From: an uncultured Candidatus Saccharibacteria bacterium
GTDB lineage: Bacteria > Patescibacteriota > Minisyncoccia > Phycocordibacterales > DATDWN01
NCBI GenBank assembly: GCA_964369145.1
Contig: CAYJEE010000001.1
Location: 2,052-66,051, forward strand
Reading direction: 5' to 3'
Length of the DNA stretch: 64,000 bases
The notes below the pieces were generated by a model. It saw only the letters and a list, made by a program, of their open reading frames with translations, was not told where the DNA came from and searched no databases. How positions within the stretch are numbered: the first letter of the stretch is position 1; each line of letters begins with the position of its first letter. Below are positions 1 to 64,000 of this stretch, in pieces. The translations under genes were made by a program, and so were the position numbers.

Positions 1-7
1 TTTCGGG

Positions 8-277
8 CTAGTGGGTCATTTCGGGTAGAACCACTTGCCGCAGTTCTTCAATTTGACGGGACAACGCTTCTTCCCGTCTTCCGGCGCCGGTTAAGAGCGC
101 AATGATCATGTCCAGCTTGACGCTATCTCCTCCTTTTCCCGTGAGCACTTGCAGACGGCAGAAATCAGAGATGTTACGGGCGCCAGCGGCAGCGCATGCG
201 CTTTCGATTTGACCAAACTCCTCTTTGCTTACGCGAAAGTTGATGAGTTTATTACGTTGATTTGGTGGGCGGGGCAT
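8..277 (-). CDS. MobC-like / ribbon-helix-helix plasmid mobilisation accessory protein (89 aa), GC-richer than surroundings
   Basis: Motif RNKLINFRVSKEEFGQIESACAAAGARNISDFCR resembles the MobC/RHH relaxosome accessory family; codon GC visibly above window average. Confidence 0.4.
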   Translation of the reverse strand: MPRPPNQRNKLINFRVSKEEFGQIESACAAAGARNISDFCRLQVLTGKGGDSVKLDMIIALLTGAGRREEALSRQIEELRQVVLPEMTH

Positions 278-365
278 AACGGACCTCAGGTCTTAGAATG
301 GTTACTGCTCTGTACTAATTAGTAACATTTACTAGACTTAAAGTCAAGTTTGTTGTAAATAAATA

Positions 366-396
366 GTTTAAAACCGGCCCTAAGGCCGGTTTTTGT
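366..396 (-). terminator. hairpin accggccctaaggccggt with flanking T/A tracts (bidirectional terminator shape)
   Basis: perfect 7-bp GC stem with T-run on both strands. Confidence 0.5.
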
Positions 397-568
397 CGAG
401 TTTCTTTGATATTGCACCAAGTTTTTCCGATAGGTCGGCCAAGTAGATGCAGGCTATACCTAGTGCAAGGAATACACCGAGACCGAGTGCGGCTGGTTCG
501 TGTTTTTCAGCGTATACCTTAAACATCCAGCCGCTGATAATTGACATAATGAATCCGATCAAGAACAT
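380..568 (-). CDS. small hydrophobic membrane protein (62 aa)
   Basis: ORF with two predicted TM stretches; no homology recognised. Confidence 0.3.
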   Translation of the reverse strand: MFLIGFIMSIISGWMFKVYAEKHEPAALGLGVFLALGIACIYLADLSEKLGAISKKLDKNRP

Positions 569-1866
569 TGAAATTCTCCCACTTTTATAGTATAATACTT
601 CATATGACTCGTCAATCCCTTATCGACACAATCAAAAAATTCCCAGAGACACCTGGTGTCTACTTTTTTCGACGTACAAAAGGGACCTCGAGTGATATTT
701 TGTATATCGGCAAAGCAACTTCTCTCCGCGACCGAGTGCGAAGCTACTTTTCAAACGATATTGCCGTCACTCGAGGTCCAAAAATTGTCGGCATGCTCGA
801 AGAATGTACAGAGATCACGTTTGAGAAAACAGACTCTGTGCTCGAAGCACTTCTTCTCGAAGCGCACCTGATTAAAAAATATCAGCCAGAATACAATACA
901 AAAGAAAAGGATAATAAGAGTTTTTATTATGTCGTCATAACCAAAGAAGATTTCCCTCGAGTGCTTTTGGTACGTGGAAGAGACATTCTCGTCGGTGCTC
1001 TCGGTGGAAAAAAGAAAAACGACTATACAATCGCGCATTCATTTGGCCCATTTCCATCAGGGCAGACGCTTCGCGATGCACTCGGTCTCATCCGCAAGAT
1101 TTTCCCTTTTCGCGACAAATGCGTACCGTGCGTAGGGGGGAAGTGTAAACCATGTTTCAACCGACAGATCGGTCTCTGTCCTGGTGTGTGTACAGGAGAA
1201 ATATCAATAGAAGACTACAATACAGCAATCAAACATATTGTACGCTTTTTCAATGGTGAGAAAAAAGCAATTCTTAAAGATTTGGAAAAGCAGATGAAGC
1301 TCCTCGCCAAAGCACAAAAGTTTGAAGAGGCAGGAGCACTAAAGAAACAAATATTTGCACTGACTCATATTCACGATGTATCACTTATAAAAGAAGAAAG
1401 CTTCGAAGCAAAAGCTCCGAGTGGTTTCCGTATTGAGTCGTACGATATCGCACACATGTCAGGACAAAACATGGTAGGTGTCATGACGGTACTTGAAGAC
1501 GGGCAGATAGAAAAAGGGGAGTATCGAAAATTTAAAATACAGCACAATACAGGAGCAGATGATACAAAGGCTCTGAAAGAAGTGATTACCCGTCGACTCG
1601 GGCACAATGAATGGCGTTTGCCAAACTTGATCGTAGTAGACGGGGGAGTCGCTCAAAAAAAAGCGATAGAAAAAGTGCTTCAGGAAAACATGGTGGCGAT
1701 TCCGGTAGTTTCTGTAGTGAAAGATGAACGACATAAGCCGAAGGAAATCCTCGGGGACAAAAAGTATCTGTCATATGAGAAGGAAATTTTGCTTTCAAAT
1801 GCAGAAGCACATCGATATGCAATCAGCTTCCATAAAACGTTGAGAAATAAAGGGATGCGGGGGTAG
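568..1866 (+). CDS. uvrC: UvrC-like excinuclease (GIY-YIG domain, Cys-rich region, UvrBC-like segment, RNase H-like endonuclease part); lacks C-terminal HhH region
   Basis: GVYFFRR..ILYIGKATSLRDRVRSYF is a GIY-YIG motif; Cys cluster CVPCVGGKCKPCF; 432 aa versus about 600 for canonical UvrC. Confidence 0.75.
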   Translation: MKFSHFYSIILHMTRQSLIDTIKKFPETPGVYFFRRTKGTSSDILYIGKATSLRDRVRSYFSNDIAVTRGPKIVGMLEECTEITFEKTDSVLEALLLEAHLIKKYQPEYNTKEKDNKSFYYVVITKEDFPRVLLVRGRDILVGALGGKKKNDYTIAHSFGPFPSGQTLRDALGLIRKIFPFRDKCVPCVGGKCKPCFNRQIGLCPGVCTGEISIEDYNTAIKHIVRFFNGEKKAILKDLEKQMKLLAKAQKFEEAGALKKQIFALTHIHDVSLIKEESFEAKAPSGFRIESYDIAHMSGQNMVGVMTVLEDGQIEKGEYRKFKIQHNTGADDTKALKEVITRRLGHNEWRLPNLIVVDGGVAQKKAIEKVLQENMVAIPVVSVVKDERHKPKEILGDKKYLSYEKEILLSNAEAHRYAISFHKTLRNKGMRG

Positions 1867-2134
1867 TTGACAAGATTTCTATACTATGCTATTATATATA
1901 CAGTCAGGCGAAAGAAGCCTGAAGTTCCTGGAAAAACTTTTCCCGCCCCATATCCTCACACACATCCTCCAGTAAACCCCCGACAGCATTTTTCTGCTTT
2001 GTATCTGCTCGCAAAAAGTTTTTCGTATTTGTATCCCGCGCCTCTGGTGCGGGATTTCTTTTTATATACTTCGAAACAAAAAAATGAAAGGGTAAACTAT
2101 ACAGAGCACTTGGTACGCATGATATAATCTATTC

Positions 2135-3106
2135 ATGAATACATCATCACCGATCAGAGTTGCAGTACTACGCGGAGGTCCTTCTGCAGAATACGATGTC
2201 TCATTGCGCACCGGAAGTGAAGTGTTGAAACATTTACCTCCTACATACAAAGGAATTGATATTTTAATTGATAAAGATGGTGTGTGGCATATGAACGGTA
2301 CACCAAAATCTCCTGATAAAATTTTCCCGCACATCGATATTGTGTGGAATGCACTCCATGGGAACTATGGTGAAGATGGGAAAATCCAACATATACTCGA
2401 AATGCATGGTATCCCACACACTGGTTCACCGGTATTGCCGAGTGCTCTGGGTGTAAATAAAATATTATCTAAAAACATTTTTGCAAAATACGGTATCCGT
2501 ACGCCTCACTCTATAGCTTTACACAAAGATGAGATGTCGAATGCAAAGATTCATGAAATCTTTACAACACTCCCGCATCCTGCAATCGTAAAACCAGCTT
2601 CAGGAGGATCATCGCTTGGGGTAAAAGTTGTGCAGACGATTCCCGAGCTCATCGCAGCGCTTGAAGAGGCTTTTGCATATGGAGAAAAAGTGGTGGTAGA
2701 AGAATACATCACTGGACGCGAAGCTACGTGTGGGATCATCTCAGGTTTTAGAGATGAGAGTTTGTATGCACTCCCCGTGCTTGAGGTAAAAAAGCCAGAA
2801 GGGCACACTCATCACACCTTTGATCATAAAATGGATGGAGGAGTCATGTTTGATCATCAGAGTTTGACCGCACTCGAAAGAGCAGAAGCAAAACGTGTGG
2901 CAATGCTTGCTCATCGCGCACTCGGACTTTCTCATTACTCACGCGCAGACATGATCGTGCATCCACGAAGAGGAGTTTTCCTTTTGGAAGTCAACAGTCA
3001 GCCGAGTCTCAAAGAGGATGGAGCTTTTACTCACGGTCTCGAACATATCGGAAGCTCACTATCTCATTTTCTGGATCATGTGTTGGGAAGAGCAGGGAAG
3101 AAGTAA
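2135..3106 (+). CDS. ddl: D-alanine--D-alanine ligase
   Basis: N-terminal IRVAVLRGGPSAEYDVSLRTG and an ATP-grasp layout typical of Ddl. Confidence 0.85.
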   Translation: MNTSSPIRVAVLRGGPSAEYDVSLRTGSEVLKHLPPTYKGIDILIDKDGVWHMNGTPKSPDKIFPHIDIVWNALHGNYGEDGKIQHILEMHGIPHTGSPVLPSALGVNKILSKNIFAKYGIRTPHSIALHKDEMSNAKIHEIFTTLPHPAIVKPASGGSSLGVKVVQTIPELIAALEEAFAYGEKVVVEEYITGREATCGIISGFRDESLYALPVLEVKKPEGHTHHTFDHKMDGGVMFDHQSLTALERAEAKRVAMLAHRALGLSHYSRADMIVHPRRGVFLLEVNSQPSLKEDGAFTHGLEHIGSSLSHFLDHVLGRAGKK

Positions 3107-3377
3107 TATTTTATAATATATAAAAAATGGCGCCTGCATCGTGCAAACGCCATCTTGTCCTTCGAGGGTTTACACACCCCAGAGGACTGAACTTCTTTCT
3201 GTTAAGGTCATCCGTAACCTCCTTTCAATAAAAGCATATCATATATTAAATTTATTGTCAATATATTGACAAATATTTGATATAGTCTATATTGGTCTCT
3301 TGTGCATATTTGTTTATATGCATAAGAAAGTCCCTGTTTAGGGCCTTACTTAAAAAATGTAAGAAAGGGGTTTCCTC

Positions 3378-4136
3378 TTGAAACTCATAGTTGTTCTTTT
3401 TATCATGCTGTTGGTCTCCAGCACCTCGGCCTTTACTCAGACGCTTTACTCAATCGTTTCGGGTACGACCAACACAAACAACATTTGCGCTGGAGCACTC
3501 GTGTCTGCCTACGGGAATTTCCCGGGGGTATCGGCTCAGTCAGTGAACCAGTCGACCAATGTTGGGGGTCTGCAGGTGCGGGTCAACGGGGTGAATGCTC
3601 CGATGAGCTATGTCTCGCAGGGTCAGATTAACTTTCAAGTGCCGTACGGCACCAGCTCAACTGCCGTCTTTCAGGTGGTTAAGCAGGGGCAAGGACCATG
3701 GTCTTCCCAGACTGTTTCTCGCGGGCTCAGTGCTGCGTGTCTCGGCGGTATGCCTTTCAATGGGCAACCTCTCGTGACCAACGCAATGACTGGCGCGATT
3801 GTGAGCTCTAGTCAACCTGTTGCGACGGGAACATTGCTGACCGTCTGGGTTGCTGGTGGTGGGCAGACAAATCCTGGTCAGTCGACTGGTGTTCCTGCTT
3901 CGGGAGTCGCATGGTATTCGTATCCGGTTTCGGTTACATGCCTTTCCGGATGTTACTCTGGACCAATTTACGTCCAGTACGCAGGTGCTGCACCGGGTTA
4001 TGTTGGGCTTGGGCAGATCACATTCGCTGTTCCTTCGGCCTCTCCTGGAATGCGTTCGTTGAACTTCCAGTCCGTTTATGGCCCTGGCCAAAACGTGGCT
4101 GGTTCCAGTTTTAACCTCTCTGTTACTGTTCAGTAG
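3378..4136 (+). CDS. secreted Gly/Ser/Thr-rich protein, TTG start, GC-richer
   Basis: signal peptide MKLIVVLFIMLLVSSTSAFT; low-complexity composition; higher GC than flanks. Confidence 0.5.
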   Translation: MKLIVVLFIMLLVSSTSAFTQTLYSIVSGTTNTNNICAGALVSAYGNFPGVSAQSVNQSTNVGGLQVRVNGVNAPMSYVSQGQINFQVPYGTSSTAVFQVVKQGQGPWSSQTVSRGLSAACLGGMPFNGQPLVTNAMTGAIVSSSQPVATGTLLTVWVAGGGQTNPGQSTGVPASGVAWYSYPVSVTCLSGCYSGPIYVQYAGAAPGYVGLGQITFAVPSASPGMRSLNFQSVYGPGQNVAGSSFNLSVTVQ

Positions 4137-4282
4137 CGAGTGAGGTAGAAAAAAATTCATAGTTACTTTCTAGTTGCTATGAACCCCGCGACGCAGTGTC
4201 GCGGGATTACCAAGTAAACATTGTTCTTTTGTTTCAGATCGTCCGCGCCGTTGTGCGTGGATTTTTCGTTGTAAAAATTTAA

Positions 4283-4651
4283 TTACAATGTAAACAAATA
4301 TATTCCCATGATAATAGCGATGATGCCGTAGATCATAAAAAATCGTTTTGATTTTTTAATTGCTATTTCACTGAGGAGTTGTGGTGCAAAGATGTATACG
4401 AGTCCTTTGAGTCCGACAAGCCATGCAAATGCAGTCACTATTGTTCTCCATGTTCCATCCCAGATATTATATTGGATGAGGTACATTGAGGAGAGAAAGA
4501 TGAGAATAACGCCCGTGAGGTAGATAATCGCCGGGTGATCAAAGAAATCTTTTAAAAGATGGGGGATACTCTTTCGTCTAAAGATCATAAAAAACCCGCT
4601 CATGATTAAATATACTGAAAGAATTTTTAATGTAATCAATGTGGTGTCCAT
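4283..4651 (-). CDS. membrane protein, 4 TM (122 aa)
   Basis: hydrophobic ORF with good coding look; no family recognised. Confidence 0.45.
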   Translation of the reverse strand: MDTTLITLKILSVYLIMSGFFMIFRRKSIPHLLKDFFDHPAIIYLTGVILIFLSSMYLIQYNIWDGTWRTIVTAFAWLVGLKGLVYIFAPQLLSEIAIKKSKRFFMIYGIIAIIMGIYLFTL

Positions 4652-4803
4652 ACTATATGTTTAGCTATTAATATACTAATTGTATACCTGGTCGAGGTTA
4701 ATACAAATAAGCTGTTATTGATGTTGGGTAGTATTATACATTTTGATAACAGAAAACCCGTCCACCGAAGCAGAGGGTAATCTGCTCCAGTCGACGGGTG
4801 TGA

Positions 4804-5436
4804 CTAGAAGAACGAGTAGCGTATCCCGATACCGGGATAGCTGTTACCGGTCACATGGTGACCGATGATGCCGAACGATACTGGGCTGTTGCGAGTTGGT
4901 TTTACCATCAGCCAGTACTCGCCATACCCAGAACCATCGGGGAAGAAACGGCGGTAGCCTTCTCCCCATACCTCAATACTCTTCACTTTCTTTGAGTTTG
5001 TTGCACCGCCGACCAAAATGTTGTTGGGACGAATCCCAATAAATCGAGGTAGGGCAGTGACAAACAATCCAGCGAGGGGCTTTCTTAGTTTCGGGATGGC
5101 TTCAGTGACGTTAATCCGAGGACCGACCTGAAAGAAGCCGAGGTTGTGGGTAGGGAACCCTCCTGTCTCGGTTTGGACCGAGAACCATTTCATTTTTTGG
5201 TGTGGTGGTGTATACCACACCAAATGGTTGGTGAACGGCTTTTCTCCCGGCGCGGATTCGACGAATCCGAATCCGTTGATTTTTCCTCTCGAGGTGTTCA
5301 CACCCCAAGCGTATTGGGGGTAGAGCATTGGGCCCCGCGGTGTTGCGAAGCCTTCGGCCCAGGCATGGACGAAGGTTTTTGGTGCTTCCTGGGCGAATAC
5401 AGCCACACAGGCGAGTAATACTATGATTGCTTTCAA
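4804..5436 (-). CDS. secreted beta-rich protein ending in ...GIGIRYSFF (C-terminal Phe, OMP-like signature)
   Basis: signal peptide MKAIIVLLACVAVFAQ; alternating aromatic/hydrophilic strands; terminal F. Confidence 0.45.
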   Translation of the reverse strand: MKAIIVLLACVAVFAQEAPKTFVHAWAEGFATPRGPMLYPQYAWGVNTSRGKINGFGFVESAPGEKPFTNHLVWYTPPHQKMKWFSVQTETGGFPTHNLGFFQVGPRINVTEAIPKLRKPLAGLFVTALPRFIGIRPNNILVGGATNSKKVKSIEVWGEGYRRFFPDGSGYGEYWLMVKPTRNSPVSFGIIGHHVTGNSYPGIGIRYSFF

Positions 5437-5514
5437 AATCAGGTCTCCTGCATTTATTTATATAGGAAAATTGGGGGGTGTCAATGTGGGGCTATATAAC
5501 TTTAAATCCAATCA

Positions 5515-5560
5515 GTTCGAGTCCTGATGCGAGCAATCCCCATTGCTCGCTTAGGGTCCA
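5515..5560 (+). repeat. inverted partial copy of the tRNA-Ala 3' portion (T-arm GTTCGAGTCCTG + acceptor TAGGGTCCA) interrupted by a 25-nt hairpin insert
   Basis: sequence identity to the reverse complement of 5596-5626 except for the GCGAGCAATCCCCATTGCTCGC insertion. Confidence 0.55.
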
Positions 5561-5595
5561 CAATAAAAAAGACGCCTCTCGGCGCTTTTTTATTG
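5561..5595. terminator. bidirectional terminator caataaaaaag-acgcc-tctc-ggcgc-ttttttattg
   Basis: palindromic A/T-flanked GC hairpin between convergent tRNA copy and tRNA-Ala. Confidence 0.5.
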
Positions 5596-5668
5596 TGGAC
5601 CCTACAGGACTCGAACCTGCCACCCCATCATTGCAAATGATGTGCTCTACCAGATGAGCTAAGGGCCC
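5596..5668 (-). tRNA. tRNA-Ala (anticodon TGC), 73 nt, G3:U70 present, CCA not encoded
   Basis: Reverse complement GGGCCCTTAGCTCATCTGGTAGAGCACATCATTTGCAATGATGGGGTGGCAGGTTCGAGTCCTGTAGGGTCCA folds as a cloverleaf; anticodon loop TTTGCAA. Confidence 0.9.
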
Positions 5669-5982
5669 GTTGTGTTATATTTTGTCGTAAACGATATCTA
5701 ATTGCAAATGATGGTCACTGATATTTTTCTGGTGAAAAATTCAGCGACCCCACCTCGGCTCGTCAGCCTCCGGTCTTGCGAAGTGATAAAATCACTTCTC
5801 ACTCCACCAGATGAGCTAAGGGCCCGTTGTGTTATATTTTGTCGTAAACGATATCTAATTGCAAATGATGGTCACTGATATTTTTCTGGTGAAAAATTCA
5901 GCGACCCCACCTCGGCTCGTCAGCCTCCGGTCTTGCGAAGTGATAAAATCACTTCTCACTCCACCAGATGAGCTAAGGGCCC
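5649..5982. repeat. 157-bp tandem direct repeat, 2.1 copies; each unit = first 20 nt of tRNA-Ala gene + 137-bp identical spacer
   Basis: accagatgagctaagggccc recurs at 5649, 5806 and 5963; the two spacers are identical as far as compared. Confidence 0.85.
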
Positions 5983-6104
5983 AATATCAATACCTTTATA
6001 TATTACCAAAACTATCTTAAAAATCAATGTCTATAATAATATTGTTGACATTATGCTTATATACTGTATGGTAATTCTAGATTGAAATCGAAAGGAAATA
6101 GAGG

Positions 6105-6563
6105 ATGAAAATTGAAGTGCATGTGGCGAGGATGGAACTCTACACTGATGGAGAGGTTAAGGTCGTTCAGGCCGAGGGTCCGACATACGAAGAGGCCTGT
6201 CAGGCACTGGTTCAGGAACTGAAAAATTATTTTCAACACCGTGTCTGTATTGGGGAGGTTGCAACTTCGGCAAGAGAACATGTGAAGATGATCCTTCCGG
6301 CGCGGCATCTTGTGGATTTTCCAGAAGAAATTCCTGAAGGTCACCAGCTTTTGATTTTTGAACGGGTTGACTATACTGGCCCGTATTCCTGGAATCTCTA
6401 CGTGCTTCCCTTTGGTGAGTATACAATCGCAAACCAAAAGGTGGTTCTTTCTCAAAATTACCCAACAAAAATCAGTAGCAACCATCACGTTAAATATTCA
6501 CTTCCTCAGGAAACTCGAGAATGGCTGGGTGGTGAGTGGCAGTACGTCGACAGTACTGACTAA
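6105..6563 (+). CDS. hypothetical protein (152 aa), GC-richer, SD-like agagg upstream
   Basis: clean ORF followed by hairpin+T terminator at about 6577-6612. Confidence 0.45.
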   Translation: MKIEVHVARMELYTDGEVKVVQAEGPTYEEACQALVQELKNYFQHRVCIGEVATSAREHVKMILPARHLVDFPEEIPEGHQLLIFERVDYTGPYSWNLYVLPFGEYTIANQKVVLSQNYPTKISSNHHVKYSLPQETREWLGGEWQYVDSTD

Positions 6564-6829
6564 TCGATGCTTTTCTAAGAGCCCGACACAGAACACCGTG
6601 CTGGGCTTTTTACTTGCATTACTAAGAGTGTATGGTATTATTTAAGTGTCGGATTGCTCTTTTACAGGTAGCCAAACGGAACCTCGTTTCTTCTTTTTCG
6701 ATCAATTTTGGTCGCAAGGGAAGAGAGGGGCGCTTGGCAATTAGTCAGCCTGCTGTGTGTCGCCACAGTAGATTGCTCTTCTCAAACCGAGAAATCTTAT
6801 GAAAATATTCCAAGTATTTTCGTTAGGCT

Positions 6830-7018
6830 TACTGATTGTCATGCTTAAGTTCCTGGTACCCGAGTTATTCTCTGGATTCCAGAACACGCTCCTCGTGTTC
6901 TTTAGTACCATCCAGGGAATACTGACCTTAAGTCAGTCGTCCATGACCGCCGGTTTTCTCCCGGCTGTCCCGTAGTAATACACAGAAACCAGATTGAGAT
7001 TCTATATCTCTCTGGTTT
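6830..7018 (+). promoter_or_regulatory. highly structured about 190-nt leader ending in a hairpin+TTTTTT terminator abutting the start codon (candidate riboswitch/attenuator)
   Basis: serial perfect hairpins (ctggattccag; agaacacg-ctcct-cgtgttct; ctgac-cttaa-gtcag; gccgg..ccggc) then ccagattgaga..tctctctgg + tttttt at 6985-7018. Confidence 0.3.
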
Positions 7019-7037
7019 TTTGCTTTATACTATATAT

Positions 7038-7478
7038 ATGATTCACGCACTAGATTTCTTTATTATTAGAGTGTGTCGCAGACTTGCAGAACCCCTTTCT
7101 CGTTTTGGTTTGTTTACAGTCTTTTTTTGGTTTGGTATTCTCAAGGTTATCGATCTTTCTCCGGCGAGTCCTTTGGTCCAGTCTCTCTTTGAGACTACTG
7201 TGCCTATCGTTCCATTTTCTGTATTTATCGTACTCTTTGGTTTGTTTGAAATGTTGATCGGTGTGATGTTTCTCGTACGCGGTGCGGAGCGTGCTGTGCT
7301 CCCACTTTTGTTTCTCCATATGGTCACCACTATTCTCCCGCTTTTTCTAATTACTTCTGCCACCTGGTCTGGCTTCATGGTACCCACTCTCGAAGGTCAG
7401 TACATTATTAAAAATATTCTCATTATCGCACTTGCAATCGGTATTGCAGCACACCTGCATCCACTTAAAAAAGTTTAG
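7038..7478 (+). CDS. small 4-TM membrane protein (ATG at 7038 preferred over TTG at 7020)
   Basis: hydrophobic profile; preceded by the structured leader. Confidence 0.5.
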   Translation: MIHALDFFIIRVCRRLAEPLSRFGLFTVFFWFGILKVIDLSPASPLVQSLFETTVPIVPFSVFIVLFGLFEMLIGVMFLVRGAERAVLPLLFLHMVTTILPLFLITSATWSGFMVPTLEGQYIIKNILIIALAIGIAAHLHPLKKV

Positions 7479-8158
7479 TTGAACCGGTGTGTAATGAGGG
7501 TCCACAGTCCAACAAATCCGTCCCTTGCACGGATTTTTTTGCCTTCATGTTCAGTTCGAGGGTTGTAGGGGATTTGTATTTCTTTAATGTGTTGGTGTCG
7601 CCGGAGCAGTTTTGCGGTAATCTCGGCTTCAATTTCAAAACCATTTCTTTTCAAATCTAGACTCTGTGCGAGATCTCGAGGTACGATCTTGTAGCAGGTA
7701 TAAATATCAAAAAGTCTACTTCCATAGAGAAGGTTGCATGTGTGAGAAAGGATTGCATTTGCAATACGGTTCCAGATGTATCCCAGATTTCGTGAGCGCT
7801 TGCCATATACAACAGTCTGAGAGTCTTTGATTGAATCCCAGAGCATACGAAGCACCGCAGGGCTGTATTCAAGATCTGCATCTTGGATTGCAATGTAATC
7901 GCCAACAGATGCTGTGATACCTCGACGGATTGCATTACCTTTACCTTTGTTCTTTGTTTCTCTGATTATTTGCGTTTGAGAATTTTTTAAACCCTCAGTT
8001 ATTTTTCCGGTGCCATCAGTTGACCCATCGTCGACGACAATAATTTCATATGATGCATCCGTAAAAGCCTCTCGTACATTTTTTACGACAGAAGCCAAAG
8101 TGTTTTCTTCGTTGTATGCAGGGATGATGATAGAAAGCTTCATAGCGTCATTGTACAC
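7475..8158 (-). CDS. family 2 glycosyltransferase (dolichyl-phosphate/polyprenyl-phosphate sugar transferase-like)
   Basis: LSIIIPAYNEE...EIIVVDDGSTDGT is the GT-A DxD region. Confidence 0.8.
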   Translation of the reverse strand: MYNDAMKLSIIIPAYNEENTLASVVKNVREAFTDASYEIIVVDDGSTDGTGKITEGLKNSQTQIIRETKNKGKGNAIRRGITASVGDYIAIQDADLEYSPAVLRMLWDSIKDSQTVVYGKRSRNLGYIWNRIANAILSHTCNLLYGSRLFDIYTCYKIVPRDLAQSLDLKRNGFEIEAEITAKLLRRHQHIKEIQIPYNPRTEHEGKKIRARDGFVGLWTLITHRFN

Positions 8159-9707
8159 TAAACATACTTTGAGGAAGCTCGTACTGTGTGATCAGTGTAG
8201 TATTTTTTTCAGTGCGTTTGAGGAAGATGATGGTAAAGTCGTCAACATAGACCGGTGCCCACCCTGGATTTTTAATGAGCGAAATAAGAAATTGCTGTGC
8301 CCACGGAGTGCTATCAAGTCGGTAGAACCAGACTGCATTAAAATTATATTCTTTTGATTTTTCTTCCCACACCGCAGGGTTTTCTTGCATCGGTTTGTAG
8401 GTGTCGAAGAAAAATGACTCTGGGTACACCTCTGGTCTGTTGTCGACAAACACTCGCTCTTTGCTTTCAGGAGTAAAGAGGGTGAAGATGAGGAGCCCGC
8501 CGATGTCATAGTTTGAAAAGAAGGGTCCGTTAATATTGTTTTTTTGTACAAAAAGTGCAGAGTCTGCATTGCGAGGATAGAGTCCAAAGCCCCATCGAGA
8601 AGAGCCTAGAAGACGGTCGTTGAACCGGACACAAATAACACAAAGAAGGAAAAAAGAAAGAAAGAGTGAAGCGATGAGTCTGTTCTGTCGCGTATCATCG
8701 TCGGTTGTGGGTGTGAAAAGTGTAGCGAGGAGGTGGGCGAGAAAAGGGAGCAATACAAGGCCGAAAAGTGAGAGGTGTCTAATGCCAAAAAAGCTGAGTC
8801 CTCCAAATGCAAGTGTCATGATACCGAGTGCAAACGGAAATGTTTTGAATTCTTTTTGAATAAAGAAAACGAGACTGGTAATGACTGCGATGAGTGCAGA
8901 GAGCTTCCACCACAAAAAGTTTGGATTGATAAAATTGAGTTTCTGTAGAAACGTGATTGATTGGTTTTCGGCTACCATGTATCCATAATTTTCAAAAATT
9001 CGGAAAGGATAGAGTGCGCCAGAAAGTCCATAAGGACTCACGAGTAGTCCGAGAGCACAAAAGAGTGTGAGTGAGAAAAATACTTTCACTTTCTCCCAGT
9101 CTTTTTGGATGAGACCTTCGCAGAGAAATGTGCCGACGATAAGCGGAGCAAAGATTGCATAGATATGGAGGTTGATCCAGAGTACAGAAAGTAAAGGGAG
9201 GAAGTAAAGGTATTGCTTTTTGAGTTTATTTTCAGAAAATCGAACAAGAAGAAAAATAAATACGGCGATAAAAAGATAGCTTAGGCCTTCAGGGCGAATC
9301 TCGCTTCGTTCGGCGATAAGTGGTATGAGAAAAAGAGATAAAGGAATACTTATAAAAAGAGGTGTGCTTCTGGAGATGAGGAAAAAGATGGCAAGAAACG
9401 CAGCGATGAGTGTGAGGATGTATGCGAGCGAGAGTCCAGTCCATCCAAAAAAGCTATACGTCAGATAGGCGATAATGCCGTATCCCCAGTGATGGTTGAT
9501 AAATGTATAGTCGGGAAACGTAAAAGAAAAAAAGTTGGTGTGGAGGAGTGCGGAGCGAGAAACTCCGTATTCGGTGGCATGCAAAAAAACATCACCGTTT
9601 TTAATATGTCGCCCGATATCTGCTGCAGGGAGATTGATTTTTTGAACTAAAAATAATCCAAGAAAACCAGAAAGAATTAGCGCGGCAACGAAGATGCTCT
9701 TTTTCAT
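8148..9707 (-). CDS. polytopic membrane protein, GT-C-like (ArnT/PMT/YfhO-type) partner of the GT2
   Basis: more than 10 TM segments; overlaps the GT2 stop by about 10 nt, suggesting an operon. Confidence 0.5.
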   Translation of the reverse strand: MKKSIFVAALILSGFLGLFLVQKINLPAADIGRHIKNGDVFLHATEYGVSRSALLHTNFFSFTFPDYTFINHHWGYGIIAYLTYSFFGWTGLSLAYILTLIAAFLAIFFLISRSTPLFISIPLSLFLIPLIAERSEIRPEGLSYLFIAVFIFLLVRFSENKLKKQYLYFLPLLSVLWINLHIYAIFAPLIVGTFLCEGLIQKDWEKVKVFFSLTLFCALGLLVSPYGLSGALYPFRIFENYGYMVAENQSITFLQKLNFINPNFLWWKLSALIAVITSLVFFIQKEFKTFPFALGIMTLAFGGLSFFGIRHLSLFGLVLLPFLAHLLATLFTPTTDDDTRQNRLIASLFLSFFLLCVICVRFNDRLLGSSRWGFGLYPRNADSALFVQKNNINGPFFSNYDIGGLLIFTLFTPESKERVFVDNRPEVYPESFFFDTYKPMQENPAVWEEKSKEYNFNAVWFYRLDSTPWAQQFLISLIKNPGWAPVYVDDFTIIFLKRTEKNTTLITQYELPQSMFSVQ

Positions 9708-9745
9708 ACACTATAGTATACAAATAATTTGCTATACTTACACTC

Positions 9746-10942
9746 ATGCATACACCTACACAGATTATAATTTTCGGCATTACTGGAGATCTTTCGCAAA
9801 AGAAAATTCTTCCGTCTCTTTTTAGTTTGTATGTAGAAGGACTGCTTCCAAAAAAGCTTGTACTCACTGGTTTTTCTCGGCGGGATTTTTCGAAAAGTGA
9901 TATAGAAGACTTCGTGCGTGGTGTGTTGCCCGAGCATGAAAAAAAAGAAGACTTTGTCAAACTTTTTTCATATGTGCAAGGGGATTTTTCTTCGATTGAT
10001 TCATATATGAAGCTACTCGAGCGAGTAGATGCTCACGATATCGACTTTATGCAATGCTCCAACAAGCTCTACTACCTTTCTGTCTCGCCACAGTACTACG
10101 AACATATTTTCCGACTACTCAAAGACTCTGGTCTCAGTTTCCCGTGTGGTGGAGATTTAGGTTGGGCGCGCATTTTGGTAGAAAAACCATTTGGCTCACA
10201 CAAGGAATCTGCAGAGGCACTGAACCTGCTTGTCGAAGAGCTCTTCCAAGAACAACAGGTGTATCGTATCGACCACTACATGGCGAAGACATCGCTCCAA
10301 AATATTATTGAATTTCGAAAAGGAGATGAATATAAAGATAAATGGAATAGTGAGTATATAAAAGAAATTAAGATTGATCTGCTCGAGACTGCAACGGTAG
10401 AAAATAGGGGAGAGTTTTACGATTCACTTGGTGTGGTGTATGACGTAGGGCAAAATCATATACTGCAAATGATTGCTCTGGCACTGCGAGACATCGAGAC
10501 AAACGAGGCTCCAGAAGCTATCGTGCATGCGAGAGAAAAAGTACTCGACTCATTGTCTGTCGATACGGAAAGTGCTCACCGGGGCCAATATGAGGGCTAC
10601 CGGGCACATAAGGGGGTCAGCCAGAGTTCTGAGACTGAAACGTATATAGATATTACATTGCACTCGAGCTTACCTCATTTTGTCGGTGTGCCAATATGGG
10701 TACGATCAGGAAAAGCACAACTACGATCTTTTACTGCAGTGACTGTGCTGTGGAAAAATGGAACTGAAACAGTCTTTGAAACTCCTGCATCCGAGAGTAC
10801 TGGAGCATACAAAAAAGTCCTCCTTGACTGTATGAACGGCGATCAGAGCGTCTTTACATCTGGTCGGGAAGTAGAACTCGGGTGGAAAATTGCGGAAGAG
10901 ATGAAGAGGGTGATACAGCAAAAAATACTTGACATTTATTAA
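9746..10942 (+). CDS. zwf: glucose-6-phosphate 1-dehydrogenase (short form, 398 aa)
   Basis: GITGDLSQKK Rossmann start, EKPFG motif, RIDHYMAK signature. Confidence 0.8.
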   Translation: MHTPTQIIIFGITGDLSQKKILPSLFSLYVEGLLPKKLVLTGFSRRDFSKSDIEDFVRGVLPEHEKKEDFVKLFSYVQGDFSSIDSYMKLLERVDAHDIDFMQCSNKLYYLSVSPQYYEHIFRLLKDSGLSFPCGGDLGWARILVEKPFGSHKESAEALNLLVEELFQEQQVYRIDHYMAKTSLQNIIEFRKGDEYKDKWNSEYIKEIKIDLLETATVENRGEFYDSLGVVYDVGQNHILQMIALALRDIETNEAPEAIVHAREKVLDSLSVDTESAHRGQYEGYRAHKGVSQSSETETYIDITLHSSLPHFVGVPIWVRSGKAQLRSFTAVTVLWKNGTETVFETPASESTGAYKKVLLDCMNGDQSVFTSGREVELGWKIAEEMKRVIQQKILDIY

Positions 10943-10973
10943 TTTAAATGTCATCCTGAATTAAGGAGAAGAT

Positions 10974-11207
10974 ATGAAAAAGCAGACGAAAACCATTCAG
11001 TTTTTCCGTGAAAGACCGAATGGTAATGTGGAGTGGTCAGTGTCGAACCCGGTTGATGGTAGGGGGCAGTGGTATACCGTTACAGATAGCAATCTGGCGT
11101 CATTAAAGGCCAATTTACTAATCAGAAGGAAAGGTGCTGAAGAGAGAGTGGCTTCTTTAAGAGCAGACCTTAGAATTTTAAGAGAAATCAAAGGAAAAAA
11201 AAGTTAA
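10974..11207 (+). CDS. small hypothetical protein (77 aa) with strong AAGGAG SD
   Basis: SD aaggag 8 nt upstream; followed by a long hairpin terminator. Confidence 0.45.
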   Translation: MKKQTKTIQFFRERPNGNVEWSVSNPVDGRGQWYTVTDSNLASLKANLLIRRKGAEERVASLRADLRILREIKGKKS

Positions 11208-11264
11208 CCGCCACTTCGGCGACGAACCAAAATTCGTCACCAGGAAGTGGCGGATTTTGTTTTG
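11208..11264 (+). terminator. long hairpin ccgccacttc...gaagtggcgg + T tract
   Basis: 10-bp outer stem with nested inner stem, then attttgttttg. Confidence 0.6.
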
Positions 11265-11456
11265 TAAAAATAATCACGGGTATTCCGCCCCCACTTCACT
11301 CTCAAAGCTTTTTCACATGCAAGTTTTTAGGAGCCTTGCACAGGAGTTTAGAAAATTAAGACTGTATTCGGTCTATAATTTTCTTGAACGACGAGCAGTT
11401 CGCTAGCCCAGCAGGGCTAGATAGATTGCTCATAAAAACTTGTGTGGGAGAAAGCT

Positions 11457-12269
11457 CTATAAATACTTCTCTATATTTTTCTTATGCTCCTCATACGTCC
11501 TCGCACAGTGAATTCTTCTCTTTTTGTCGTGAAGGTAAAACATACAACTTGTTTTCTGAGGGTTGTATGCTGCCTCGAGTGCTGCTAGTCCTGGGTTTGC
11601 AATCGCGGTTGGCGGAAGACTTTTGTTTTTGTAAGTGTTGTACGGTGAGATAATAAACTTGTCCTCGGATTTTACCTGTGGCCACCAGAGATCTTCGTCA
11701 CCTTTTGCATACTGGAGGGTCGCATCCATTTGAAGCTTCATACCGGCGAAAATACGGTTCCAGATAATGCCGGAGATCAGGCGCATATCACTTTTTCCAC
11801 CAGCTTCTCGTTGAATAATCGAAGCGACGATAAGTGCAGTGTCTTCATTTAAAATCTGACTGGTTTTTCCTTTTTTAATCTGACTTGTTTTTTTGTCATA
11901 GGTCGAGATCATGAGCTTACTCACATCCTTCGGCTCTGCATCTTTCATGATCATGTAGTTCTGAGGAAAGTAAAAACCTTCAGAGGTTTCTTTGCCGAGT
12001 GCGATATGTGCATTGAGGAATTCTGCTTTTTCTTTATCATCCCAGCCGAGTTTGTTTCCTACTGACTCTGCGACTTGTTCTTTGCGCCAACCTTCTTGAA
12101 CATAGATTATGCGCACCGAAGGGTTGGCGAGATTTTGATAAAAAGAAAGTGATGCGAGTTCAGAAAAGGGTATGTTGAAATGATGGAGGAGGTATCCGAG
12201 TGCAATGAGTGGAACAAACGGGACAACCATAAAGTATGGAACTTTTTTGAGTCTAAAGAATCGTTTCAT
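11457..12269 (-). CDS. mltG: MltG/YceG-like endolytic transglycosylase (paralog 1)
   Basis: C-terminal ...NTYKNKSLPPTAIANPGLAALEAA... and N-terminal TM anchor. Confidence 0.7.
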   Translation of the reverse strand: MKRFFRLKKVPYFMVVPFVPLIALGYLLHHFNIPFSELASLSFYQNLANPSVRIIYVQEGWRKEQVAESVGNKLGWDDKEKAEFLNAHIALGKETSEGFYFPQNYMIMKDAEPKDVSKLMISTYDKKTSQIKKGKTSQILNEDTALIVASIIQREAGGKSDMRLISGIIWNRIFAGMKLQMDATLQYAKGDEDLWWPQVKSEDKFIISPYNTYKNKSLPPTAIANPGLAALEAAYNPQKTSCMFYLHDKKRRIHCARTYEEHKKNIEKYL

Positions 12270-12311
12270 GACTTTGAAATATTACATTAATTATAGTATA
12301 GTGGTGCACAT

Positions 12312-12542
12312 ATGTCACTAAAAAATTTTTTCCTTAAAAAAATGCTTGCGTCGAAAATGAAAGGTGTGCCACAAGAAGAGCAAGATAAAATATTTAATAT
12401 GATTGAAAAAAATCCAGATCTTTTTCAGAAGATTGGTACTGAAGTGCAAGAAAAAATGCAAAAAGAAGGGAAGGATCAGATGACCGCAGCGATGGAAGTG
12501 ATGCAGAAACATAAGGACCAACTCCAGGGCCTCATGAAGTAA
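12312..12542 (+). CDS. small Lys/Glu/Met-rich hypothetical protein (76 aa)
   Basis: ORF only. Confidence 0.35.
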   Translation: MSLKNFFLKKMLASKMKGVPQEEQDKIFNMIEKNPDLFQKIGTEVQEKMQKEGKDQMTAAMEVMQKHKDQLQGLMK

Positions 12543-12663
12543 AACTTCCACATTTGGCCAATCTCATCGGCTAAAATCTAGGAACGGTCCTCAACGTACG
12601 ACGTGTACGTCTCCGGTCCCTTCCCAGATTTTATCCGCGACCTTGTCTCAAATCTGAAAGTTT
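12543..12663 (+). repeat. about 120-nt conserved structured intergenic element, copy 1
   Basis: about 85% identical to 32984-33115; contains the acgtac-loop-gtacgt hairpin; stem changes are compensatory between copies. Confidence 0.6.
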
Positions 12664-12763
12664 ATAAATCTCTAGAAAAACGTATGTTTTAAGCTCTGAT
12701 AAAATACCACTCTTGAACCGAGTGATTTTTTATATCCGAATGTGCTATCCACAGCAAATTTTG

Positions 12764-12795
12764 TTGACGGTGAACGTGTGTTCACCTATGATAAT
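12764..12795 (+). promoter_or_regulatory. sigma70-like promoter (TTGACG-17-TATGAT) with Cheo-like LexA box GGTGAACGTGTGTTCACC in the spacer
   Basis: GAAC-N4-GTTC palindrome at 12769-12786 matches the CGAACRNRYGTTYC core 12/14. Confidence 0.55.
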
Positions 12796-12829
12796 GATAT
12801 ACAAGAAACGCATAATAATTATTAAAACC

Positions 12830-13039
12830 ATGAGTAAACAACATTTTGAAAAAGCATTACGAGACGAACTTGAAGTATTAAATGAGACGATTGATCGAAA
12901 GATTATCAAAGGTCTTTCGTACGCAGCTGAAGCTCGTCGTCACAAAACGATTCTTTCTCAAATACTCGAGATACGACGTCGAGAGACACGGTCTGGTTGG
13001 TTTTCTCGCTCATTTGGGTTTACTTCATTTATATTCTAA
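12830..13039 (+). CDS. small helical protein (69 aa) with hydrophobic C-terminus, translationally coupled to lexA (TAATG overlap)
   Basis: ATG at 12830; its stop TAA overlaps the lexA ATG at 13039. Confidence 0.4.
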   Translation: MSKQHFEKALRDELEVLNETIDRKIIKGLSYAAEARRHKTILSQILEIRRRETRSGWFSRSFGFTSFIF

Positions 13040-13602
13040 TGAATTCATACAAAGATAAAATTTTTGCTTTTTACGGTCGGCATAAACGGATGCCAAACTA
13101 TCAAGAAATCATGGATCTTGTTGGTTTCAAATCCAAGAATGCAGTCTACAAACTCATCAACAAACTCATCGATGAGGGTGTAGTGACCAAAGATGCAAAA
13201 GGTAAGCTTGCCCCGACAAAAGCTTTCGATGAAATACCTCTCTTGGGTCTCGTCGAAGCGGGGTTTCCGACTACAGCTGAAGAAGAAAAACTTGAAACAT
13301 TGTCGCTCGACAACTATCTCATCAAACACAAAGAGTCTACATACCTTTTGGAAGTCAAAGGTGACTCGATGATCGACGAAGGGATTAAAGAAGGTGACCT
13401 TGTTATCGTGGAGCGCCGAGGCGATGCAAAAGAAGGGGATATTGTGATTGCAGAAGTCGATGGTGGATGGACGATGAAATACTACAAGAAAAAAGGTAAT
13501 CAAATATACCTCATGCCCGCCAACAAAAACTACAAACCCATCTATCCAGAATACGATCTCAAGATTGCAGCAATTGTGAAGGGGGTAATACGGAAGTATT
13601 AA
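13039..13602 (+). CDS. lexA: LexA-like repressor (wHTH + S24 peptidase)
   Basis: VKGDSM Ser nucleophile and downstream Lys (TMKYYKKKG); N-terminal wHTH IMDLVGFKSKNAVYKLINKLIDEGVV. Confidence 0.8.
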   Translation: MNSYKDKIFAFYGRHKRMPNYQEIMDLVGFKSKNAVYKLINKLIDEGVVTKDAKGKLAPTKAFDEIPLLGLVEAGFPTTAEEEKLETLSLDNYLIKHKESTYLLEVKGDSMIDEGIKEGDLVIVERRGDAKEGDIVIAEVDGGWTMKYYKKKGNQIYLMPANKNYKPIYPEYDLKIAAIVKGVIRKY

Positions 13603-13678
13603 AAGCATTATGCAAAAAATGCATATTACAAAGCCAAAGGGACTCCTTGCGGAGCCCTTAAGCGATACATTTATAGCA

Positions 13679-13758
13679 ACTAGTTCCCAAATGGAACTAG
13701 TTGTTCTGTCATTAAAACCAGATATGTGCATTTTAACTATCCGGAAATTCCGGATAGT
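13679..13758. promoter_or_regulatory. two adjacent perfect 25-bp palindromes aactaGTTCCcaaatGGAACtagtt and aactaTCCGGaaattCCGGAtagtt
   Basis: identical outer arms, different inner 5-bp stems, 5-nt loops; 55 bp apart downstream of lexA. Confidence 0.4.
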
Positions 13759-13920
13759 TAAAGAATAAACAAGACAACCCTCCTTTCGGAAGATTGCCCT
13801 TGGATTGTAGTACCCTTACAGTTATTAAAAACCATAAGACTTACTTAGTATAAATGATTTTTTTATGTTTGCCCATTAAAGGGCGAGGCCGAAGCCACTT
13901 ATAAGACAAGTATATCAAAC

Positions 13921-13970
13921 TATGTAAAAAGTTAAAACCCGCCACGAAGCAATTTCTTGCTTCGGGCGGG
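13921..13970 (-). terminator. hairpin cccgcc-a-cgaagcaa...ttgcttcg-ggcggg + T-rich tail on minus strand
   Basis: 14-bp stem; ends the 13987-14244 minus gene. Confidence 0.6.
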
Positions 13971-13986
13971 TATCGGAAATGAACAA

Positions 13987-14244
13987 TCAGGTCTGAATTG
14001 GAGAGAATCCAATCTTTCTCTTTGCGGGTTTTATTAACTTGCTTAGATGAGCTCTTATGTCCGTAAAGGGAGAGTCGAGGGCGAAGTCGGCAAATTCCGT
14101 GAATTGCTCGATATTCAATCCATATTCCCTCGCTCCGTCCTCAAGCCATGTATGAAGTTTCTTGGAATCTTCTGGGGGTTTACTCGTCCATACTACTCGC
14201 CGAGCAATCGCAAGGGCAATCTTATCACGTTCTTCTTCTGTCAT
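13987..14244 (-). CDS. small hypothetical protein (85 aa)
   Basis: ORF with terminator. Confidence 0.4.
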   Translation of the reverse strand: MTEEERDKIALAIARRVVWTSKPPEDSKKLHTWLEDGAREYGLNIEQFTEFADFALDSPFTDIRAHLSKLIKPAKRKIGFSPIQT

Positions 14245-14329
14245 TTTTCACCTTATAATATAAGAACATATTTAAACATAAATAGCAATAGCTTTAAAAA
14301 AACTATTTTTTATGCAATAATGTTTTTCT

Positions 14330-15427
14330 ATGTCACTTTCTATCGGAATTGTGGGGTTGCCGAATGTCGGGAAATCGACGCTTTTTAATGCGTTGACTAA
14401 AAAGTCTGTGCCCGCGGAAAACTATCCGTTTTGTACGATCGACCCATCTGTGGGGGTAGTACCAGTGCCTGATGAGAGACTCTACAAGCTTGCTGATTTT
14501 TCTAAAACCCAAAAAACATTGCCTGCGGTTGTGGAATTTGTGGATATTGCAGGTCTCGTAAAGGGGGCTTCGACTGGAGAAGGATTGGGAAATAAATTTT
14601 TGCAGAATATCCGAGAGGTAGACGCGATCCTTCAGGTGGTGCGTATTTTTGAGGATGTAAATGTGATTCATGTGCACAATGAAGTGAACCCTCTGTCTGA
14701 TATTGAAGTGATCAACCTCGAACTCGTGCTTGCAGACCAGGAGACTGTCGCAAAGCGTATTTCAAATGTACAAAAAGATGTTAAAAAAGGTGATAAGGAA
14801 GCAATCTTTGAAGCAGAAGTGCTCGAACGAGCAAAAGCACAGCTTGAGCTTGGAAAACTTCTCAACCAGCTCGAACTCACAGAAAAAGAAGCGCTTGCGC
14901 TCAAAGGTCTTCACTTGCTGACCATGAAGCCAATCATGTATGGGCTCAACAAAAAAGCGGGGAATAAAAACCTCGATGAAATGAATGATGAGCGATACAA
15001 AAAACTTATTGCATTTTTCGAAGAACAAAAAGCACAGTATGTGATTATCGATGCGGGTATTGAACATGAACTCAAAGATTTGGAGGGAGACGACAAAGAG
15101 CTTTTCAGAACTGAGCTTGGTGGAAAAACTGATGGTATCGATGAACTGATCAAAGCAGGCTACGCTCTTTTGGATTTGATTACCTACTTCACAACCGGAG
15201 AAAAAGAAACTCGTGCATGGACTATTAAAAAAGGCTGGACTGCGCCGCTCGCAGGTACTGCAATCCACACTGACTTTAAAGACAAGTTTATCAGAGCTGA
15301 AGTAGTCTTTTGGAAAGATTTGCTTGACTCAGGCTCATATGGAGCTGCTCGTGAAAAAGGTCTTGTTCGTACTGAAGGGAAAGAATATATTGTGAAAGAC
15401 GGTGATGTGATTGAGTTCCGTATCTAG
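14330..15427 (+). CDS. ychF: ribosome-binding ATPase YchF (Obg-family GTPase + TGS domain)
   Basis: GIVGLPNVGKSTLFNALT P-loop; C-terminal TGS. Confidence 0.9.
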   Translation: MSLSIGIVGLPNVGKSTLFNALTKKSVPAENYPFCTIDPSVGVVPVPDERLYKLADFSKTQKTLPAVVEFVDIAGLVKGASTGEGLGNKFLQNIREVDAILQVVRIFEDVNVIHVHNEVNPLSDIEVINLELVLADQETVAKRISNVQKDVKKGDKEAIFEAEVLERAKAQLELGKLLNQLELTEKEALALKGLHLLTMKPIMYGLNKKAGNKNLDEMNDERYKKLIAFFEEQKAQYVIIDAGIEHELKDLEGDDKELFRTELGGKTDGIDELIKAGYALLDLITYFTTGEKETRAWTIKKGWTAPLAGTAIHTDFKDKFIRAEVVFWKDLLDSGSYGAAREKGLVRTEGKEYIVKDGDVIEFRI

Positions 15428-15473
15428 CTGGAAAGTGTGGTATAATAGGTTAGTTACTCATTAATATCACTCT

Positions 15474-16400
15474 ATGGAACCAAACACACAACCACGTTCT
15501 CACGCGAAAGATGTTTTCTTGAATCTCGCTTCAATGGTTACGCTATACGCATCTGCAGCTGCATTGCTTAATCTTTTGTTTTCAATAATTAATAAAGTAT
15601 ATCCACAGACATTGGGATATTACTATTCACCGTCAATTAGTCTACCTGTCGCAACACTTATTATTGTATTTCCGCTCTACATCCTCTTTATGTGGCTTAT
15701 TGAAAAGGATCTTGCGAGCTCAATCGAAGGTCGGATGTCCGGTATTCGAAAATGGCTCATCTATATCACTCTCTTTGTTTCAGGAGGATTGATTGTGGGG
15801 GATTTGGTGACAGTTCTTTATTATTTCCTCGATGGTCAAGATATCACTGCGGGATTTTTGCTTAAAATCTTGAGTATTATTGTAGTGGCTGGTGCAGTGT
15901 TTGGATACTACATCACTGATGCTCGAAATAAACTAACATCTACAATGAGAAAAAGTGCAACGATTGTATCTGTACTTTTTGCTCTGGCGGCAATTATTGT
16001 TGGCTTTTCAGTTATTGGAAGTCCTCAGTCACAGCGACTCATGAAATACGATCAGCAGAAATTCTCTGAGTTACAGATGCTTTCAGGTCAGGTGCGTGAG
16101 TACTATCAGAAATCAAATACTCTACCTCAAACTCTCACTGAGCTTGCTCAAGGTTTCTCATATCCTCTTGCTACAGTAGATTCTCAGTCGGGTACATCAT
16201 ATGTGTACAAGATTATTAATGCAAATACATTTGAGCTTTGTTCGACATTCAATTTCGATGCTGATATGTCGGTGACACGACCCACATACTATTATTCCGA
16301 AGATCCACTCAATACGTCAGTGTGGAATACATACAAAGCAGGAGAATACTGCTTTACACAAACTGTTTCAAATAATCCAATACAAAAACCAACAAATTAG
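15474..16400 (+). CDS. polytopic membrane protein with C-terminal soluble domain
   Basis: 5-6 TM then a Cys-containing tail. Confidence 0.45.
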   Translation: MEPNTQPRSHAKDVFLNLASMVTLYASAAALLNLLFSIINKVYPQTLGYYYSPSISLPVATLIIVFPLYILFMWLIEKDLASSIEGRMSGIRKWLIYITLFVSGGLIVGDLVTVLYYFLDGQDITAGFLLKILSIIVVAGAVFGYYITDARNKLTSTMRKSATIVSVLFALAAIIVGFSVIGSPQSQRLMKYDQQKFSELQMLSGQVREYYQKSNTLPQTLTELAQGFSYPLATVDSQSGTSYVYKIINANTFELCSTFNFDADMSVTRPTYYYSEDPLNTSVWNTYKAGEYCFTQTVSNNPIQKPTN

Positions 16401-16475
16401 AACGATTAAAAACACCTCGACATGCATCGAGGTGTTTTTGCAAAATGTATTTTTCTGTTGTACTATATTATCACT

Positions 16476-19079
16476 ATGAAGCGATACAATCACACCGCAA
16501 TTGAGAAAAAATGGCAGAAAGAATGGAAAAAGAAAAAAGTGTATCGTACGGAAAGTGACTCTAAGAAGAAAAAAGAATACGTGCTTGATATGTTCCCGTA
16601 TCCTTCGGGAGCAGGGCTCCATGTAGGGCATCCAAAGGGGTATATCGGATCAGATGTGTATGCTCGTATGAAGCGCATGCAGGGTTTCAATGTGCTCCAT
16701 CCGATGGGATACGACGCATTTGGTCTCCCTGCTGAACAATACGCAATCGCACACAAGATTCATCCTCGCAAAGCGGTACTTGAAAATGTAAAAACATTTG
16801 AGAGTCAACTTTCTATTATTGGTCTTTCATATGATTGGGACAGAAAAGTAAATACAACAGACCCTGAATACTACCGATGGACTCAGTGGATTTTCTTACA
16901 GATCTACAATTCATGGTATGACGTATCAAAAAACAAAGCACAGTCGATTGAACGTTTGATTAAACAATTTAAAAAAGAAGGAAATGCCAATGTGAATGCT
17001 GTGTGTGATGAACATACTCCAGTATTTACTGCTGTAGAATGGAACATAAAAAGTGCAAAAGAACAGCAGGATATTCTCATGAAATATCGGCTTGCATATG
17101 AGGGGTATGCTGAGGTGAATTGGTGTCCAGAGCTCGGTACAGTGCTTGCAAACGACGAAGTGGTAGATGGTCCTGATGGAAAACCTGTTTCAGAACGAGG
17201 GGGATATCCGGTAGAGAAAAAGCAGATGCGTCAGTGGTTTATGCGGATCACCGCGTATGCAGAGAGACTCCTTTCAGGACTCGATACGATCAACTGGTCT
17301 GATAGTGTAAAAGAAATCCAGAAAAATTGGATTGGGAAGTCAGAGGGGGCGGAGATCAAATTTCAAATTTCAAATTCTAAATTTCAAAATAATTTAGGAG
17401 AAATAGCTGTGTTTACAACACGAGCGGACACACTTTTCGGCGCGACATATATTGTGCTTGCACCCGAACATCCACTCGTCGGAAAACTTTCTTCTCATAT
17501 TGAAAATATCGGAGAGGTAACAGAATACAAAGCTACAGTTGCGAACAAACCGATTGAACTTCGTACAGACGGTAGCAAAGAAAAAACTGGAATAGAACTC
17601 AAAGGTATATGTGCAACAAACCCGGCTACAGGTGAACAGATTCCTGTGTGGATTGCAGACTACGTGCTCGCTTCATATGGTACGGGGGCAGTGATGGCAG
17701 TGCCAGCACACGATGATCGGGATTTTGAATTTGCACAAAAATATAATTTGCCAATCATATCGGTCATTGATTCACAGAATAACATTCTGGAAAAAGCATG
17801 CACTGAAGAAGGTATCCTCCATAATTGTGGAGAATTTTCTGGTATGACCAGTGTGCATGCAAAAAAAGCGATAACAGAAAAAGTCGGAGGAAAAATTGTT
17901 ACGAAGTATAAAATGCGCAATGCGATTTTTGCTCGTCAGCGATATTGGGGCGAGCCGATACCATTGTGGACAGATGCAGATGGAATTATTCATTCTGTGG
18001 ATGAAAAGAAACTCCCGCTCACACTTCCAAACGTAACATCGTATGAACCGACAGGTACCGGCGAGTCTCCACTTGCGAGTGTACCCCTCTGGACTAAAAA
18101 AGGATTTGAGACCAATACAATGCCAGGATGGGCAGGGTCTTCATGGTACTTTTTGCGCTACATGGATCCTAAAAATAAAAAAGAAATTGCATCGAAAAAA
18201 GCACTTTCATACTGGGGGCAAGTCGATATGTATGTGGGAGGTGCAGAGCATGCGACAGGGCACCTCTTGTATGCACGATTCTGGAATAAATTCCTGAAAG
18301 ATATCGGTATTGTAAAACATGAAGAGCCGTTTAAAACACTTCGCAATCAAGGTATGATTGGTGGCGCTGATGGGCGAAAAATGTCAAAGCGCTGGGGTAA
18401 TGTGGTAAATCCTGATGATGTGGTGAAGACCTATGGGGCAGATACACTCCGTGTGTATGAGATGTTCATGGGTCCATTTGAAGCGGGTCTCCCATGGAAT
18501 ACCGAAAATATTATTGGTTCACGAAGATTTGTGGAACGAGTATGGAGACTGGGCGAGAAAATCAAAAATCAAACATCAAAAATTGCACATACAGAAGAAA
18601 ATAAAAAAGTAGAAACCGTTATCCATAAGACAATACAAAAAGTCACAAACGATATTCAGAATTTTGCGTTTAATACTGCAATATCAAGTCTGATGATTGC
18701 ACTCAATGAACTAGAAAAAAACACTACAGAGACGCAGGTGTACGTACAGAGAAAAGATTTTGAACTATTTCTAAAATTGCTCCATCCATTTGCTCCACAC
18801 GTTACCGAAGAGATATGGAAAGAGTTGGGAAATAAGACGACTTTGGTAAAAGAGATGTGGCCAAAAGCTGACGTGAAGAAAATCAAAGAAACACAGGTAA
18901 CTATTGCGGTCCAGATCAATGGAAAAACACGAGGAGAAGCTATAATCGGGGTAGATAGTGAAGAAAAAGATGTGCTTTTGTTGGTCTATAAAAACCAGGA
19001 TATCACTAAATGGATTGGGGATAAAGAGCTTAAAAAAGTGATTTATGTCAAAAATAGGTTGATAAATATAGTTATTTAA
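16476..19079 (+). CDS. leuS: leucyl-tRNA synthetase
   Basis: HVGHPKGYIGSDVYARMKR (HIGH region), KMSKRWGN (KMSKS); start moved to the MKRYNHTAIEKKW Met. Confidence 0.9.
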   Translation: MKRYNHTAIEKKWQKEWKKKKVYRTESDSKKKKEYVLDMFPYPSGAGLHVGHPKGYIGSDVYARMKRMQGFNVLHPMGYDAFGLPAEQYAIAHKIHPRKAVLENVKTFESQLSIIGLSYDWDRKVNTTDPEYYRWTQWIFLQIYNSWYDVSKNKAQSIERLIKQFKKEGNANVNAVCDEHTPVFTAVEWNIKSAKEQQDILMKYRLAYEGYAEVNWCPELGTVLANDEVVDGPDGKPVSERGGYPVEKKQMRQWFMRITAYAERLLSGLDTINWSDSVKEIQKNWIGKSEGAEIKFQISNSKFQNNLGEIAVFTTRADTLFGATYIVLAPEHPLVGKLSSHIENIGEVTEYKATVANKPIELRTDGSKEKTGIELKGICATNPATGEQIPVWIADYVLASYGTGAVMAVPAHDDRDFEFAQKYNLPIISVIDSQNNILEKACTEEGILHNCGEFSGMTSVHAKKAITEKVGGKIVTKYKMRNAIFARQRYWGEPIPLWTDADGIIHSVDEKKLPLTLPNVTSYEPTGTGESPLASVPLWTKKGFETNTMPGWAGSSWYFLRYMDPKNKKEIASKKALSYWGQVDMYVGGAEHATGHLLYARFWNKFLKDIGIVKHEEPFKTLRNQGMIGGADGRKMSKRWGNVVNPDDVVKTYGADTLRVYEMFMGPFEAGLPWNTENIIGSRRFVERVWRLGEKIKNQTSKIAHTEENKKVETVIHKTIQKVTNDIQNFAFNTAISSLMIALNELEKNTTETQVYVQRKDFELFLKLLHPFAPHVTEEIWKELGNKTTLVKEMWPKADVKKIKETQVTIAVQINGKTRGEAIIGVDSEEKDVLLLVYKNQDITKWIGDKELKKVIYVKNRLINIVI

Positions 19080-19178
19080 GGTGTGGTGTAATTTGCTTGA
19101 CGTTTGCCTCTAAAAATGATACAAATAGAGTACTCTATACCACTTTTTAACCACATTATTTACTTTAAACATACGTTT

Positions 19179-20216
19179 ATGAGCGAAAAAACAATTATTA
19201 CATTCAAACCAAAGCAAGTTTCAAAGCGCCTTATCGGTGTACTTTCTCCTCGTGCGCAGGATGTGATTATTGGACGTTATGGACTTGGTGCTGATACCAA
19301 GCGTATGACTCTCGAAGCTATCGGAAAAAAGTACAAAATCACCCGAGAGCGAGTGCGACAAATCGAAAACTACTCTATTGCAAACATTCGTAAGTCAAAA
19401 GAGTATGAGACAGAGAAAGTGGCTTTTGGTGAACTCAAAACTATCGTCAAAGTACTTGGTGGAATGGTCTCTGAAGAAGATTTGCTCAAACATGTGTCAA
19501 AAGACAAAAGTACACAAAATCACGTACACTTCCTTCTCGTAGTAGGTGAAGAGTTTACAAAAGAAAAAGAGGATCCAGAGTTTAAACACCGATGGCATGT
19601 AGACAAAGATTTGTCTAAAAAGATTCACGAATCACTTCGAAAACTCTATGAAAACATGGAAGATGATCAGATTCTTCCAGAATCTCAAATGATCGAAGCG
19701 TTTCTCGAACACCTCAAAGATGTTGCGACTGAATACAAGAACGAAGAAATCCTCCGACGATGGCTTTCAATTTCAAAAACAATCAATAAAAATCCACTGG
19801 GTGAATGGGGTAAAGCAGATTCTCCAAACATCAACACAAAAGGTATGCGAGACTATGCATTTCTCGTGATCCGACGACATGGCTCACCAATTCACTTCCG
19901 TGAAGTAGCAAAACTTATCGGTGAACTCTTTGGTAAAAAAGCTCACGTCGCTACAACTCACAACGAACTCATCAAAGATCCACGGTTTGTACTCGTCGGA
20001 CGAGGACTCTACGCACTTTCTGAATGGGGTTATATGTCAGGTGTTGTCAAAGACGTGATCAAAGGTGTGCTCGAGAAGAATGGTCCACTTACAAAAGAAA
20101 AGATTATCGAGAAGGTGATGAAAGAACGATATGTGAAAGAAAACACTATCATGGTAAATCTCCAGAACACAAAACTTTTTAAGAAGACTAAGGACGGAAA
20201 GTATTCAATCGCTTAA
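19179..20216 (+). CDS. protein with N-terminal sigma-70 region-4-like HTH and long C-terminal extension
   Basis: LSPRAQDVIIGRYGL...LEAIGKKYKITRERVRQIE resembles sigma region 4.2. Confidence 0.45.
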   Translation: MSEKTIITFKPKQVSKRLIGVLSPRAQDVIIGRYGLGADTKRMTLEAIGKKYKITRERVRQIENYSIANIRKSKEYETEKVAFGELKTIVKVLGGMVSEEDLLKHVSKDKSTQNHVHFLLVVGEEFTKEKEDPEFKHRWHVDKDLSKKIHESLRKLYENMEDDQILPESQMIEAFLEHLKDVATEYKNEEILRRWLSISKTINKNPLGEWGKADSPNINTKGMRDYAFLVIRRHGSPIHFREVAKLIGELFGKKAHVATTHNELIKDPRFVLVGRGLYALSEWGYMSGVVKDVIKGVLEKNGPLTKEKIIEKVMKERYVKENTIMVNLQNTKLFKKTKDGKYSIA

Positions 20217-20424
20217 AATTGTAAAATTACTTCATCTACTCGACTTTATTTTCTTAAGAGTGTAGCGACTTAGAAAATAAGAAGTACCCTTGTGGTATTG
20301 TTGCGATTCAAATTTGTTCACTCACCGTACGAGAAGTACGGCTCGTTTACAAACTTTTCTGCTTCGCGTATCTAAGGTAATTCTGAGAATTTTATTAAGT
20401 TGACTATATCTAATGATAAAATAA

Positions 20425-20460
20425 AAAGAAATATCGCCTTGGCGGTATTTCTTTTTATTT
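20425..20460 (+). terminator. hairpin gaaatatcgcc-ttg-gcggtatttc + T tract
   Basis: intrinsic terminator shape. Confidence 0.55.
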
Positions 20461-20473
20461 GTATACTTAATAC

Positions 20474-21709
20474 ATGGATTTTTCTTTGTTTACCCAACTT
20501 ATCAATACCGCTGGAGTAGCACTCGTATTTAAGGTTATTCTTTTTACAGCTCCAGTATGGCTTACTCTTTTATTAGGTTTGTCGTTGTGGAATATGTGGC
20601 TTGTATATAAGCGTGCACTGTATTTTGCAGGTCTATCTACGGTACTTCTTGAGGTGCGTCTTCCGAAAGAGATTTTTAAGTCACCAAAAGCTATGGAGTT
20701 TTTGTTTACTGCTTTGTGGCAGACAGGTGGAGAAGGTACGTGGTTTGATGTGTATTGGAAAGGTCAGACAAGACCATGGTATTCATTTGAGCTCTGTGCA
20801 ATCGATGGTAAACTTCACTTTTTCATCTGGACTCAAAAGAAATTTAAAAACATGATTGAGGCAAACTTGTATTCTCAGTACCCAGGCATTGAAATACATG
20901 AAGTCTCGGATTACACTCCTGCAGTTTCTTATGATCCTGACACACACAATGCATTTACTGCTGAGTTTGCCTTGACTAAAGCAGATCCTTTTCCAATCAA
21001 GACCTATGTTGACTACGGTATGGACAAAGATCCAAAAGAAGAGTTTAAGATTGATCCGATGACACCATTGGTAGAATTTCTCGCATCAAGTATGGGTGCA
21101 GGGCATAATGCATGGATACAAATCATCGCTCGTGCACACAAAGCAGAAGAGTGGGATCCGGTGAAAAAAGCGCTTGTTGATGAACGGTGGGCAAAAGGTG
21201 CAGAAAAAGAAGTGGAGGCGATACGTGCCAAAACAAAACCGAAAGAGCCGGGGGAGCAAGCTCGAAGATTGACCAAAGTCGAAGAAGATATTATTGTCGC
21301 ACTTCAGCGTAGCGTTACAAAACCAGGCTTTGATGTAGGTATCAGAGCTGTCTACATTGCACCAAAAGATATTTTTAGTCCCACAATTGGTGCAGGTATT
21401 GTAGCGGGTATGAGAAATTATAATTCAGGAGAATTGAATGGTTTTAAAGCGGTGCGCAACCCAGATGCGACAGTAAACTATCCATGGCAGTTTATGAAGA
21501 TAAAAAAGAAGAACCCTTTAAAACTTGAGATGATAGATGCATACAAACATCGAGGATATTTCTACAATGAATTCAAAGCACCTCATTTTGTATTAAACAC
21601 TGAAGAGCTTGCAACCATTTTCCATCTTCCTGGAGGAGTGGCTACTACACCTGCATTTGACCGAATCGGATCAAAGAAGGCAGAGGCCCCATCTAACCTT
21701 CCTCTGTAA
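20474..21709 (+). CDS. membrane-anchored hypothetical protein (411 aa)
   Basis: N-terminal TM pair and a large soluble domain. Confidence 0.45.
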   Translation: MDFSLFTQLINTAGVALVFKVILFTAPVWLTLLLGLSLWNMWLVYKRALYFAGLSTVLLEVRLPKEIFKSPKAMEFLFTALWQTGGEGTWFDVYWKGQTRPWYSFELCAIDGKLHFFIWTQKKFKNMIEANLYSQYPGIEIHEVSDYTPAVSYDPDTHNAFTAEFALTKADPFPIKTYVDYGMDKDPKEEFKIDPMTPLVEFLASSMGAGHNAWIQIIARAHKAEEWDPVKKALVDERWAKGAEKEVEAIRAKTKPKEPGEQARRLTKVEEDIIVALQRSVTKPGFDVGIRAVYIAPKDIFSPTIGAGIVAGMRNYNSGELNGFKAVRNPDATVNYPWQFMKIKKKNPLKLEMIDAYKHRGYFYNEFKAPHFVLNTEELATIFHLPGGVATTPAFDRIGSKKAEAPSNLPL

Positions 21710-21712
21710 TCT

Positions 21713-22732
21713 ATGGACGAAATACATACACAAACAGAAGAACAAAAAGAGACTCTTTTACTCGAAGAGCCGTCTTTTTTTCATACGTACAAACGAGTCT
21801 TTTTGTCAGCACTTATCGCTTTGTGTGCATTGAGTGTGGTGGTGTATGTATCCGTGTGGAGAACTCCAGGAGATTTCCCTGTGCACACTGTCGTTACAGT
21901 AAAAACAGGTGAGAGTTTGGAAGTTGTCACCCAAAAATTCACAACACTGCGGTTGATCCGTTCACCGTTTGTGTTTCGAAGTTTGGTGATTTTACTTGGT
22001 GGAGAAAAAAAGGTAACTGCGGGAGATTATTTGTTGACTGACCGGGAAAGCCCGCTTACGTTGGCGTGGCGTATTATGGAAGGTAAGTTTGGTATGGAAC
22101 CCATAAAAGTGACAATACCTGAAGGGCTAAATAATGAAGAAATTTCTGCTATTCTTGGTAAAAAATTAGTAGTATTTGATAAGGTATCTTTTGAAAGAGA
22201 AGCAGTCAAAAGAGAAGGGTATTTGTTTCCTGATACATACTTTTTTCCACCTACAGCAAAACCAGAAGAAGTGATTGGTCGTATGGAGGATAACTTTACA
22301 GAAAAAATAAAAAGTCTCGAAGCTGATATTCAAGCATTTGGTAAGTCGTTGTCTGATGTGGTGATTATGGCATCGATTCTTGAAGGTGAAGCGAAAGATA
22401 CTGAGTCGAGACGTATCGTAGCGGGGATTTTGTGGAAAAGAATTTCAATCGGTATGCCGCTTCAGGTGGATGCAACGTTTAAATATATTAATGGAAAGGA
22501 TAGTTCTACTCTTACGCTTGAAGATTTAAAGACGGATTCTGCATACAATACATATACAAATAGAGGGCTTCCACCAACACCGATCAATAATCCAGGAATA
22601 GATGCGCTTTTGGCTGCAGTAAATCCAATCAAAACAGATTATTTGTATTTTCTTACAGGTAAAGATGGGAAAATGTATTATGCAAAAACTTTTGAACAGC
22701 ATAAAGTTAATAAGCAGAAGTATTTGAAGTAA
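21713..22732 (+). CDS. mltG: MltG/YceG-like endolytic transglycosylase (paralog 2)
   Basis: ...NTYTNRGLPPTPINNPGIDALLAAVNP...; same architecture as 11457-12269. Confidence 0.75.
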   Translation: MDEIHTQTEEQKETLLLEEPSFFHTYKRVFLSALIALCALSVVVYVSVWRTPGDFPVHTVVTVKTGESLEVVTQKFTTLRLIRSPFVFRSLVILLGGEKKVTAGDYLLTDRESPLTLAWRIMEGKFGMEPIKVTIPEGLNNEEISAILGKKLVVFDKVSFEREAVKREGYLFPDTYFFPPTAKPEEVIGRMEDNFTEKIKSLEADIQAFGKSLSDVVIMASILEGEAKDTESRRIVAGILWKRISIGMPLQVDATFKYINGKDSSTLTLEDLKTDSAYNTYTNRGLPPTPINNPGIDALLAAVNPIKTDYLYFLTGKDGKMYYAKTFEQHKVNKQKYLK

Positions 22733-22881
22733 ATTTTCAAACCCTTACATATGTTTTTTGGAGCACGCATAAATTTCTGCTGAAATTTTGCTCAGTCTCG
22801 GCTACCCGCCTTGCGAAGTCTCCAAAAAATATATGTAAGGGTTTTCTGGCTACTTACTATAAGTATGCTATAAATAAAGTA

Positions 22882-23991
22882 ATGCAAAAGAAAACTAAGG
22901 TTTTTGTGGGGGTTTCTGGGGGAGTGGATAGCTCTGTTGCTTTGGCATTGCTTCAGAAAGACGGATATGACGTTACGGGGGTGTTTTTGAAGGTCTGGAG
23001 CCCTGATTTTCTTCCGTGTGAGTGGCGAGATGAACGTCGCAGTGCGATGCGAGTCTGTGCCCATCTTGGTGTTCCATTTGTAACTCTTGATTGTGAAAAA
23101 GAATACAAAGATATGGTGGTTGACTATATGCTATCTGAGTACAAGGCAGGGCGCACCCCAAACCCTGATGTATTTTGTAATAAATATGTAAAGTTTGGTG
23201 TGTTTTTGAAAAAGGCCCTTGAACTTGGGGCAGACTATGTGGCGACCGGACATTATGCGCAAATTTCCGAAGGTGTTTCCTCGGGATCACACGATGTAAC
23301 TCCTCGGGAAATTTGCTTACTTGAAGCAGAAGACAAAGATAAAGATCAGTCATACTTTCTTTCACAGCTCGGACAACATGAGCTTTCACATGCATTGTTT
23401 CCAATTGGTCATCTTAAAAAAAGCGATGTGCGAAAAATCGCAGCACAACTCAACTTGCCGACGGCAGAGAAAAAAGACAGCCAAGGGTTGTGTTTTATCG
23501 GCAAGGTGGATATGAAAGAATTTCTCAAGCATTACATTGAGACAAAGCCAGGAAATGTACTCGACACGTCAGCAAATATAATCGGCACTCATGATGGTGC
23601 AGAGTTGTATACTATCGGCGAGCGTCACGGCTTTACGGTGACAGAAAAGACAGACCACGATGTGCCTTTGTTTGTGGTATCAAAAAATGTAGAAAAAAAC
23701 ACAATCACCGTCAGCCCTAGGGGTACCCTAGGGCCTGAAGTTTCCCCTAAGTCCAACATAGGGGAAATTGGATTAAGTGGTATGCATTGGACTTCAGGTG
23801 AAGAGGTGGATTTGAGTAAAACATACGGAGTGCGGTTTCGATATCGACAAGAAAAAGTGGACTCAACGATCATAAAAAAAGGTGAAGGGTACGCAATACA
23901 GCCAAGCAGAACTCAGGATGATATTGCCTCCGGGCAAATTGCGGTGATTTATGATGGAGGTGTGTGTGTTGGTGCCGGAGTTGTTATATAA
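22882..23991 (+). CDS. mnmA: tRNA 2-thiouridylase MnmA
   Basis: VGVSGGVDSSVALALL PP-loop; contains an in-frame insertion carrying the CCCTAGGGGTACCCTAGGG palindrome. Confidence 0.85.
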   Translation: MQKKTKVFVGVSGGVDSSVALALLQKDGYDVTGVFLKVWSPDFLPCEWRDERRSAMRVCAHLGVPFVTLDCEKEYKDMVVDYMLSEYKAGRTPNPDVFCNKYVKFGVFLKKALELGADYVATGHYAQISEGVSSGSHDVTPREICLLEAEDKDKDQSYFLSQLGQHELSHALFPIGHLKKSDVRKIAAQLNLPTAEKKDSQGLCFIGKVDMKEFLKHYIETKPGNVLDTSANIIGTHDGAELYTIGERHGFTVTEKTDHDVPLFVVSKNVEKNTITVSPRGTLGPEVSPKSNIGEIGLSGMHWTSGEEVDLSKTYGVRFRYRQEKVDSTIIKKGEGYAIQPSRTQDDIASGQIAVIYDGGVCVGAGVVI

Positions 23992-24015
23992 TTGAAAAAG
24001 AAGGAGGTTCACTAA

Positions 24016-24204
24016 ATGATAACCGGACGAGAAAGAAAGTTTCGAAGAAAGATAAAAAAACTTTCCAAGGAAGAAGAGCGAGCTCGAGATGAACGTTTTC
24101 GTGAAGCGGTTGCTCGACTGGAAGCTGATCCAGAATACATTGCATTACAGGCTGCTTGCCGAAGAGCTGATGAAAGAGGGCCTAATGTTAAATGTACCGT
24201 TTAG
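24016..24204 (+). CDS. small basic protein (62 aa)
   Basis: Arg/Lys-rich ORF with its own terminator at 24212-24250. Confidence 0.4.
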   Translation: MITGRERKFRRKIKKLSKEEERARDERFREAVARLEADPEYIALQAACRRADERGPNVKCTV

Positions 24205-24211
24205 GTGCAGA

Positions 24212-24250
24212 AGGAGGGTGCGTTGTACACGCCCCTCTTTTGTTTTTTCG
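24212..24250 (+). terminator. hairpin gagggtgcg..cgcccctc + ttttgttttttc
   Basis: intrinsic terminator shape. Confidence 0.55.
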
Positions 24251-24271
24251 TAAAAATTTTGTGATAATACA

Positions 24272-25099
24272 GTGATGGATATTCTTATTACAAAAGCGGA
24301 TGGTACAAAAGAAAAATTCGATGTTTCAAAGCTCGAAGGGTCTCTTAAGAGAGCAGGAGCAAATTCTAAAGTCGTTTCAGATATTATTGCTACTGTAGAA
24401 AAAGATTTGTTTGAAGGTGTTACGACCAAAGAAATCTATCATCATGCATTTGACCTTCTAAAAAAAGAGGAGAAACCGATTGCACTCAAGTACTCACTCA
24501 AACGAGCGATTATGGAGCTCGGGCCGTCTGGTTTTCCGTTTGAAAAATTTATTGCAGAAATATTTAAATACAAAGGCTACACAGCAGAGACAGGGAAGAT
24601 AGTCAAAGGTTTTTGTGTGGAGCATGAAGTGGATGTGGTGGCGTGGAATAAAGAAAAACTAGTGATGTGTGAAGCAAAATTTCACAACGACCCCGGTATG
24701 AAATCTGATCTTAAAGTTGCTCTCTATGTAAAAGCGCGTTTTGATGATTTGCGAAAAATGACTTTTAAATACGGAAAGGAGCGCAGGCTTGATGAAGGAT
24801 GGCTCGTAACAAATACAAAGTTTTCTTCGACTGCAATCGAGTATGGATCGTGCCAAGGTGGACTCATTATGGTGGGATGGAACTATCCTCCTCGAGGCAA
24901 TCTCCATGATCTCGTCCTGGAAGCAAAGCTACATCCGGTGACGTGCCTCACTTCACTAACAGGTCGAGAAAAGAAATTTCTACTCCAGCAAGGTTTGGTG
25001 CTCTGTAAATCAATCCTCGAAAACCCTGGACTCCTGCCACTAATGGGACTTTCACCAGTGAAGGCAAAGAAGGTGCTTGAAGAAATTGAAATGTTGTAA
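24272..25099 (+). CDS. ATP-cone domain fused to Mrr-like (type IV restriction endonuclease fold) domain
   Basis: N-terminal ILITKADGTKEKFDVSKL (ATP-cone); central FEKFIAEIFKYKGY...VDVVAW (Mrr catalytic core layout). Confidence 0.65.
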   Translation: MMDILITKADGTKEKFDVSKLEGSLKRAGANSKVVSDIIATVEKDLFEGVTTKEIYHHAFDLLKKEEKPIALKYSLKRAIMELGPSGFPFEKFIAEIFKYKGYTAETGKIVKGFCVEHEVDVVAWNKEKLVMCEAKFHNDPGMKSDLKVALYVKARFDDLRKMTFKYGKERRLDEGWLVTNTKFSSTAIEYGSCQGGLIMVGWNYPPRGNLHDLVLEAKLHPVTCLTSLTGREKKFLLQQGLVLCKSILENPGLLPLMGLSPVKAKKVLEEIEML

Positions 25100-25111
25100 A
25101 TTATAAAAGAA

Positions 25112-25139
25112 AAAAGCGCAGCCGGTAGGCTGCGCTTTT
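25112..25139. terminator. perfect bidirectional terminator aaaagcgcagcc-ggta-ggctgcgctttt
   Basis: between convergent genes. Confidence 0.7.
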
Positions 25140-25159
25140 GATTTGTATCCTTACTTTGG

Positions 25160-26899
25160 TTAGATAAGGATTTGTTGTTTTTCGACATATTCCATGTAGA
25201 GACCTGATTTCTCTAAGAGTTCTCGGTGAGTTCCTGTTGCGGCAATCTCACCGCGATCATTAAGAACAATAATCCGGTCCACTCCTTGTATTGTCGAGAG
25301 ACGATGGGTGATTATGATGGTAGTTCGTCCTAAACACACCTCGTTGATGGTTGCTTGGACATAAGCTTCAGTGATGGCATCCAGGGCTGATGTTGGTTCA
25401 TCAAGCACTAGTATCTTTGCATCACTTGCAAGAGCTCTGGCAATAGCAATTCGTTGCTTTTCCCCTCCACTGAGTCGATTACCCATTTCACCAACTTGGG
25501 TCAAGAGACCTTTGCTGAATTTTGAGAGATCGAGTTTGACAGAGGCACAGAGCTTCAGGAGTTTTTCTTGTGAAAGAGGTGCTGGTGCTCCCATGTTGAT
25601 GTTGTCTTCTATGGTCATTTCCATTGTCAGACAACCTTGATCAACCAATGCAATGTGGCTCCGTAAATCATGGATGTCCACTGCACAGAGATCATGACCG
25701 TCGATTTGAACAACACCGGCCGTCGGATCGTAAGCTCTCACCAGGAGACTTAAGATTGTACTTTTGCCGGAGCCAGAAGCGCCGACAATCGCAACCTTTT
25801 CTCCCACATGAACATGGAAGGAGATATCCCTGAGAACTGGAGTTGAATCCATTTCGCCTTCCTCTGCAGGATAACTAAACGAAACATGTTTGAATTCAAT
25901 GAATCCTGCAACCTTTTCAAGACGAACAGGGTGAGGGATTTCATGTATTGCAGGTGAAGTGTTTATGAGATCGAGAAACCTTTCGGCTGAGGTCGATTCA
26001 ATTAAAGCATTTTGGTATTTCTCACCCAAGGCTTCGATTTTCTCGAATACCTGCTCCCACCACATTCGTGCTGTTACCAGCTCGCCCGCAGTAAGTTTGT
26101 TTTCGTAGTACAAGTAGATGCAGGTGACCATGGCAATATACTTACTGGCAACAAGAATCATGTACATCAGCTCATTTCGCACAGCGATATATGTGTTCGT
26201 TGCTTTCGATACTTCCACTGATTGCTGGTAGATTTTTCGGTACCTTTCTCTCATTGCGTCCTCTTTCGAAAACGCTTTTACCAGAGGCGCACCTGCAAGT
26301 AGGTCGCCACGTTGTTTTGATGAAACCAAGTCTTTCTTCTGACGGAGCTTGATTCGCGGGACGTACTTTTTGCGCATGTGCCATACAGTCAGTCCATAAA
26401 CCAAGAGCCCAGTCATAATAATGAGACCGACAGGTAGATGAAGGCTAAGAAGAATAACAATGGTGATTATTACTCGACTGATTACGGGAGCGATATCTGT
26501 AACCAGTAAGGTCGCTAGCGTTTGTAGTGAGTGCTCCCCGGTTGAAATTATCTCTCGGGACATTCCACTACTCATTTCCTTTAATTGACCGATTGAAAAC
26601 AAGAAGTACTGATTAATCGTCTTCATCCGTAGGTATTCCTGAATAGGGAACCAGACTTTGTTGAGGTTCACCTTTTGGCGTAACAGACGGATTACAGACC
26701 TTGAGACGCCAATCGCGGGGTCCAAGGATGCAATCGCTACAACTAGCCAAATATTTTGGCGTTTAACCATTGCGTCCATCATTATTCCTAACACAAAAGG
26801 GAAGGCCATGCCTAAAAGAGACATGACAAAATTGAGGCTGACGAGGGCGGCAACACTTAGTTTGTGGTTGCCAAAAATCATAACAATGTACTTGAGCAC
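25160..26899 (-). CDS. ABC transporter, fused permease/ATPase (MsbA-like exporter)
   Basis: Walker A GASGSGKST, signature LSGGEKQRIAIARAL. Confidence 0.85.
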   Translation of the reverse strand: MLKYIVMIFGNHKLSVAALVSLNFVMSLLGMAFPFVLGIMMDAMVKRQNIWLVVAIASLDPAIGVSRSVIRLLRQKVNLNKVWFPIQEYLRMKTINQYFLFSIGQLKEMSSGMSREIISTGEHSLQTLATLLVTDIAPVISRVIITIVILLSLHLPVGLIIMTGLLVYGLTVWHMRKKYVPRIKLRQKKDLVSSKQRGDLLAGAPLVKAFSKEDAMRERYRKIYQQSVEVSKATNTYIAVRNELMYMILVASKYIAMVTCIYLYYENKLTAGELVTARMWWEQVFEKIEALGEKYQNALIESTSAERFLDLINTSPAIHEIPHPVRLEKVAGFIEFKHVSFSYPAEEGEMDSTPVLRDISFHVHVGEKVAIVGASGSGKSTILSLLVRAYDPTAGVVQIDGHDLCAVDIHDLRSHIALVDQGCLTMEMTIEDNINMGAPAPLSQEKLLKLCASVKLDLSKFSKGLLTQVGEMGNRLSGGEKQRIAIARALASDAKILVLDEPTSALDAITEAYVQATINEVCLGRTTIIITHRLSTIQGVDRIIVLNDRGEIAATGTHRELLEKSGLYMEYVEKQQILI

Positions 26900-27012
26900 A
26901 CGGTTCTCCTGAAGTAAGTGATGTCAAAAAACTAGAATTAGTCCGCCTGTATTATAGCACACTATATATCAATTTGTCAAGTATTTTTATTGTATAATTT
27001 TGGCATAATGGG

Positions 27013-27657
27013 GTGATGAAATCAGCTCAAAAAAAATCGAAAAAAGCCCCAAGGAAAGCCACATCTGGAGACATCAAAAATATCACAAACTTTCTCTTTG
27101 AGGTGGGGATTTTGACCAAGACTCCTCGGAGCGGACTGCACTTTCTAGGTACTGGAGAGCAGTCGGTGGCAGAGCATGTCAATAGAGTGTGCTTTATCGG
27201 CTATATGCTTGCACATCTCGATGGTGAAGCGGACCTTTCAAAAGTCCTCCAGATGTGTCTTTTTCACGACATTACGGAAACACGAATTTCTGACCTCAAC
27301 TATATTCATCAGAAATATGTCGTACGAAAAGAACATGAGGCGATGGTAGATATTTCAAATTCGATTCCATTTGGTGAAAATGTTTTCGCTACACTTGCCG
27401 AGTATGAAAAAAGAGAAAGCAAGGAGTCTTTGATTGTAAAAGATTCTGATAATCTCGAGTGGATCCTTACGCTCAAAGAAGAATTTGATAAAGGAAATGA
27501 GCGAGCATTGAGTTGGATTCTGCCCGCGATCAAAAGACTTAAAACTCCGCATGCTCAAAGTATCGCTAAAGAAATTATGAAGACGGATGCAAATGATTGG
27601 TGGTTTAGTAAGAAAGAGCAAAAAGATTCATGGTGGGTTAATAGAGGAAAAAAGTAA
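27013..27657 (+). CDS. HD-domain phosphohydrolase (YfbR-like 5'-deoxynucleotidase family)
   Basis: H...HD...D motif (LFHDITETRISDLN). Confidence 0.7.
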   Translation: MMKSAQKKSKKAPRKATSGDIKNITNFLFEVGILTKTPRSGLHFLGTGEQSVAEHVNRVCFIGYMLAHLDGEADLSKVLQMCLFHDITETRISDLNYIHQKYVVRKEHEAMVDISNSIPFGENVFATLAEYEKRESKESLIVKDSDNLEWILTLKEEFDKGNERALSWILPAIKRLKTPHAQSIAKEIMKTDANDWWFSKKEQKDSWWVNRGKK

Positions 27658-27662
27658 TATAT

Positions 27663-29477
27663 ATGAAAAAAACTAAAGAATATTTAAATTTTTTAAACGA
27701 CACATACCACAAGCTTCATAAAACATACGAAGATTTTTTTTGGCTTTCGTACATGGGTGATCACTCGATAGACGCAAAAAAAGATGAGGCGCTGGCTTCA
27801 ATCGATGCTTTTAAGGCAAATAAGGAGCATCTTGAAACTGTAGAAAAATTAATAAAGGAAACAAAGGGTCCGCTTAAGGCGCGTCTTGCGCAGTGGCAGA
27901 GATTTTTTAATCAATATCACACTCCTGCTGAGGCGGTGCCTTTAAAAAAGGAAATTGATGAACTTGAAACATTGATCAATAAAAAACATGGAGAAAGAAC
28001 GGAAGGGTATGTAGATCCGTATACAAAAAAGTTTGTAGAGGTTTCTTCTGTTCAGATGGGATCAATGATACGAACAAATCCTGATGAGAAAATCCGCAAA
28101 GCGTGTTTTGAGGGAAAAGAAAAATTGGCTACAGACTCGTTGAGCGAGTATATAAAACTAGTTACCCTTCGCAATCAGTATGCACGGATTCTTGGTTATA
28201 CAGATTTTTATGATTTCAAAGTCAAAAAAGAAGATGGAATGACAAAGAAAGAATTGTTTGGAATTTTTGATTCTATTTACGATAAAACAAAATACGCACG
28301 AAAAGATATTATAAAACTTGAAAAGACAATGCCAGGGCTTCGTAAGCCGTGGAATTTTGGCTATATGCTCGCTGGGGATTTTACAAAGGAAGAGGATCCG
28401 TATTTCCAGTTTGATGAAGCATTGATGCGATGGGGGAGATCATTTGCAGCAATGGGGATTGATTTTAAAGAAGGGAAGCTACAGCTCGATCTGTTGGATA
28501 GAAAAGGGAAGTGGAACAACGGCTTTTGTCATTGGCCTGACTTGGTCAAATATGAAGGTACAAAAAGAATACCAGGAAGCTCAAACTTTACCTGTACTGT
28601 GGTTATGGGACAGGTTGGCTCAGGAGAAATGGGGTACAACACTCTTTTTCATGAAGGAGGTCACGCTGCACACTTGCTAAATTCTGTTCAAAAAGATGTG
28701 TGTCTCAATCATGAGTACCCTCCGATGTCGAATGCTCTCGCTGAGACTCATAGTATGTTTCTCGATACTATGTATGGAGGTATTGAGTGGCAGACTCGAT
28801 ATGCAAAAAATGCAAAAGGTGAAGCGTACCCTTTCGAACTTTTTGAGAAAATGGTCCGAAAGCTTCATGTACTACGTCCACTTGATTTAAATGGGATCAT
28901 TGCTGTGTCTGTATTCGAAAAAGAAATCTACGAGACTAAAAAACTAACTCCAGAAAAAGTGATCAGTATTGCACATAAAAATTTCAAAAAATATTTTGAG
29001 CGATCAGAAGACTCACTTATGCTTCTCAATGTGCCTCATATTTACGGATGGGATTCTTCCGGCTCATATCATGGGTATGGACTTGCAACTCTCGCGCTCT
29101 CACAATGGAGAAAATATTTCTTTAAAAAGTACGGGTATATTGTCGACAATCCAAAAGTGGGGAAAGAAATGGAAAAGGTATGGAAACTTGGGTCGTTAAA
29201 AACATTTAATGAGTTTGTAAAAATTATTACCGGTGAAAAACTAAAACCAACTGCGTATTTGGAACATATGACTGCTTCTATTCCACAAATACTAAAGGGC
29301 GCACAAGAAAAAATTGCTCGTCTTAAAAAGGTAAAGGAGTATACAAAAAAAGTAGATTTGAAGGCTTCGATTTCAATGGTTCACGGTAAAGATGAGATTT
29401 GTAATAACAAGAAAAGTTTTGAAGATATGGCAGAGAAATATAAAGCGTGGCTCAAAACCCAATCTATTCAAAAATAG
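27663..29477 (+). CDS. pepF: M3-family oligoendopeptidase (PepF-like)
   Basis: HEGGH zinc motif (LFHEGGHAAHLL) and size. Confidence 0.75.
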   Translation: MKKTKEYLNFLNDTYHKLHKTYEDFFWLSYMGDHSIDAKKDEALASIDAFKANKEHLETVEKLIKETKGPLKARLAQWQRFFNQYHTPAEAVPLKKEIDELETLINKKHGERTEGYVDPYTKKFVEVSSVQMGSMIRTNPDEKIRKACFEGKEKLATDSLSEYIKLVTLRNQYARILGYTDFYDFKVKKEDGMTKKELFGIFDSIYDKTKYARKDIIKLEKTMPGLRKPWNFGYMLAGDFTKEEDPYFQFDEALMRWGRSFAAMGIDFKEGKLQLDLLDRKGKWNNGFCHWPDLVKYEGTKRIPGSSNFTCTVVMGQVGSGEMGYNTLFHEGGHAAHLLNSVQKDVCLNHEYPPMSNALAETHSMFLDTMYGGIEWQTRYAKNAKGEAYPFELFEKMVRKLHVLRPLDLNGIIAVSVFEKEIYETKKLTPEKVISIAHKNFKKYFERSEDSLMLLNVPHIYGWDSSGSYHGYGLATLALSQWRKYFFKKYGYIVDNPKVGKEMEKVWKLGSLKTFNEFVKIITGEKLKPTAYLEHMTASIPQILKGAQEKIARLKKVKEYTKKVDLKASISMVHGKDEICNNKKSFEDMAEKYKAWLKTQSIQK

Positions 29478-29567
29478 TTGAAAACTTATTTCCGGAAAAA
29501 AGAAAAAGTAGAAACAAAAATCCGCTTCTCCAGGGCGGATTTTGTCCGTCTGAAGAAGCGGTTTGGT

Positions 29568-30149
29568 TTATTCACCTTTGAAGTAGGTGAAGCGAAGACC
29601 GAGCAGGGCATTGGTGCGCCCTTTCTCGTCCCAGGTAATAGTGGGACGTATAGAAGGTGTCCACCTGCCGATTGGGTTTAGACGATATTCTGCCCGCACG
29701 CCGTGACCAAGGAAGGCCTGGCTGTGGGTGCCGACAGACCAACGTTCGCTGAGTTTTACGTCAGTCAGGGTAAGATACCAGTAACCAGTCACCCCTTTGT
29801 CTTCGTAGATGACGAAGACGTAGCACCGACCCTTATTGGCGTACAGGTATGACCCAATACGCATTTTGCTGGTGGTCTGCTCAACTCCGCCACCGACTCC
29901 GACTTGGAGCCAGCTTGTGGGTTTGGCATAACCACCCACGTAGGCTTGACGATAGTTTGTTCCTATCTGCCCCCAGCCAAAGAGGCCAGTGTGTTTGGTG
30001 AGGCTTTGTTGTGCCCACACCGTATTTGTCTGGCTGTCTGCCCCTGCACTTTTGAAGGTGCTGTACGATTCAGTAAAAATGAATGTCTCAGCGTTTGTTT
30101 TTTGGCAAAAAAACAAACAAAAAACGAACAAGAATATGAAGGTTCGCAT
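29568..30149 (-). CDS. secreted beta-barrel-like protein (193 aa)
   Basis: signal peptide; amphipathic beta pattern ...LLGLRFTYF. Confidence 0.4.
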   Translation of the reverse strand: MRTFIFLFVFCLFFCQKTNAETFIFTESYSTFKSAGADSQTNTVWAQQSLTKHTGLFGWGQIGTNYRQAYVGGYAKPTSWLQVGVGGGVEQTTSKMRIGSYLYANKGRCYVFVIYEDKGVTGYWYLTLTDVKLSERWSVGTHSQAFLGHGVRAEYRLNPIGRWTPSIRPTITWDEKGRTNALLGLRFTYFKGE

Positions 30150-30233
30150 GGGTTCTCCGTGTATTATAATAGCATATATAATGTGTACTTGTCAAGTTTT
30201 TGGTTCATCTAAACTATATGGTAAACTAAAGTC

Positions 30234-30656
30234 ATGTGGATACTTTATGCACTTATCTCAGCGCTTTTTGCAGGCATGGTGGCGGTCTTTGGAAAGCTTG
30301 GGCTTAAGAATATTGATTCGACTCTTGCGACTACAGTGCGCTCATTTATCATGGCGGGGTTTCTCGGGGTGACCGCTCTTGCACTGAAAAAGTTTCAAGG
30401 TTTTTCACTTTCAACATTTACGGGGCGTGAGTGGGCGTATATTGCACTCTCTGGTGTAGCGGGAGCACTCTCATGGCTCTTTTACTTCGTGGCACTCAAA
30501 AATGGAACTGCGGTGACTGTCTCTGCGATCGACCGATTGAGTATTGTCTTTGTGCTCGTATTTGCAGCACTCTTTTTAGGCGAAGGGTTTACCTTGTGGA
30601 AAGTGGTGGGTGTGCTCTGTATTGCACTTGGTGCTTTCTTGACTACTTTGAAATAG
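30234..30656 (+). CDS. EamA-like (DMT superfamily) small transporter
   Basis: 4-TM EamA-type pattern. Confidence 0.55.
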   Translation: MWILYALISALFAGMVAVFGKLGLKNIDSTLATTVRSFIMAGFLGVTALALKKFQGFSLSTFTGREWAYIALSGVAGALSWLFYFVALKNGTAVTVSAIDRLSIVFVLVFAALFLGEGFTLWKVVGVLCIALGAFLTTLK

Positions 30657-30966
30657 GTTGTATGATGTATATAGATGTTTTATCGAGCCAGGAAGTATCT
30701 AGAGGCTGCTCTACTGTGGGTAGCTTTTATTCTTGTTTTGAGCTTTGCATTTTCGGTGATTGTGCCTAATTTTTTACGTGCTAAGCTTGAAGCTAGCGGG
30801 AAAAACTTCAGGGTCCGCTTTGAGCGGATTTGCAAGAGGATCATTCGGTACCTCGAGTCCGAGCCGTTCGCGTATCGGATGTAGGTTGTAGTGTTAGCGC
30901 ATCTCGTGAATAACGAGGTGCGCTTTAAATTTCCTATGCTACTATTAATTATGAAAGGAGCTCTTT

Positions 30967-31149
30967 GTGGCAAATACCAATGAAGAAATTGAAAAAGAGG
31001 TTGAAAGGCCTGAACCTCTTACCTCTCAGGAAATCGACCAGGTGATTGCTAACAGTGCACATCTCTGGCGTACTCGCAAACCATTAAAGAAAGAAAGTGG
31101 TATTCCAAGGAAACCAAGGGACGTTCGCGCTTTTGTGCATGATTTCTGA
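30967..31149 (+). CDS. small hypothetical protein (60 aa)
   Basis: ORF followed by a strong terminator. Confidence 0.3.
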   Translation: MANTNEEIEKEVERPEPLTSQEIDQVIANSAHLWRTRKPLKKESGIPRKPRDVRAFVHDF

Positions 31150-31175
31150 GGGGCGGTTCGCCGCCCTTTTTTTTA
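31148..31175 (+). terminator. gaggggcggttcgccgccc + tttttttt
   Basis: intrinsic terminator. Confidence 0.7.
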
Positions 31176-31201
31176 TACTCAAAATATGGCATATTGTGTA
31201 T

Positions 31202-32983
31202 ATGAAATCATCAGAAATTCGTGCGAGATTTTTAAACTTTTTTAAGGAACGAGGTCATGCAGTCTTGCCGTCGGCTTCACTCCTGCCTGAAAATGACCCT
31301 TCAGTGCTTTTCAACACTGCTGGTATGCAACCGCTTGTGCCGTATCTCCTTGGAGAAAAGCATCCTCTCGGAACACGCCTCGCAAATATCCAAAAATGTG
31401 TCCGCACCGGAGATATTGACGAGATTGGCGACAACACTCACGCTACATTTTTTGAAATGATGGGTAACTGGTCTCTCGGCGACTATTTCAAAAAAGATGC
31501 AATACAGTGGAGCTTTGAGCTACTTACTAACAAAGAAATTGGTTTTGGTCTTGACCCACAGCGTCTCTACGTGACTTGCTTTGAAGGAAACGAGGACGCA
31601 CCAAAAGACACTGAATCTGCTGAAATCTGGAAAGGTATTTTTGATGCTACAGGAGTAACTGGCGAGCGTATCTACTTTCTGCCTGCAAATAAGAACTGGT
31701 GGAGTGCAGGGGAGAATGGCCCATGTGGTCCAGACACTGAAATGTTTTACGACCTGACCGGTACATACACTTCTGGTATGACAAAAGAAGCGTACCTCGC
31801 AGCTGACGACAAACAAGAAGTGGTAGAAATCTGGAATGATGTGTTTATGGAATACCTCAAGAAAGATGGGAAGGTGGTAGGGAAGCTCGCATCACAAAAC
31901 GTGGATACAGGCTCTGGTTTTGAGCGTGTGACAGCAGTACTTCAAGGTAAGAACAATATTTTCGATACGGATATTTTTGCCCCTCTAATGGAAGCTATTG
32001 GGGTGTATGGTATTACAGACTTACGAGCTAAACGTATTATTGCTGATCATATCCGAACTTCAGTGTTTATGATTGCAGACGGTGTTTTACCGTCGAATAC
32101 GGATCAAGGGTATATTCTTAGACGCTTATTGCGAAGAGCAATTTTTCAAGCTTACAATTTTCATCGAGGTCATAACACCAATTTATACATACTCACAGAT
32201 GTGGTGACTGATATGTATAAGGATTCTTACCCGGACTTAAAACAGAATGAACAAAAGATTAGAGATGTAATTAAAGACGAGGAAGAGAAATTTAAAAAGA
32301 CTATAGAACAAGGTACAAAGGAATTTGAGAAAATTTCTAAACAAGATATTTCAGGAAAAGATGCTTTTATTCTTTTTTCTACGTTTGGTTTTCCATTTGA
32401 TCTCACTAAAGAACTCGCTCTTGCGAAGGGTCTCTCTGTTGACGAAGCTACGTTTAAAGAAGAATTTGCAAAACACCAGGATCTTTCACGAGCAGGAAGT
32501 GAACAAAAATTTAAAGGAGGACTCGCTGGTACCGGAGAAGTAGAAACTCGGTACCATACTGCCACTCATTTGCTCCATCAGGCTCTTCGAGATGTGCTCG
32601 GTCCTACAGTAAGCCAAAAAGGCTCAAATATCACCGCAGAGCGACTACGCTTTGACTTCACACACCCACAAAAGATGACTGATGAAGAAAAGAAAAAAGT
32701 GGAAGATATTGTCAATGGAAAAATACAGGCAAAACTTCCGATGCAAAAAGTAGTGATGAAAAAAGAAGATGCAGAAAAGACCGGCGCGCTTCACTTCTTT
32801 GGCGACAAATACGGAGATGAGGTGTCTGTCTACTTTATCGGAGACTCGATCGACTCTGCATACTCAAAAGAATTTTGTGGAGGACCTCATGTGACAAATG
32901 TGGGAGAACTCGGAACTTTCAAAATATCGAAAGAAGAAGCTGTATCCGCCGGTGTCCGACGTATTAAGGCGGTACTGACATAG
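31202..32983 (+). CDS. alaS: alanyl-tRNA synthetase, short form (catalytic + editing domains, no C-Ala domain)
   Basis: class II core; editing HxxxH (HTATHLLHQALRDVLG) and CxxxH (CGGPHV); about 593 aa. Confidence 0.85.
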   Translation: MKSSEIRARFLNFFKERGHAVLPSASLLPENDPSVLFNTAGMQPLVPYLLGEKHPLGTRLANIQKCVRTGDIDEIGDNTHATFFEMMGNWSLGDYFKKDAIQWSFELLTNKEIGFGLDPQRLYVTCFEGNEDAPKDTESAEIWKGIFDATGVTGERIYFLPANKNWWSAGENGPCGPDTEMFYDLTGTYTSGMTKEAYLAADDKQEVVEIWNDVFMEYLKKDGKVVGKLASQNVDTGSGFERVTAVLQGKNNIFDTDIFAPLMEAIGVYGITDLRAKRIIADHIRTSVFMIADGVLPSNTDQGYILRRLLRRAIFQAYNFHRGHNTNLYILTDVVTDMYKDSYPDLKQNEQKIRDVIKDEEEKFKKTIEQGTKEFEKISKQDISGKDAFILFSTFGFPFDLTKELALAKGLSVDEATFKEEFAKHQDLSRAGSEQKFKGGLAGTGEVETRYHTATHLLHQALRDVLGPTVSQKGSNITAERLRFDFTHPQKMTDEEKKKVEDIVNGKIQAKLPMQKVVMKKEDAEKTGALHFFGDKYGDEVSVYFIGDSIDSAYSKEFCGGPHVTNVGELGTFKISKEEAVSAGVRRIKAVLT

Positions 32984-33115
32984 AACTTCCATATTTGGCC
33001 AATCTCATCGACTAAAATTCAGAAATGGTCCTCAACGTACCATTAAGTACGTCTCCGGTCCCTTCCTGAATTTTATCCGCGACCTTGACTCAAATCTGAA
33101 AGTTTTAATAGTGCT
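32984..33115 (+). repeat. about 120-nt conserved structured intergenic element, copy 2
   Basis: see copy 1; directly after the alaS stop. Confidence 0.6.
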
Positions 33116-33162
33116 TGTTTTTGTACAATAATATAAAAATAAAATTGTGTTATAATAAGCAT

Positions 33163-34371
33163 ATGTTATTTCGCTCATCGGACAAAAAAGGAGATGTCTG
33201 TCTTGTGCTCGATATCGGCAATGCTTCACTTGCGGGCTCTTTTGTGCTTTTTGAGCAAGGCAAGCTCCCGCAAGCGCTGTATACTATTCGCGTACCGCTT
33301 TCTATCGACGAGCATCCTCACTCAGAAAAATTGCATATCATACTCGAATCTGAGCTCGAAGAGGTGCTTCATACGCTCCATACAAAAGGTTTTGAACATG
33401 CGTATTTTAAAGATCATGAAAAAACGATACACAAAGTGCTCTGTGTGTATGCGTCTCCATGGTATGTATCAAAAACAAAGAAAGTGCACGTTTCAAATCA
33501 GAAACCTTTTTTTGTCACGAAACCTTTTCTCGATGATGTGCTGACTAAAGAGGCAAATTTGTTTGAACAAGAGCTTGCATCTGGTACGTACGGTGAAGAA
33601 TTTAAATCAGGGATTGTGTTGATGGAAAAAACTATTGTTGATGCACGGATCAACGGGTATTCGATCGATAATCCTGTCGGACAAAAGACAACCGAATGTG
33701 ACATCGTGATGTATCTCGGTATCGGATCGGCTCCGGTCGTCGATATGGTGCAGGGTTTGATCACTCGACATTTTCCATACACCGCACAAGATATTATTTC
33801 TCACACCTTTCCGCTCGTCGTACAGACTGCACTTCAGAAAATCGTACCTCATGAAAAAAACTATATCCTGTGTGATATAACCGGTGAAGTGACCGATATG
33901 ACATGCGTGAGTGACGGTGTGGTAAAAAACACAACATCATTTCCTTCAGGAAAATTCTTTTTGATTAGAAAATTAATGCAGAATCTCGGTGTCCCAGCTG
34001 AAGTAGCTCAGTCATTCCTCCATTTATGGCAGACCGGTAATGCTCAAGAAGACATAGAAACAAAAATACAAGAAGCATTGCTCGATGTTGAGCGTGAGTG
34101 GTCTATTTATCTCGAGGATGCTCTCTCTCATCTCGGTGACATACGATCATTGCCTCAAAAAGTGTACATAACAGCAGATTCTGATGTGGTGCATGTCTTC
34201 ATGGATTTTTTAAAGGTATCAAAAATAGATATGACTGCGTTGTGGAGAAAGGGTCTTTTGGTTGGGTATATTGGAGAAGAGATGCTTACTCGATTTTACA
34301 ATTCTCCAAATCACCTCACTTTTGATGAATGTATCGCACTCGACTCAATTTTTTTGGGAGTTTTCCAGTAG
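33163..34371 (+). CDS. actin-fold ATPase of the FtsA/PilM family
   Basis: VLDIGNASLAG start and ILCDITGEVTDMTCVSDGVV...SFPSGKFF resemble FtsA nucleotide-binding segments. Confidence 0.5.
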   Translation: MLFRSSDKKGDVCLVLDIGNASLAGSFVLFEQGKLPQALYTIRVPLSIDEHPHSEKLHIILESELEEVLHTLHTKGFEHAYFKDHEKTIHKVLCVYASPWYVSKTKKVHVSNQKPFFVTKPFLDDVLTKEANLFEQELASGTYGEEFKSGIVLMEKTIVDARINGYSIDNPVGQKTTECDIVMYLGIGSAPVVDMVQGLITRHFPYTAQDIISHTFPLVVQTALQKIVPHEKNYILCDITGEVTDMTCVSDGVVKNTTSFPSGKFFLIRKLMQNLGVPAEVAQSFLHLWQTGNAQEDIETKIQEALLDVEREWSIYLEDALSHLGDIRSLPQKVYITADSDVVHVFMDFLKVSKIDMTALWRKGLLVGYIGEEMLTRFYNSPNHLTFDECIALDSIFLGVFQ

Positions 34372-34445
34372 TCTGTGCATAAGTTATCCGTTGCATATAT
34401 ACAAGATTTCTTGGTATTATATAAGCATATAAAGTACACAGGTAT

Positions 34446-35867
34446 ATGAAAAAAAATATTGTACAAGACGTTGTATTTCCTAAACGTTCTATTAGAGAGG
34501 TAGAGCTTCCTTCTCGGAAAAAAGAAAGTTCATTTACCGCACCAGTACAAAAAACTATTTCAAAACCTGAACCAACTCCTACCACAAGGCCAGTTGTCGC
34601 ACCAGATCCGTTTGTTGAAGATGGAGAAGATACCGTACTTCATCGTCGGATTCCTACACAGTCTCGTCCTCCATATACATTTGACTACAACAACGATATC
34701 CCTGCACCAAAAGAATCAAGAATTGGCCTCTGGGTCTCAATCGCTTTGTTTATTGTCGCACTTGGGTTTGGAGTTTCAGCTCTTTTTGTGTCGGCCGAAG
34801 TTTCTATACAACCAAAAACACAAAGTGTACCGATTAATACAGCACTGACTGCACTCAAGGATCGTCCTGCAGGAGAGTTTGGATATCAAGTAGTATCTGT
34901 CTCATCTTCGGTTGAGCGTACTGTACCTGCAGGCGCAGCTCAAAAGGTAGATAAAAAAGCAACAGGGACTATTATTATTTACAATAATGCAACAGAAGCA
35001 CCTCAAAAATTAATTGCAAATACTCGGTTCGAGTCAAATGACGGCAAAATCTTCCGTATTGCAAATGCGATTTCAATACCTGGACGTAAGACAGAAAATG
35101 GCAAGACTGTACCAGGGAGTGTAGAAGCAGTCGTCACCGCAGATCAGCCAGGGGATACATATAACCTCGGATTGGTTGATTTTACAGTACCAGGTCTCAA
35201 AGGTGACCCTCGATATACCACAATCTATGCTCGATCAAAAGCACCAATGACCGGAGGTTTTTCAGGTGAAATGAAAGTTATCGATCCAAATCTCGAAAAA
35301 GTAACTCAAAAAGAACTCGAAATAGAACTCAAGGATATTCTTAAAAAAGACATTGCATCCCAGATTCCTGTAAACTTTATCCTTTTTTCTGATGCACTTT
35401 CATATGAAATTGAAGCGGTATCACAAAAGAGTACAGCCGAAGGTGACGTTGCGGTACTTACGGTAAAAGGTACTGCTCATGCGCTTATTTTTGACCGAGA
35501 TCTTCTCTCAAAGTCAATCATGGATACTCTCAAAGATTCTGTCGTTACTGATGGGCAGCTCGTATCTGTGACCAATCTAGAAAAACTCACCTTTGTGCTC
35601 ACAGGCAACAGTGTGATCCGTCAAAATACCACAACCCCGGTTACATTTACCCTCAGTGGTGACGCCCAAATTGAATGGTTATATGATGAATCTATCCTAA
35701 AAAATGACCTTTTGGGCATTAAAAAATCAGACCTCGCGTCTCTACTACAAGCAAAATACCCCTCTATTGAAAGTGCTCGAGTGAAGATACGACCGGTGTG
35801 GAAACGGTCATTTCCAATCGATCCAAGCAAGGTTACTCTTATAAAACTAACACCTCTAGAGAGGTAG
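34446..35867 (+). CDS. bitopic membrane protein with Pro-rich cytoplasmic N-terminus and large extracytoplasmic domain
   Basis: single TM at about aa 100; FtsA-like neighbour suggests a divisome or pilus partner. Confidence 0.45.
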   Translation: MKKNIVQDVVFPKRSIREVELPSRKKESSFTAPVQKTISKPEPTPTTRPVVAPDPFVEDGEDTVLHRRIPTQSRPPYTFDYNNDIPAPKESRIGLWVSIALFIVALGFGVSALFVSAEVSIQPKTQSVPINTALTALKDRPAGEFGYQVVSVSSSVERTVPAGAAQKVDKKATGTIIIYNNATEAPQKLIANTRFESNDGKIFRIANAISIPGRKTENGKTVPGSVEAVVTADQPGDTYNLGLVDFTVPGLKGDPRYTTIYARSKAPMTGGFSGEMKVIDPNLEKVTQKELEIELKDILKKDIASQIPVNFILFSDALSYEIEAVSQKSTAEGDVAVLTVKGTAHALIFDRDLLSKSIMDTLKDSVVTDGQLVSVTNLEKLTFVLTGNSVIRQNTTTPVTFTLSGDAQIEWLYDESILKNDLLGIKKSDLASLLQAKYPSIESARVKIRPVWKRSFPIDPSKVTLIKLTPLER

Positions 35868-35931
35868 GATAGGGCCCTATTGACTCAAAGGCCCGTCTTC
35901 TGCTACAATACTACCCATTGATTGAAAAGTA

Positions 35932-36153
35932 ATGCACAACCAAGAAAAAAAGGATCTTAGTGTTTCAGGAATCGTCATAGAAGCTCTCCCAAATACTTTT
36001 TTTAGAGTACGGAGAGACGATACGGGCGAGGAAATGCTTACATATCTCTCAGGTAAAATGCGCTTGCATCGAATCAGAGTTTTGGTTGGAGACAAGGTGG
36101 TTGTAGAGCTTGAGCCGTATGGAGGCAAAGGTCGCATCACCAAACGAACATAA
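35932..36153 (+). CDS. infA: translation initiation factor IF-1
   Basis: GIVIEALPNTFFRVRRDD...GKMRLHRIRVLVGDKV. Confidence 0.9.
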   Translation: MHNQEKKDLSVSGIVIEALPNTFFRVRRDDTGEEMLTYLSGKMRLHRIRVLVGDKVVVELEPYGGKGRITKRT

Positions 36154-36171
36154 TTTTTTAAAATATTTATC

Positions 36172-36288
36172 ATGAAAGTCAAAGCATCAGTTAAAAAGAG
36201 ATGTGCTCACTGCCAAGTAGTCCGACGAAAGGGTTATGTGTATGTGGTGTGCAAATCTAATGCTCGACATAAACAACGACAAGGTTAA
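36172..36288 (+). CDS. rpmJ: ribosomal protein L36 (38 aa; below the ORF-track size cutoff)
   Basis: [38 protein letters not shown]. Confidence 0.85.
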
Positions 36289-36293
36289 TTTTT

Positions 36294-36674
36294 ATGCGAA
36301 TACTCGGTATAACAATCCCAGATGAAAAACGACTCGAAGTAGGGCTTACAGTGCTCTACGGTATTGGACGTCCTCTTGCTAAAACAATCCTCAAAAGTGC
36401 AAAGGTTGATTTTGGTATGAAAGCAAAAGATCTTACTGTCGAACAAGAAAACGCAATCCGAAAAGAAGTTGAAGCCAACAAAATCGAAGGAGATTTGAAA
36501 CGAGAAGTCGCATCAAACATTAAACGACTTAAAGATATAAAATCTCTCCGAGGTTCACGACATCAGCGAGGACTTCCGTCTCGAGGACAGCGTACAAAAA
36601 CTAACTCTCGAACACGACGAGGAAATGTACGAAAGACCATGGGTACGGGACGACGTGCAGCCGACAAGAAATAA
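36294..36674 (+). CDS. rpsM: ribosomal protein S13
   Basis: MRILGITIPDEKRLEVGLTVLYGIG. Confidence 0.9.
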   Translation: MRILGITIPDEKRLEVGLTVLYGIGRPLAKTILKSAKVDFGMKAKDLTVEQENAIRKEVEANKIEGDLKREVASNIKRLKDIKSLRGSRHQRGLPSRGQRTKTNSRTRRGNVRKTMGTGRRAADKK

Positions 36675-36817
36675 AAATTCCAAATTATGAACTATCTCAT
36701 CTTCTAAAATTTTAAAAATATTTTCCGCCGTAGCACTCAGTACGTCTACAAATATTTCCAAAATTTTATAAACGATCTAGCTCAAATTTGAAACTTTTAA
36801 AAAAATCAACAATTACA

Positions 36818-37249
36818 ATGGGAAAGAAAAAAATCGCAACAGCAAAAGATAGTGGGGGAGATGGAGGAAAATCTTCAAATGTTCCTTCTGTATCTAAAAA
36901 GAAGGTTGATGTAGGTCAGCTTTTTGTTCAGTCTACATACAACAATACGATTCTTGTACTCACTGATAGTAAAGGTAATGTGCTCGCACAGTCTTCTTCA
37001 GGAGCGCTTGGGTTTAAAGGTGCAAAAAAAGGAACTCCGTTTGCAGCAGCAAAGGTAGGTGAGATTCTCGGTGCAAAAGCTGGTGTAATGGGAATGAAAG
37101 AAGTATCTGTTGTTGTAAAAGGTGTGGGTTCTGGACGAGAGTCAAGTATCCGAGGCTTTATTGCAAAAGGTATTACAATTACATCAATTAAAGATGTGAC
37201 ACCAGTTCCATTTAACGGACCAAAACCTAAAAAACCACGACGAGTATAA
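36818..37249 (+). CDS. rpsK: ribosomal protein S11
   Basis: start moved to the MGKKKIATAK Met; ...ITSIKDVTPVPFNGPKPKK. Confidence 0.85.
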   Translation: MGKKKIATAKDSGGDGGKSSNVPSVSKKKVDVGQLFVQSTYNNTILVLTDSKGNVLAQSSSGALGFKGAKKGTPFAAAKVGEILGAKAGVMGMKEVSVVVKGVGSGRESSIRGFIAKGITITSIKDVTPVPFNGPKPKKPRRV

Positions 37250-37260
37250 TTTAAAATAAT

Positions 37261-37872
37261 ATGATTACTGGACCAAAATACAAAATTGCACGAAAACTTG
37301 GAGCCCCTGTGTTTGAAAAAACACAAACTCAAAAATACGCTCAACACCTTGAGCGTAAATCTCGTGTGAAAAAAAGTTTTGCTAAGCCAAAGTCAGAGTA
37401 TGCATTTCAACACAACGAAAAGCAAAAAGCTCGAATGGTATACGGTGTTTCAGAAAAACAATTTTCAAACTACGTAAAAACAGCGATTGAAAAGAAAGCA
37501 TCAAAAGCAGTAGGAGCTATCTACGAAGCGCTCGAGCTTCGACTCGACAATGCAGTTGCTCGTCTCGGTCTTGCTACTACACGACTTGCAGCGCGACAGA
37601 TGGTGTCACACGGACACATCACTGTAAATGGTACTAAAGTAACTATCCCTTCATACAAACTTTCATTGGGAGATGTGATCTCAATTCGAAAGGGAAGTGT
37701 TGAAAAACCTCTCTTTGCATCATTTGATGAACGTTTCAAAAGCCTTACAGTGCCTGCATGGTTGTCGTTTGATCCAAATGCGAAAACTGCGACAGTACAA
37801 GGTATGCCAAAAATGGAGCAAGGAAATACACTGTTTGACCTCGGAGCTGTGGTTGAATTCTACAGCAGATAA
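37261..37872 (+). CDS. rpsD: ribosomal protein S4
   Basis: S4 domain ...LDNAVARLGLATTRLAARQMVSHGHI. Confidence 0.9.
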   Translation: MITGPKYKIARKLGAPVFEKTQTQKYAQHLERKSRVKKSFAKPKSEYAFQHNEKQKARMVYGVSEKQFSNYVKTAIEKKASKAVGAIYEALELRLDNAVARLGLATTRLAARQMVSHGHITVNGTKVTIPSYKLSLGDVISIRKGSVEKPLFASFDERFKSLTVPAWLSFDPNAKTATVQGMPKMEQGNTLFDLGAVVEFYSR

Positions 37873-37943
37873 TATACAGCATATACGGTTGAAAATTTAT
37901 ATAAATAATGTATAATTTATAAACCAATTTTTAATAAAACATC

Positions 37944-38909
37944 ATGTCTGATTACACAATTGTATTACCATCAAAACCACGAATCGTCTCTGAAGAGAAG
38001 TTTTCTGGTGTCTATGAAATCGACGGTCTTTACCCAGGATACGGTCATACACTCGGTAACTCACTTCGACGTATCATCCTTTCGTCTCTTCCTGGTGCAG
38101 CGATCACATCAGTAAAGATTGCTGGTGCAGCACATGAATTTTCTGTACTTTCTGGTGTAAAAGAAGACGTGATTACTATTCTTTTGAACCTCAAACAAGT
38201 TCGAATGGCATTGACTTCAGATGAACCTCAGACAGTTACACTCAAAGTAAAGGGTGTTAAAAATGTAACAGCAGCTGATATCAAAGTATCTGGTCAGGTT
38301 GAAATCCTTACTCCAGAGCAACACATCGCTACACTGACAGATAAAAACTCAGAAATTGATATTGAAATCACTGTAGAAAAAGGTCTTGGTTTTGTAACTA
38401 AAGATGTACGAGAGAAAAATCGAGTAGATATCGGATCTATTGCAGTCGACTCTATCTTTACACCGATTCGACGAGTGAGTTATGAAGTAGAAAATATGCG
38501 AGTAGGTGACCGAACAGACTTCAACCGACTCCGAATCGCTATCTCAACAGATGGTACTCTTTCTCCTAAAGACGCTCTCGAACGATCAATCGAAATCATG
38601 ATCAACCAGCTCAAAGCGATTGTTGGTTTCAAAGAAGAGGAAGAACTTCCTGTGTCTAAAAATGTAGCAATCGATGAAGCAAGTGCGGGAGCTAAAAAAG
38701 AGGATGATGAAGATTTTCTTAAGACACGAATTGAAAACCTCGATCTCTCAGTGCGAACACTCAATGCACTTTCAAATGCAAACATCCGAACAGTAGGAGG
38801 TCTTGCTCGCAAGAAGGAGGAGGATATCCTCGAAATCGAAGGTATGGGAGCAAAAGGAGTATCTGAAATCAAGAAAGCTCTCGGAGAACACGGCATCACT
38901 TTAAAATAG
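37944..38909 (+). CDS. rpoA: RNA polymerase alpha subunit
   Basis: N-terminal dimerisation domain and alpha-CTD. Confidence 0.9.
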   Translation: MSDYTIVLPSKPRIVSEEKFSGVYEIDGLYPGYGHTLGNSLRRIILSSLPGAAITSVKIAGAAHEFSVLSGVKEDVITILLNLKQVRMALTSDEPQTVTLKVKGVKNVTAADIKVSGQVEILTPEQHIATLTDKNSEIDIEITVEKGLGFVTKDVREKNRVDIGSIAVDSIFTPIRRVSYEVENMRVGDRTDFNRLRIAISTDGTLSPKDALERSIEIMINQLKAIVGFKEEEELPVSKNVAIDEASAGAKKEDDEDFLKTRIENLDLSVRTLNALSNANIRTVGGLARKKEEDILEIEGMGAKGVSEIKKALGEHGITLK

Positions 38910-38939
38910 TCAACAGAGAATAGTCATTAGACAAAAATT

Positions 38940-39287
38940 ATGAACCACCACAAAGCAAACAGAAAATTCGGACGAGTTACAAAAGTACGAAACGCACTCA
39001 TGAAGTCGCTCGCACGCTCTTTGGTGTTGGAGGGTAAAATCAAGACTACTGATGCAAAAGCTCGAGAACTTCGACCATACGCAGAAAAAATCATTACTCA
39101 GGGTAAACTTGGTACACTTGCTTCACGACGACTCATCATCGCAAAGATAGGTGCTGATGGTGCCGAGAAAGTAGTAAAAGAAGTATCTCCTCGATACACT
39201 TCACGTGCAGGAGGGTATACTCGTATTACAAAGTTGCCAAGACGCTCTGGGGATGGTAGTCTAATGGCCTATATCGAATTAGTATAA
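38940..39287 (+). CDS. rplQ: ribosomal protein L17
   Basis: MNHHKANRKFGR... Confidence 0.9.
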   Translation: MNHHKANRKFGRVTKVRNALMKSLARSLVLEGKIKTTDAKARELRPYAEKIITQGKLGTLASRRLIIAKIGADGAEKVVKEVSPRYTSRAGGYTRITKLPRRSGDGSLMAYIELV

Positions 39288-39291
39288 ACCT

Positions 39292-39636
39292 ATGAAATAC
39301 ACACTCGACGCAGAAAACAAAAAACTCGGACGAATTGCAACAGAAATTGCAGTGCTTTTGATGGGTAAAAACAAAATCGATTTTGCTCGTAATGCTATGC
39401 CTGACGATCAGGTAGAAGTAAAAAATGCTTCAAAACTTTCAATAACTGACAAAAAAGCAGAAAGTACTGTATACAAAAACTATTCTGGATACCCAGGTGG
39501 TCTCACTATCAAACCTCTTTCAAAGGTTGCAGCAGAGCGAGGATACGCAGAAGCGCTCCGACGGACAGTTTCTGGAATGCTCCCAAAAAACAAACTTCGA
39601 GCACGAATGCTTAAGAATTTAACAATACACGAATAG
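39292..39636 (+). CDS. rplM: ribosomal protein L13
   Basis: ...KKLGRIATEIAVLLMGK...MLPKNKL. Confidence 0.85.
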   Translation: MKYTLDAENKKLGRIATEIAVLLMGKNKIDFARNAMPDDQVEVKNASKLSITDKKAESTVYKNYSGYPGGLTIKPLSKVAAERGYAEALRRTVSGMLPKNKLRARMLKNLTIHE

Positions 39637-39639
39637 AAT

Positions 39640-40044
39640 ATGGAAGATACAAAATCAGCAAAATACATAGAGGCAGTAGGACGACGCAAAACAGCAGTGG
39701 CGCGTGTTCGACTCACACCTGCATCTAAGAACTCTTTCCAGATCAACGAAAAAGATTTGGACTCATATTTTCCTACAGAAGAGATGCGACTGATCGTAAC
39801 TTCAGCAGTGAAGGAGGCAAAAGCGGGAACTTATAAAGTATCTGCAAAGCTTATCGGTGGAGGTATCCACTCACAGTCAGAAGCTCTCCGACATGCTATC
39901 TCACGAGCACTCGTAAAAGAAGATCCTCATACTCGAGGAGCTCTCAAGAAAGCAGGGATGCTCAAACGAGATCCACGAGCTAAAGAGCGACGAAAATTCG
40001 GTCTCAAGAAAGCGCGAAAGTCACCTCAGTGGTCAAAACGATAA
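39640..40044 (+). CDS. rpsI: ribosomal protein S9
   Basis: ...GRRKTAVARVRL...GGGIHSQSEALRHAISRAL... Confidence 0.9.
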   Translation: MEDTKSAKYIEAVGRRKTAVARVRLTPASKNSFQINEKDLDSYFPTEEMRLIVTSAVKEAKAGTYKVSAKLIGGGIHSQSEALRHAISRALVKEDPHTRGALKKAGMLKRDPRAKERRKFGLKKARKSPQWSKR

Positions 40045-40045
40045 T

Positions 40046-40074
40046 AAAAAAATCCCCATCTTGGGGATTTTTTT
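40046..40074 (+). terminator. aaaaaatccccatcttggggattttttt
   Basis: perfect terminator after rpsI. Confidence 0.7.
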
Positions 40075-40240
40075 AATGTTTGCATTTTTTTGTCCAAGAT
40101 CTATAATATATATCACAACCATAGATAAAACCCATCACCAAAAATTGCATCCTGCGTCGGTATCCGGCGAGGTGCGGATATCAATTGATATCACGAAAGA
40201 TGGTACCTCGCTCACTGAGCCTAGTGTAACTGCCGTTGTT

Positions 40241-40276
40241 GTAAAATGATCTCTTGAGAGATCATTTTACTTTTTG
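40241..40276 (+). promoter_or_regulatory. perfect 30-bp palindrome gtaaaatgatctct-tg-agagatcattttac + T run, about 75 bp upstream of grpE
   Basis: 14-bp perfect arms; a second hairpin after the rpsI terminator. Confidence 0.45.
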
Positions 40277-40346
40277 TATAAAAGTTTTTTATTGGAAAAT
40301 ATTAAGGTCTTTGATTTTATAAAATTTTCGAGTATAATCCACTCGT

Positions 40347-40982
40347 ATGAATGACGATCAACTAAAAAAAGATTTAGAAGAATCACTCGAAGATGCAGAA
40401 AATTCCCCTAGCCCAGGCCTAGGGGAAGATGAATCTAGTGAGGATGTAGATGATATTGTGTTTGAGGATAATACAGAGGTAACGGGAGCGGATTTTAATA
40501 AAAAATACAGTGCGCTCAAAGGGAAAGTAAAAGAGCTCGAAGCGAAAGCGACAGAATACCTCAATGGATGGCAGAGAGATAAAGCGGATTTTATAAACCT
40601 TCGAAAAAAAGATGAGGAGATGAAGAAAGGGATAGTCTCTCTTGCAAAAGAGGATTTGATCACTGAGCTCATCCCTGTACTCGATAGCTTTGAGTCTGCA
40701 ATGAAAAACAAAGAAGCATGGGAGAAGGTGGATGCAAACTGGAGGGTAGGGGTGGAGTACATTGCAAGCCAGCTTAACCAGACGCTTGAAAACAATGGTT
40801 TGAAGAAAGTGTACCCATTGGGCCAACCCTTCGATCATACTCGCGATGAGGCTATCGAAATGCTCCCTACAGAGGATAAGAGTAAAGATGGGGTAGTGGT
40901 GGAAGTAGTCCAAACCGGCTACATGTTTGGTGACCGTCTCGTGCGACCACCAAAGGTTAAAGTTGGTGAATATAATGTATAA
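40347..40982 (+). CDS. grpE: nucleotide exchange factor GrpE
   Basis: coiled-coil then ...LDSFESAMKN... and C-terminal beta domain. Confidence 0.85.
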   Translation: MNDDQLKKDLEESLEDAENSPSPGLGEDESSEDVDDIVFEDNTEVTGADFNKKYSALKGKVKELEAKATEYLNGWQRDKADFINLRKKDEEMKKGIVSLAKEDLITELIPVLDSFESAMKNKEAWEKVDANWRVGVEYIASQLNQTLENNGLKKVYPLGQPFDHTRDEAIEMLPTEDKSKDGVVVEVVQTGYMFGDRLVRPPKVKVGEYNV

Positions 40983-41030
40983 AACTTGCATAAAAATCAA
41001 AAGATATTATAATAGTTAACATGTTAAGTA

Positions 41031-41090
41031 TCCGTATTGCATTTCATTCGTAACCATTCGTAGATTCGCATTATTCGTTAATTCGTATAT
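41031..41090 (+). promoter_or_regulatory. five tandem degenerate 8-10-bp repeats (ATTCGTA core) immediately upstream of dnaK
   Basis: cores at 41046, 41056, 41064, 41073 and 41081. Confidence 0.35.
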
Positions 41091-41097
41091 TACACAT

Positions 41098-43002
41098 ATG
41101 TCTAAAATTATAGGTATCGATCTTGGAACAACAAACTCAGCCGTCGCAGTCATGGAAGTAGGTGCTCCAAAAATCCTTGAAAACACAGAGGGTGCACGTA
41201 CCACTCCGTCTATTGTCGCTGTTTCAAAAACAGGTGAGCGTCTCGTGGGACTTCTCGCAAAGCGACAAGCAGTGACCAACCCAAAGAACACTATCTTTGG
41301 TATCAAGCGATTCATCGGTCACTCATATGACGATGCTGCAGTACAGAAAGATAAGGGTATTGTGCCGTATGAAATGTCAAAAGCTCCCTCTGGAGGCGTA
41401 CTTGTCACACTCAATGGAAAACAATATTCTCCAGAAGAAGTGTCAGCGATGATCATTTCAAAACTCAAAGCAGATGCAGAAGCAAAGCTTGGTGAGAAAG
41501 TGACTCAGGCTATCATCACCGTACCTGCGTATTTCAACGACACTCAGCGAAAAGCAACAAAAGACGCAGGAGCAATCGCAGGACTCGAAGTGTTGCGTAT
41601 CATCAACGAACCGACAGCAGCAGCGCTCGCGTACGGTTTCGACAAAAATCGAAAAGATGAAAAAATCGTAGTCTTTGACTTCGGAGGAGGTACCTTCGAC
41701 GTTTCAGTACTCGAAGTGGACGTGGATGAAGTCGGTGGAGATATCAAGGTGAAAGCAACAGACGGAGACTCACACTTGGGAGGTAAAGATATCGACCAGA
41801 AAATCATCAACTTTTTGGCGGATGAATTTAAAAAAGAATCAGGTATCGATGTACGTAACGACGCACTCGCACTCCAGCGTCTCGATGAGGCAGCAGAAAA
41901 GGCAAAAATCGAGCTCTCTTCAGCACAGGAGTCAGAAGTAAATATTCCATTTATCACTTCAGACTCATCTGGTCCACGACACCTCTTGGTAAAAATCACT
42001 CGAGCAAAACTCGAAGAACTCGCGGATGAATTTATCGAGCGAGCAATGCAGATCACAAAACGAGCGATGGAAGCATCGGGCTTTGACAAGTCTGCGATCA
42101 ATGAAGTAATCCTCGTTGGAGGTCAGACTCGAATGCCAAAAATGGCTGAGCGAGTGAAAGAATTTTTCAACAAAGAGCCAAACAAATCTATCAACCCAGA
42201 CGAAGTGGTAGCACTCGGTGCTGCGATCCAGGGAGGTATCCTTTCTGGAGATGTAAAAGACGTGCTCCTGCTCGATGTGATCCCACTCTCACTTGGTATT
42301 GAGACAATGGGAAATGTGTCTACAAAACTCATTGAACGAAACACCACAATCCCTGCATCTAAATCTCAGGTATTTTCTACTGCAGCGGACAACCAAACAT
42401 CTGTAGAGATTCATATCACCCAAGGTGAACGAGCGATGGCAGCAGACAACAAGTCTCTCGGTCGCTTTATCCTCGATGGTATCCCACCAGCGCCACGTGG
42501 TATGCCACAAGTAGAAGTGACTTTCGATGTGGATGCAAACGGAATACTTTCAGTAAAAGCAAAAGACAAAGCGACAAACAAAGAGCAGTCGATCCGTATC
42601 GAAGCACGCTCAGGACTTTCAAAAGAAGATATCGAACGAATGCAGAAAGACGCTGAAGCTCATGCTGCTGATGATCAGAAAAAGCGAGACCTCGCTGAGG
42701 CGAAAAATATTGCAGAGCAGATGACGTACACTGCAGAAAAAGCACTCAAAGACAATGGAGATAAAGTAAGTACAGAAATTAAAGAAGGTGTGGAAGCAAA
42801 AATTGCAGAACTCAAGACAGCGAAAGATGGCACTGATATTGAAGCAATGAAAAAAGCGACAGAAGCACTCTCAACTGAAATGTCTAAAATAGGAGAAGCG
42901 ATGAGTAAAGCGTCTCCTGAACAACCTGCAGGTGAAGCTCCAAAAACTGAAGGAGAAAATGTAAGAGAAGCAGAATTTGAAGAGAAAAAAGAGAATAATT
43001 AA
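41098..43002 (+). CDS. dnaK: chaperone DnaK (Hsp70)
   Basis: [14 protein letters not shown]..., [12 protein letters not shown]... Confidence 0.95.
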
Positions 43003-43031
43003 TTTAATTTTAGAACGTCCTCGCCTTTTAT

Positions 43032-43130
43032 CAAACAAAACACAATTTTCTCTGCCTCCCGCTAATTCCCTCTGGTCACCCCTGAGTACAGGGGCAGGCG
43101 CTCACGGCTAGAGAAAATTGTTGTTGTTTG
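43032..43130. repeat. 22-bp inverted repeat arms enclosing an internal cccctg-agta-cagggg hairpin
   Basis: caaacaaaacacaattttctct versus agagaaaattgttgttgtttg. Confidence 0.4.
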
Positions 43131-43232
43131 AAATAAAAGCCTGCGAATGTTCAAAAAGTTAAATCAATTATTCTTTAGTGATAGGTAGGAAAAAGACCGG
43201 GAGCGTGTGCTCACCGGTCTTTGGTCTCCGCT

Positions 43233-43526
43233 TCATACAGTTTGGAAGTGATCCTGGTAGAATCTTCCAACAAGATCTTCCGGTGCTTCCAGAGTATCGC
43301 CTTTAGGTAAAGAATCTTTCGTGATGTATTCTGTATCACGCGATCCTTTAACTAATACAGCAATATACTCCGTATCGCCCTTCGTTAGTGTCCAGCTTTT
43401 GGTCGAGCCGGTTTTCGATAACCAGCCTGACCTAGTCAAGAAAAGGTAAACTTCTGTCTCGGTGATGAAACTACCGTACAAAGAAGCTCCGTTTAGCCGT
43501 ACAAAATACATGCAGACCTCCTCCAT
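43233..43526 (-). CDS. hypothetical protein (97 aa)
   Basis: ORF only, between dnaK and dnaJ on the opposite strand. Confidence 0.3.
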
Positions 43527-43570
43527 TAACCCTACTTGAATTTACAGGTACGTCAAGTATACTATCAATC

Positions 43571-44659
43571 ATGGCAAACAAAGACTATTATCAAATTCTT
43601 GGTGTTCAAAAAGGCGCATCAAAAGACGAAATTAAAAAAGCGTTTCGTACGCTCGCGCACAAATATCACCCTGACAAAGGCGGTGATGCAGAAAAGTTTA
43701 AAGAAATAAACGAAGCGTATGGAGTGCTTTCAGATGACAAAAAGAAAGCGACGTATGACCAGTATGGCTCTGCAGATGCGGGAGCAGGCTTCGGTGGTGG
43801 CAATCCATTTGGTGGAGGAGCAGGCTTCGGTGGTTTTGATTTCTCTGGATTCCAGCAAGGAGGCCAAGGTGGTGGTTTTGAATTCGATATGGGAGACCTT
43901 TTTGGTGATATGTTTGGAGGAGGGAGACAGTCGCGAGCACCGCGAGGCTCTGATATCCAAGTAGACCTCGAACTTTCTTTTGAAGACGCAGTCTTCGGTA
44001 CAGAACATACATTTTCTCTCAACAAAACATCAGTCTGTGATCATTGTGGAGGCAACGGAGCTGAAAAAGGAAGTGATCTCACGACATGTTCTACCTGTGA
44101 CGGAAAAGGAAAGGTGAAAGAAATTAAAAGTACTATTTTTGGACAGTTTGAGTCTGCAGCAGTCTGTCGCACCTGTCATGGAAAAGGTAAGGTACCAAAG
44201 GTGAAATGCTCTGTATGTAAAGGTCACGGAGTGCACCGCAAACCTACAGAAATAAAAGTAAAAATCCCTGCAGGAATAAATGCAGGTGAGATGGTGCGTC
44301 TCTCTGGTGGAGGAGAAGCTGTCGAAGGTGGGGCATCCGGAGATCTCTATATCCGCATGCACATAAAAAAGCATCCATACTTTTCAAAAGTCGATCACAA
44401 TCTCGTAATGGACAAGAAAATCAAACTCACTGATGCACTTTTAGGTACAAGCTACGATATTAAAACTCTTGATGGAGATATTTCACTGAAAATACCCGAA
44501 GGCATCCAGCATGGAGAAGTTCTCAAGATTAAAGGTAAGGGTGTGCCGTATGACGGATCAAAACGTGGTGATATTTTAGTACGAGTACTGATCGATATTC
44601 CGAAACTCTCACGAAACAGTCGAAAGCTCATCGAAGAACTAAAAAAGGAAGGTATCTAA
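43571..44659 (+). CDS. dnaJ: chaperone DnaJ
   Basis: J domain HPD (KYHPDKGG), G/F region, 4x CxxCxGxG zinc fingers. Confidence 0.9.
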
Positions 44660-44733
44660 ACTCCGCCCTAGGGTACCCCTTTGGCGGATTACATACATAT
44701 CCACAAGGATAAATAAGAAAATTTGATATACTT

Positions 44734-45195
44734 ATGAGTATGAATTTTCCTACAGATGTTCTTGTGATTGTTGGTATAGTAGTCGTCGGTACCTTTTTTA
44801 CTTTTTTCTTTGGAAAGAGTAGGGGAGTGACAGCGATCCTCTCGCTTTTCGGTGCAATACCTTTGTTCCAAGCTTTTCCTTTTACCACCAAACTCACCGT
44901 AGCGACTGGCGCACTCCCACAAGCACTCAATGTAGTTGGTATATTTTTAGTGTTTGTTATCTTTTTGTATTTTTTACTTGATCGATATGTAGTGGGGGAT
45001 TTTGTGGAGGGTAATTTTTTCAAATCAGTGCTTATGGGTATTGCATTTACTGCAGTTATACTTGCTCTTGTTTATTTTGTTCTCCCATTTGATGCGATCT
45101 ATGATTTCAAACCAAACATCGACCAGTGGTTTTCTGGTAACTTTGGGCTTTTCTGGTGGATCCTCGCTCCACTTGTGATTATTTTCTTTATGTAG
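44734..45195 (+). CDS. membrane protein (153 aa)
   Basis: 4 TM segments. Confidence 0.4.
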   Translation: MSMNFPTDVLVIVGIVVVGTFFTFFFGKSRGVTAILSLFGAIPLFQAFPFTTKLTVATGALPQALNVVGIFLVFVIFLYFLLDRYVVGDFVEGNFFKSVLMGIAFTAVILALVYFVLPFDAIYDFKPNIDQWFSGNFGLFWWILAPLVIIFFM

Positions 45196-45275
45196 GTGTT
45201 GACATGCTTATTCCTTATAGTAGCATTATAAATGGACGCTCTTCTGGGCGTACTATTAAGGTAGAAGGTGTAAAT

Positions 45276-45488
45276 ATGAATAACAGCAATGTCCCTTTCC
45301 TTGTCCGAGATGACGACTTCCGAAAGTCTTCTTGGTCAAAGAATAACCCGAAGACGTGTGTACTGGTTGCCAAAAAACCAGAAGGTGTCGCTCTTCGCGA
45401 CAGTAAAGATCCCGACAAGAAGACACTTTTCTTCAATCATGAAGAGTGGGATGCGTTCCTTGCTGGTGTTAAAGGGGGTGAGTTTTAA
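45276..45488 (+). CDS. DUF397-family small protein (70 aa), orphan
   Basis: FRKSSWS...CVLVAK.PEGVALRDSKDP...FF..EEWDAFLAGVKGGEF matches the actinobacterial DUF397 consensus; aaggtg SD-like upstream. Confidence 0.55.
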   Translation: MNNSNVPFLVRDDDFRKSSWSKNNPKTCVLVAKKPEGVALRDSKDPDKKTLFFNHEEWDAFLAGVKGGEF

Positions 45489-45568
45489 ACCACTCTCTTG
45501 CGATAATACGGGCAAGTCAAAAACTTGTCCGTATTTACTTATTCTAAATACCTATCAAACATCATTTT

Positions 45569-46051
45569 ATGAAAAAATTTTTATACATTATACCTGGATG
45601 GGAAGAAACCTGTCGGCGTAAACCCTACAAACAATTGAAAATTGTTGCAGAAAAAAAAGGTTACAAAGTGGTATCTATAAAAGTCGATTGGAAGAAACCC
45701 TTATCTGGTCAGCTTTTTGTTGTAGAAAAAGAAGCAATTGTTTTTGGTTTTTCTCTTGGCGCTATACTAGGATGGCTTGTGGCACAAAAGTACCCTTGCA
45801 AACATTTAATTTTAGCATCTATGACTCCGCATAGCAGTTTCAAAGATCCTAAAATTAAAAAACTATTGATTGAAATAACTGGCGCTACGTTTGTCTTTGA
45901 TATCAATGCTAATCTTAAGAAAAATCATCGAGCAGAAAATCAAACTATAATTTACGGGGATCAGGAAGAAGAAAAAGCTGATATTTTAGTTACCAACACT
46001 CAACATGAACTTACCTCTAACTATATAAAGGTAATTGAGAAGCTTTTGTAA
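45569..46051 (+). CDS. small alpha/beta-hydrolase-fold protein
   Basis: GFSLG nucleophile elbow. Confidence 0.45.
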   Translation: MKKFLYIIPGWEETCRRKPYKQLKIVAEKKGYKVVSIKVDWKKPLSGQLFVVEKEAIVFGFSLGAILGWLVAQKYPCKHLILASMTPHSSFKDPKIKKLLIEITGATFVFDINANLKKNHRAENQTIIYGDQEEEKADILVTNTQHELTSNYIKVIEKLL

Positions 46052-46256
46052 GAATTATAGGTCAAATAACTTGGCAATTTTAAAGTATTTTTCAGAGGGT
46101 TTCTAGAAATGGCTCAATAAAGCCATTTATTTTAGTGTTTGTAAAGTCAATAGAATAACTGTGGATAACTATTGACAATTTTTTAAAAAGGGTTAGAGTT
46201 TACATCAGATAGGGACACAGATCCCTCAACATTTCTTTCATAAGGAGTGGAAAGCC

Positions 46257-47090
46257 ATGCGCCCCACCAATCGTTTTGCGATCGTTACTTTTTTGGTTGC
46301 TTTGATGTTCTGTGCAACCACGCCCGCAACCGCCCAGTTTTTGCCCGGTAACGAACCAGTTGGGGTTTACCCCCAACCCGGACCCTACCAGAACCCCGTC
46401 GCGGTGAGTCTCGTCGAAAATGGGGGCACTGTTGCCCTCAAGGTCCAACTGACCTACAGCCGTACCTGCATCGGGATATACTCCGCGTTCGTCCAGCTCG
46501 AAAGGGAGGTGTCCGGCAATTGGATTGGGCAAGGCGCTCAGGTACCGGTCCAGCTCGGACGTTTCGGCCGAGGTCCACTCGACAAAACACTCCGTACGGC
46601 GGCGGTCTTCACTCCGCCAGATGGAGGAGGGTTTGCGACCGGTGACTACAGGCTCAAGATCTCACCCTGGCTCTTTACGGGTGACGGGTGCCCGGTGTCG
46701 CAATACATAACCCACATCGAAACCCCTTTTCTCCACATCGGCGCCGGCTTCAACGGCAGGCTGTCGAGTGTGGGAAAAACCAGTATACCATCTCTCAACG
46801 ATGGTAAGCTGGAATTCCAGGCAATTTTGGTTAGTCGTACCAGACTCACCATTTTCCAAGAATTTGGTTCCGAAAAGGTAGTGGGGCTCTCCGAGGACTA
46901 CCCGGCAGGAAACACGAGCATCAAGACGAATCTCCATCCGGAATTTCGTCCTGGTCTGCCCATTAAGGTGCATATCCTTGATCTGGAGTCTGGCGACTCG
47001 ACCGTCGCCACGCTCTTCGAGCCAGCACCGAATGTTCGTTTTAATGCCATCCCTCGGAATACCGAGGGTGGCCAACCGGAGTGGCAATAG
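46257..47090 (+). CDS. secreted hypothetical protein, GC-richer, strong AAGGAG SD
   Basis: signal peptide ...LVALMFCATTPATAQ; TTGACA-N16-TAGAGT promoter-like and AAGGAG 8 nt upstream. Confidence 0.5.
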   Translation: MRPTNRFAIVTFLVALMFCATTPATAQFLPGNEPVGVYPQPGPYQNPVAVSLVENGGTVALKVQLTYSRTCIGIYSAFVQLEREVSGNWIGQGAQVPVQLGRFGRGPLDKTLRTAAVFTPPDGGGFATGDYRLKISPWLFTGDGCPVSQYITHIETPFLHIGAGFNGRLSSVGKTSIPSLNDGKLEFQAILVSRTRLTIFQEFGSEKVVGLSEDYPAGNTSIKTNLHPEFRPGLPIKVHILDLESGDSTVATLFEPAPNVRFNAIPRNTEGGQPEWQ

Positions 47091-47216
47091 CCACTCCACA
47101 ACAATACAGCCGCCATACCCCTCGAGGTCGTGGCGGCTTTTACCATATATAAATTCTTTATCCACACTTTTTGATTTTACACAGTATTGTTTTTTTCTCT
47201 GTGATATAATTTCTTC

Positions 47217-47723
47217 ATGGAAACAACTAAAAAGTCACTTTTAATTTTTCTCGGTTTACTAATTGTTGGAGGGAGTGCGTACGGTACATTTTATCTTTTA
47301 AAAAAATATATTAGTCGCACAGAGAATGAACCACTCGTAACCATGGATCAGCCAGCAAGCTCGACACCTGTTATTTCTGGTTTTGAACAGAATTTGCACA
47401 ACGAGGTTCCGTCAGTGTTACCAAAAGATGTATTGTTTGAAAAAAATGTGACCGTCGTGGAAAGCTTTACAGTGAAAAATGCTCCTGGTACACAATATAC
47501 ATATAGGTATATCTCAAAACTTTCTTTTGGGGAAAACTATTCTTATTTTTTTAAAACACTTCGTAATGCTGGCTGGGAAACAAAAACTGTCACTCGTACT
47601 GATAACGACTGGTTTATGTTTTTTGCTAAACCAAAGCAAGAGTTGAATATTTCATATTCTTTTAATAAAGAAACGAAGGTAGGTATTATAGATATTACAT
47701 TCTTACAGAAAAACAATGAATAA
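47217..47723 (+). CDS. membrane-anchored hypothetical protein
   Basis: N-terminal TM anchor. Confidence 0.4.
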   Translation: METTKKSLLIFLGLLIVGGSAYGTFYLLKKYISRTENEPLVTMDQPASSTPVISGFEQNLHNEVPSVLPKDVLFEKNVTVVESFTVKNAPGTQYTYRYISKLSFGENYSYFFKTLRNAGWETKTVTRTDNDWFMFFAKPKQELNISYSFNKETKVGIIDITFLQKNNE

Positions 47724-50478
47724 AAAATTATATGTACATTTTTTTGTTTTCAGTTTATTTTTGTTTTTTTTGATTGGATTTAAAACAGTCAGTGCTCAGG
47801 TTTGTGTCTCTGAGTGTACATCCGGTTTCGGAAGTTGTAGTTTTGTTTCAATGGGAAGTGGAGCTGCTTCTTGTGGTGGGGCAGAGTCATGTTCTACAGA
47901 TTATACATATACTAATTCAGGAGGTTCACTTTGTACTGTTACTAAATGTGCATGTGCAAATCAAGTTGTGCAAGGTACGTCATTTACAAGTTGTTCCGGA
48001 AGTAATGCGGGAAATGATTTGAGATGTCAGTTTGGTGGTGGATTTTGTCAGGCAAGTTTAGGTCCCGGTGTTAGATATTACACTGAATGTTTAAATAGTG
48101 GGGGAGGAGGTGGAAGTGGAGGTAGTGCATGTAATGGTAACGGTTTTTGCGATAACGGAGAATCGACCTTGTCTTGTCCCTCTGAATGTCCTCAACCAAA
48201 TTCTTACTTTGATCTCTCTGTAAGCCCCGGAACACGCTCTATTCTCAATGGCAATACTACAAATTTTACACTTACCCTCACACCTACAAACTCAATCACA
48301 ACAGGTCTAGGTGATGAAAGAGCAGTGGGGACATATGTACTACCTACACCAATACCAGGATGTCCTACTGGTGCGACATGTACATACTCAGGAGGCAATA
48401 CCATGACAGTAACTCAGGATACGACTGGCGGCGGTGTTGATTTTGCTGTACCAGCGACAAAAACTGTTCTCGTCGCTGCTTCAACTGTCATACCAAACAC
48501 ATACACACTTACTTTTTCTGCAGTTAACGCCTCAAATCAAACAAAAACAGCTGTCGCAAATCTTATCGTCAGTGCAGGAGTCAACAACGCATCTTGTTCG
48601 TCTATCACCCCGTCGAAAACTGCCGTAACTGCAGGTGAAGTGTTTAGTGCGACAGTGACGATGCAAAACAACGGAACAACTGTCTGGTCTCCAAACGATA
48701 TGCGAAACGACATCGCAGGAGTAAACAATTACCATGTCACAGTATCACCGTGGGCAGCGACATGGAATTATGGTCGTGATGATGTTTCTACAAATGTGGC
48801 TCCCGGAGGATCATTTACATTTACCGTACCGCTCACTGCGCCAGCGACGGCGGGTACATACAATCTCTCTACTCAGATGATCCAAGAAGGCGTGCAGTGG
48901 TTTGGTGCTTTATGTAACGCAGGAAATATTACCGTATCAGCTATCCCTGCTCCGACCGTGACTATGACCGCTCCTGCAGAAGTACAGCTCAACAATCCTT
49001 TTGTTGTTTCTTGGACATCAACAAATGCAGTGAGCGTTATACCAGGATCATCTATCGTTCCTCCTGCGGGATGTACGATGAGTCCTGCGGGCGCGCTCAC
49101 ACTCAATGATTCCCGAACAGTGACTTGTACTACTGTTGGTTCTAAGTATTTTCAAATCGCTGTAATGAATGGTGCAGGTACACAAGCAATAGATGGAAAG
49201 GCTGTAAATATCACCGCGCCCGCAGCACTGACACCTCCGACGAATCTTTCTTTGTCATGTAGTGGAGGTTTTGTAAATGCAAGTTGGAATTATACCAATG
49301 GATGGAGTACATACTATCTCCGAGCAAATCCCGCTGCAGATGATTGGACATGGCCTTCTGCTATTCAGGAAAACGTAGGTGTAGGTTCTTCATATAGTTT
49401 TCCTGCTGTTGTTGGACAGACCTATCATGTATGGGTGCACACGAGAAATCCTGCGGATGGTTCTTGGAGTGCAGCAGTAGATGGCAATGTGTTCTGTCCA
49501 AATACCGCAACGACAGGTACACTTACACCTGCAAATCCATCCTGTGTGATCGCTTCTGGAGCAAGTAGCTGTACAGTCAATCTTTCTTGGACAACTACCA
49601 ATCCTATTGGTACATCCGCAATTACTGCGGTTGGGATGACGAATGTAAACGGAAACTCAGGTACCAATGTAGCTTTCACAGTACCATATAGTAGTCGAAT
49701 ATTTTATCTCTACAACAACGCTATATTGCTCGCAACAAGTAATGCAACAGCAAGCTGTACAGGAGGAACTGCATGGAATGGTACAGCCTGTGCACCAACT
49801 GGAGGTGGTGGGGGAACATCATCTATTATCGGAAGAGTGTGTAAAGACGACAGTGGAAATGGTGTATGTGATGGTGGAGAAATTTATATACGAGATATTT
49901 CACTTGCGCCATGTACGATCACATCGTCTCCTCAAAGTGGCTTCTCTGTAAACTATTCAGGTCCAGAAAATGGAACAGCATTGATCAATGAATGTAGTCC
50001 AACCAGTGGGTTTCCTCGGTATTCAAAAGCATCTCTTGGTGCGGGCACATATAGCGTAAGTCTTATTCCGCCTGCTGGCTGGGTCACTACAGGATGTGTA
50101 CAAAGTGCAAGTAATGTATTTTCAAACTGTGCATCTGTCGGCACTGGATCAGTTACTGTTGCTGTGGGAGGTATTGAAAATGTGACGTTTGCTGTTAGAC
50201 CCCCTGTAGCTGTAAATTACTCTGTCACAGTCAACAAAACAGTAGGCGGGACAGTTACGAGTACTGACAATTTGATTAATTGTGGTGGTACGTGTTCTCG
50301 TCAGTATGCAGAAGGTTCTACGGTAACACTACAGGCAACACCTCTCTCTGTTCAGTGGAGATTTGCAGGATGGAGTGGTGCGTGTACAGGTACAGGTAAC
50401 TGCGTGCTCACAGTAGATGGCAACAAGTCTGTTACTGCCTCATTTAAACCTCGATCGCTCCTCTATCAAGAATTTTAA
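47716..50478 (+). CDS. giant secreted Cys/Thr/Gly-rich surface protein with C-terminal InlB-B-repeat-like domain
   Basis: signal peptide; Cys-rich N-module; C-terminus ...GGTVTSTD..INCGGTCSRQYAEGSTVTLQATP..WRFAGWSGACTGTGNCVLTV... Confidence 0.55.
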   Translation: MNKKLYVHFFVFSLFLFFLIGFKTVSAQVCVSECTSGFGSCSFVSMGSGAASCGGAESCSTDYTYTNSGGSLCTVTKCACANQVVQGTSFTSCSGSNAGNDLRCQFGGGFCQASLGPGVRYYTECLNSGGGGGSGGSACNGNGFCDNGESTLSCPSECPQPNSYFDLSVSPGTRSILNGNTTNFTLTLTPTNSITTGLGDERAVGTYVLPTPIPGCPTGATCTYSGGNTMTVTQDTTGGGVDFAVPATKTVLVAASTVIPNTYTLTFSAVNASNQTKTAVANLIVSAGVNNASCSSITPSKTAVTAGEVFSATVTMQNNGTTVWSPNDMRNDIAGVNNYHVTVSPWAATWNYGRDDVSTNVAPGGSFTFTVPLTAPATAGTYNLSTQMIQEGVQWFGALCNAGNITVSAIPAPTVTMTAPAEVQLNNPFVVSWTSTNAVSVIPGSSIVPPAGCTMSPAGALTLNDSRTVTCTTVGSKYFQIAVMNGAGTQAIDGKAVNITAPAALTPPTNLSLSCSGGFVNASWNYTNGWSTYYLRANPAADDWTWPSAIQENVGVGSSYSFPAVVGQTYHVWVHTRNPADGSWSAAVDGNVFCPNTATTGTLTPANPSCVIASGASSCTVNLSWTTTNPIGTSAITAVGMTNVNGNSGTNVAFTVPYSSRIFYLYNNAILLATSNATASCTGGTAWNGTACAPTGGGGGTSSIIGRVCKDDSGNGVCDGGEIYIRDISLAPCTITSSPQSGFSVNYSGPENGTALINECSPTSGFPRYSKASLGAGTYSVSLIPPAGWVTTGCVQSASNVFSNCASVGTGSVTVAVGGIENVTFAVRPPVAVNYSVTVNKTVGGTVTSTDNLINCGGTCSRQYAEGSTVTLQATPLSVQWRFAGWSGACTGTGNCVLTVDGNKSVTASFKPRSLLYQEF

Positions 50479-50691
50479 GGGGTACATGAGAGAAGAAAAA
50501 TAGTTTAAATTTTGAAATATACAGAGACGACCTAAAAAGGTCGTTTTTTGTTGCATATCACTTTTTTGGGGTAGGGGAGGTTTCATACCAATATGGCTTT
50601 ATAGAGCCATATTATTTGTGATTTACAAAAAAAGTACTTGACAGAAAGGGTAGGGGTGTGCTAGAGTATTAGGGAACTCAAACGTTATGTA

Positions 50692-51240
50692 TTGGGTTTT
50701 TTCTTTAGGGTTAAACCACCCTTTATTCCAGACACGTCAGAATTACTACTTAAAAAACATCTTATTTTAAACTTTACTGCTATTAGTTTGTTTATGGTCT
50801 TCTCGACTGTTGCTGGAGTTCATACTCCAGTCACCGTTACAGAAATTCCCCAGACAGAGATTCAGATAAAAAGTGAAAATCTCAAAAAAGAGAATATTGC
50901 AAAGAAAATGTCGACCGAAGAGTATGTGAGAAATCACTTCTCGGACACACCTATCCTTGCTGAAATCGCACGATGTGAGTCTCAGTTTCGTCAGTTTGAT
51001 AAAAAGACTGGTGAAGTATTGCGAGGTGTAGTAAATAACAAAGATGTGGGAGTGATGCAGGTCAACGAGTATTATCACTTGGAGACTGCAGAAAAAGCCA
51101 ACATCAACATCTATACACTCGAAGGAAACCTTGAATACGCCCGAAAGCTCTATAAGCAATTCGGTACCGATCCATGGAATTCATCGAAACCTTGTTGGGG
51201 TAAACATCTACAACAGCTCGCTGTTGAAGTGAAAGCCTAA
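50692..51240 (+). CDS. secreted protein with transglycosylase/Rpf-like lysozyme-fold domain
   Basis: ARCESQF...VGVMQVNEYYH...; signal/TM at N-terminus. Confidence 0.45.
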   Translation: MGFFFRVKPPFIPDTSELLLKKHLILNFTAISLFMVFSTVAGVHTPVTVTEIPQTEIQIKSENLKKENIAKKMSTEEYVRNHFSDTPILAEIARCESQFRQFDKKTGEVLRGVVNNKDVGVMQVNEYYHLETAEKANINIYTLEGNLEYARKLYKQFGTDPWNSSKPCWGKHLQQLAVEVKA

Positions 51241-51343
51241 TACAAACTTAAAACAAAAGCTCCTGTAATGGGAGTTTTTGTTTTGTATAAAAATATCCCC
51301 ACCAAAGGATTTTGCTCGGGTGGGGAAATACGAAGAGGGATAT

Positions 51344-51823
51344 TCATCCTTGTTTCTTTAGGAGTTCTCGAATTACGTGATGGAGCTGGGTAAACCCATC
51401 AAGTCCCTTTTGCACAATACGAACCATAGGATCCTTCAGGATCTCATTGGGAAGTTCTTCTCCCAGCTCGCCGTTTCTGTGGGTGTGGATGATGATGGGG
51501 ATATAGCACCCATCTTCACGAAGTTTATTGATCAAGTGTACAGATGTTCCGTTCATATAGAGAGGGTCGCATTGGTTCAAGGATGGGATCTGCGCGACAA
51601 TTCTTTCATATGCATCACCACACTCAGGATCATCCAGTGAAGGGTCCGTAAGAGGAAAATCGTATTCCATTACCAAGACCCTTAGATCCGGTTTGGCCGG
51701 TAGGAAATCTGCAAGTGTGTAATACACGTCAACAGATGCATCAAAGGCTTTTCTTAGAGCCTCTGCAATCTGTAATGCTTCACCAGGAAGAAAGTTGTCA
51801 ATAACCGCAATTTTTATGTTCAT
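51344..51823 (-). CDS. hypothetical protein with flavodoxin/receiver-like fold (no phospho-Asp signature)
   Basis: MNIKIAVIDN start with GGAG SD; alternating beta-alpha pattern. Confidence 0.4.
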   Translation of the reverse strand: MNIKIAVIDNFLPGEALQIAEALRKAFDASVDVYYTLADFLPAKPDLRVLVMEYDFPLTDPSLDDPECGDAYERIVAQIPSLNQCDPLYMNGTSVHLINKLREDGCYIPIIIHTHRNGELGEELPNEILKDPMVRIVQKGLDGFTQLHHVIRELLKKQG

Positions 51824-51860
51824 GGTTGCTCCTAAGTTATTTATAGCATTTAGGAGACCA

Positions 51861-52010
51861 AAGTAAAGCATGTCGCACTACAAGAGTACTAATGTATTAC
51901 TAAGGCCCCTATGCAGGGGACCTAAGTAATACATGTCGCACCACAAGAGTACTAGTTAGTATCTAACGAGGGGATGAACCCCTCGAAGATACTAATGTCG
52001 CACAATATAT
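51861..52010. repeat. about 63-bp tandem degenerate repeat (2.5 units), each unit = AAGTAA..CATGTCGCAC.ACAAGAGTACTA motif + GC hairpin (CCCCT..AGGGG or GAGGGG..CCCCTC)
   Basis: units start at 51861, 51924 and 51986. Confidence 0.5.
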
Positions 52011-52175
52011 CTTTTGTACATGCTCGTACGAGGAGGCTTGGGCTTTTAATTGAATCATTTAAAATTTTAGAATCCCAAATTGATATATTTATATAAAAAA
52101 ATTCCCACTCTCCCCTTGAGGTAGGATTCATTTTTGTTTCTCTTTTTATATACCTTTTTTACTTTTATCTCTTAT

Positions 52176-52225
52176 TTTACTTCTCTTTAAAAATCCATAT
52201 TCCCAGTAGGGAAGTCCCCTGCCCT
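52176..52225 (+). promoter_or_regulatory. 48-bp element tttacttct(c)tttaaaaatcc(a)tattcccagtagggaagtcccctgccct, copy A
   Basis: near-identical to 55631-55678 (copy B). Confidence 0.6.
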
Positions 52226-52268
52226 TTTTCTCCATTCTTCTTATTAATTTGATATAATATATGTCTAT

Positions 52269-55200
52269 ATGATACGTAGAGTTATATTAAAATTATTTTT
52301 GGTAACAAGTACTTTTATGTTTTGCTGCGGGATTACATTTCCGTACGTTGGTGTACTAGAAGCTGCAGATGCGCTGATTATTTCTAATATTGGAGTAGAT
52401 AGTGTTTCCTACACATCTGTGCGTATTCAATGGAATACAGATATACCCGCTTCATTGTCTCGAGTAAAATATGACACTGTAGCAACAGAAGAGCCATTTA
52501 CAAACGGTACAGCTAACAAACTTAGTAATACTAGTACAATTCATGGATATACTCTTGGTGGTCTTGCGCCAAATACACTTTACAATTTTAAAGTGTGTTC
52601 AACGGTAAATTCAATCGAAACATGTAGCCCCACTCAGAATTTCACTACAACAGCTGCACCTTCAAATCGTTTTTCTCCGCCAACACTTCCAAACTCTGCT
52701 ACGTTGTCTTCTATGCCTACGATAAACGGTACTACACACACTGTAGCAGCTGATTGTAGTGATTTGCAGATAAAAATAAATACTGCCGCAGCAACGTCCG
52801 GCTCATTGAATCATCAAATTCTTATTCCTCCTACTGCTCTTTGTAAAGGTAATTATGAGCTTCCGTCTCGAGCTGGTACGGGTTGGATTGTAGTCCGTTC
52901 TGCGGCAAGTGATGCCCAGCTTCCTCCGGAAGGTACCCGTGTAGGCCTTAGTTATGCGCCTGTTATGCCCACTATTTACGGGCTAGTTGAAGGTGAGACA
53001 CATTTACAATCAACTATTTTTACAGAGAATCCAACTTCTAAATGGAGATTTGTTGGTGTTCAGATTAAAGGAAGTGCAGGGCGACGTGGATCAGCGGTTC
53101 ATCTTGGACGCGGAGTATCAACAGATATCATTTTTGATAGAGATATTTTTGATATATCAGGGGATACTACATATACCGTAAGAAATGAAGGTGTCCGCAA
53201 TATTGTTGCACATTCATATATCCATCATGTAAAAACAGGCTCTCTCGCAGTGGCAATTGGTCTGACGAACTCACAATATGCTCTGATTGATAACAACTAT
53301 ATCAATGCTCCTGGTATTAGCATTTTTGGTGAAGAAGGAGGAGGAAATCTACCGCCAGCTTCGGATATTACAATCACTCGAAACTTTTTTGAATGGGATA
53401 GTGTGAACAAAACAAATACAATAGTAAGACATCAATTAGAATTTAAATCAGGGGAAAGAATTCTCATTAGGGGTAATATCTTTAAAGACTCATGGACTGG
53501 CGGAATTACTGGTGGCATGGCACAAGTAATACTTTTCTTTCCAAGAGCAGGTTGGAGTGGTTCCATACGAAATTCATTAAATTATATTGCTGACGTGACT
53601 ATAAAAGATAATGTTCTTATTAATACTGCTGGCGGAATTGGCTTAGTTGGATCTGAATCGGCTGGAGTAGCTTCTGACGTAGCTTCAACTAAACGTTTTC
53701 TCATTAAGAACAATATTTTTTATAAGTTAAATGGTTATAATGGCGCTCCCGGTAATGCAGTAGCAGGATCTCCTTTTTATATTGCAGGAGCAATTGAAGA
53801 TGTAGTGATTGATCACAATACGATATATGATCCAAGAGGACTGTTTCCTGCTACTATTTGGTTTCTTGAAAACGTGGGTGCTGGTTTAAAATTAACCAAT
53901 AACATTATTACACAAAATTATACGAGTAGTATTGGTGGCTTTTACAAAAATACAGATTATCCAGGTCAGCTTCCAGTAGTAACGAACGGTAGCGCGTTTT
54001 CAACAATTGGCGGATCAGTGCGTGCAGCACCAAATGTAGACCCTACTCTTTTGGTACAAGGTAATCTTATTCTTCCTGGGGTTACTGACACTAGCTCAGA
54101 ATCAGCGTACTCAAATCCTTCTTCTTTCTATTCTCTTGCGAGCTGTACTACCTACTGGTCTGGCTTTACAAATAATGCTTGTGCGGGTAATATTTCTACG
54201 CTTACAGCAAACTCAGTAACTGCATCAGTTGGTTTTGCTAATACGTCTACATTCTCTGGTTTATATTTAGCATCTGGTCCATACAAAAATAGTGCTTCGG
54301 ATGGAGCAGATCCTGGAGTTGATATAAATAATTTAAATGCTCAAGTATCAAATACTATGACCGGCGGTTATGTTCCCCCTCCCCCCTCCGACACCACTCC
54401 CCCTGTCTTTTCTAATATTTCAGCCGGCACAATCACCACTGACTCAGTGATGGTCACCTGGACAACAAACGAATCCTCTGACACTCAGGTAGAATACGGA
54501 CTCACTGCAAGCTATGGTTCGTCTTCAACATTAAATGCAACACTCGGATCATCTCACAGCGTACCCCTTACATCACTGACTCCAAACACCCTATATCATT
54601 ATCGTGTAAAATCTAGAGACGGTGCAGGCAACCAAGCGATTTCCGCAGATCAAACCTTCACAACACGTGCTGTCGTAGCGACAGTGGTAGATCCGACATT
54701 AAATGTAGTCACAAAAGATTTCGGTAGTCTTCCGGTTGGTTCATCTACTCAACCATTCATGTTTTCAATCAACAATCCAAACAGTTCTTTTGTTGGAGTC
54801 AGTGCTGTGGCAGTAACGGGTGATTTTTCAATCACTACAAACTACTGTACTTCCGGTATGCAACCTTCTACTCACTGTGACATATATGTTGCTTTTAACC
54901 CCTCTACAAGTGGAACACGAACAGGTACTCTCATCATCACTCTTACAGGTGCTTCTACAAACACACTCTCTGTCACACTTGCCGGTACAGGAACAGCAGT
55001 CAACACACCAGAAGACCCTCCAATCCTTCCTCCACCTCCAGTTATCACACCCCCTCCTGTAGTCACTCCTCCTATCATTCCTCCTCCTCAAAAGATACCT
55101 CCACCAGGAATCATCATCACCAAAACTCTTGCTCGAGGAATGACTTCTCCCGAGATTATCATTCTTCAAACCCATCTCAAACAAATTGGTTTGTTTGAGA

Positions 55201-55601
55201 ACTCAATACAGACAAGCAACTACTTTGGTCCGGCAACAGAAAGAGCGGTTAAACTCTATCAAGCATCTAAAGGAATCGAGCAGACTGGTATCGTCGGCCC
55301 ACTAACACGAGGAAGCTTAGCTGGATCATCGACTCCACCACAAACTGTTACTTCTCAAGTACTTCCTACAACTGTATACATCGGTGTGAAGCATTCTGAT
55401 GTAGTGAAGTTACAAAATATTCTCAAGAGACTTGGTTTCTTCCCACAGAATGTTGATTCTTCAGGATACTTTGGCCCTACCACAAAAAAAGCGGTGCAGG
55501 CATTCCAGAGACAATACACTATTGCCTCAAGTGGTACTGAAAATACCACTGGGTACGGTATGGTGGGAAAGAAAACGTGGGCTAAGCTTTTAGGTTTGTA
55601 A
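52269..55601 (+). CDS. cell-wall-anchored surface enzyme: Fn3-like N-terminus, right-handed beta-helix (pectate-lyase-like) domain, Fn3, Pro-rich linker, two PG_binding_1 domains
   Basis: parallel beta-helix repeats; Fn3 with ...TPNTLYHYRVKSRD...; C-terminal PG-binding repeats. Confidence 0.65.
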   Translation: MIRRVILKLFLVTSTFMFCCGITFPYVGVLEAADALIISNIGVDSVSYTSVRIQWNTDIPASLSRVKYDTVATEEPFTNGTANKLSNTSTIHGYTLGGLAPNTLYNFKVCSTVNSIETCSPTQNFTTTAAPSNRFSPPTLPNSATLSSMPTINGTTHTVAADCSDLQIKINTAAATSGSLNHQILIPPTALCKGNYELPSRAGTGWIVVRSAASDAQLPPEGTRVGLSYAPVMPTIYGLVEGETHLQSTIFTENPTSKWRFVGVQIKGSAGRRGSAVHLGRGVSTDIIFDRDIFDISGDTTYTVRNEGVRNIVAHSYIHHVKTGSLAVAIGLTNSQYALIDNNYINAPGISIFGEEGGGNLPPASDITITRNFFEWDSVNKTNTIVRHQLEFKSGERILIRGNIFKDSWTGGITGGMAQVILFFPRAGWSGSIRNSLNYIADVTIKDNVLINTAGGIGLVGSESAGVASDVASTKRFLIKNNIFYKLNGYNGAPGNAVAGSPFYIAGAIEDVVIDHNTIYDPRGLFPATIWFLENVGAGLKLTNNIITQNYTSSIGGFYKNTDYPGQLPVVTNGSAFSTIGGSVRAAPNVDPTLLVQGNLILPGVTDTSSESAYSNPSSFYSLASCTTYWSGFTNNACAGNISTLTANSVTASVGFANTSTFSGLYLASGPYKNSASDGADPGVDINNLNAQVSNTMTGGYVPPPPSDTTPPVFSNISAGTITTDSVMVTWTTNESSDTQVEYGLTASYGSSSTLNATLGSSHSVPLTSLTPNTLYHYRVKSRDGAGNQAISADQTFTTRAVVATVVDPTLNVVTKDFGSLPVGSSTQPFMFSINNPNSSFVGVSAVAVTGDFSITTNYCTSGMQPSTHCDIYVAFNPSTSGTRTGTLIITLTGASTNTLSVTLAGTGTAVNTPEDPPILPPPPVITPPPVVTPPIIPPPQKIPPPGIIITKTLARGMTSPEIIILQTHLKQIGLFENSIQTSNYFGPATERAVKLYQASKGIEQTGIVGPLTRGSLAGSSTPPQTVTSQVLPTTVYIGVKHSDVVKLQNILKRLGFFPQNVDSSGYFGPTTKKAVQAFQRQYTIASSGTENTTGYGMVGKKTWAKLLGL
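55099..55601 (+). repeat. left copy of a ~503-bp inverted duplication (C-terminal 164 codons + stop of the surface protein; encoded aa 100% identical to the right copy)
   Basis: encoded aa identical to the gene 58255-60561 C-terminus; antisense translations 55355-55549 and 58217-58501 are also identical (64 aa); nt identity compared directly only in part. Confidence 0.85.
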
Positions 55602-55630
55602 TTCTGGATTATTTGTGACCTTAGATCATC

Positions 55631-55678
55631 TTTACTTCTTTAAAAATCCCTATTCCCAGTAGGGAAGTCCCCTGCCCT
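55631..55678 (+). promoter_or_regulatory. 48-bp element copy B, followed directly by TATAAT, upstream of the ECF sigma gene
   Basis: ...cccctgccctataatag. Confidence 0.6.
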
Positions 55679-55739
55679 ATAATAGATTGTTCGCTATAAA
55701 TTATTAAAAGGTACTATTGCAATATTCTATATTTGATGT

Positions 55740-56330
55740 ATGGTTTGTACCAGAGGAACCATTATGGAACCTGATATTTTGACTGTTTTACCAATAGTCG
55801 ACAAGTTGGTACGAGTGCTTACACGGGATTATCCACCGTGGGTGCGTGAGGGTTATTTCGACGATATGGTGCAGGTGGCCAGAATACGGATACTTGCACG
55901 TATTGGTACATATGATCCATCGAAGGCGCCGTTGAATCATTTCTTGACTCTGCACACACGTTGGGCGATTCGCGAGTACCTTAGAAGTAAGGAGTTCATT
56001 TTTGATCGATTCGTGCCGATTAGAGGCGGAGAATTCGATGGCATCGATTCCGAAGGAGTTGATGTTGTGGATACCAATGCGTGTACCGAACTGCGCCTAG
56101 TTGGACATAGCAGGATTGCGGAGGTGCTTCAGCACCTACAAGATTCTGTAAGTGAAAAACAATGGAAAGCAGTTAAGTTGTACTACTTTGAAGAAAAAAC
56201 TCATGCTGAAATTGCAGGCATTCTCGGATTGTCTGTTGGATATGTTAGAGAAATTATTTCTCGTTCCCTCAATATCTTTCGCGAAAAGCTTTTTTCGTTA
56301 AGAATAGATTCAGCACGTCATGTGCTGTAA
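55740..56330 (+). CDS. ECF-type sigma-70 family factor (regions 2 and 4)
   Basis: region 2 YFDDMVQVARIRILARIGTYDPSKAPLNHFL..; region 4 EKTHAEIAGILGLSVGYVREIISRSL. Confidence 0.7.
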   Translation: MVCTRGTIMEPDILTVLPIVDKLVRVLTRDYPPWVREGYFDDMVQVARIRILARIGTYDPSKAPLNHFLTLHTRWAIREYLRSKEFIFDRFVPIRGGEFDGIDSEGVDVVDTNACTELRLVGHSRIAEVLQHLQDSVSEKQWKAVKLYYFEEKTHAEIAGILGLSVGYVREIISRSLNIFREKLFSLRIDSARHVL

Positions 56331-56359
56331 ATGAGATAGAGAACAACAGGGGGTGTGAT

Positions 56360-56959
56360 GTGGTGATTTTTGTCGTAAAAGGTCAGGAAGTAAATGACTT
56401 CCAGATTACGGGAATTTGTCATGTGCTCACTGAAGCGAAGCACAGAGTGATACGTGGCACAATGCAAATGCTCATTAGTGATTGCGGGAGGTCAAGAGTT
56501 GAGTGTGTCATCATTGTCAATGACCGCAGAACTGAACAAACTTTTCAGTTGATTTTGCAGGCGGTATCGACCTCCTGCAGTTCAGTTATTGTGCTCACAA
56601 CCAAGATACAGAAAATGGAAGCTGCGAGTCTGGATGTGCTTCCAAAGAGAGTGTCTGTTCTAAAGATGGATACACCGGCTGAGAAGCTCTTGCTCGTACT
56701 GCAACTCTGCAACACACATCAGGTGATTCATCCTGATGTTGTGAAGCAAGTCACTGTTCCTGAACAGGTCGGGTTTACACCAAGAGAGCGAGAAATTTTT
56801 TCACTTCTCGTAGATCCATCTTATACACAAAGAGATATCGCTGGGTTACTTCACATCTCAGAAAGCACCATGAATACGCATGCAACCAGCATAAACAAAA
56901 AATTACGGATACCGGGTGGAAGACTGCATCTTATACAGAGGTACAGCACCAAGCCGTAG
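56360..56959 (+). CDS. LuxR/GerE-family HTH regulator with degenerate receiver-like N-domain
   Basis: C-terminal TPREREIFSLLVDPSYTQRDIAGLLHISESTMNTHATSINKKL; N-domain lacks the DD/D/K phospho-relay residues. Confidence 0.6.
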   Translation: MVIFVVKGQEVNDFQITGICHVLTEAKHRVIRGTMQMLISDCGRSRVECVIIVNDRRTEQTFQLILQAVSTSCSSVIVLTTKIQKMEAASLDVLPKRVSVLKMDTPAEKLLLVLQLCNTHQVIHPDVVKQVTVPEQVGFTPREREIFSLLVDPSYTQRDIAGLLHISESTMNTHATSINKKLRIPGGRLHLIQRYSTKP

Positions 56960-57008
56960 CAACCAAGTTCTGTTTCAAAAAAGGCCCTCGATCGTGAGGG
57001 TCTTTCCT

Positions 57009-58253
57009 TTACACATTTTTCCCTGCAACATACCCAGTCGTCCAACAGAGCTGCAATGAAAAGCCTCCAGAAGGTCTGTCTATATGGATCATGTCTCCCG
57101 TAAGGAAAAGATTATCGATTTTTGTAGATTGCATGGTCTTTGTATCAATCTCACGAATATCCACTCCGCCATCAGCAACCACCGCTTTGTCGAATCCAAG
57201 GAGGCCCAAAATTGACACAGGAAGAGCTTTGAGAAGCCTAGTGATATCTTTACGCATCTCTTTGGTCACACTATGCGTCTTTATTTCAGGATCGATATGT
57301 GGCAAGAGTGAGAGGATTACACGACCAGTTCCATGAGGTGCGATGTCACTAAACACATTTTTAAATGCTTTATTTTTATGTACATCAAATATCTTGATAA
57401 TATACTTTTCAAGCGTCCCCTGATCTTTGTCTGGATAGGTGTCGATATGAAGTGTAACAAGACCCTTGTGTAAAAGATCCGCTACTTCTTTTGCAGTATT
57501 GAGTATAAGGGGGCCAGAGAGTCCAAAATGAGTACACAAAACTTTCCCTTTTTTAGTAAATGCTTTCGTACCATCTACAAAAAAGGAAAGTTTCACTGGA
57601 TGCTCGAGAGAACCGAGAGAAATTCCCGCGAGTTCTTTGACCCACGCTTCTTCGACTATAATTGGCACGATAGTCGGTGTCGGTTCGTGTATAGTGTGTC
57701 CGAGGTTGCCCAGCCAGCCGAATCCGTCACCAGTTGATCCTGTCTCGGGATGAGAGAGTCCACCAGTAGCTATCACCACAGACTCCCCTTCATACACACC
57801 TTTTTTTGTAACAACCTTTGAAATTTTTTTATCGGTAATTTCCAGTTTAACTACAGGGTTATCAGTCATCACAGTCACATTGTGTTCTTTTAAAAATTTC
57901 ACCAACACATCACATACATCAGAGGCTTTTTCTGATTTTGGAAATGCACGTTTTCGAGCTTCTACAAAAAGGGGGAGTCCCCTACCCTCAAAAAATTCAA
58001 AGGTTTCATTCACACCAAATACAGAAAATGGAGAATATAAAAAATCTTTTCCTGATTTGTAATGTGAGAGAAGTGCATGAATATCGTATTCTGCATTTGT
58101 GATGTTGCAACGTCCACCACCGGTGATACGCAACTTTTCTCCGAGTTTTTTATTTTTTTCAAGCAAAAGCACGCGTTTTCCACGCGCCCCCGCGACTCCG
58201 GCAGCCATCATCCCAGATGCTCCCCCACCGATTACGATTACGTCGTAGTTCAT
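57009..58253 (-). CDS. HI0933/BaiN-family FAD-dependent flavoprotein
   Basis: MNYDVIVIGGGASGMMAAG...GGGRCNITN. Confidence 0.8.
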   Translation of the reverse strand: MNYDVIVIGGGASGMMAAGVAGARGKRVLLLEKNKKLGEKLRITGGGRCNITNAEYDIHALLSHYKSGKDFLYSPFSVFGVNETFEFFEGRGLPLFVEARKRAFPKSEKASDVCDVLVKFLKEHNVTVMTDNPVVKLEITDKKISKVVTKKGVYEGESVVIATGGLSHPETGSTGDGFGWLGNLGHTIHEPTPTIVPIIVEEAWVKELAGISLGSLEHPVKLSFFVDGTKAFTKKGKVLCTHFGLSGPLILNTAKEVADLLHKGLVTLHIDTYPDKDQGTLEKYIIKIFDVHKNKAFKNVFSDIAPHGTGRVILSLLPHIDPEIKTHSVTKEMRKDITRLLKALPVSILGLLGFDKAVVADGGVDIREIDTKTMQSTKIDNLFLTGDMIHIDRPSGGFSLQLCWTTGYVAGKNV

Positions 58254-58254
58254 A

Positions 58255-58757
58255 TTACAAACCTAAAAGTTTAGCCCACGTTTTCTTTCCCACCATACCG
58301 TACCCAGTGGTATTTTCAGTACCACTTGAGGCAATAGTGTATTGTCTCTGGAATGCCTGCACCGCTTTTTTTGTGGTAGGGCCAAAGTATCCTGAAGAAT
58401 CAACATTCTGTGGGAAGAAACCAAGTCTCTTGAGAATATTTTGTAACTTCACTACATCAGAATGCTTCACACCGATGTATACAGTTGTAGGAAGTACTTG
58501 AGAAGTAACAGTTTGTGGTGGAGTCGATGATCCAGCTAAGCTTCCTCGTGTTAGTGGGCCGACGATACCAGTCTGCTCGATTCCTTTAGATGCTTGATAG
58601 AGTTTAACCGCTCTTTCTGTTGCCGGACCAAAGTAGTTGCTTGTCTGTATTGAGTTCTCAAACAAACCAATTTGTTTGAGATGGGTTTGAAGAATGATAA
58701 TCTCGGGAGAAGTCATTCCTCGAGCAAGAGTTTTGGTGATGATGATTCCTGGTGGAG
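58255..58757 (-). repeat. right copy of the ~503-bp inverted duplication
   Basis: see left copy. Confidence 0.85.
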
Positions 58758-60561
58758 TCGGTACAACCGGAGAGATTATTGTCGTCGTTGCTAAAGGTGC
58801 TGGAGGTACAACAACTGGAGGAACAATGATGGGAAGTGGGTCAATAGGAGGTATAATAGATCCCCCGCCACCGCCTCCCCCTCCTCCACCACCTCCACCG
58901 CCGCTCACAACTGTAGCAAGTGTAGTAAATGTTGTATTAGGTGAAGTGATGAGGTTACCTGATGCATCTCTACTCTTCACACGATAGTGATACACCGTAT
59001 TTGGCGAGAGATTGATGAGAAATGCTGTATGAGAAGTATTGAGTGACTCATTGAGAGTACTTACACTTCCGTATTGATCTGTTATACCGTATTCTACCTG
59101 TGAGCTTGCAGATTCACTGGTTGTCCATGAAACTGTGACGGATGTTTGAGTGATACCTGAACTCGCTAAGGATGAAATTATTGGAGGGGTACTATCGGGA
59201 ACTGTTCTCCATTCTACATACTTTTGACTCCATCTATAGTTTTGAGAATACTGTTTTCCACCAGTACCTACTCCACCCAAATATGCTCCAGCAACTCCTG
59301 AATTAAAAATTTTATCTCCTCGGATACGATAAACAACATCTCCAGTTTGTCGATAGACCCAACCATACAGAGGAGCAATAAGTAGGTTAAGATCGGGTGC
59401 GGGAGCACCTTGTATATAAGTGGTTGTATCGACATAACGAAAAGCTTGGCCGTTCTCATCCCAATGAGTGAGCCATAATTCGTCGGCAGCCAACTTTAGT
59501 AGCGGAGGAATTCTAGGATCCGCTGTTAAATCCCAATACTCAATCAGTGCTTCAGCAGAAAGTGCAACCATAAATGGTTGTACATAATTAGCATTTTTAC
59601 TTACAAACCATTGGTCAAAATGACCAATTACTATCTCTGCAATATCTTGAAGAGTAGGTTTCCTAGCTAGACCCACACGCTCTGCTGCAATATTAACTTC
59701 TAATGCATAAGCCAATTCTCTCGAATTTTCCCAACTTACAGCAAAACCAACATTTTGAAGACTTGCATACGCACTATTTTCTCGCATGAGGTTAAGAGCA
59801 TCTTTTGACAACGTGTCACCAGTCCGTTCAAAATTCATAGCCAAACCTTGAGGAAAATACCGCCAACCGGGAATTCCTCCATTTGCATTTATAACGTATG
59901 GTCTGTATAAACTTTGTATTAAAAGTGCGCAATCATCCCAACTTGGATCATGTGTGTAATCTGCTATTTGATAAAATACTCTGATGCCATCGTAATACCA
60001 CGCAGCACCCTCCCATATAGAAGTCACCTCAACAGGATCACAATGCATTAAACCAAAATGAGTCATGTTATTTTCCCATGTAGAAAGGCTTGAGAGAGAT
60101 GTGTTAGATGGAAATACATCTTTAACTATTTGTGCTGGAATAGGGTTGACAGTAATATCATAGACAACACTCCGGACAACTCCGCTTTGACTGGTATATG
60201 TGATGGTAATTGGGTATGTTCCCGTGGGAGTATTTGTCGTAGTTATTATCTTTAATGAAGTTATACTACTAATATTATATAAATATGTTCCACAACAATA
60301 CTTAACCATATCCGGGTAAGTCGCTGTCATTCCTGTCGCAAGTCCACTCACTGAAGGTGTGACTGGTTCATCAACCCCACTTATAAGAGATGATGCTAAA
60401 ACAATAGCTATTGAATTACCTTTAACCACACTATGTGGACCAAAAGCTGTTAGTGTAAATTGTGGAGGTTCGTTTATTTGTGCGTGGATAGTATTACTCA
60501 GTATAAAAAACAATACTATTCCGACAAACATCAAAATTGTAAATAGCGAGTACTTTCTCAT
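58255..60561 (-). CDS. cell-wall-anchored surface enzyme 2: signal peptide, alpha/alpha-toroid-like (polysaccharide lyase/GH-like) domain, Fn3, poly-Gly/Pro linker, two PG_binding_1 domains
   Basis: distinct N-terminal catalytic region; Fn3 ...SPNTVYHYRVKSRD...; GGGGGGGGGGGGGG linker; C-terminal 164 aa identical to the 52269-55601 product. Confidence 0.65.
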   Translation of the reverse strand: MRKYSLFTILMFVGIVLFFILSNTIHAQINEPPQFTLTAFGPHSVVKGNSIAIVLASSLISGVDEPVTPSVSGLATGMTATYPDMVKYCCGTYLYNISSITSLKIITTTNTPTGTYPITITYTSQSGVVRSVVYDITVNPIPAQIVKDVFPSNTSLSSLSTWENNMTHFGLMHCDPVEVTSIWEGAAWYYDGIRVFYQIADYTHDPSWDDCALLIQSLYRPYVINANGGIPGWRYFPQGLAMNFERTGDTLSKDALNLMRENSAYASLQNVGFAVSWENSRELAYALEVNIAAERVGLARKPTLQDIAEIVIGHFDQWFVSKNANYVQPFMVALSAEALIEYWDLTADPRIPPLLKLAADELWLTHWDENGQAFRYVDTTTYIQGAPAPDLNLLIAPLYGWVYRQTGDVVYRIRGDKIFNSGVAGAYLGGVGTGGKQYSQNYRWSQKYVEWRTVPDSTPPIISSLASSGITQTSVTVSWTTSESASSQVEYGITDQYGSVSTLNESLNTSHTAFLINLSPNTVYHYRVKSRDASGNLITSPNTTFTTLATVVSGGGGGGGGGGGGGGSIIPPIDPLPIIVPPVVVPPAPLATTTIISPVVPTPPGIIITKTLARGMTSPEIIILQTHLKQIGLFENSIQTSNYFGPATERAVKLYQASKGIEQTGIVGPLTRGSLAGSSTPPQTVTSQVLPTTVYIGVKHSDVVKLQNILKRLGFFPQNVDSSGYFGPTTKKAVQAFQRQYTIASSGTENTTGYGMVGKKTWAKLLGL

Positions 60562-60662
60562 TGTGTTGCTTTATAGTTTTATGGCGAAGTAAGGGCTGTA
60601 TAATTACTTTTCACTAACCTACTTAAGTTTAGCATTTATTTTGATGCAATAGAACGCAAACC

Positions 60663-60713
60663 ACCATCATCCCAGACGCTCCCCCACCGATTACGATTAC
60701 GTCGTAGTTCATA
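60663..60713 (-). pseudogene. 51-bp duplicate of the flavoprotein gene 5' end (MNYDVIVIGGGASGMM..), one mismatch, no continuing ORF
   Basis: ccatcatcccaga(c/t)gctcccccaccgattacgattacgtcgtagttcat matches 58203-58253. Confidence 0.6.
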
Positions 60714-60807
60714 AGTGTAAACTATACCATACATACTTATATAAATATTTAGACAATATGGGGTATTTGTACACCTATCGTATTTTTTAAAATAATGTGG
60801 TATACTA

Positions 60808-61452
60808 TTGTCCATGACATATACCAAAAAGATCGCTTATCTCTGTATGTTCTTAGCCCCGTTTCTGGCTGTGGCCCAAGGACAAGCCTTTTCCACATCA
60901 CTTGGGTACGGAAGTACAGAAAAAAATGAAGTTATCAAGCTTCAGCAATTTCTCGTATCTGAAGGATTACTCGGAACAAACCCAACAGGCAATTACCTTT
61001 CTCTGACCGCAAACGCTGTAAAAGCATTCCAAAAAAGTCAGAACATTCAAGCGACTGGTTATTTCGGCCCACTGACCCGCGCAGCAGCGAACCAAAAGTT
61101 TACTGAGCGCAACACTCCCCAAGCATCTGTCTCTGTATCATCTGTGAGCTCAAACAAATCTCTCGCCGCAGCAGTCTTTTTGTCAAACTCTAAAAAAGTA
61201 GAATGGAGTACAGCCAACTACCCATCAAACGTTGGTGTCAATATCAACCTTCTCAAAAAAGTAAATACTTCTCCGGTAACCTACGCATTTGTACGTCAGA
61301 TTGCAAAAGACACACCAAATGACGGACAAGAAGTATGGACACCCACATCAGCCGAGAAGAATCTCGATCTCTATGTTGAAGTGACCTGTTCGACTACATA
61401 TACATTTACAAAAGGCTGTCAGATCTCTCGAGACACTATAAAAGTTCAGTAA
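60808..61452 (+). CDS. secreted PG_binding_1-domain protein
   Basis: signal peptide; ...VIKLQQFLVSEGLL...GYFGPLTRAA. Confidence 0.5.
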   Translation: MSMTYTKKIAYLCMFLAPFLAVAQGQAFSTSLGYGSTEKNEVIKLQQFLVSEGLLGTNPTGNYLSLTANAVKAFQKSQNIQATGYFGPLTRAAANQKFTERNTPQASVSVSSVSSNKSLAAAVFLSNSKKVEWSTANYPSNVGVNINLLKKVNTSPVTYAFVRQIAKDTPNDGQEVWTPTSAEKNLDLYVEVTCSTTYTFTKGCQISRDTIKVQ

Positions 61453-61461
61453 GTACTCTAC

Positions 61462-61857
61462 TTACCAGTTCAGTACTGTGATTGTCAGTTGAACTATTGT
61501 TGCAAATGATACCCAAAGGAGGTATGGGATATTTATTTTTGCTACCCAAGGTACGTATTTTCGTATACTCCACATCGCCCAGACAAGTGTCCCGAGTACG
61601 AGGAGGATATCGATTGACGCAAGTGGTAGATTGACCAAACCAAACTGTATCGGAGTAAACAGAAGATTAAATACAATATTGAGTGCAAATGGTAATGCGA
61701 TTTTTGCTGGCAATTTCTTCTTGAAAAACTGAAAGAAAACATAGCCAAAAGAAATCGCAATCAGGATATAGAGCACAGTCCATACTGGCCCAAAAATCCA
61801 TGAAGGTGGCGCCCAGCTCGGTTTTATCAATTGTGCGTATTGAGTGTAGTTTTGCAT
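61462..61857 (-). CDS. tspO: TspO/MBR-family membrane protein, N-terminally short (131 aa)
   Basis: KPSWAPPSWIFGPVWTVLY signature. Confidence 0.6.
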   Translation of the reverse strand: MQNYTQYAQLIKPSWAPPSWIFGPVWTVLYILIAISFGYVFFQFFKKKLPAKIALPFALNIVFNLLFTPIQFGLVNLPLASIDILLVLGTLVWAMWSIRKYVPWVAKINIPYLLWVSFATIVQLTITVLNW

Positions 61858-61906
61858 AAAAGGTACAAAAAACAGAGGCCACCCTCTGTTTCTATATAAA
61901 TAATAA

Positions 61907-62308
61907 TTATTCAGTAGTTACCCCGTCAAAGTCTGCTTCGTTTGCCATCGCATCAGCTTTTGTGGTGCGGATGATACCGTCTTTGTGATGTGATGGAGCG
62001 TAGATAGTGTAGAACTTTAATGATTCAGAGTCTGAAGTGTTGATCACATTGTGCTCTGTCCCCGCAGGCACGACGATCGCATCTCCGTCTTCTACTTCAT
62101 ATTCAGTCTCACCTACGATTACTTTTCCTTGTCCAGCATCAAATCGGAAAAACTGATCATTTTCTTCATGTACTTCTGATCCGATATCTTCTCCAGGAAG
62201 CAGTGACATGAGGACGAGCTGCATGTGTGTGCCTGTGTAGAGTACGTGTCGAAAGTCTCCATTTTCTTTTGTTAAATCCTCAATGTGTCCAAAGTATCCT
62301 TTTTTCAT
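61907..62308 (-). CDS. cupin-fold protein
   Basis: two-motif cupin pattern; internal Met start preferred. Confidence 0.5.
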   Translation of the reverse strand: MKKGYFGHIEDLTKENGDFRHVLYTGTHMQLVLMSLLPGEDIGSEVHEENDQFFRFDAGQGKVIVGETEYEVEDGDAIVVPAGTEHNVINTSDSESLKFYTIYAPSHHKDGIIRTTKADAMANEADFDGVTTE

Positions 62309-62321
62309 AAATATTATCTTA

Positions 62322-62873
62322 TTATTGCATGAGTAATTCTTTAAATGTAATTGACGCGGGTGCGGTAAATTTTGATTCATCCACAGACCACGAGTCACAG
62401 TCATAATCTCCAATCGTCTCCCCATTGAAACCGATGTATGCAGACGGTGGAGTAGCTTTACCCTCTATCTGAGCACCCCCTTGCGGCGTTTGATTTCGTA
62501 TTTTCATACCTCGATTACCGAGCGCACTTGACCATGTGTATGTATAACCATCTTTGACAATCATCGAACTCTGGATAGTCATCCCTTGAGTCTGTGTGGT
62601 GAAGTCACCACGGATGCGATCCTTGTCGATGAAGACTGTGCCTTTACTCTCAATATTCTCAACGTATTGATTGACGGTACACTGGTACGAACCGCCCTGT
62701 TTCAAGAGTTCGGTGAATGCCATTTTCTTGCCCGCAGGTGCATTATTTTCTGTTTCTGTTGATTCGGTGTTTGTACTGACTACCTCCGGCTTATACACTG
62801 TTTTATAAGTAAAAAATCCTCCCCCGGCAAGTACAAGTACTGCCGCAAATATAATAAATGGTTTTGTAAGCAT
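62322..62873 (-). CDS. secreted/lipoprotein-like hypothetical protein
   Basis: N-terminal TM/signal then soluble domain. Confidence 0.4.
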   Translation of the reverse strand: MLTKPFIIFAAVLVLAGGGFFTYKTVYKPEVVSTNTESTETENNAPAGKKMAFTELLKQGGSYQCTVNQYVENIESKGTVFIDKDRIRGDFTTQTQGMTIQSSMIVKDGYTYTWSSALGNRGMKIRNQTPQGGAQIEGKATPPSAYIGFNGETIGDYDCDSWSVDESKFTAPASITFKELLMQ

Positions 62874-62890
62874 GTATCTAGTATAGCAAA

Positions 62891-63595
62891 TTAAGTCTTC
62901 AAGTAATACTCGAGTGTATACATCCAATCCACATCATCCTCCCCGCTTTCGCGTTTTTGTTTGAGGAGCCATTCGAGATATCCTCGGTCATTATTTACAA
63001 CTTCAGAAAGTGCTTTGTCTTTGTATTTTCCAAAATTAAATTTTTTGTAGAGTGACGGTACGCTCGAAATCTCAATCATTTTTTTAATTGCCAATTCCTC
63101 GTCTCCAGTAGTTTCTTTTACTTTTGCCAAGAGTCGCTCAAACACTGCGTGCAAAACATTTACGTCTCCTTCCGCATCATGCGCATTACCTGGCACATCG
63201 AGGTCGAGATAGTAGCGGAGATACTGGAGATTGTATTCAGGGATCACTCCTGCGCTGTCGAGATGACGAGCAACACGGAGGGTGCAGATAAACTGTGGGA
63301 TTTCCATACCATCTCGCTTGAGCATTTCGAGGTCAAAGAGTGCATTGTGGGCCACCAAAACGCCTGTAGAGAGGAGTTTCTGGAGCTCATCAGCAAAGAT
63401 ACTTCCCGGGAAAGGTTCCTTGTCTACGAGCATTTTGTTGGTGATATGAGTGATACTCATCGACTTCACCGACACCGGTACTGGTGGTTTGAAATACCCC
63501 ACCTTCACTTCATCATCCACCCGATAACAGACCTGACAGAGACGATCTGTTTTTTCAATCCCCGTTGTTTCAGTATCAAGAAAAATTAATTGCAT
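62891..63595 (-). CDS. DnaQ-like DEDDh 3'-5' exonuclease with C-terminal DUF3820-like tail
   Basis: FLDTETTG (Exo I), HNALFDLEML (Exo II), HDAEGDVNVL (Exo III); tail FNFGKYKDKALSEV..YLEWLL. Confidence 0.7.
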   Translation of the reverse strand: MQLIFLDTETTGIEKTDRLCQVCYRVDDEVKVGYFKPPVPVSVKSMSITHITNKMLVDKEPFPGSIFADELQKLLSTGVLVAHNALFDLEMLKRDGMEIPQFICTLRVARHLDSAGVIPEYNLQYLRYYLDLDVPGNAHDAEGDVNVLHAVFERLLAKVKETTGDEELAIKKMIEISSVPSLYKKFNFGKYKDKALSEVVNNDRGYLEWLLKQKRESGEDDVDWMYTLEYYLKT

Positions 63596-63639
63596 GAAGA
63601 TAGTATAGCAAAAATATTCTCATAGGTATGTACACAAAA

Positions 63640-63672
63640 AAGATTAAAGAAAAAAACCACCACCCGCCGGTG
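63640..63672 (-). terminator. minus-strand intrinsic terminator accaccggcgggtggtgg + ttttttt
   Basis: terminates a minus-strand transcript entering from the right edge. Confidence 0.5.
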
Positions 63673-63687
63673 GTCTTTTCCGGTTGG

Positions 63688-63810
63688 TCATGGTTGTGCT
63701 TGTTGCCCGAGGTAGTTAACCTCGAGCTTTTCCCAATTCTTTTCTCCCACTAACACTAACAGCAGGAAGAACAGAATTGCTATAAAAAAATAAAACTGAT
63801 TTTTTTTCAA
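63688..63810 (-). CDS. possible 40-aa hydrophobic peptide (TTG start, AGGAGA SD)
   Basis: AGGAGAtaaaTTG; (M)KKNQFYFFIAILFFLLLVLVGEKNWEKLEVNYLGQQAQP. Confidence 0.25.
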   Translation of the reverse strand: MKKNQFYFFIAILFFLLLVLVGEKNWEKLEVNYLGQQAQP

Positions 63811-64000
63811 TTTATCTCCTTTCTCACCACCTGATGGTAGGTGCATGGTGCAACTGGGTCACCCATCGAGTCGCACTGCAGGCCGAAGCCCTGCAACCGT
63901 CGTTTTGCCGGCTCAGCTTTGTGAACCGGAGCCGGTGTCGAAGTTTTGCCGAAGCTGAAACTCGACCAGTCGATGAGAAGTCTAAACCCTAGTATTGTTG
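63811..64000 (-). ncRNA. candidate structured RNA or riboswitch-like leader (possibly truncated by the window edge)
   Basis: GC-rich nested hairpins; blocks ACTAGGGTT, CTGGTCGAG, CCGG..CACAAAG..CCGG, ACGACGG recall the ykkC/guanidine-I aptamer (from memory, unverified). Confidence 0.2.

Follow-up and report, generated by a model that had tools for sequence, protein, structure and literature searches.

Tandem duplication of a putative tRNA-Ala leader cassette that carries a dispersed three-hairpin element of Patescibacteria

Modular, structured intergenic repeats are known from several bacteria, and include the REP/BIME sequences of E. coli, the pneumococcal BOX, the Correia elements of Neisseria and the RPE of Rickettsia. 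Other mobile elements target stem-loops: group IIC introns lie after terminators, and insertions of the IS110/IS1111 type enter REPs. Larger integrative elements recombine within tRNA identity and rebuild the tRNA. Patescibacteria have tiny genomes and little non-coding DNA. From this same phylum, group I introns have been described as structured RNA insertions that are tied to tRNA genes and were overlooked by standard annotation (PMC13011429).

Comparison of these systems with a tRNA-Ala locus in a stretch of 64,000 nucleotides (the window) from a Parcubacteria/Zambryskiibacteriota-like genome of Patescibacteria provides insights on a structured element of about 90 nt that lies in front of the tRNA gene. 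Like REP/BIME, BOX, Correia and RPE sequences, the element is short, non-coding and multi-copy, lies in intergenic regions between housekeeping genes, is strongly folded and modular, is sometimes tandem or nested, and has copies without an adjacent transposase. It differs from all four in its three hairpins with a conserved GGA/GA internal loop and a GACG loop, in the lack of terminal inverted repeats, in strand-specific covariation, in recurrent fusion to tRNA end fragments, in having one copy fixed and constrained in a tRNA leader, and in its host phylum, the Patescibacteria. A REP-associated transposase (RAYT) was not identified. With the stem-loop-targeting elements it shares the placement of many family members, judged by eye, at the 3' side or arm of a hairpin; this is a resemblance only. 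The element is about 90 nt long and has no reverse transcriptase or transposase. To the group I introns it has no similarity. It sits after the D arm of a decayed tRNA copy and not at position 35/36 of a working tRNA, and Rfam gives no Intron_gpI match on it; splicing is not needed at the cassette because an intact tRNA follows. Rfam did find Intron_gpI in the 16S gene of L030, one of the loci from relatives and metagenome contigs (L numbers) used for comparison.

The features of the locus are collected in Table 1. ARAGORN and Rfam both call a single tRNA-Ala(TGC), which is identical to that of L011 (74/74). An earlier note on this DNA had described the first 20 nt of the tRNA and its upstream sequence as tandemly duplicated, and TRF and a repeat search bear this out: the array has a period of 157 bp, ~2.15-2.2 copies, 99-100% identity and 0 indels, and matches itself over 177 nt at 100%. 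The repeated 5' segment of the tRNA is 24 nt long and occurs three times (starts 5645, 5802 and 5959) with one mismatch, the tRNA having CTCTACC and both upstream copies CTCCACC. The resulting G21 variant is also present in L020, L024 and L027. The 20-mer GGGCCCTTAGCTCATCTGGT is observed three times where shuffles predict 0. Between the copies of the tRNA 5' end lie 133 bp of non-coding DNA, and two small plus-strand ORFs in the repeat (58 and 53 aa) were judged to be by-products of the repeat. The anticodon arm is copied as well: 13 nt of it, ATTGCAAATGATG, recur in each unit (at 5701 and 5858) as an exact repeat of tRNA positions 5630-5642, with homologous relics in L011, L020 and L026. These anticodon-arm copies had been missed by the earlier note.

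Table 1 Features of the tRNA-Ala locus and a further element copy, in window coordinates
Feature	Position	Strand	Details
Accessory gene, GC-rich	3378-4136	+	252 aa; weak TIG-domain match; absent from relatives' syntenic loci
Accessory gene, GC-rich	4804-5436	-	210 aa; signal-peptide-like N terminus; downstream of tRNA
Inverted copy of tRNA T-loop and acceptor 3' strand	5515-5560	+	25-nt hairpin insert 5527-5551
Palindrome around tRNA terminator	5552-5604		Arms 5552-5571 / 5585-5604; stem 5572-5585; T runs on both strands
tRNA-Ala(TGC)	5595-5668	-	Intact; G3:U70; CCA not encoded; ARAGORN; Rfam tRNA 62.9 bits
Tandem array	5645-5982	-	157-bp units 5645-5801 and 5802-5958, then terminal 24-nt copy 5959-5982
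Proximal copy of 24-nt direct repeat	5645-5668	-	First 24 nt of tRNA-Ala
AT-rich spacer, 32 nt	5669-5700	-	From relic to next GGGCCC start; second copy 5826-5857; fast-evolving
Relic of tRNA anticodon stem and loop, ATCATTTGCAAT	5701-5712	-	Directly after element; second copy 5858-5869
Structured element, proximal copy	5713-5802	-	90 nt; covariance models R1/R2: 100.1/98.2 bits; covariation
Pseudo-tRNA 5' fragment, middle copy, GGGCCCTTAGCTCATCTGGTGGAG	5802-5825	-	G21, against A21 in tRNA
Structured element, distal copy	5870-5959	-	Identical to proximal copy
Pseudo-tRNA 5' fragment, distal copy	5959-5982	-	Directly downstream of conserved promoter-like block
Putative promoter of whole unit	6000-6027	-	TTGATT 6027-6022, 16 nt, TAATAT 6005-6000; read from sequence
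Accessory ORF	6105-6563	+	152 aa; no Pfam match; absent from L008; ordinary composition
Third family member, degenerate	22761-22857	-	Outer stem ~24 bp; between yceG and mnmA; R2, filters off: 26.1 bits, E=1e-4

Read on the minus strand, the proximal copy of the element consists of GTGAG (5802-5798), hairpin Pa (5797-5781), CGCAAG (5780-5775), hairpin Pcore (5774-5752) with the GGA/GA internal loop and the GACG loop, a single G (5751) and the AT-rich hairpin Pb (5750-5713). The unit folds on the strand of the tRNA with z=-5.0. Across aligned copies 96% of cells are paired, compared with 37-48% in slid controls, and compensatory changes occur in 31 of the 32 pairs, values that 0 of 500 shuffles reached; the apparent conservation and pairing are partly built in, because the first 12 copies were fetched by an exact core pattern and the larger alignments were fitted to the model. 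G-U and U-G cells number 59 against 8 for A-C and C-A, and the fold is therefore specific to the strand of the tRNA. Such a strand-specific fold could equally form in single-stranded DNA.

Constraint on the element is seen best in the comparison with L011 (Ca. Zambryskiibacteriota, Ddl 77% identical). The element is identical at 82 of 90 positions (91%) and the pseudo-5' fragment at 20 of 23, compared with 18 of 32 for the spacer (56%) and 51 of 120 for the four-fold sites of ddl (42%). The element is constrained in place, because its identity stands against a spacer and four-fold sites that are far more diverged. It is likely functional as well, since the 91% identity has been kept in the leader of a tRNA while neighbouring neutral sites are near saturation, and since the genomes are compact. 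High identity of the element across distant genomes might also reflect recent horizontal spread; the diverged spacer argues against this for the pair of the window and L011 only.

Several described folds were considered and rejected. Hairpin Pb would be longer if the anticodon relic paired with GAGGUGG, but the changes in L011 break this pairing and do not compensate it. The CUGACGAG of the window copy recalls a hammerhead ribozyme, but the corresponding sequence in other members is GCGACGG or ACGACGG, neither the GAAA nor the cleavage-site part is there, and Rfam gives no match. The tandem G-A pairs of a box C/D motif or classic kink-turn are present, but the bulge has 1 nt in place of 3 and the family does not conserve the 'UGA'.

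The element belongs to a family of dispersed, multi-copy, modular and often nested intergenic repeats of Patescibacteria. A 24-nt core pattern led to 15 metagenome contigs, and model R1 gave 46 matches at E<=1, some of them with different core sequences, of which 26 are at E<=1e-6. Up to five copies share one 9-kb contig (L032) and several occur in each of L019, L022 and L025, while the window holds the two array copies and one degenerate copy. All 29 matches checked are intergenic by crude ORF calls; three of these overlap short ORFs on the opposite strand, which are probably spurious. The flanking genes that were scanned are housekeeping genes (tsaE, pilB, ruvB, yebC, nusB) or have no Pfam match, and a search of 10 flanking ORFs for a partner protein returned no transposase. 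Some members are antisense to both neighbouring genes; every tRNA-adjacent element shares the orientation of the tRNA. By eye, many members lie just 3' of a hairpin or within its 3' arm, and the hairpins that host them include a REP-like palindrome, the tRNA terminator, the D arm and the loops of other copies. A REP-like hairpin, TGTCATYCYSG, accompanies the element elsewhere and is absent from the window.

Rfam 15, with its models of tRNA-like sequences, tmRNA, group I/II introns, hammerhead and other ribozymes, T-boxes and CRISPR repeats, passes only the tRNA in the window (the best other models score 12-18 bits against thresholds of 44-80 bits) and has no match on any element in 13 loci. 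A full-text literature search found no description of this repeat family. Hallmarks of a MITE are absent, as the ends of the element, GTGAG... and ...GTGACC (or ...TTGGAT), are not inverted and the flanks have no constant target-site duplication. No mobilising protein was found for the family, which may spread as a non-autonomous element that favours the 3' side of hairpins.

At the tRNA-Ala gene the element is part of a cassette (tRNA-Ala 1-24, element, anticodon relic) that is also present in L011, L020/L031, L024, L026/L029 and L027, and L030 has an analogous cassette built on tRNA-Ile; the metagenome loci were chosen because they contain the element and are not a sample for cassette frequency in relatives. 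L011 has exactly one cassette in the same place. In L008 (Ddl 91% identical) the cassette is absent and the promoter-like block directly adjoins the tRNA. The ancestral cassette would have lain between the promoter-like block and the tRNA as an incomplete, decayed tRNA-Ala copy (positions 1-24 and ~28-39) that the ~90-nt element interrupts after the D arm and that is followed by the fast-evolving AT-rich spacer. It may be viewed as an old and selectively maintained leader of the tRNA-Ala gene. The promoter-like block is found upstream of the distal fragment copy and is conserved in L008, L011 and L020; the site is below the threshold of the promoter scan, and the promoter there is putative. 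From this position, the cassette would be transcribed as a 5' leader of 157-314 nt that is removed by RNase P.

The basis for the variable number of cassettes can then be proposed. The units are near-identical and head-to-tail, the 24-nt repeat stands at every junction, and copy number varies between samples and relatives (two units in the window, one in some samples, one in L011 and none in L008). These features are shared with tandem duplication by slipped-strand events or unequal exchange, from which we noted no difference and which is proposed for the amplification step only. The most likely route is slippage, or unequal exchange, at the 24-nt repeats. Direct repeats of the first 24 nt of the tRNA, 157 bp apart, would allow either process to add a unit; the same exchange could delete the cassette with the tRNA unharmed, as may be compared with L008 (by loss or original absence), and an integrase would not be required for gain or for loss. 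Similar duplications are present on either side of the tRNA of L020. The two-copy state is recent and is polymorphic between samples. We lean towards reading the locus as an old, conserved leader cassette that was recently amplified two-fold, and not as an integrase scar.

Each 157-bp unit might instead be a miniature integrative element, a tiny circular or transformed DNA that integrated independently by recombining in the 24-nt tRNA identity and rebuilding the tRNA. The layout [A][B][A] is what a single crossover in A would produce, arrays with one, two or no units exist, in analogous cassettes flanking direct repeats accompany 5' fragments of tRNA-Ile or 3' fragments of tRNA-His, -Ser and -Val, and the element family is dispersed and nested elsewhere. 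But the two units of the window are identical, for which slippage is the simpler account, and the near-neutral divergence of the spacer between the window and L011, at unchanged position, points to vertical descent of one old insertion. No circle, recombinase, plasmid or viral copy was seen, and phage, plasmid and viral searches gave no matches. We regard independent integration as unlikely.

The 3' end of the tRNA presents a second anchored structure. It had been claimed that an inverted 3' copy with a 25-nt hairpin insert faces the gene across a palindromic terminator, and this proved exact: the copy consists of GTTCGAGTCCTG (5515-5526), the insert ATGCGAGCAATCCCCATTGCTCGCT (5527-5551) and TAGGGTCCA (5552-5560), and the two arms of the palindrome are complementary at 20 of 20 positions around a terminator-like hairpin. 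Together with tRNA positions 5595-5616 and the terminator, the inverted copy gives a Y-shaped fold (z=-14.3), and the same fold is found at six tRNA-Ala loci (z -9.5 to -14.3). The copy is conserved and covaries with the acceptor stem of the tRNA in L008, L009, L011, L013 and L020, tracking it through the pairs GGACCCT/AGGGTCC and GGACCGT/ACGGTCC. Scores above background were obtained for inverted copies of the tRNA 3' end downstream of tRNA-His, tRNA-Ser and tRNA-Ile, and for a direct copy at tRNA-His, -Ser and -Arg and, among tRNA-Ala genes, at those of L009 and L020. At tRNA-Arg and tRNA-Val, short copies in both orientations were noted by eye only. The inverted fragment is best read as the far arm of a conserved Y palindrome that encloses the tRNA terminator; this arrangement recurs at other tRNAs, joined to elements of the Pcore/Pb type, and at some of them a direct copy of the 3' end closes it.

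With palindromes and elements at tRNA 3' ends and cassettes at 5' ends, both ends of tRNAs therefore seem to anchor small, non-coding structured elements. A simple read-through RNA role at the 3' sites is argued against, because the first hairpin there is the tRNA's own terminator. A tmRNA or a split or permuted tRNA, made of the 5' decoy and the opposite-strand 3' fragment, was also rejected: ARAGORN and Rfam make no such call, the acceptor strand has no conserved 5' partner, and in L008 the 3' fragment persists although the 5' cassette is absent. For a plus-strand gene ending at the shared terminator, conserved acceptor pairing was not found, and its upstream part is replaced in the window by the promoter of ORF 4804-5436 (TTGACA 5484-5479, TATAAA 5462-5457), which takes the place of the relatives' content after the inverted copy.

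The tRNA-Ala sits in a variable spot with atypical neighbour genes. Of three flanking genes said to be GC-richer than the core, two stand out among 58 ORFs (3378-4136, GC 0.536, z=2.8; 4804-5436, 0.521, z=2.5), and 6105-6563 does not (0.46, z=0.95). All three are without counterpart in the syntenic loci of the close relatives L007, L008 and L009, where the surrounding genes are conserved, and L008 has different genes in the same slot. Conserved synteny with similar composition is thus not what we find, since the three ORFs are absent in relatives and two are GC outliers. The genes uvrC, ddl, glycosyltransferase and G6PD were identified by Pfam matches on identical Logan contigs.

Such variable gene content on either side of the tRNA, with two GC-rich genes specific to the window, is the part of the earlier reading as a remnant of an integration or excision hotspot that stands. 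On that reading genomic islands integrated at tRNA-Ala and were excised repeatedly, and the partial tRNA copies are what remains of attL/attR; as at tRNA-gene attachment sites, partial copies flank inserted DNA next to an intact tRNA and variable neighbouring genes. Relatives offer some further matter: in L008 and L009 a degenerate direct copy of the tRNA 3' end, seen by eye in an unscored reading, bounds a non-coding block of ~165 nt after the tRNA, and in L013 one more inverted 3' copy lies at a distance of 2.7 kb. The integrase scar itself is not supported. In contrast to an attachment site, the tandem repeat is made from the tRNA 5' end, with 133 bp of non-coding DNA between copies, and the 3' copy is inverted and not direct; a search with an 18-mer at <=3 mismatches for att-like direct 3'-end repeats matched only the tRNA itself in the window. 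As had been stated, an integrase did not turn up: Pfam scans of unannotated and accessory ORFs at 1-24 kb and of the two GC-rich outliers gave no integrase domain and no tyrosine or serine recombinase, and further left, where a search had been suggested, uvrA lies immediately beyond the window. Both tRNA-fragment features are old, being present, conserved and constrained also in relatives with Ddl only 44-77% identical, and L011 and L026 carry the same fragments with no island next to the tRNA. Att-site scars are, in our view, very unlikely to account for the locus.

It is similarly improbable that the unit carries the tRNA promoter and that its duplication raises or tunes tRNA-Ala expression. 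TATAAC does stand 5 nt before GGGCCC at the end of each unit, and hexamers like a -10 occur at the same place in other genomes. However, the promoter scan called no sigma-70-like site in the units, they have no -35 element at workable spacing, the spacer is their least conserved part, and a promoter in the upstream unit would transcribe a decoy fragment and no tRNA. The idea of multiple promoter copies is likewise not supported; the conserved promoter-like block, shared with the cassette-free L008, lies upstream of the distal copy.

That the assembler created the second unit is scarcely credible. Metagenome assemblers do mishandle tandem repeats, and a third Logan sample is assembled straight through one unit. 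But independent Logan assemblies of two samples both stop precisely at the 30-mer closing the 24-nt repeat, where the graph can branch only if two units or more are present (and the two-copy state is for this reason not an artefact). In a one-unit genome no k-mer would run on from the C-variant 24-mer into a unit, and the middle copy has the upstream-type variant.

An amplified leader cassette raises the question of what the element is. One tentative and somewhat doubtful answer is a new class of small structured nucleic acid. In some genomes it would proliferate non-autonomously, inserting at tRNA ends and on the 3' side of hairpins and taking along, or copying, part of the target; in the lineage of the window, a domesticated copy, fused to a decoy of the acceptor/D-arm of tRNA-Ala and to the anticodon relic, would be a conserved leader RNA that senses or competes with tRNA-Ala or its processing enzymes and so controls maturation of tRNA-Ala(UGC). 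The loop of the anticodon relic, UUUGCAA, holds a self-complementary UGCA. The tRNA-Ala(UGC) at this locus is the only one seen in the window.

Whatever its role, the element marks out a repeat family that is unannotated, is missed by standard tools (Rfam, ARAGORN) and causes assemblies to break at tRNA genes. Not every partial tRNA repeat is the footprint of an integrase, and here such repeats would serve as built-in direct repeats for recombinase-free gain and loss of a cassette. The family is a possible handle on genome dynamics, strain variation and maybe tRNA regulation in uncultured CPR bacteria.

The single tRNA-Ala(TGC) gene is preceded on its upstream side (higher coordinates) by a 157-bp unit repeated head-to-tail (5645-5982, 2.15 copies, 99-100% identity), with the boundary of the array lying within the tRNA gene itself. 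The first 24 nt of the gene are present again twice as decoy fragments, with a single change (G21 for A21), and every unit holds a 13-nt copy of the anticodon arm. The earlier note had described the repeat, the tRNA fragments and the palindrome accurately, and its observation is confirmed. The array was also checked in three runs of a single study, whose Logan assemblies include the locus. The contigs of two of the three runs begin exactly at the 30-mer that closes the upstream-type 24-mer, a de Bruijn branch, while the contig of the third runs unbroken from tRNA-Ala through one unit into the flank. As such a branch requires at least two units and the third run has one, the two-copy array is real and its length varies within the population.

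Features of the tRNA-Ala locus and their conservation in L011, a Ca. Zambryskiibacteriota relative
Feature	Coordinates	Strand	Identical, window vs L011	Remarks
tRNA-Ala(TGC)	5595-5668	-	74/74	single tRNA gene
Decoy 5' fragment	5802-5825; 5959-5982		20/23	
Structured element	5713-5802; 5870-5959	-	82/90	
Spacer within cassette unit			18/32	
Promoter-like block	TTGATT 6027-6022; TAATAT 6005-6000	-		upstream of distal decoy
Degenerate family member	22761-22857	-		CGCAAG, reduced core, Pb hairpin with AGCA loop
ddl, four-fold degenerate sites	2135-3106 (gene)		51/120	

Searching metagenome contigs with a 24-nt pattern drawn from the conserved stretch of the unit brought up 15 of them, and all 15 present the same layout in the direction of the tRNA: GUGAG, the variable hairpin Pa, CGCAAG, the core hairpin Pcore (internal loop GGA/GA, loop GACG), G, and Pb, an AT-rich hairpin whose loop is of AGCA type. 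A covariance model of this element gave 46 matches at E<=1 and 26 at E<=1e-6 in the 290 kb searched, in which Pcore stays paired through the variants GGCU/AGCC, GGAC/GUCC, GCGC/GCGC and AGAC/GUCU. In the 46-match alignment 96% of cells are paired (37-48% in slid controls) and 31 of 32 pairs are changed on both sides, figures to be read with the knowledge that the first copies were fetched by the exact core pattern and that the alignment is fitted to the model. The excess of G-U (59) over A-C (8) assigns the fold to a single strand, that of the tRNA. Run over the window without filters, the model finds no member besides the two array copies and a degenerate one, which lies in the gap separating yceG from mnmA, antisense to both genes, inside an outer stem of ~24 bp. 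The element matched no family in Rfam 15 and nothing in viral, phage or plasmid sequences, and full-text literature searches yielded no account of the family.

Elsewhere, all 29 copies checked are intergenic by crude ORF calls; the scanned genes beside them are housekeeping genes or lack a Pfam match, and the element faces them either way. Up to five copies occur in one 9-kb contig, and nesting and tandems are frequent, with one copy between Pcore and Pb, or inside the Pb loop, of another. The commonest host site is a REP-like palindrome (TGTCATCCTCGC...): in repeat-rich contigs many copies sit within its 3' arm, and inspection suggests a preference of the family for the 3' side of hairpins. 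The palindrome itself (TGTCATCCTCGC, loop, GCGAGGATGACA, and variants) occurs in contigs L019 (e.g. 4249-4511), L023, L030 and L032, and reaches very high abundance in certain Patescibacteria contigs (13 half-site pattern matches in 11 kb); the window has none. Neither a transposase nor terminal inverted repeats nor a fixed target duplication was found for the family. The repeat-rich contig L030 also carries a 16S rRNA gene (1917-4270) with a group I intron (2989-3401, 83.5 bits) and, just 3' of it (4512-4580), a borderline group II intron D1-D4 match (35.2 bits, threshold 35); group II introns have been reported absent from Patescibacteria (PMC13011429).

Beside tRNAs (Ala, Ile, Ser, His, Val) the element always takes the orientation of the tRNA. 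In the 5' type, the element splits a copy of the tRNA 5' end, after which come a spacer and the intact tRNA, as at tRNA-Ala in the window, L011, L020/L031, L024, L026/L029 and L027, and at tRNA-Ile in L030. The 3' type runs from the tRNA through its terminator and an inverted 3'-end copy to Pcore/Pb. As judged by eye, the block is closed at tRNA-His, -Ser and -Val by a direct repeat, either of the tRNA end or of the start of the terminator, and a direct 3'-end copy scores over background at tRNA-His, -Ser and -Arg. The element is a variation on known structured intergenic repeats, unusual in its conserved fusion to tRNA fragments.

On the 3' side of tRNA-Ala, the terminator-like hairpin sits in a 20/20 palindrome (5552-5571 and 5585-5604), past which lies an inverted copy of the T loop and acceptor 3' strand (5515-5560), broken by an exact 25-nt hairpin. 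In six tRNA-Ala loci the stretch that begins at the T arm and ends with the inverted copy takes on a common Y-shaped fold (z -9.5 to -14.3). Its stem is of 12 bp (GUUCGAGUCCUG paired with CAGGACUCGAAC), its long arm comprises the acceptor 3' strand, trailer and terminator, and its side hairpin (7-10 bp) is fixed in place and variable in sequence. Lineage-specific acceptor-stem changes are mirrored in the inverted copy. By eye, the relatives L008 and L009 retain a degenerate direct repeat of the 3' end of the tRNA past this block; in place of the distal part, the window has a promoter and the gene 4804-5436. In contig L020, the block made up of tRNA 3' end, terminator and inverted copy is duplicated in tandem over ~166 nt (8040-8300), its direct 3'-end copies lying at 8088-8113 and 8254-8279, and the 5' cassette contains an 86-nt duplication (7744-7902) that L024 lacks; tRNA-Ala arrays are thus dynamic on both sides in the L020 lineage. 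L013 has a second near-perfect inverted 3'-end copy (TTCGAGTCCTGTACGGTCC, 9146-9171) 2.7 kb downstream of the tRNA, which might bound an inverted or island segment.

The earlier note had proposed the remnant of an integrase hotspot, of which the variable neighbourhood stands but the reading of the repeats as integrase scars does not. The locus is flanked on the left by uvrA (just beyond the window edge), a small NikA-like gene, uvrC and ddl, and on the right by a glycosyltransferase, a large membrane protein, G6PD, YceG, LeuRS and others. The ORFs scanned yielded no recombinase domain. Relatives identified through Ddl are Patescibacteria MAGs labelled Parcubacteria, Zambryskiibacteriota or Saccharibacteria. 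ORFs 3378-4136, 4804-5436 and 6105-6563 have no counterpart at the syntenic loci of L007, L008 and L009, where their neighbours are present, and L008 has different small genes in the same slot, so that tRNA-Ala does lie in a variable spot. The three had been called GC-rich; the first two are outliers (z=2.8 and 2.5), but 6105-6563 is not. The 210-aa protein of 4804-5436 has 38 homologues in varying contexts, the few with a named source being hypothetical proteins of Patescibacteria or unclassified bacterial MAGs. The NikA-like gene (8-277, minus strand, between uvrA and uvrC) encodes a small ribbon-helix-helix protein with a Pfam match to this mobilisation protein; since homologues occupy the equivalent place in L007 and L011, it is no marker of a local mobile element. 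Further GC-rich outlier ORFs without Pfam match are 29568-30149 (minus strand, GC 0.505, z=2.1) and 46257-47090 (plus strand, GC 0.560, z=3.4), with unusually AT-rich ORFs on their flanks (45569-46051 and 47217-47723). Cumulative GC skew climbs steadily from 1 to ~53 kb and then drops; this turn (~51000-54000) could be a switch of the replication-terminus type or a contig join. Linkage of ddl (D-Ala-D-Ala ligase) and tRNA-Ala is seen in the window and in L012, L013, L020 and L026, persists at a Ddl identity of just 44-47%, and in several genomes places tRNA-Ala directly 3' of ddl on the same strand.

L011 (Ddl 77% identical) has one cassette, positioned as in the window, whereas L008 (Ddl 91%) has none and its promoter-like block, conserved in all three, adjoins tRNA-Ala directly. 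Judged from the aligned sequences, the window cassette is old and constrained: a selfish relic would be expected to decay at the pace of the spacer, and recent transfer of the unit is disfavored because it would have brought a similar spacer along. Gene conversion is not simply overwriting the decoy, as the decoys of L020, L024, L027 and the window share G21 where the real tRNAs retain A21. The distant relative L012 has a decoy 5' fragment (6258-6280) 50 nt upstream of its tRNA-Ala (starts 73 nt apart) with no intact element; this decoy carries its own tRNA's variant (G7), which suggests concerted evolution or recurrent duplication.

The most convincing reading of the array is that an ancient leader cassette was recently amplified. 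The 24-nt direct repeats would let slippage or unequal exchange add units, and would equally let the cassette be lost cleanly, as in L008. With the promoter-like block lying ahead of the distal decoy, the cassette probably forms a long 5' leader in the transcript, which RNase P would remove. The constrained element and decoy might yield a processed small RNA, act as a competitor or sensor while tRNA-Ala matures, or serve to bind a protein.

Follow-up and report, generated by a model that had tools for sequence, protein, structure and literature searches.

A ~124-nt whole-length palindromic repeat with a strand-specific hairpin behind stop codons in Patescibacteria, best read as MITE-like

The window analysed here, a stretch of 64,000 nt, contains two closely related elements at the sites and in the shared orientation reported by the first-pass annotation, which had put their identity at about 85%; 108 of 125 aligned columns are identical (~86%), with 93% identity in the basal arms and 76% in the apical part. 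Copy A (winA; 12541-12664, minus strand, start 12541/12543) is a full 124-nt hairpin element, which reads 5'-TAAACTTTCAGATTTGAG...CCAAATGTGGAAGTTTT-3' on the minus strand. Its left end covers the final two nucleotides of the TAA stop codon (12540-12542) of a plus-strand ORF of 76 amino acids (12312-12542), and TAA occurs again at 12665-12667, just past the element. Copy B (winB; 32982-33106, minus strand, start 32982/32984) likewise begins on the last two bases of the alaS TAG stop codon (32981-32983, plus strand); TAG is repeated at 33109-33111, 2 nt past the end of the copy, a TAA overlaps that end, and the promoter region of the next plus-strand gene follows. The placement of each copy immediately after a plus-strand stop codon was accurate; the end given earlier for copy B, 33115, lay about 9 nt too far. 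Downstream of copy A there is a bidirectional intrinsic terminator (12706-12726), with terminator-like sites on both strands, that is conserved in the related contig L015. A conserved 16-mer and a conserved 29-mer of the two copies each occur exactly twice in the window, where shuffled sequences lead one to expect 0.6 and 0.0 occurrences. Both copies fold much more stably than shuffled sequence, at z = -5.4 on the plus strand and -8.7 to -9.3 on the minus strand.

Further copies in the window had escaped the first reading, which was confined to two. Copy C (winC; 36673-36798, minus strand) is also a full element; it belongs to an A+T-rich subtype whose apical module differs, and it fills the rpsM-rpsK intercistronic gap from the stop codon at 36672-36674 to the rpsK ATG at ~36818. 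Copy D (winD; ~20260-20400, minus strand) is a relative, either decayed or partial, in which the apical module GAGCCGTAC-loop-GTACGGTGAG survives, and it lies within an insertion of ~190 nt between the stop codon at 20214-20216 and a terminator. The copies were scored with two successive covariance models, R1 and R2. Copies A and B reached 132.7 bits (R1/R2) and 133.6 bits, respectively; copy C scored 52.9 bits with R1, before it joined the training set, and 76.9 bits with R2, and copy D was found at 20280-20384 with 22.4 bits (E = 0.009; R2, filters off). A 150-nt hairpin with a two-hairpin interior (winX; 11306-11456, plus strand) abuts the stop of yceG (11457-12269, minus strand), with a minimum free energy (MFE) of -66.9 kcal/mol on the plus strand and -53.1 kcal/mol on the minus strand. 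It occupies the same site as a family member in L015 (5159-5281), aligns partially with L015b at both ends and may be a distant relative; neither model detected it, and its membership is therefore uncertain.

Exact-match scans and covariance models together yielded 17 distinct full copies, as well as decayed ones, in ~155 kb of related sequence, so the repeat is not restricted to the pair first noticed. Three of the full copies lie in the window and 14 in related contigs, and the hosts form a clade within Patescibacteria (CPR), to which MAGs labelled Zambryskiibacteria belong. A further ~113 kb from other relatives yielded no copy. Searches of phages, plasmids and 5,426 complete E. coli genomes gave no match, and no Rfam family was matched even at E = 10.

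Every copy forms a single long imperfect hairpin. Its basal module is conserved (AAACUUUCAGAUUUGAG.. / ..CCAAAUNUGGAAGUU), as are G-U pairs, unpaired bases and the purine-purine internal loops, among them tandem G-A loops, and the middle stem covaries. The apical module is exchangeable and consists of a 5-bp helix, YRUAC/GUAYR, on a G-U pair and a GA-rich loop; the apical structure is variable, an 80-nt expansion being among its forms. The compensatory change noted earlier in the outer stem (tctagg/cccaga versus ttcaga/tcctgaa) and the invariant ACGTAC/GTACGT apex with differing loops were both borne out. The additional copies extend this pattern. A MAFFT alignment of 13 copies, made independently of the model, has both partners altered in 32 of 50 pairs and pairing in 86% of cells, values that none of 500 shuffles reached. 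The alignment of all 17 copies gave the same outcome (35 of 50 pairs changed on both sides; 86-89% of cells paired across the two alignments), and slid registers pair only 31-52% of cells. The family is genuine, and its secondary structure is under selection.

The strand on which this selection acts is the opposite of the mRNA strand that the first-pass annotation had read. Copies A and B fold better on the minus strand by ~20 kcal/mol, a difference absent from that annotation (-58.3 versus -39.4 kcal/mol for copy A, -53.0 versus -32.9 for copy B), and copy C behaves in the same way (-43.3 versus -18.2). Minus is the pairing strand of the window copies, and their plus (mRNA) strand shows A-C mismatches where the minus strand has G-U pairs. 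The strong strand has 87 G-U cells and 11 A-C cells; 25 pair columns contain G-U and 7 contain A-C (binomial p = 0.002). One strand has the better MFE by 10-25 kcal/mol in 16 of the 17 copies, RNAalifold gives -56.5 kcal/mol for the minus strand against -32.6 for the plus strand, and the asymmetry persists under DNA energy parameters. At stop-codon sites, the selected structure is that of the strand opposite to the mRNA.

Of the 17 full copies, 13 abut a stop codon, 0-5 nt separating the two, and have the strong strand antisense to that gene; copy D is oriented likewise at a distance of ~45 nt from its stop codon. Four copies occupy 5' leaders and have the strong strand in sense; they precede clpP, dnaK, rpsL and one other ORF by 14-48 nt. 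At every one of the 17 copies, which represent ~13 independent sites, the strong strand points its 3' end towards the adjacent ORF. Both orientations occur on one contig, and in L015 and L038 opposite orientations are found 1 kb apart; orientation follows the gene and not replication. The neighbours include the housekeeping genes alaS, rpsM, rpsG and yceG. Since the stop-codon copies lie between a stop codon and a terminator or the next cistron, they must be co-transcribed with the upstream gene; copy A, with the terminator at 12706-12726 beyond it, is inside the 3' UTR of its upstream gene.

That the elements are simply unusually long intrinsic terminators of the upstream genes is suggested by their place directly behind stop codons and by a layout of A-run, hairpin and U-run (AAAAC...GUUUU) on both strands, but this is extremely improbable. 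A canonical terminator of its own stands downstream of several copies, three lie between cistrons of one operon (winC, L050a and L041c) and four in 5' leaders. Moreover, the stem beside the U run is weak and mismatched on the mRNA strand, the element is dispensable at these sites in close relatives, which lack it there, and the terminator scan did not flag the elements. Its silence is explained by an inconsistent U run and by a stem base rich in A-U and G-U. On the strong strand many copies are nevertheless followed by a short U run, for example GGAAGUUUUAC.

The discrete small RNA proposed at the first pass has to be judged against the same surroundings. Independent small-RNA genes, each copy being a hairpin RNA of ~125 nt made from its own promoter, would agree with the conserved structure and strong covariation, and transcription of the four leader copies probably proceeds in the strong orientation, one of them (in L049) having a promoter, TTGCAG-16-TATAAT, 40 nt upstream. 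At copies A, B and C, however, flank scans found no promoter-like site upstream of the strong strand, the sole minus-strand promoter match being a 9/12 site inside copy C itself, and no terminator downstream of it. For 13 of the 17, the strong strand continues at its 3' end directly into the antisense of a coding region. Copy A sits between a stop codon and the terminator of the same gene, and because this terminator is bidirectional, the minus strand of the copy is shielded from transcripts coming from the right; copy C fills a gap within a ribosomal-protein operon. With the empty Rfam search added, small-RNA genes are a very unlikely explanation.

Copies are present or absent at orthologous sites between related species. 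The alaS site is filled in the window, holds an 11-nt remnant (AACTTCCATAT) in L046 and is empty in L047, L049, L050 and L045. The rpsM-rpsK site is filled in two genomes (window and L050) and empty in three (L046, L047 and L049), and an ATP-cone site is filled in two genomes and empty in the window. At the site of copy D, filled in the window, the close relative L002 has only 8 nt from stop codon to terminator. Resident copies change slowly, at about the pace of first and second codon positions. The ortholog of copy A in L015 (6360-6482) is 93% identical, with flanking genes at 51-65% at third codon positions, and orthologous copies in general are 86-95% identical in their basal arms against 51-67% at third codon positions. 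The locus-specific basal arms of resident orthologous copies are under purifying selection.

These observations bear on the view that the repeat is a cis element that the host retains and that is read antisense to the gene, acting as a strong hairpin in antisense RNA or in template-strand DNA. The RNA would come from divergent firing of a downstream promoter or from read-through of a convergent gene, and the hairpin would mark the ORF boundary. It could do so by blocking, terminating or signalling the processing of transcription that comes into the ORF from outside, or by binding a clade-specific protein. Pairing preserved by substitutions on the antisense strand, the constraint on locus-specific arms, the uniform direction of the strong-strand 3' end, the U run after many copies, and conserved G-U pairs and tandem G-A loops of the kind that proteins recognise all point this way. 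Yet copies A, B and C have no promoter-like site upstream of the strong strand, copy A is shielded, the three intercistronic copies leave no room for an antisense promoter, the inconsistent U run and A-U/G-U-rich stem base go unflagged as terminators, and the copies leading dnaK and clpP cannot be strong terminators. Patchy presence in close relatives further argues against an essential role, and we consider this explanation rather unlikely.

In most stop-codon copies, and in all four comparisons of filled and empty sites, TAA or TAG stands on both flanks. This may be a 3-bp target duplication; a palindromic extension (TAAAAC...GUUUUA followed by A) or A+T-rich flanks are other possible sources of the repeated triplet. 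The element ends read GTAAAAC / GTTTTAG. The window ORFs tested include neither a transposase nor an autonomous partner with matching ends, the sequence examined showed no integrase or HUH transposase, and an IS30-like ORF adjoining L005a shares no inverted repeat with the element.

Integron attC sites are imperfect palindromes of 57-141 nt whose start lies at, or close to, the upstream gene's stop codon; they work in folded single-stranded form, the strand being antisense to that gene, and have conserved unpaired bases and a variable apex. By analogy, a single-stranded DNA site for recombination or transposition, attC-like or of the IS200/IS605 type and moved by a tyrosine recombinase or HUH enzyme, can be envisaged. 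It would account for a strand-specific hairpin whose asymmetry holds for DNA, for a folded strand antisense to the upstream gene in an element starting at the stop codon, for the ..AAC / GTT.. ends, for the unpaired bases and the 80-nt apical expansion, and for the lack of a clear target duplication apart from the triplet. Such a site is still quite improbable, since the ends do not fit the R''/R' consensus RYYYAAC/GTTRRRY and the copies, instead of forming a co-oriented cassette array, are scattered after housekeeping genes, with both orientations on one contig. The lack of an integrase or HUH transposase in the sequence examined, an orientation that tracks the gene over distances as short as 1 kb, and the structure of IS200/IS605 ends, which are two separate subterminal hairpins and not one element-long hairpin, also speak against it.

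The label 'REP/MITE-like structured element' given at first remains the best available category, but its REP part does not fit. REP/BIME elements, which are linked to RAYT transposases, are likewise extragenic palindromes in 3' UTRs and between cistrons, with a proposed role in mRNA stabilisation and effects when near stop codons. REPs are described as 20-40 nt long, G+C-rich and often clustered (PMC3733652). The present repeat is 124 nt long, has 26-51% G+C and occurs singly, and REP proper was rejected. Whole-length palindromes of 100-170 nt, namely ERIC, Correia and bcr1, are closer analogues. ERIC/IRU (~127 bp) has nearly the same size and is also an imperfect palindrome over its whole length; variants with internal insertions, reportedly described by Wilson and Sharp in 2006, add to the likeness. 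The two share no sequence similarity (5,426 complete E. coli genomes) and differ in host phylum, in flanks (TA for ERIC, TAA/TAG here), and in the strict stop-codon abutment and strong non-mRNA-strand hairpin of the present repeat, a combination that to our knowledge has not been reported for ERIC. ERIC is also dispersed in transcribed intergenic regions, often at gene 3' ends, and varies in copy number between related species; it has no known transposase, and it has been reported to affect mRNA stability (PMC3184786). The bcr1 repeats of the Bacillus cereus group (~155 bp, 'group A') are similarly interspersed, non-coding and not conserved in distribution between related strains, and they are transcribed and keep their structure through compensatory base changes (PMC3184786). 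They are cruciform-like, with two independent stem-loops and 5-bp direct repeats, whereas ours folds as one long hairpin and may have a 3-bp duplication, and no sequence relationship exists. Correia/NEMIS of Neisseria and other bacterial MITEs resemble it in length (100-160 bp), terminal inverted repeats, co-transcription with neighbours as a long RNA stem-loop and presence or absence between strains (PMC3184786). Pairing in Correia is limited to the ends of ~26 bp, and TA is duplicated; here the whole length pairs and covaries, strand-specifically. MITEs below 200 bp in general form long stem-loops, often lie at gene 3' ends, are co-transcribed and can affect mRNA stability (PMC3184786).

The explanation that we favour, to which we give about an even chance, is a new ERIC/bcr1-type (MITE-like) family of palindromic repeats, co-transcribed in 3' UTRs, in which spread in trans is combined with use by the host as a 3' stem-loop. 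The lack of a transposase or of a partner with matching ends among the window ORFs tested counts against a MITE-like origin, and purifying selection on locus-specific basal arms is not expected of a purely selfish repeat. Use of the mRNA hairpin by the host would be expected to make substitutions favour G-U on the mRNA strand; contrary to this, they favour the other strand 8:1. According to the MITE-like proposal, an enzyme acting in trans would have spread the element, and insertions would have landed on TAA/TAG triplets, which would leave TAA/TAG on both flanks. The strong strand would be the form recognised as a single strand during propagation, as DNA or, in the few leader copies, as RNA. 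Behind a stop codon, only the orientation giving the mRNA the weaker hairpin (~-31 to -39 kcal/mol) would be tolerated, and in that orientation the element may serve as a 3' stem-loop in transcript stability or processing, which would place resident copies under purifying selection. These interspersed repeats of ~124 nt are best read as a previously undescribed family of the same MITE-like kind as ERIC, Correia and bcr1.

Two similar stretches in the same orientation, noticed in the first-pass annotation, were confirmed at 12541/12543-12664 and 32982/32984-33106 (winA and winB). They are identical in 108 of 125 aligned columns (~86%), with the basal arms agreeing at 93% and the apical part at 76%, and a conserved 16-mer and a conserved 29-mer each occur exactly twice in the window, against 0.6 and 0 expected. 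Each stretch opens on the last bases of a plus-strand stop codon, TAA of a 76-aa ORF for winA and TAG of alaS for winB, and the quoted compensatory stem change and unchanging ACGTAC/GTACGT apex are both present. Each forms one long imperfect hairpin of ~50 pairs, with a stability far above that of shuffled sequence. The expectation that more than two copies exist was borne out: 17 distinct full copies were found across the window and the relatives' sequence examined.

Scanning one genome per species for exact matches yielded three further copies, on contigs L015 and L005 (both from a Candidatus Zambryskiibacteriota MAG) and on L002 (from a MAG 81-86% identical to the window), and a metagenome scan three more, on L032, L038 and L041. 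Most matches were due to chance in both scans, in G+C-rich genomes in the former, while one unrelated coding sequence recurred in many contigs of the latter. The proposed covariance-model search of relatives was carried out and found divergent members beyond word searches. The narrower model (R1), trained on seven close copies, recovered members at window 36673-36798 (winC), L041 5237-5360 and 638-761, L005 4672-4792, L015 5159-5281 and L038 1047-1169, all missed by word searches; an unfiltered search of the window with the broader model (R2) gave three full copies and a weak one at 20280-20384 (winD). Collinear contigs of relatives, retrieved via ribosomal protein S13 homologues, added copies on L047, L049 (two) and L050, and another ~113 kb of contigs from relatives contained none apart from two short contigs duplicating winC. 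The copy numbers are lower bounds, the collection scans having matched exact words up to a set cap; by extrapolation, the density is ~4-6 copies per 100 kb in carrier lineages, with none in others. One Logan contig (L001, ERR4405439_407710), which covers window 11400-12575 and was assembled independently from this organism, ends 33 nt into winA, as repeats break short-read assemblies. The collinear relative CAYRYA010000008.1 (L002/L047; 81-86% DNA identity) is recorded as "uncultured Candidatus Saccharibacteria", a label that looks doubtful because other contigs closely related to the window carry the names Zambryskiibacteriota, Patescibacteria or Parcubacteria.

The element matched no described family in the sources searched. 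With Rfam gathering thresholds the whole window gave only tRNA-Ala, and at E <= 10 the region around winA gave only chance-level matches of 13-17 bits. Phage, plasmid and E. coli collections and viral contigs contained no match, homology to ERIC was not detected in 20,395 E. coli records (blastn, distant mode), and no description of the element was found in the literature on repeats, MITEs and palindromes of CPR/Patescibacteria.

The strand on which the element pairs better, here called the strong strand, is the window minus strand for all window copies. Read on this strand, the element begins with a basal module in which AAACUUUCAGAUUUGAG...CAAG-GU-CGCGG is paired with CCG-A-UGA-GA-UUGG...CCAAAUNUGGAAGUU, and which holds a G-A mismatch and a G-U pair, both conserved, as well as a bulged A. 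It is followed by a middle stem of ~13 pairs whose sequence varies by subfamily while pairing is retained, and by a purine-rich internal loop (GA/GA, GGA/GA or GUA/GGA) above a pair that hardly varies, being G-U in 14 copies and G-C in the other three. The apical helix of 5 bp covaries (CGUAC/GUACG, CAUAC/GUAUG, UGUAC/GUACA) and carries a variable loop of 4-7 nt. A kink-turn below the apex would move this helix by 2 nt and break these covarying pairs; the predicted fold is accordingly read in favour of a tandem G-A or purine internal loop. In one copy (L005 6587-6787) the loop is replaced by a ~80-nt insertion of three hairpins that is absent from the orthologue (L032 1392-1515). An IS30-like ORF lies 138 nt from this copy and was considered as the mobilising transposase, but it shares no inverted repeats with the element and is recognised by an HTH_38 domain match only.

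To assess conservation of the fold, 13 copies were aligned with MAFFT, without fitting to any model. Standard pairs occupy 86% of the cells, both sides have changed in 32 of 50 pairs, and the covariation score is 0.36 compared with 0.20 in shuffles, a value reached by none of 500 shuffles; registers slid by 1-3 columns are merely 31-52% paired. In the 17 model-aligned copies, 88.6% of cells are paired and both-side changes occur in 35 of 50 pairs. RNAalifold gave -56.5 kcal/mol on the window minus-strand reading versus -32.6 on the plus. Over all copies, the strong strand has 87 G-U cells versus 11 A-C cells, an A-C being a G-U on the other strand, and 25 pair columns contain G-U whereas seven contain A-C (p = 0.002). 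These cell counts come from the model-fitted alignment and lean to the strand of the model, whereas the energies and the MAFFT results are free of this bias. Independently of any alignment, the strong strand folds better by 10-25 kcal/mol in 16 of 17 copies, the sole exception being the copy with the apical insertion, and the asymmetry persists under DNA energy parameters. Mutational bias was rejected as its source: cytosine deamination on the non-template strand, which is also the leading strand here, would give G-U on the mRNA strand, the opposite of the data, and the retention of several G-U pairs across subfamilies disfavours it further.

The position of the element relative to genes is equally regular. 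In 13 of the 17 full copies it follows a stop codon at a distance of 0-5 nt, its strong strand being antisense to the gene. The sites concerned lie behind the 76-aa ORF and its orthologue, alaS, rpsM (two genomes), an ATP-cone gene (two genomes), yceG, rpsG, a type-II/IV secretion ATPase-like gene, a 109-aa ORF and one further gene in two genomes. When orthologues are counted once, these copies represent nine independent sites, all antisense (two-sided p ~0.004). The decayed copy winD is likewise antisense, ~45 nt past the stop of the 19104-20216 gene. The other four full copies, whose strong strand is sense, are located in leaders, 14-48 nt upstream of the starts of clpP, dnaK, rpsL and one further ORF. 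Without exception, it is the 3' end of the strong strand that is turned towards the ORF. On the contigs L015 and L038, replication direction does not set the orientation, as each holds opposite-facing copies ~1 kb apart that match their neighbouring genes. In the window itself, cumulative GC skew climbs to ~52 kb and then declines, and gene orientation switches there too; replication may start or end in this region, or the pattern may be merely local.

Terminators, where present, fall beyond the element, which is therefore placed inside the 3' UTR, and three copies (winC, one on L050 and one on L041) lie between cistrons of one operon. Flank scans detected no promoter-like site 5' of the strong strand at winA, winB or winC, and a sigma-70 scan of the strong strand gave nothing except a 9/12 match inside winC; internal or flanking candidates (TTGAGA or TTGGCC, 12 nt, TAAAAT) were discarded because the spacer is too short. 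A bidirectional terminator at 12706-12726 sits between winA and any source of its minus-strand transcription. Given this shield and the lack of a strong-strand promoter, the RNA certainly made at stop-codon sites is the weaker-folding strand (-31 to -39 kcal/mol). The earlier suggestion of a small-RNA gene did not hold up, since flank scans and context tables gave no promoter and terminator of its own on the structured strand, and with the context against them independent sRNA genes are very improbable. Long intrinsic terminators are contradicted by the context as well and are more improbable still: the elements lack a G+C-rich stem followed by a U tract, were not flagged by the terminator scan, and are followed by separate terminators at several copies. 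Near winA, the 12830 gene is preceded by a promoter-like TTGACG-17-TATGAT at 12764-12792 that shares bases with a perfect palindrome, GGTGAACGTGTGTTCACC; the palindrome is likely an operator because both features are conserved in L015.

Comparison of orthologous sites, in relatives with 71-81% DNA identity to the window, revealed presence and absence of the element. The alaS site is filled in the window, empty in L047, L049, L050 and L045, and holds a remnant in L046. The rpsM-rpsK site is filled in the window and L050 and empty in L046, L047 and L049; the ATP-cone site is filled in L047 and L049 and empty in the window (25100-25159). The ~20.3 kb site carries a ~190-nt insertion with the decayed copy in the window and is empty in L002, with 8 nt from stop to terminator. 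In L046 (6809-6925), the first 11 nt of the element (AACTTCCATAT) follow the alaS stop and are fused to a downstream flank like that of the window; this remnant is the deletion footprint of a palindrome. Presence and absence at orthologous sites, a trait of MITEs, is thus documented by four filled/empty comparisons and one remnant, the direction (loss) being resolved for the remnant only. TAA/TAG stands on both sides of the filled site and once at the empty site in four of four comparisons, and within 0-2 nt on both flanks in ~10 of 13 stop-codon copies, although in both counts the palindromic extension (TAAAAC...GTTTTA, then A) and A+T-rich flanks can mimic the pattern, which is compatible with a 3-bp duplication.

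The other traits of MITEs were found in part. The element is 121-126 nt long and is an imperfect palindrome across its whole length, in agreement with the size (under ~400 bp), non-coding nature and terminal inverted repeats of MITEs, and many dispersed copies are represented in the 64-kb window by three full and one decayed. Neither an autonomous element nor a transposase with matching ends was seen in the window or comparison loci, and a search for orphan element ends, as possible boundaries of a larger autonomous element, yielded one weak case (L015 1314-1329). Of the earlier assignment as REP/MITE-like, the MITE-like half stands, the copies being short, dispersed, and gained or lost, and the REP half falls, the element being 124 nt long with 26-51% G+C. 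REP/BIME units differ from it in being 20-40-nt G+C-rich palindromes, often with a GTAG/CGTC tag and associated with RAYT. Repeats of the ERIC, Correia, bcr1 and MITE-like kind are short and dispersed, lie in intergenic regions transcribed at gene 3' ends, and form stem-loops with compensatory changes (PMC3184786). Because it is short, non-coding, dispersed, gained and lost, transcribed at gene 3' ends and folded into a long stem-loop with compensatory changes, the element is placed with them; that it represents a new family of 100-170-nt whole-length palindromic repeats of this kind is the interpretation we adopt, at about an even chance of being correct. Such a repeat would be mobilised in trans by some enzyme and would land on TAA/TAG; selection would act against the strong orientation right behind a stop codon, and resident copies could serve as 3' stem-loops in the mRNA.

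A strand-specific fold and a stop-codon position are also what the element has in common with single-stranded-DNA sites of the attC or IS200/IS605 type. The folded strand of attC-like sites offers an analogy only, the element's being antisense to the upstream gene and strand-specific. The consensus RYYYAAC...GTTRRRY was not found: the ends are GTAAAAC/ATAGAAC...GTTTTAA/GTTTATA, in which the AAC/GTT triplets alone fit. The copies do not form a co-oriented cassette array beside intI but lie 3-20 kb apart behind housekeeping genes, in both orientations on one contig, and no integrase was present among the ORFs tested. Palindrome-associated elements derived from IS200/IS605 resemble it in strand-specific structure, but they have two separate subterminal hairpins on one active strand, insert 3' of a fixed 4-5-nt target and occur in genomes with a TnpA(Y1) gene, while here a single hairpin spans the element and the window and comparison contigs showed no TnpA. 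With consensus, array and enzyme all failing, such a site is quite unlikely.

Resident copies are constrained. WinA and its L015 orthologue are 93% identical, and basal arms are 86-95% identical in four of four orthologous pairs; in the adjacent genes, identity is 51-67% at third codon positions and 83-98% at first and second ones. The spacer just past winA cannot be aligned with its L015 counterpart. At two loci (L047 780-903 versus L049 668-792, and window 36673-36798 versus L050 10381-10501) the basal arms are 86-91% identical and the apical modules 53-58%, each differing apex being 70-79% similar to apices of non-orthologous copies, which suggests module exchange or gene conversion among copies. 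The position behind yceG is taken in the window by a 150-nt hairpin whose interior is branched (11306-11456) and in L015 by a standard 123-nt member (5159-5281), with only the outermost arms alignable; either in-place divergence with compensation or replacement of one element by the other would account for this site.

Purifying selection on resident copies, including locus-specific arms, and substitutions that keep pairing on the non-mRNA strand both sit uncomfortably with a purely selfish repeat. They would be explained by a host-kept element whose antisense strand is the one read, whether as a protein-binding hairpin or, for transcription that enters an ORF, as a barrier or processing signal. 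Several copies have no visible source of antisense transcription, however, and intercistronic copies and patchy distribution are hard to square with this reading, which we consider unlikely. A similarly doubtful proposal is a clade-specific, host-kept "ORF-boundary" signal, whose working form would be the mRNA complement at 3' ends and the mRNA strand at the few 5' leaders, which a putative Patescibacteria protein would recognise either in antisense RNA or in DNA (template-strand or single-stranded), and which could act as a polar barrier to transcription running into genes.

Several other features were observed in the window. A NikA-like mobilisation protein ORF lies at its start (11-277, minus strand). 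A 100-nt near-perfect palindrome at 5517-5616 (~-70 kcal/mol) consists of the 3' part of tRNA-Ala(UGC) (5595-5668, minus strand), the terminator of this tRNA and, in inverted form, a partial copy of its 3' end, and may be what is left of the attachment site where a mobile element integrated. At 22743-22842, just past the stop of the 21713-22732 gene, lies another, different element of 100 nt, whose terminal inverted repeats are perfect over 21 bp (CCTTACATATGTTTTTTGGAG...); the covariance models did not detect it, and it is apparently missing from the close relative L002, whose sequence is partly N-masked. A long hairpin of ~120 nt at 43018-43142, after the dnaK stop (43002), is more stable on the antisense strand (-49.4 versus -43.2 kcal/mol) and is not a family member by model score. 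AlaRS has ~870 aa in most bacteria; alaS (31202-32983) encodes 593 aa (Logan gene call, L042 4695-6476) and its relatives 583-604 aa, and the product seems to be without the C-terminal domain.

Patescibacteria (CPR) comprise a large share of bacterial diversity. Non-coding DNA is scarce in their tiny genomes, and their non-coding elements are almost undescribed. For this 124-nt family the evidence is unusually clean: pairs covary strongly, G-U and G-A motifs are conserved, and the sequence is kept at the level of first and second codon positions. Two regularities go beyond ordinary MITE biology, namely the exact seating on stop codons and the strong hairpin nearly always on the non-mRNA strand. 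Even as no more than a mobile repeat, it can usefully mark genome dynamics and accounts for assembly breaks in these MAGs. If it is used by the host, it would point to a new RNA- or ssDNA-recognising factor and would show how compact genomes delimit transcription units; an ORF-boundary signal, if true, would represent a regulatory or insulating element of a kind new to bacteria, spread in the manner of mobile elements, in very compact genomes.

Follow-up and report, generated by a model that had tools for sequence, protein, structure and literature searches.

A conserved small basic protein encoded with LexA behind a spacer-embedded operator: a likely two-gene SOS operon in candidate-phyla-radiation bacteria

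What is the role of a 69-aa protein encoded directly in front of lexA, behind a promoter that carries a LexA-type operator? The question is raised by a 64-kb stretch of DNA (hereafter, the window), whose host would be a member of the Paceibacteria (Parcubacteria/Zambryskibacteria-like, within the candidate phyla radiation). To our knowledge, bacteria of the candidate phyla radiation are mostly uncultured and their cell-cycle control is almost wholly obscure. A preliminary description of the locus had proposed an SOS-type module, in which lexA is autoregulated through an operator overlapping its promoter, and its sequence and that of its relatives support this proposal. We consider it likely that the locus is a two-gene SOS operon whose small protein is a damage-induced partner of LexA, most likely a checkpoint effector.

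The features discussed here lie on the forward strand, and the coordinates given previously for the promoter hexamers, the palindrome and both genes were all correct on re-check. A terminator-like hairpin (CACTCTTGAACCGAGTG) with a T-run (12708..12733), kept in loci L001-L005, closes the transcript of the upstream 76-aa gene, hence the promoter of the lexA operon is independent. A DnaA-box-like 9-mer, CTATCCACA (12745..12753), lies 10 nt 5′ of the -35 hexamer TTGACG (12764..12769), of which TTGAC is kept among relatives. The LexA operator GGTGAACGTGTGTTCACC (12769..12786) consists of perfect 7-bp arms around a 4-nt centre (GGTGAAC-GTGT-GTTCACC), with a conserved core GTGAAC-N4-GTTCAC at 12770-12785. 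It ends directly before the -10 hexamer TATGAT (12787..12792; in relatives TATACT or TATAAT), so that the 17-bp spacer is filled by the palindrome. The small gene, a member of an orphan family, follows at 12830..13039, and its TAA (13037-13039) shares a base with the ATG (13039-13041) of lexA (13039..13602; 187 aa, S24 domain). The pair is surrounded by the housekeeping genes zwf, mltG, ychF and leuS. No Rfam match was found in the window, in 12500-14350 (E <= 1) or at loci with long 5′ leaders, and a tmRNA was looked for without success.

Judged by family membership, the 187-aa protein is a genuine LexA. It scores 128.4 bits against the NCBIfam equivalog TIGR00498 (cut-off 110.95) over residues 17-186 and matches PF00717 (S24) at 7e-30. 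The match to the Pfam LexA_DNA_bind domain (PF01726) alone is weak (E = 0.04), indicating that the N-terminal winged-HTH domain is divergent and shortened. In the alignment to residues 25-197 of E. coli LexA, LVEAGFP faces the cleavage site RVAAGEP, which places the scissile bond at Ala74-Gly75, while the catalytic dyad corresponds to Ser110 in GDSM (Ser119 in GMSM in E. coli) and Lys147 in WTMKYY (Lys156 in VTVKRL). The gene first described as lexA-like and of S24 type can hence be named lexA on its equivalog score, Ala-Gly site and Ser/Lys dyad.

The significance of the operator comes from the comparison with relatives, the window alone being far weaker evidence: GAAC-N4-GTTC occurs once in the 64 kb against 1.18 expected occurrences, which is not significant. 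A weight matrix built on orthologous sites and applied to the whole 64 kb gave 30.6 bits for the lexA operator and 7.8 bits for the next best site. It revealed no second operator in the window, including the region 5′ of the uvrC-like gene (568-1866), in agreement with the earlier remark that this gene has no such box. Among relatives, GTGAAC-N4-GTTCAC occupies the identical spacer position in all 47 lexA loci with the small ORF, of which L030 has one mismatch. This core was counted between -35 and -10 in 59 distinct promoters of relatives, so that the Cheo-like box in the 17-bp spacer, first noticed in the window, recurs widely. The 509 kb of related DNA examined contain hardly any other copy of the 16-bp core, for a chance expectation of ~0.03 copies.

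The LexA-box consensus of B. subtilis is CGAAC...GTTCG. These flanks are not matched here; the inverted repeat GAAC-N4-GTTC is present (12772-12783), and GTGAAC...GTTCAC is invariant in the clade matrix. The bases around the core vary with the LexA lineage (GTGAAC here, TAGAAC or GGGAAC in sister lineages). The GTGAAC...GTTCAC flanks are a clade-specific variant of the Gram-positive-type operator, whose Cheo-box motif is defined as GAAC-N4-GTTC (Firmicutes/Actinobacteria type; PMC4951493). The locus shares with the autoregulated lexA genes of Firmicutes and Actinobacteria the half-sites, the 4-nt spacing and an operator overlapping lexA's own promoter, as well as the Ala-Gly site and the Ser/Lys dyad of LexA. 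It differs from them by an operator that fills the -35/-10 spacer exactly and by the short N-terminal domain of its LexA. The operator, to which LexA would be expected to bind, and lexA autoregulation are by themselves ordinary.

The preliminary description had looked to boxes before other DNA-repair genes for support, and these were found in relatives. In L298, the operator lies in the promoter spacer of an operon encoding a umuD-like protein and a Y-family (IMS) polymerase, and in L205 and L213 in that of lexA and a Y-family (IMS) polymerase; none of these three operator-bearing promoters is followed by the small gene. The presence of the operator before three error-prone polymerase operons argues that an SOS regulon exists in relatives. 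In L309, one operator-bearing operon comprises, in this order, the small gene, lexA and genes for a cho-like nuclease, a umuD-like protein and a Y-family polymerase. Because the window has a single operator and its uvrC-like gene has none, the evidence for a regulon comes from relatives. Viral and metagenome collections, scanned for the exact pattern GGTGAACNNNNGTTCACC, gave at least 120 matches; those listed include about 12 lexA-type promoters and one umuD operon, the majority being coding sequence or terminator hairpins, and hence the scan cannot define the regulon. Two other candidate targets were unconvincing and were set aside: L207, a promoter-like site that no gene follows, and L279, where a GCAA-loop hairpin precedes a restriction-modification system. 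The SOS network of Patescibacteria was the subject of an earlier analysis by Sanchez-Osuna, Barbe and Erill (2017, Environ Microbiol 19:3465), as referred to in PMC8565304.

The 69-aa ORF, whose conservation had been left to comparison with relatives, belongs to a family for which 508 homologues and, at 50 % identity, 325 clusters were found, the lengths of the members listed ranging from 44 to 147 aa. The small gene adjoins lexA in 46/46 loci with LexA identity >= 60 %, and the pair persists across unrelated neighbourhoods, being adjacent in every locus examined. The TAATG overlap, from which translational coupling had been proposed, is indeed present in the window but is shared with five close relatives only, and coupling is not conserved: elsewhere, the two genes are separated by 0-35 nt in 37 loci and by 102-152 nt in 4 loci. 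The arrangement of the locus supports transcription of the small gene with lexA from the operator-bearing promoter.

The AF2 model of the small protein predicts a basic helical hairpin formed by residues 3-27 and 32-~50, with pLDDT 85-97 over residues 1-50. Beyond the hairpin, a basic linker leads into a C-terminal tail, GWFSRSFGFTSFIF, which is aromatic/hydrophobic and in which F, S, L and W are abundant. The C-terminal stretch without charged residues has a median length of 9 aa and the remainder is highly charged, with a net charge of the protein of ~ +8 that would suit DNA or RNA binding equally. The amphipathic moment of the tail peaks at 100-120 degrees, although this signal is weak (0.32 vs 0.26 ± 0.12 for shuffled tails). 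No transmembrane helix was found, the model being that of a soluble hairpin. Pfam at E <= 1 gave a chance match to DUF2065 and neither a SulA nor a LysM domain, NCBIfam and PADLOC gave no match, and the best PHROG match had E = 0.013. A sequence-profile search of the PDB yielded nothing below E = 0.09, and a Foldseek search of the model against the PDB nothing below E = 0.6. The comparison of the ORF product with membrane-associated division inhibitors such as YneA, SulA or ChiZ is therefore not supported: neither a transmembrane segment nor a LysM or SulA domain is present, and the product resembles these proteins neither in sequence nor, in any specific way, in fold. Of the broader idea of a small partner gene, adjacency to lexA under a LexA box stands, while the membrane location and homology that characterize the YneA/SosA/ChiZ class do not.

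SulA is encoded in lexA-sulA operons of Pseudomonas. As in these operons and for YneA, SosA and ChiZ, a small and poorly conserved gene is here tied to lexA under a LexA box; SosA itself was recognised through its synteny with lexA (PMC6851548). YneA, SosA and ChiZ possess a transmembrane segment as well as an extracellular part in which LysM is often found, and their genes are divergent from lexA (PMC6851548, PMC13396833). In contrast, the protein of the window lacks both a transmembrane segment and LysM; it is a very basic protein for which a cytoplasmic helical hairpin is predicted, and its gene is co-directional with lexA in the same operon. There is likewise no match between SulA and this protein.

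The 9-mer 5′ of the -35 hexamer could connect this promoter to replication. A forward 9-mer with at most one mismatch to TTATCCACA, which is the DnaA-box consensus as given in PMC8203912, is found in 54/59 distinct operator-bearing promoters and is exact in most of them. The window copy matches at 8/9 positions and is a single box outside any cluster. The distance from the 9-mer to the operator core falls into three classes (16-17, 22-27 and 34-36 nt) in steps of ~10 bp, i.e., about one helical turn, which suggests that a protein bound to the 9-mer contacts RNA polymerase. Outside lexA promoters, 17/20 exact copies are intergenic. This resemblance to the consensus makes DnaA a candidate for binding the 9-mer. 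Sda of B. subtilis is a helical hairpin. A DnaA-box consensus 9-mer at a promoter predicted to respond to damage recalls both sda, a small protein gene under direct DnaA control in B. subtilis, and E. coli uvrB and recN, reported under joint DnaA and LexA control (PMC8203912). The product of sda is a small checkpoint protein to which the protein of the window shows no homology, and the lexA operon differs from all three precedents in that a single candidate box is phased with its own -35.

Several other explanations of the small ORF have to be weighed against a checkpoint effector. A non-functional or purely regulatory leader, as its short length, the lack of an annotated family and the overlap with the lexA start in the window might suggest, is hardly credible: the frame is open in 38/38 orthologues while the remaining two frames are closed, substitutions are in excess at the third codon position (30/20/49 % at positions 1/2/3), 15 residues are invariant over 41 diverse members and the predicted fold is confident. 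Moreover, L202 and L268 carry the small gene 3′ of lexA, a position in which a leader could not function. The coding substitution pattern and this placement effectively refute a leader peptide, and by that pattern the 69-aa ORF is a real conserved gene. S24 repressors beside small genes are common in phages, hence the locus might instead be a prophage or mobile-element module made of a CI-like repressor and a small Cro- or antirepressor-like gene, a reading which the weak Pfam LexA_DNA_bind match would also suit. We regard it as very improbable and have dropped it, since the repressor passes the LexA equivalog cut-off, the neighbours are housekeeping genes, no PHROG or PADLOC family is matched and the umuD/Y-family polymerase operons of relatives carry the same operator.

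More serious is the possibility that the small protein tunes the SOS switch by binding LexA, RecA or operator DNA and thereby affects repression or autocleavage, which we hold to be the strongest of the alternatives, if still rather unlikely. The small gene always adjoins lexA, in either order and across junctions that are very short or overlap. Proteins acting in a complex typically show this pattern, which favours the present reading, and the high positive charge is compatible with DNA contact beside LexA. DinI and RecX modulate RecA. A precedent is gp7 of the Bacillus thuringiensis phage GIL01, a small protein with a functional tie to LexA, which enhances the binding of LexA to DNA and keeps RecA from mediating its cleavage (PMC4551915). 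However, gp7 is phage-encoded and not co-transcribed with lexA, and the PHROG and PDB sequence searches revealed no similarity of the small protein to gp7, DinI or RecX. In neighbouring lineages (the Moranbacteria-like loci, L205 and L213), LexA also works from this promoter design although the small gene is absent, and a modulator would have no evident use for the aromatic C-terminal tail. With a still lower probability, the small protein could be a regulator of replication initiation or status like Sda or YabA, its synthesis being set by DnaA, through the TTATCCACA site, and by LexA. The frequency of the 9-mer, its helical spacing and the sda precedent (PMC8203912) are in line with this, as is the fact that L205, L213 and L298, which have the operator but no small gene, are among the five promoters without a forward 9-mer. 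Yet the association of the 9-mer with the small gene has only three counter-examples and is confounded by phylogeny, further copies of the 9-mer lie in other intergenic regions, and the small protein does not resemble Sda, YabA or SirA in sequence.

We hence return to the two-gene SOS operon, for which the anatomy, conservation, gene linkage and LexA family membership reported above are matters of observation and the mechanism can be proposed as follows. A LexA dimer would sit on GTGAAC-N4-GTTCAC and, because the palindrome fills the -35/-10 spacer, would exclude RNA polymerase from the promoter. Upon DNA damage, RecA on single-stranded DNA would trigger the self-cleavage of LexA at Ala74-Gly75 through Ser110 and Lys147, and the freed promoter would give rise to a single transcript yielding the 69-aa protein and new LexA. 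The operon is thus predicted to be damage-inducible. The 9-mer 5′ of the -35 probably adds an input from replication status. The small protein would be a conserved partner of LexA in this bacterial class, cytoplasmic and folded as a strongly basic hairpin, whose Phe/Trp-rich tail may serve as a peripheral membrane attachment or as a proteolysis tag. Most likely, it would act transiently as the effector of a damage checkpoint and hold back division or replication, which would make it a functional analogue, and not a homologue, of SulA, YneA and SosA. Such a role is plausible, and that of a modulator of LexA, RecA or DnaA fits about equally well.

A bolder and distinctly more doubtful proposal is that these proteins form a new, Paceibacteria-specific class of SOS factors, in which a cytoplasmic basic hairpin, its tail targeting the membrane or acting as a degron, would stop division or the initiation of replication under a promoter that integrates LexA and DnaA signals. 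If true, candidate-phyla-radiation bacteria would thereby have yielded their first cell-cycle checkpoint component. A testable promoter with two conserved candidate operators drives here an unannotated family of ~500 members locked to lexA, which is the same sort of lead that revealed SosA and YneA. Should the small protein act as an effector or as a LexA modulator, the SOS repertoire would gain a non-homologous solution, and should the 9-mer prove to be a DnaA site, replication status would feed into the lexA operon itself throughout this bacterial class.

The lexA operon of the window has a promoter of its own, in which a TTGACG -35 hexamer (12764-12769) and a TATGAT -10 hexamer (12787-12792), both on the forward strand, are separated by 17 bp, with the 18-bp palindrome GGTGAAC-GTGT-GTTCACC at 12769-12786. 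Downstream on the same strand, a small ORF of 69 aa (12830-13039) ends in a TAA that overlaps the ATG of lexA at 13039, the start of a 187-aa product (13039-13602). All these positions, as given in the preliminary description of the locus as an SOS-type module, matched exactly when the sequence was re-read. The upstream 76-aa gene is closed by a terminator-like hairpin and T-run (12708-12733, forward strand), hence the lexA operon promoter stands alone. The neighbourhood, in a Patescibacteria genome of ~41% G+C, consists of housekeeping genes, among them a uvrC-like gene, ddl, zwf, ychF, leuS, alaS, rpoA, grpE-dnaK-dnaJ and genes for ribosomal proteins. Two YceG/MltG-family paralogues are also present (11457-12269, reverse strand; 21713-22732, forward strand), and a mltG-lexA neighbourhood recurs in the related locus L298, in which mltG precedes a umuD-like operon. 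Cumulative GC skew peaks at ~52000-57000 and gene orientation switches from mostly forward to mostly reverse at ~57 kb, which is compatible with a replication terminus.

The 187-aa product scores 128.4 bits against the NCBIfam equivalog TIGR00498 (cut-off 110.95) and matches Peptidase_S24 at 7e-30. Its alignment to E. coli LexA structures spans residues 25-197 and places in register the cleavage site (VEAGFP against VAAGEP, giving Ala74-Gly75), the catalytic serine (GDSM against GMSM, giving Ser110) and the catalytic lysine (WTMKYY against VTVKRL, giving Lys147). The DNA-binding domain at the N-terminus is both short and divergent, with Pfam LexA_DNA_bind reaching only E = 0.04. Judged from these alignments, the repressor is a genuine LexA.

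GAAC-N4-GTTC is an established LexA motif in Firmicutes and Actinobacteria (PMC4951493), and the SOS network in Patescibacteria was analysed earlier (Sanchez-Osuna et al. 2017, as cited in PMC8565304). In the window alone, one copy for 1.18 expected is not significant. A search with one genome per species yielded 65 loci with lexA, almost all of them in metagenome-assembled genomes of Patescibacteria. All loci with at least 60% LexA identity carry GTGAAC-N4-GTTCAC flanked by a -35 reading TTGAC and a -10 reading TATACT or TATAAT; L060 also has it in the same promoter design, and L030 with one mismatch. In remoter LexA lineages (L047-L058, L064), the flanks become TAGAAC-N4-GTTCTA or GGGAAC-N4-GTTCCC with core, spacing and promoter position unchanged, as expected if operator and repressor co-evolve. 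Four of these remoter loci (L052, L055, L056, L058) have leaders of ~100-225 nt from promoter to lexA that contain no conserved ORF. Across 509 kb of related DNA, where ~0.03 exact copies are expected by chance, the core with at most one mismatch is almost confined to lexA-type promoters. A weight matrix built from 43 unique sites gives the window site 30.6 bits; the runner-up in the 64 kb has 7.8 bits, within the range of shuffled sequences, which bears out the earlier remark that the uvrC-like gene has no box upstream.

The expectation that the box would recur at other repair genes holds in relatives, at polymerase operons; no further box was found in the 64-kb window. In L298, it occupies the promoter spacer of an operon between mltG and rpsB-tsf, in which a gene for a 100-aa S24-only (UmuD-like) protein precedes one for a Y-family polymerase (IMS 3e-46). 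In L205 and L213, a box promoter is followed by lexA and next by a gene for a Y-family polymerase (IMS 5e-41 and 3e-40). L309, found through a divergent homologue of the small protein, has a single promoter built in the same way (cTTGTCCACA...TTGACGGTGAACGAACGTTCACTTACTAT), carrying a variant of the 9-mer described below and the LexA box. Behind it come the small gene, lexA and genes for a 487-aa nuclease, a 130-aa S24 (UmuD-like) protein and an IMS-type Y-family polymerase; the genes share one strand, with 2-33 nt between them, and promoter and genes lie within 3003-6213. The 487-aa product matches RNase_T/GIY-YIG/UvrC_M/Cho_C, the GIY-YIG/UvrC_M/Cho_C nuclease being fused to a DnaQ-like exonuclease. 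This gene order points to a compact SOS super-operon. Error-prone polymerases form the conserved core of SOS regulons (PMC8565304), and their association with the box thus supports its identity as the LexA operator. Comparison of promoters therefore indicates that a regulon exists in relatives; the present genome has a single site in 64 kb.

Among the matches listed in an exact-pattern scan of metagenomes, most fell in coding sequences or terminator hairpins and few in promoter context. Copies of GGTGAAC-N4-GTTCACC away from lexA (L279 4794-4811, L114 5517-5534 and many in L186-L305) were rejected as LexA sites and are unrelated to LexA; they are mostly hairpins between A-runs and T-runs, i.e., intrinsic terminators, or a GCAA-loop hairpin common to a viral contig and a restriction-modification locus.

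The preliminary description did not include a second promoter element, CTATCCACA (12745-12753), upstream of the -35. Most relatives read TTATCCACA at this place, which is the DnaA-box consensus (PMC8203912). Of 59 distinct promoters, 54 carry the 9-mer (forward orientation, at most one mismatch), and it is absent from all three box promoters that have no small gene (L205, L213, L298). Measured from its first base, the operator core is 16-17 nt away in 9 promoters, 22-27 nt in 37 (mode 25) and 34-36 nt in 8, with no promoter in between; the classes are separated by about one turn of the helix, as expected of a factor that has to face RNA polymerase. Away from lexA promoters, 391 kb contain 20 exact copies of the 9-mer for ~4.6 expected, and 17 of the 20 are intergenic against an intergenic share of only 18% of the DNA. 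The 9-mer is thus a genuine regulatory word in these genomes. In the window, TATCCACA occurs 8 times for 2.5 expected, and TTATCCACA-like 9-mers are found at 30234-30242 and 46160-46168 (reverse strand) and at 44697-44705 and 47158-47166 (forward strand). DnaA is the obvious candidate, and the chances that it binds the 9-mer may be put at about even. For SOS genes under the joint control of DnaA and LexA, E. coli uvrB and recN provide a precedent (PMC8203912). Several relatives (among them L015, L018, L020, L021, L024 and L046) also have a composite AAAGTCAA-N5-TTATCCACA-N2-3-CTATTCACA 1-2 kb downstream of lexA, which may be a DnaA-box pair or the site of another regulator.

Convergent with lexA lies a non-coding stretch of ~296 nt (13605-13900, reverse strand), whose RNA has a folding energy of -111.9 kcal/mol (z = -9.1 relative to shuffled sequences) and forms several perfect hairpins. 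It gave no tmRNA hit and no Rfam match even at E <= 1. Its counterpart in L001 and L003-L005 lies after TTATCCACA and a TTGACA-17-TATACT promoter. The stretch probably encodes a structured RNA not described before.

The small ORF, for which a lack of conservation in relatives had been named as refuting, immediately precedes lexA in 46 of 46 loci that have at least 60% LexA identity, at small-ORF identities down to ~36% (tblastn). All 38 loci compared keep its frame open, with the other frames closed, and substitutions fall 30/20/49% over codon positions 1/2/3. This pattern marks it as a real gene tied to lexA. Profile searches gathered 508 proteins and, at 50% identity, 325 clusters; the members listed have 44-147 aa, are all named 'hypothetical protein' and have no Pfam domain on record. 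In four diverse members looked up, an S24/LexA gene always adjoins in otherwise unrelated neighbourhoods. The order is reversed in L202 and L268 (promoter, lexA, small gene; gaps of 20 and 8 nt), and the small gene is missing from lineages, Moranbacteria-like and others, in which LexA identity is near 50%.

The TAATG overlap, from which translational coupling had been proposed, is present in the window and shared only with L001-L004 and L007; gaps measure 0-35 nt in 37 loci, 102-152 nt in four and ~190 nt in L311. Hence the conserved feature is co-transcription rather than overlap-based coupling. In L035, L036, L038-L041, L045, L311, L202 and L268, the ATG of the first gene lies 6-8 nt past the -10 hexamer, implying a leaderless mRNA in several lineages. 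The 5′ leader between promoter and small ORF has ~120 nt extra in L002, L006, L019 and L022, similar between the first two and different in the others, with no Rfam match.

The small protein is predicted to form a helical hairpin (helices 3-27 and 32-67; AlphaFold2, 41-sequence alignment), with pLDDT 85-97 over residues 1-50 and a low-scoring tail. Invariant residues in the alignment include E7, E13, L14, N18, I21, D22, I25, G28, Y31, E34, R37, H38 and W57. Net charge is ~+5.6 in residues 1-50 and +2.2 in the remainder. The final 14 residues, in which F, S, L and W are frequent, mostly have F, L or I at the very end; the uncharged stretch at the terminus has a median length of 9 residues, less than a membrane span requires. 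Compared with shuffled tails, the tail has a modestly higher helical hydrophobic moment (0.32 against 0.26). YneA, SosA and ChiZ are defined by a transmembrane segment, LysM or extracellular part (PMC6851548), which the small protein lacks. It likewise lacks the defining features of SulA, and the proposal of a YneA/SulA/ChiZ-like membrane division inhibitor is not sustained. In longer family members, a similar tail is preceded by an inserted linker of 15-30 residues in which R, K, P and S abound. Peripheral membrane binding is mediated by the tails of MinD and FtsA, and SulA and Sda carry a protease degron; by analogy, the basic linker and aromatic tail would suit either role.

By established SOS biology, LexA on the operator would occlude the promoter and RecA-induced cleavage of LexA would derepress it; the small protein and LexA would then rise together. 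The locus is very likely a LexA-autoregulated operon, and damage induction of the small protein is likely. That it acts as a checkpoint-type effector is the favoured but tentative reading of its role, within which division inhibition specifically is doubtful. The protein could instead modulate LexA or RecA, which seems unlikely, while an action on DnaA or replication is improbable. A LexA box with lexA autoregulation in Patescibacteria is of an already known kind. What appears to be new is an unannotated small-protein family locked to lexA class-wide in either gene order, a small gene heading an extended SOS operon, and a phased DnaA-box-like element.

Follow-up and report, generated by a model that had tools for sequence, protein, structure and literature searches.

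The locus and its transcription unit

The gene described here lies on the plus strand of a stretch of 64,000 nucleotides from a contig of an uncultured Candidatus Saccharibacteria bacterium; this whole stretch is referred to as the window. The mechanically called open reading frame (24272-25099, plus strand) encodes 275 aa from a GTG at 24272, and residue numbers are counted from this GTG unless stated otherwise. Starting at the ATG at 24275 gives a coding sequence (24275-25099, plus strand) of 274 aa, the length of the 274-aa relatives, for a protein with an ATP-cone, a PD-(D/E)xK nuclease core and an HhH-like domain. Upstream of its promoter, an intrinsic terminator (24212-24250, plus strand; hairpin and T-run; -19.2 kcal/mol, z -2.8) closes the unit formed by mnmA and a small open reading frame. 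This terminator was overlooked by a simple scan, and it is kept in the related loci L001-L006; its stem differs in L004 and L005 and is still self-complementary. Downstream, a bidirectional intrinsic terminator with a 12-bp stem (25112-25139; -23.8 and -20.8 kcal/mol, z -5.0 and -5.1) separates the gene from a convergent ABC exporter gene (25160-26899, minus strand).

A promoter-like element read from the sequence spans 24240-24268 (plus strand) and consists of a weak -35 box, TTGTTT (24240-24245), a 17-nt spacer and the extended -10 element TGTGATAAT (24260-24268). This element fails the -35 criterion of the promoter scan and lies below the scan threshold; since the scan did not call it, support for the promoter comes from conservation and position-specific enrichment. 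The box is kept in L001-L006, where its end always lies 6 nt before the ATG. In addition, 47 of 89 distinct Patescibacteria upstream regions have a TAnnnT hexamer that ends exactly 6 nt before the ATG (0-10 at most other offsets), and SD-like 4-mers were found in just 8 of the 89. The fixed spacing, the hexamer enrichment and the scarcity of SD-like 4-mers together suggest that the real start is most likely ATG 24275, on a leaderless mRNA. The flanking terminators and the extended -10 promoter that an earlier note had read from this DNA are therefore real, and together they support its proposal that the gene is its own transcription unit, which from the sequence is monocistronic in the window.

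The small open reading frame upstream (24016-24204, plus strand) encodes a 62-aa Arg/Lys/Glu-rich protein and has its own AAGGAGG Shine-Dalgarno sequence. We assign it to the mnmA unit because of this Shine-Dalgarno sequence and its position before the terminator. Of the 96 Patescibacteria loci, L001-L003 have it intact, as does the window, and L005 carries a shortened form; L004, L006 and all loci of more distant relatives lack it. It matched no family in Pfam, NCBIfam or PADLOC. The small basic protein to which the earlier note had drawn attention thus exists, with a Shine-Dalgarno sequence, but it is restricted to the closest relatives and is a lineage-specific addition to the mnmA unit, a neighbor of the gene and not a conserved partner. 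A toxin-antitoxin pair formed with this open reading frame was also considered and rejected, because a terminator lies in between and the two genes are not conserved together.

Domain architecture and conserved residues

The protein has three domains. Pfam assigned residues 5-78 to the ATP-cone (PF03477; 32.6 bits against a curated cut-off of 25.8, E 1.2e-7) and residues 87-194 to Mrr_cat (PF04471), also above its curated cut-off, and gave a weak AF1548-like_C match at residues 222-273. We delimit the ATP-cone domain to 24281-24520 (residues 4-83), the PD-(D/E)xK nuclease core to 24539-24886 and the C-terminal helical, HhH-like AF1548-like_C domain to 24893-25096, all on the plus strand; the inter-domain connector LGPSGFPFE (residues 83-91) occupies 24518-24544 (plus strand). 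An AF2 model built with a cross-phylum alignment (A3) was confident, with a pLDDT of 94.5 and a pTM of 0.89, and superseded an earlier, mediocre model from a shallow alignment of close relatives (67-92% identity; pLDDT 72). The N-terminal domain has the beta-hairpin lid and four-helix fold of an ATP-cone, the Mrr_cat region has a restriction-endonuclease-like fold, and the pTM of 0.89 indicates that the predicted arrangement of the domains is fixed. The C-terminal domain resembles the HhH modules of DNA enzymes and is presumed to bind the DNA backbone non-specifically.

By sequence, the sole significant relative with a solved structure was AF1548 (PDB 1Y88; E 2.7e-25 over residues 93-272), and this homology covers both the nuclease core and the AF1548-like_C domain; the closest nuclease fold after AF1548 is that of the DNA-repair enzyme NucS. 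The crystallized AF1548 chain has 199 aa. A 265-aa protein that is 99% identical to AF1548 has an ATP-cone, and we conclude from this that the crystallized chain is a truncated member of the same family. These results collectively demonstrate that the protein is a three-domain member of the AF1548 family, with an ATP-cone fused to an Mrr-like nuclease core as the earlier note had read it, both Pfam profiles being above their cut-offs and the catalytic motif intact.

The four catalytic residues are E119 (codon at 24626-24628), D121 (24632-24634), E134 (24671-24673) and K136 (24677-24679), all encoded on the plus strand. They are invariant within Patescibacteria (alignment A2), across bacterial phyla (A3) and across Archaea and Bacteria (A4), as well as in alignment A1, and the D/E/K triad is accordingly conserved in every alignment; H138, Y152, R156, D159 and N181 are likewise invariant in A2, A3 and A4. 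In AF1548, residues D38, E51 and K53 were predicted to be catalytic (Yooseph et al., 2007; GOS prediction, PMC1821046), and these match D121, E134 and K136 of the window protein. The numbering of the AF1548 PDB chain is offset by 13. We also considered a three-cysteine metal site (C115/C194/C245) and dropped it, as C245 is not conserved in Archaea.

For the ATP-cone, a single-sequence query of the PDB with the cone alone was uninformative, and profile comparison by hhalign matched it to Escherichia coli NrdR with 84% probability. The NrdR pocket is formed by residues V51, K53, E59, F61, K65, L66 and I108 (bioRxiv 10.1101/2025.03.28.645925), which in the hhalign alignment correspond to I6, K8, E14, F16, K20, L21 and I55. 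K8, E14, F16, K20 and L21 are invariant within Patescibacteria, and K8 and K20 are invariant across Archaea and Bacteria. In A4, archaeal members carry the canonical cone motif K-R-D-G and bacterial members K-A-(S/D)-G; because of this bacterial motif, and because Tyr131 of the outer site of NrdR has no clear counterpart in the hhalign alignment, discrimination of dATP by the bacterial proteins is uncertain. Few segments of the protein are as conserved as the LGPxGFPFE connector (residues 83-91): from Archaea to Bacteria G84, G87, F90 and E91 are invariant and P85 is nearly so, which makes the connector a candidate for the element that couples sensor to nuclease. Together, domain architecture and residue conservation speak for a nuclease that is catalytically active and would be gated by an adenine nucleotide.

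The similarity to NrdR raises another explanation, which is that the protein is an NrdR-like transcription factor whose nuclease fold and HhH domain just bind DNA, with ATP/dATP controlling repression; the earlier note had likewise allowed for a regulator. However, the four catalytic residues and H138 are invariant from Archaea to Bacteria, which would be unexpected for pure binding, and this invariance makes a regulator unlikely. Neither Pfam nor the AF2 model revealed a Zn-ribbon, and no nrd gene adjoins the family gene in any locus annotated. We therefore regard an NrdR-like factor as very improbable.

Distribution, neighborhoods and inheritance

A family search returned 6,261 matches at 90% clustering and, at E<1e-30, 460 clusters at 50% identity, almost all of 270-290 aa and matched over their full length. 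By source name, members come from Patescibacteria, Dependentiae/Babeliales, Bacteroidota and Chlamydiota. Cultivable carriers include Pontibacter actiniarum, with the plasmid gene CA264_RS21705, and Salegentibacter, Sphingobacterium and Myroides. When the AF1548 core was the query, the search added proteins of 262-280 aa, also with PF03477, from Archaeoglobi, Korarchaeota, Bathyarchaeia, Aenigmarchaeota, Nanoarchaeota and Altiarchaeales, and the family as a whole is uniform in length at about 262-290 aa. The family and its architecture are already catalogued, in Pfam, as PDB 1Y88 and under the NCBI names 'ATP cone domain-containing protein' and 'restriction endonuclease'. A literature search that was not exhaustive found no functional or experimental study of the family, its one relevant hit being the GOS prediction from 2007 for the catalytic residues, and the description of the family as poorly characterized holds.

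To describe the neighborhoods in Patescibacteria, we used 96 loci (L001-L015, L030 and L034-L113); these have the highest similarity to the query in the database, probably belong to one class and are not phylogenetically independent, and the ORF calls of the neighbors are crude. Among the 71 loci with enough sequence, 67 have mnmA as a same-strand gene upstream, in 57 cases no more than 400 nt away, and alaS lies at most 6 kb downstream in 35 of 47. The block leuS / sigma70_r4-HARE-HTH / DUF8128 / mltG / mnmA / family gene ... alaS is kept down to 38% identity (L030). Furthermore, measured by mean identity to the window copy, the protein is about on a par with AlaRS and above MnmA, LeuRS and MltG, so that the gene diverges no faster than the aminoacyl-tRNA synthetases; its GC content is unremarkable. 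These results show that the gene is vertically inherited within a conserved housekeeping block. Of the housekeeping synteny with nrd genes that the earlier note had named as evidence against its own reading, the synteny is thus present and consistent, with translation and DNA-repair genes as the neighbors in place of nrd.

The DNA-repair neighbors emerged when recurrent downstream genes were identified by ORF clustering and Pfam/NCBIfam annotation. Three genes recur, for a Cas4-like nuclease, a family-4 uracil-DNA glycosylase (UDG) and Ogt; of 81 Patescibacteria loci, 61 have at least one of them downstream of the family gene in the same orientation, and in 28 loci the gene for the Cas4-like nuclease is the immediate neighbor. 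The Cas4-like protein, a PDDEXK_1 nuclease, has paired cysteines at both its N- and its C-terminus, and the UDG scores 188 bits with TIGR00758, whose cut-off is 125. These repair neighbors are missing from the window and from its nearest relatives (L001-L005), and tblastn found no Cas4-like, UDG or Ogt gene elsewhere in the window. Between the gene and alaS the window instead carries the minus-strand ABC exporter gene, a gene for an HD_3/YfbR-like phosphohydrolase and one for an M3 peptidase; an HD_3/YfbR-like gene follows the family gene in the window and in L002, L003, L037, L038 and L081. We conclude that the window and its nearest relatives have lost the repair-gene arrangement, and that the window gene is a typical member of its family, unusual only by this loss and by the gain of the small upstream open reading frame.

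About 13 contexts outside Patescibacteria were available. The order uvrA...gene-ftsW...ruvB-yebC is common to three loci for which Dependentiae/Babeliales are the closest named relatives. In Pontibacter (Bacteroidota) and Criblamydia (Chlamydiota), plasmids carry the same operon, headed by the family gene and continued by genes for a beta-CASP MBL hydrolase, an archaeal-type phosphorylase and a PRPP synthase, and a beta-CASP gene also lies 3' of the family gene in L031, L032 and L118. The phosphorylase scores above the cut-off of TIGR02645 and, with 480-506 bits, just under the cut-off of 535 for TIGR03327 (AMP phosphorylase); the PRPP synthase matches PRK07199. Since the beta-CASP partner is no less similar to RNases (aCPSF1) than to DNases, RNA could be the substrate. 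The islands that house these Bacteroidota and Chlamydiota members also encode Usp, HSP20, P-type ATPases, an archaeal-type GAPDH, a class I aldolase, phosphoketolase and acetate kinase, and by analogy they resemble hypoxia or energy-stress loci; the MBL/Prs/phosphorylase trio is induced by microoxia in Bradyrhizobium (PMC6515984). One identical Bacteroidota copy was seen inside an RteC-type copper-resistance ICE. The term 'stress module', also offered in the earlier note, therefore fits the Bacteroidota and Chlamydiota members in the Usp/HSP20/P-type-ATPase islands.

The same note had proposed a defense module. In an anti-phage or abortive-infection system, the ATP-cone would sense a collapse or distortion of the ATP/dNTP pool and unleash a non-specific DNase. 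We found no relative in IMG/VR contigs or, by tblastn, in 50,697 phage genomes, and only 2 of 72,556 plasmids carry a family member. No PADLOC model reached E 1e-3 with the protein (the best was CARF_PDDEXK, E 0.006), and PADLOC on representative neighbors returned nothing beyond weak fold-level matches (Cas4, mad3/mad8 and QueC). Defense genes were seen beside the family gene in none of the contexts examined; the adjacent genes are those of repair, translation or metabolism. In addition, the synteny is deep and conserved, the conservation is like that of the aminoacyl-tRNA synthetases, and the fixed position is kept in symbionts with small genomes. Taken together, these results argue against a defense module, and an anti-phage role is improbable. 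Still further from the data is an Mrr-like type IV modification-dependent restriction enzyme, or a toxin with the 62-aa protein as its antitoxin, and we give this explanation hardly any weight: the N-terminus is an ATP-cone, with no Mrr_N winged helix or other modification-reader domain; no methyltransferase gene was seen alongside in any annotated locus; inheritance is vertical and syntenic; and a terminator stands between the gene and the putative antitoxin, which only the closest relatives have.

Proposed function and comparison with known systems

Vertical inheritance, conservation and neighbors lead us to a role in DNA maintenance, as a housekeeping gene. Its associations are strongest with DNA-repair enzymes in Patescibacteria and Dependentiae-type bacteria, and with turnover of polynucleotides to nucleotides in Bacteroidota and Chlamydiota. 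On balance, and with a slight lean in its favor, we propose that the protein is an ATP/dATP-gated DNA endonuclease for DNA maintenance, repair or turnover, a chromosomal and vertically inherited housekeeping enzyme. DNA cleavage, ATP/dATP gating and its direction, the role in repair or turnover, the substrate and the oligomeric mechanism are what we infer, as follows. An adenine (deoxy)nucleotide bound to the ATP-cone, read as ATP versus dATP or as energy charge, would switch the endonuclease activity. The switch would act through the invariant LGPxGFPFE connector, probably by a change of oligomeric state as in RNR and NrdR, and incision or degradation of DNA would thereby be coupled to the state of the nucleotide pool. 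In Patescibacteria, the Cas4-like exonuclease, the family-4 UDG and Ogt as partners would place the enzyme in repair; in Bacteroidota and Chlamydiota, the beta-CASP nuclease, the nucleoside/NMP phosphorylase and the PRPP synthase would place it in polynucleotide turnover and salvage into nucleotide precursors. Such coupling would matter most where the supply of dNTPs is limiting, as in salvage-dependent symbionts or under hypoxia.

The substrate could alternatively be RNA, in which case the protein would be an energy-charge-gated endoribonuclease for the turnover of rRNA, tRNA or mRNA, working with the beta-CASP protein as exoribonuclease and delivering NMPs to the phosphorylase and the PRPP synthase. 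RNases of the aCPSF1 type are the closest match of the beta-CASP partner, and the phosphorylase belongs to the sister family of AMP phosphorylase; an RNA substrate would also account for the translation genes nearby (mnmA, alaS and leuS) and is consistent with the Usp/HSP20 stress islands of the Bacteroidota members. Some PD-(D/E)xK nucleases, Can2 and Card1 among them, cut RNA. However, the C-terminal domain is of the HhH-like kind seen in DNA enzymes, NucS, second only to AF1548 in similarity of the nuclease fold, is a DNA-repair enzyme, and DNA-repair enzymes are the commonest operon partners in Patescibacteria. We consider an RNA-directed enzyme unlikely, although less so than an anti-phage system.

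Returning to the DNA endonuclease, a broader proposal can be made more tentatively, and we hold it less probable than not as a whole: the AF1548 family may be the first class of nucleases controlled by an ATP-cone, a near-core endonuclease of DNA repair or turnover in Patescibacteria and Dependentiae, with a wide distribution in Archaea as well. Depending on the ATP/dATP pool, it would permit DNA to be incised, for instance once uracil has been excised, or to be degraded, and it could replace a missing canonical repair nuclease in salvage-dependent organisms. ATP-cones are experimentally studied allosteric switches of ribonucleotide reductases and NrdR; a nuclease output would extend ATP-cone regulation to DNA cleavage. 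The family is strongly conserved, holds a fixed position in Patescibacteria and Dependentiae-type bacteria and is widespread in Archaea, and where de novo nucleotide synthesis is absent it may be a missing piece of DNA repair or of the nucleotide economy. PDB 1Y88, as a truncated member of this three-domain family, provides an immediate structural handle. For annotation, the results argue against the label 'restriction endonuclease' and against counting such genes as defense genes.

Compared with known systems, the mechanism would be a variant of two principles already known, the allostery of ATP-cones and the ligand gating of PD-(D/E)xK nucleases. The nearest relative, AF1548 of Archaeoglobus fulgidus (PDB 1Y88), was crystallized as a 199-aa chain with Mrr_cat and AF1548-like_C and without an ATP-cone, apparently from an N-terminally truncated gene call, and has been assigned no function beyond 'predicted restriction endonuclease' (PMC1821046). 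In contrast to the ATP-cones of NrdR and RNR, where the output is a Zn-ribbon or a reductase, the cone of this family is joined to a nuclease, has no link to nrd genes and has no evident equivalent of Tyr131. The PD-(D/E)xK DNA-repair endonucleases NucS/EndoMS, Hjc and YraN/UPF0102 differ from the family in domain composition and show no membership at the sequence level. Can2, Card1, Cdn1, Cap4 and NucC share with the family the logic of a sensor joined to a PD-(D/E)xK nuclease, and the nuclease cores superpose. However, the sensor of the family is an ATP-cone and not a CARF or SAVED domain, its ligand is presumably a housekeeping nucleotide and not a cyclic-oligonucleotide second messenger, and its members are inherited vertically, outside any CRISPR or CBASS context.

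The family gene: start signal, cysteines and ATP-cone

Of the 89 relatives whose regions upstream of the family gene, which encodes the ATP-cone/PD-(D/E)xK nuclease protein, were compared (loci L001-L113; window 24240-24277), 47 have a -10-like hexamer ending exactly 6 nt upstream of the ATG, and a Shine-Dalgarno sequence was almost absent from the same 89 upstream regions. In addition, the -10 box of these relatives often lies within the 3' end of mnmA. The hexamer at a fixed 6 nt and the near-absence of a Shine-Dalgarno sequence together form a conserved leaderless-mRNA signature for the family gene.

The protein (residues numbered from the GTG) has two cysteines that do not vary across Archaea and Bacteria: C115 (codon at window 24614-24616), which is located four residues N-terminal to the catalytic E119, and C194 (24851-24853). 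Conservation of a third cysteine, C245, is limited to Bacteria and some Archaea. These cysteines may serve in metal binding, in redox chemistry or in holding the structure. The ATP-cone is absent from the crystallised AF1548 chain (PDB 1Y88, 199 aa). Because a 265-aa protein 99% identical to AF1548 contains the ATP-cone, as do most archaeal homologues found in the homologue search (262-280 aa), both the PDB entry and the original AF1548 gene call look N-terminally truncated.

The conserved block and its variable interval

The most conserved gene of the Patescibacteria block encodes a 370-aa Sigma70_r4/HARE-HTH protein (window 19104-20216), which keeps 91-97% identity in relatives with aaRS of only 70-80% identity. 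The gene for a 411-aa membrane protein (20474-21709) is invariably flanked in relatives by this sigma-like gene and mltG. This membrane protein had no Pfam matches in the window scan, and its orthologue in the distant Patescibacteria locus L030 carries the precomputed annotation DUF8128.

Insertions have a hot spot in the interval between the family gene and alaS (window 25160-31096). In the window it contains a minus-strand ABC exporter together with an HD_3/YfbR-like phosphohydrolase, an M3 oligopeptidase and small ORFs; in relatives it holds Cas4-like/UDG4/Ogt/MgtC/PCMT genes or is empty, as in L083 (38 nt).

Elsewhere in the window, two large paralogous proteins (52269-55601, plus strand; 58255-60561, minus strand) both carry PG_binding_1 repeats and purple-acid-phosphatase-N/fn3 domains and are probably cell-surface proteins.

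Family members outside Patescibacteria and the beta-CASP partner

In the Myroides/Sphingobacterium ICE loci (L016-L023), an identical copy of a family member lies within an RteC-type copper-resistance island, beside an archaeal-type GAPDH and a class I FBP aldolase; the island is common to different Bacteroidota genera. In two Bacteroidota-type loci, the family gene is separated from the beta-CASP nuclease gene by the gene for a conserved 84-aa protein with a C-terminal CCGGH (L032:7873-8127 and L118:7864-8118), possibly a metal-binding or precursor-like peptide. Such partner genes were also located at L114:2829-4196, L115:9834-11192 and L031:7851-9221. The top NCBIfam match of the partner is the type VII CRISPR Cas14 model, at 376-405 bits, far under its 800-bit cut-off; aCPSF1 ranks next. 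The beta-CASP partner is a free-standing relative of the Cas14 and aCPSF1 nucleases.
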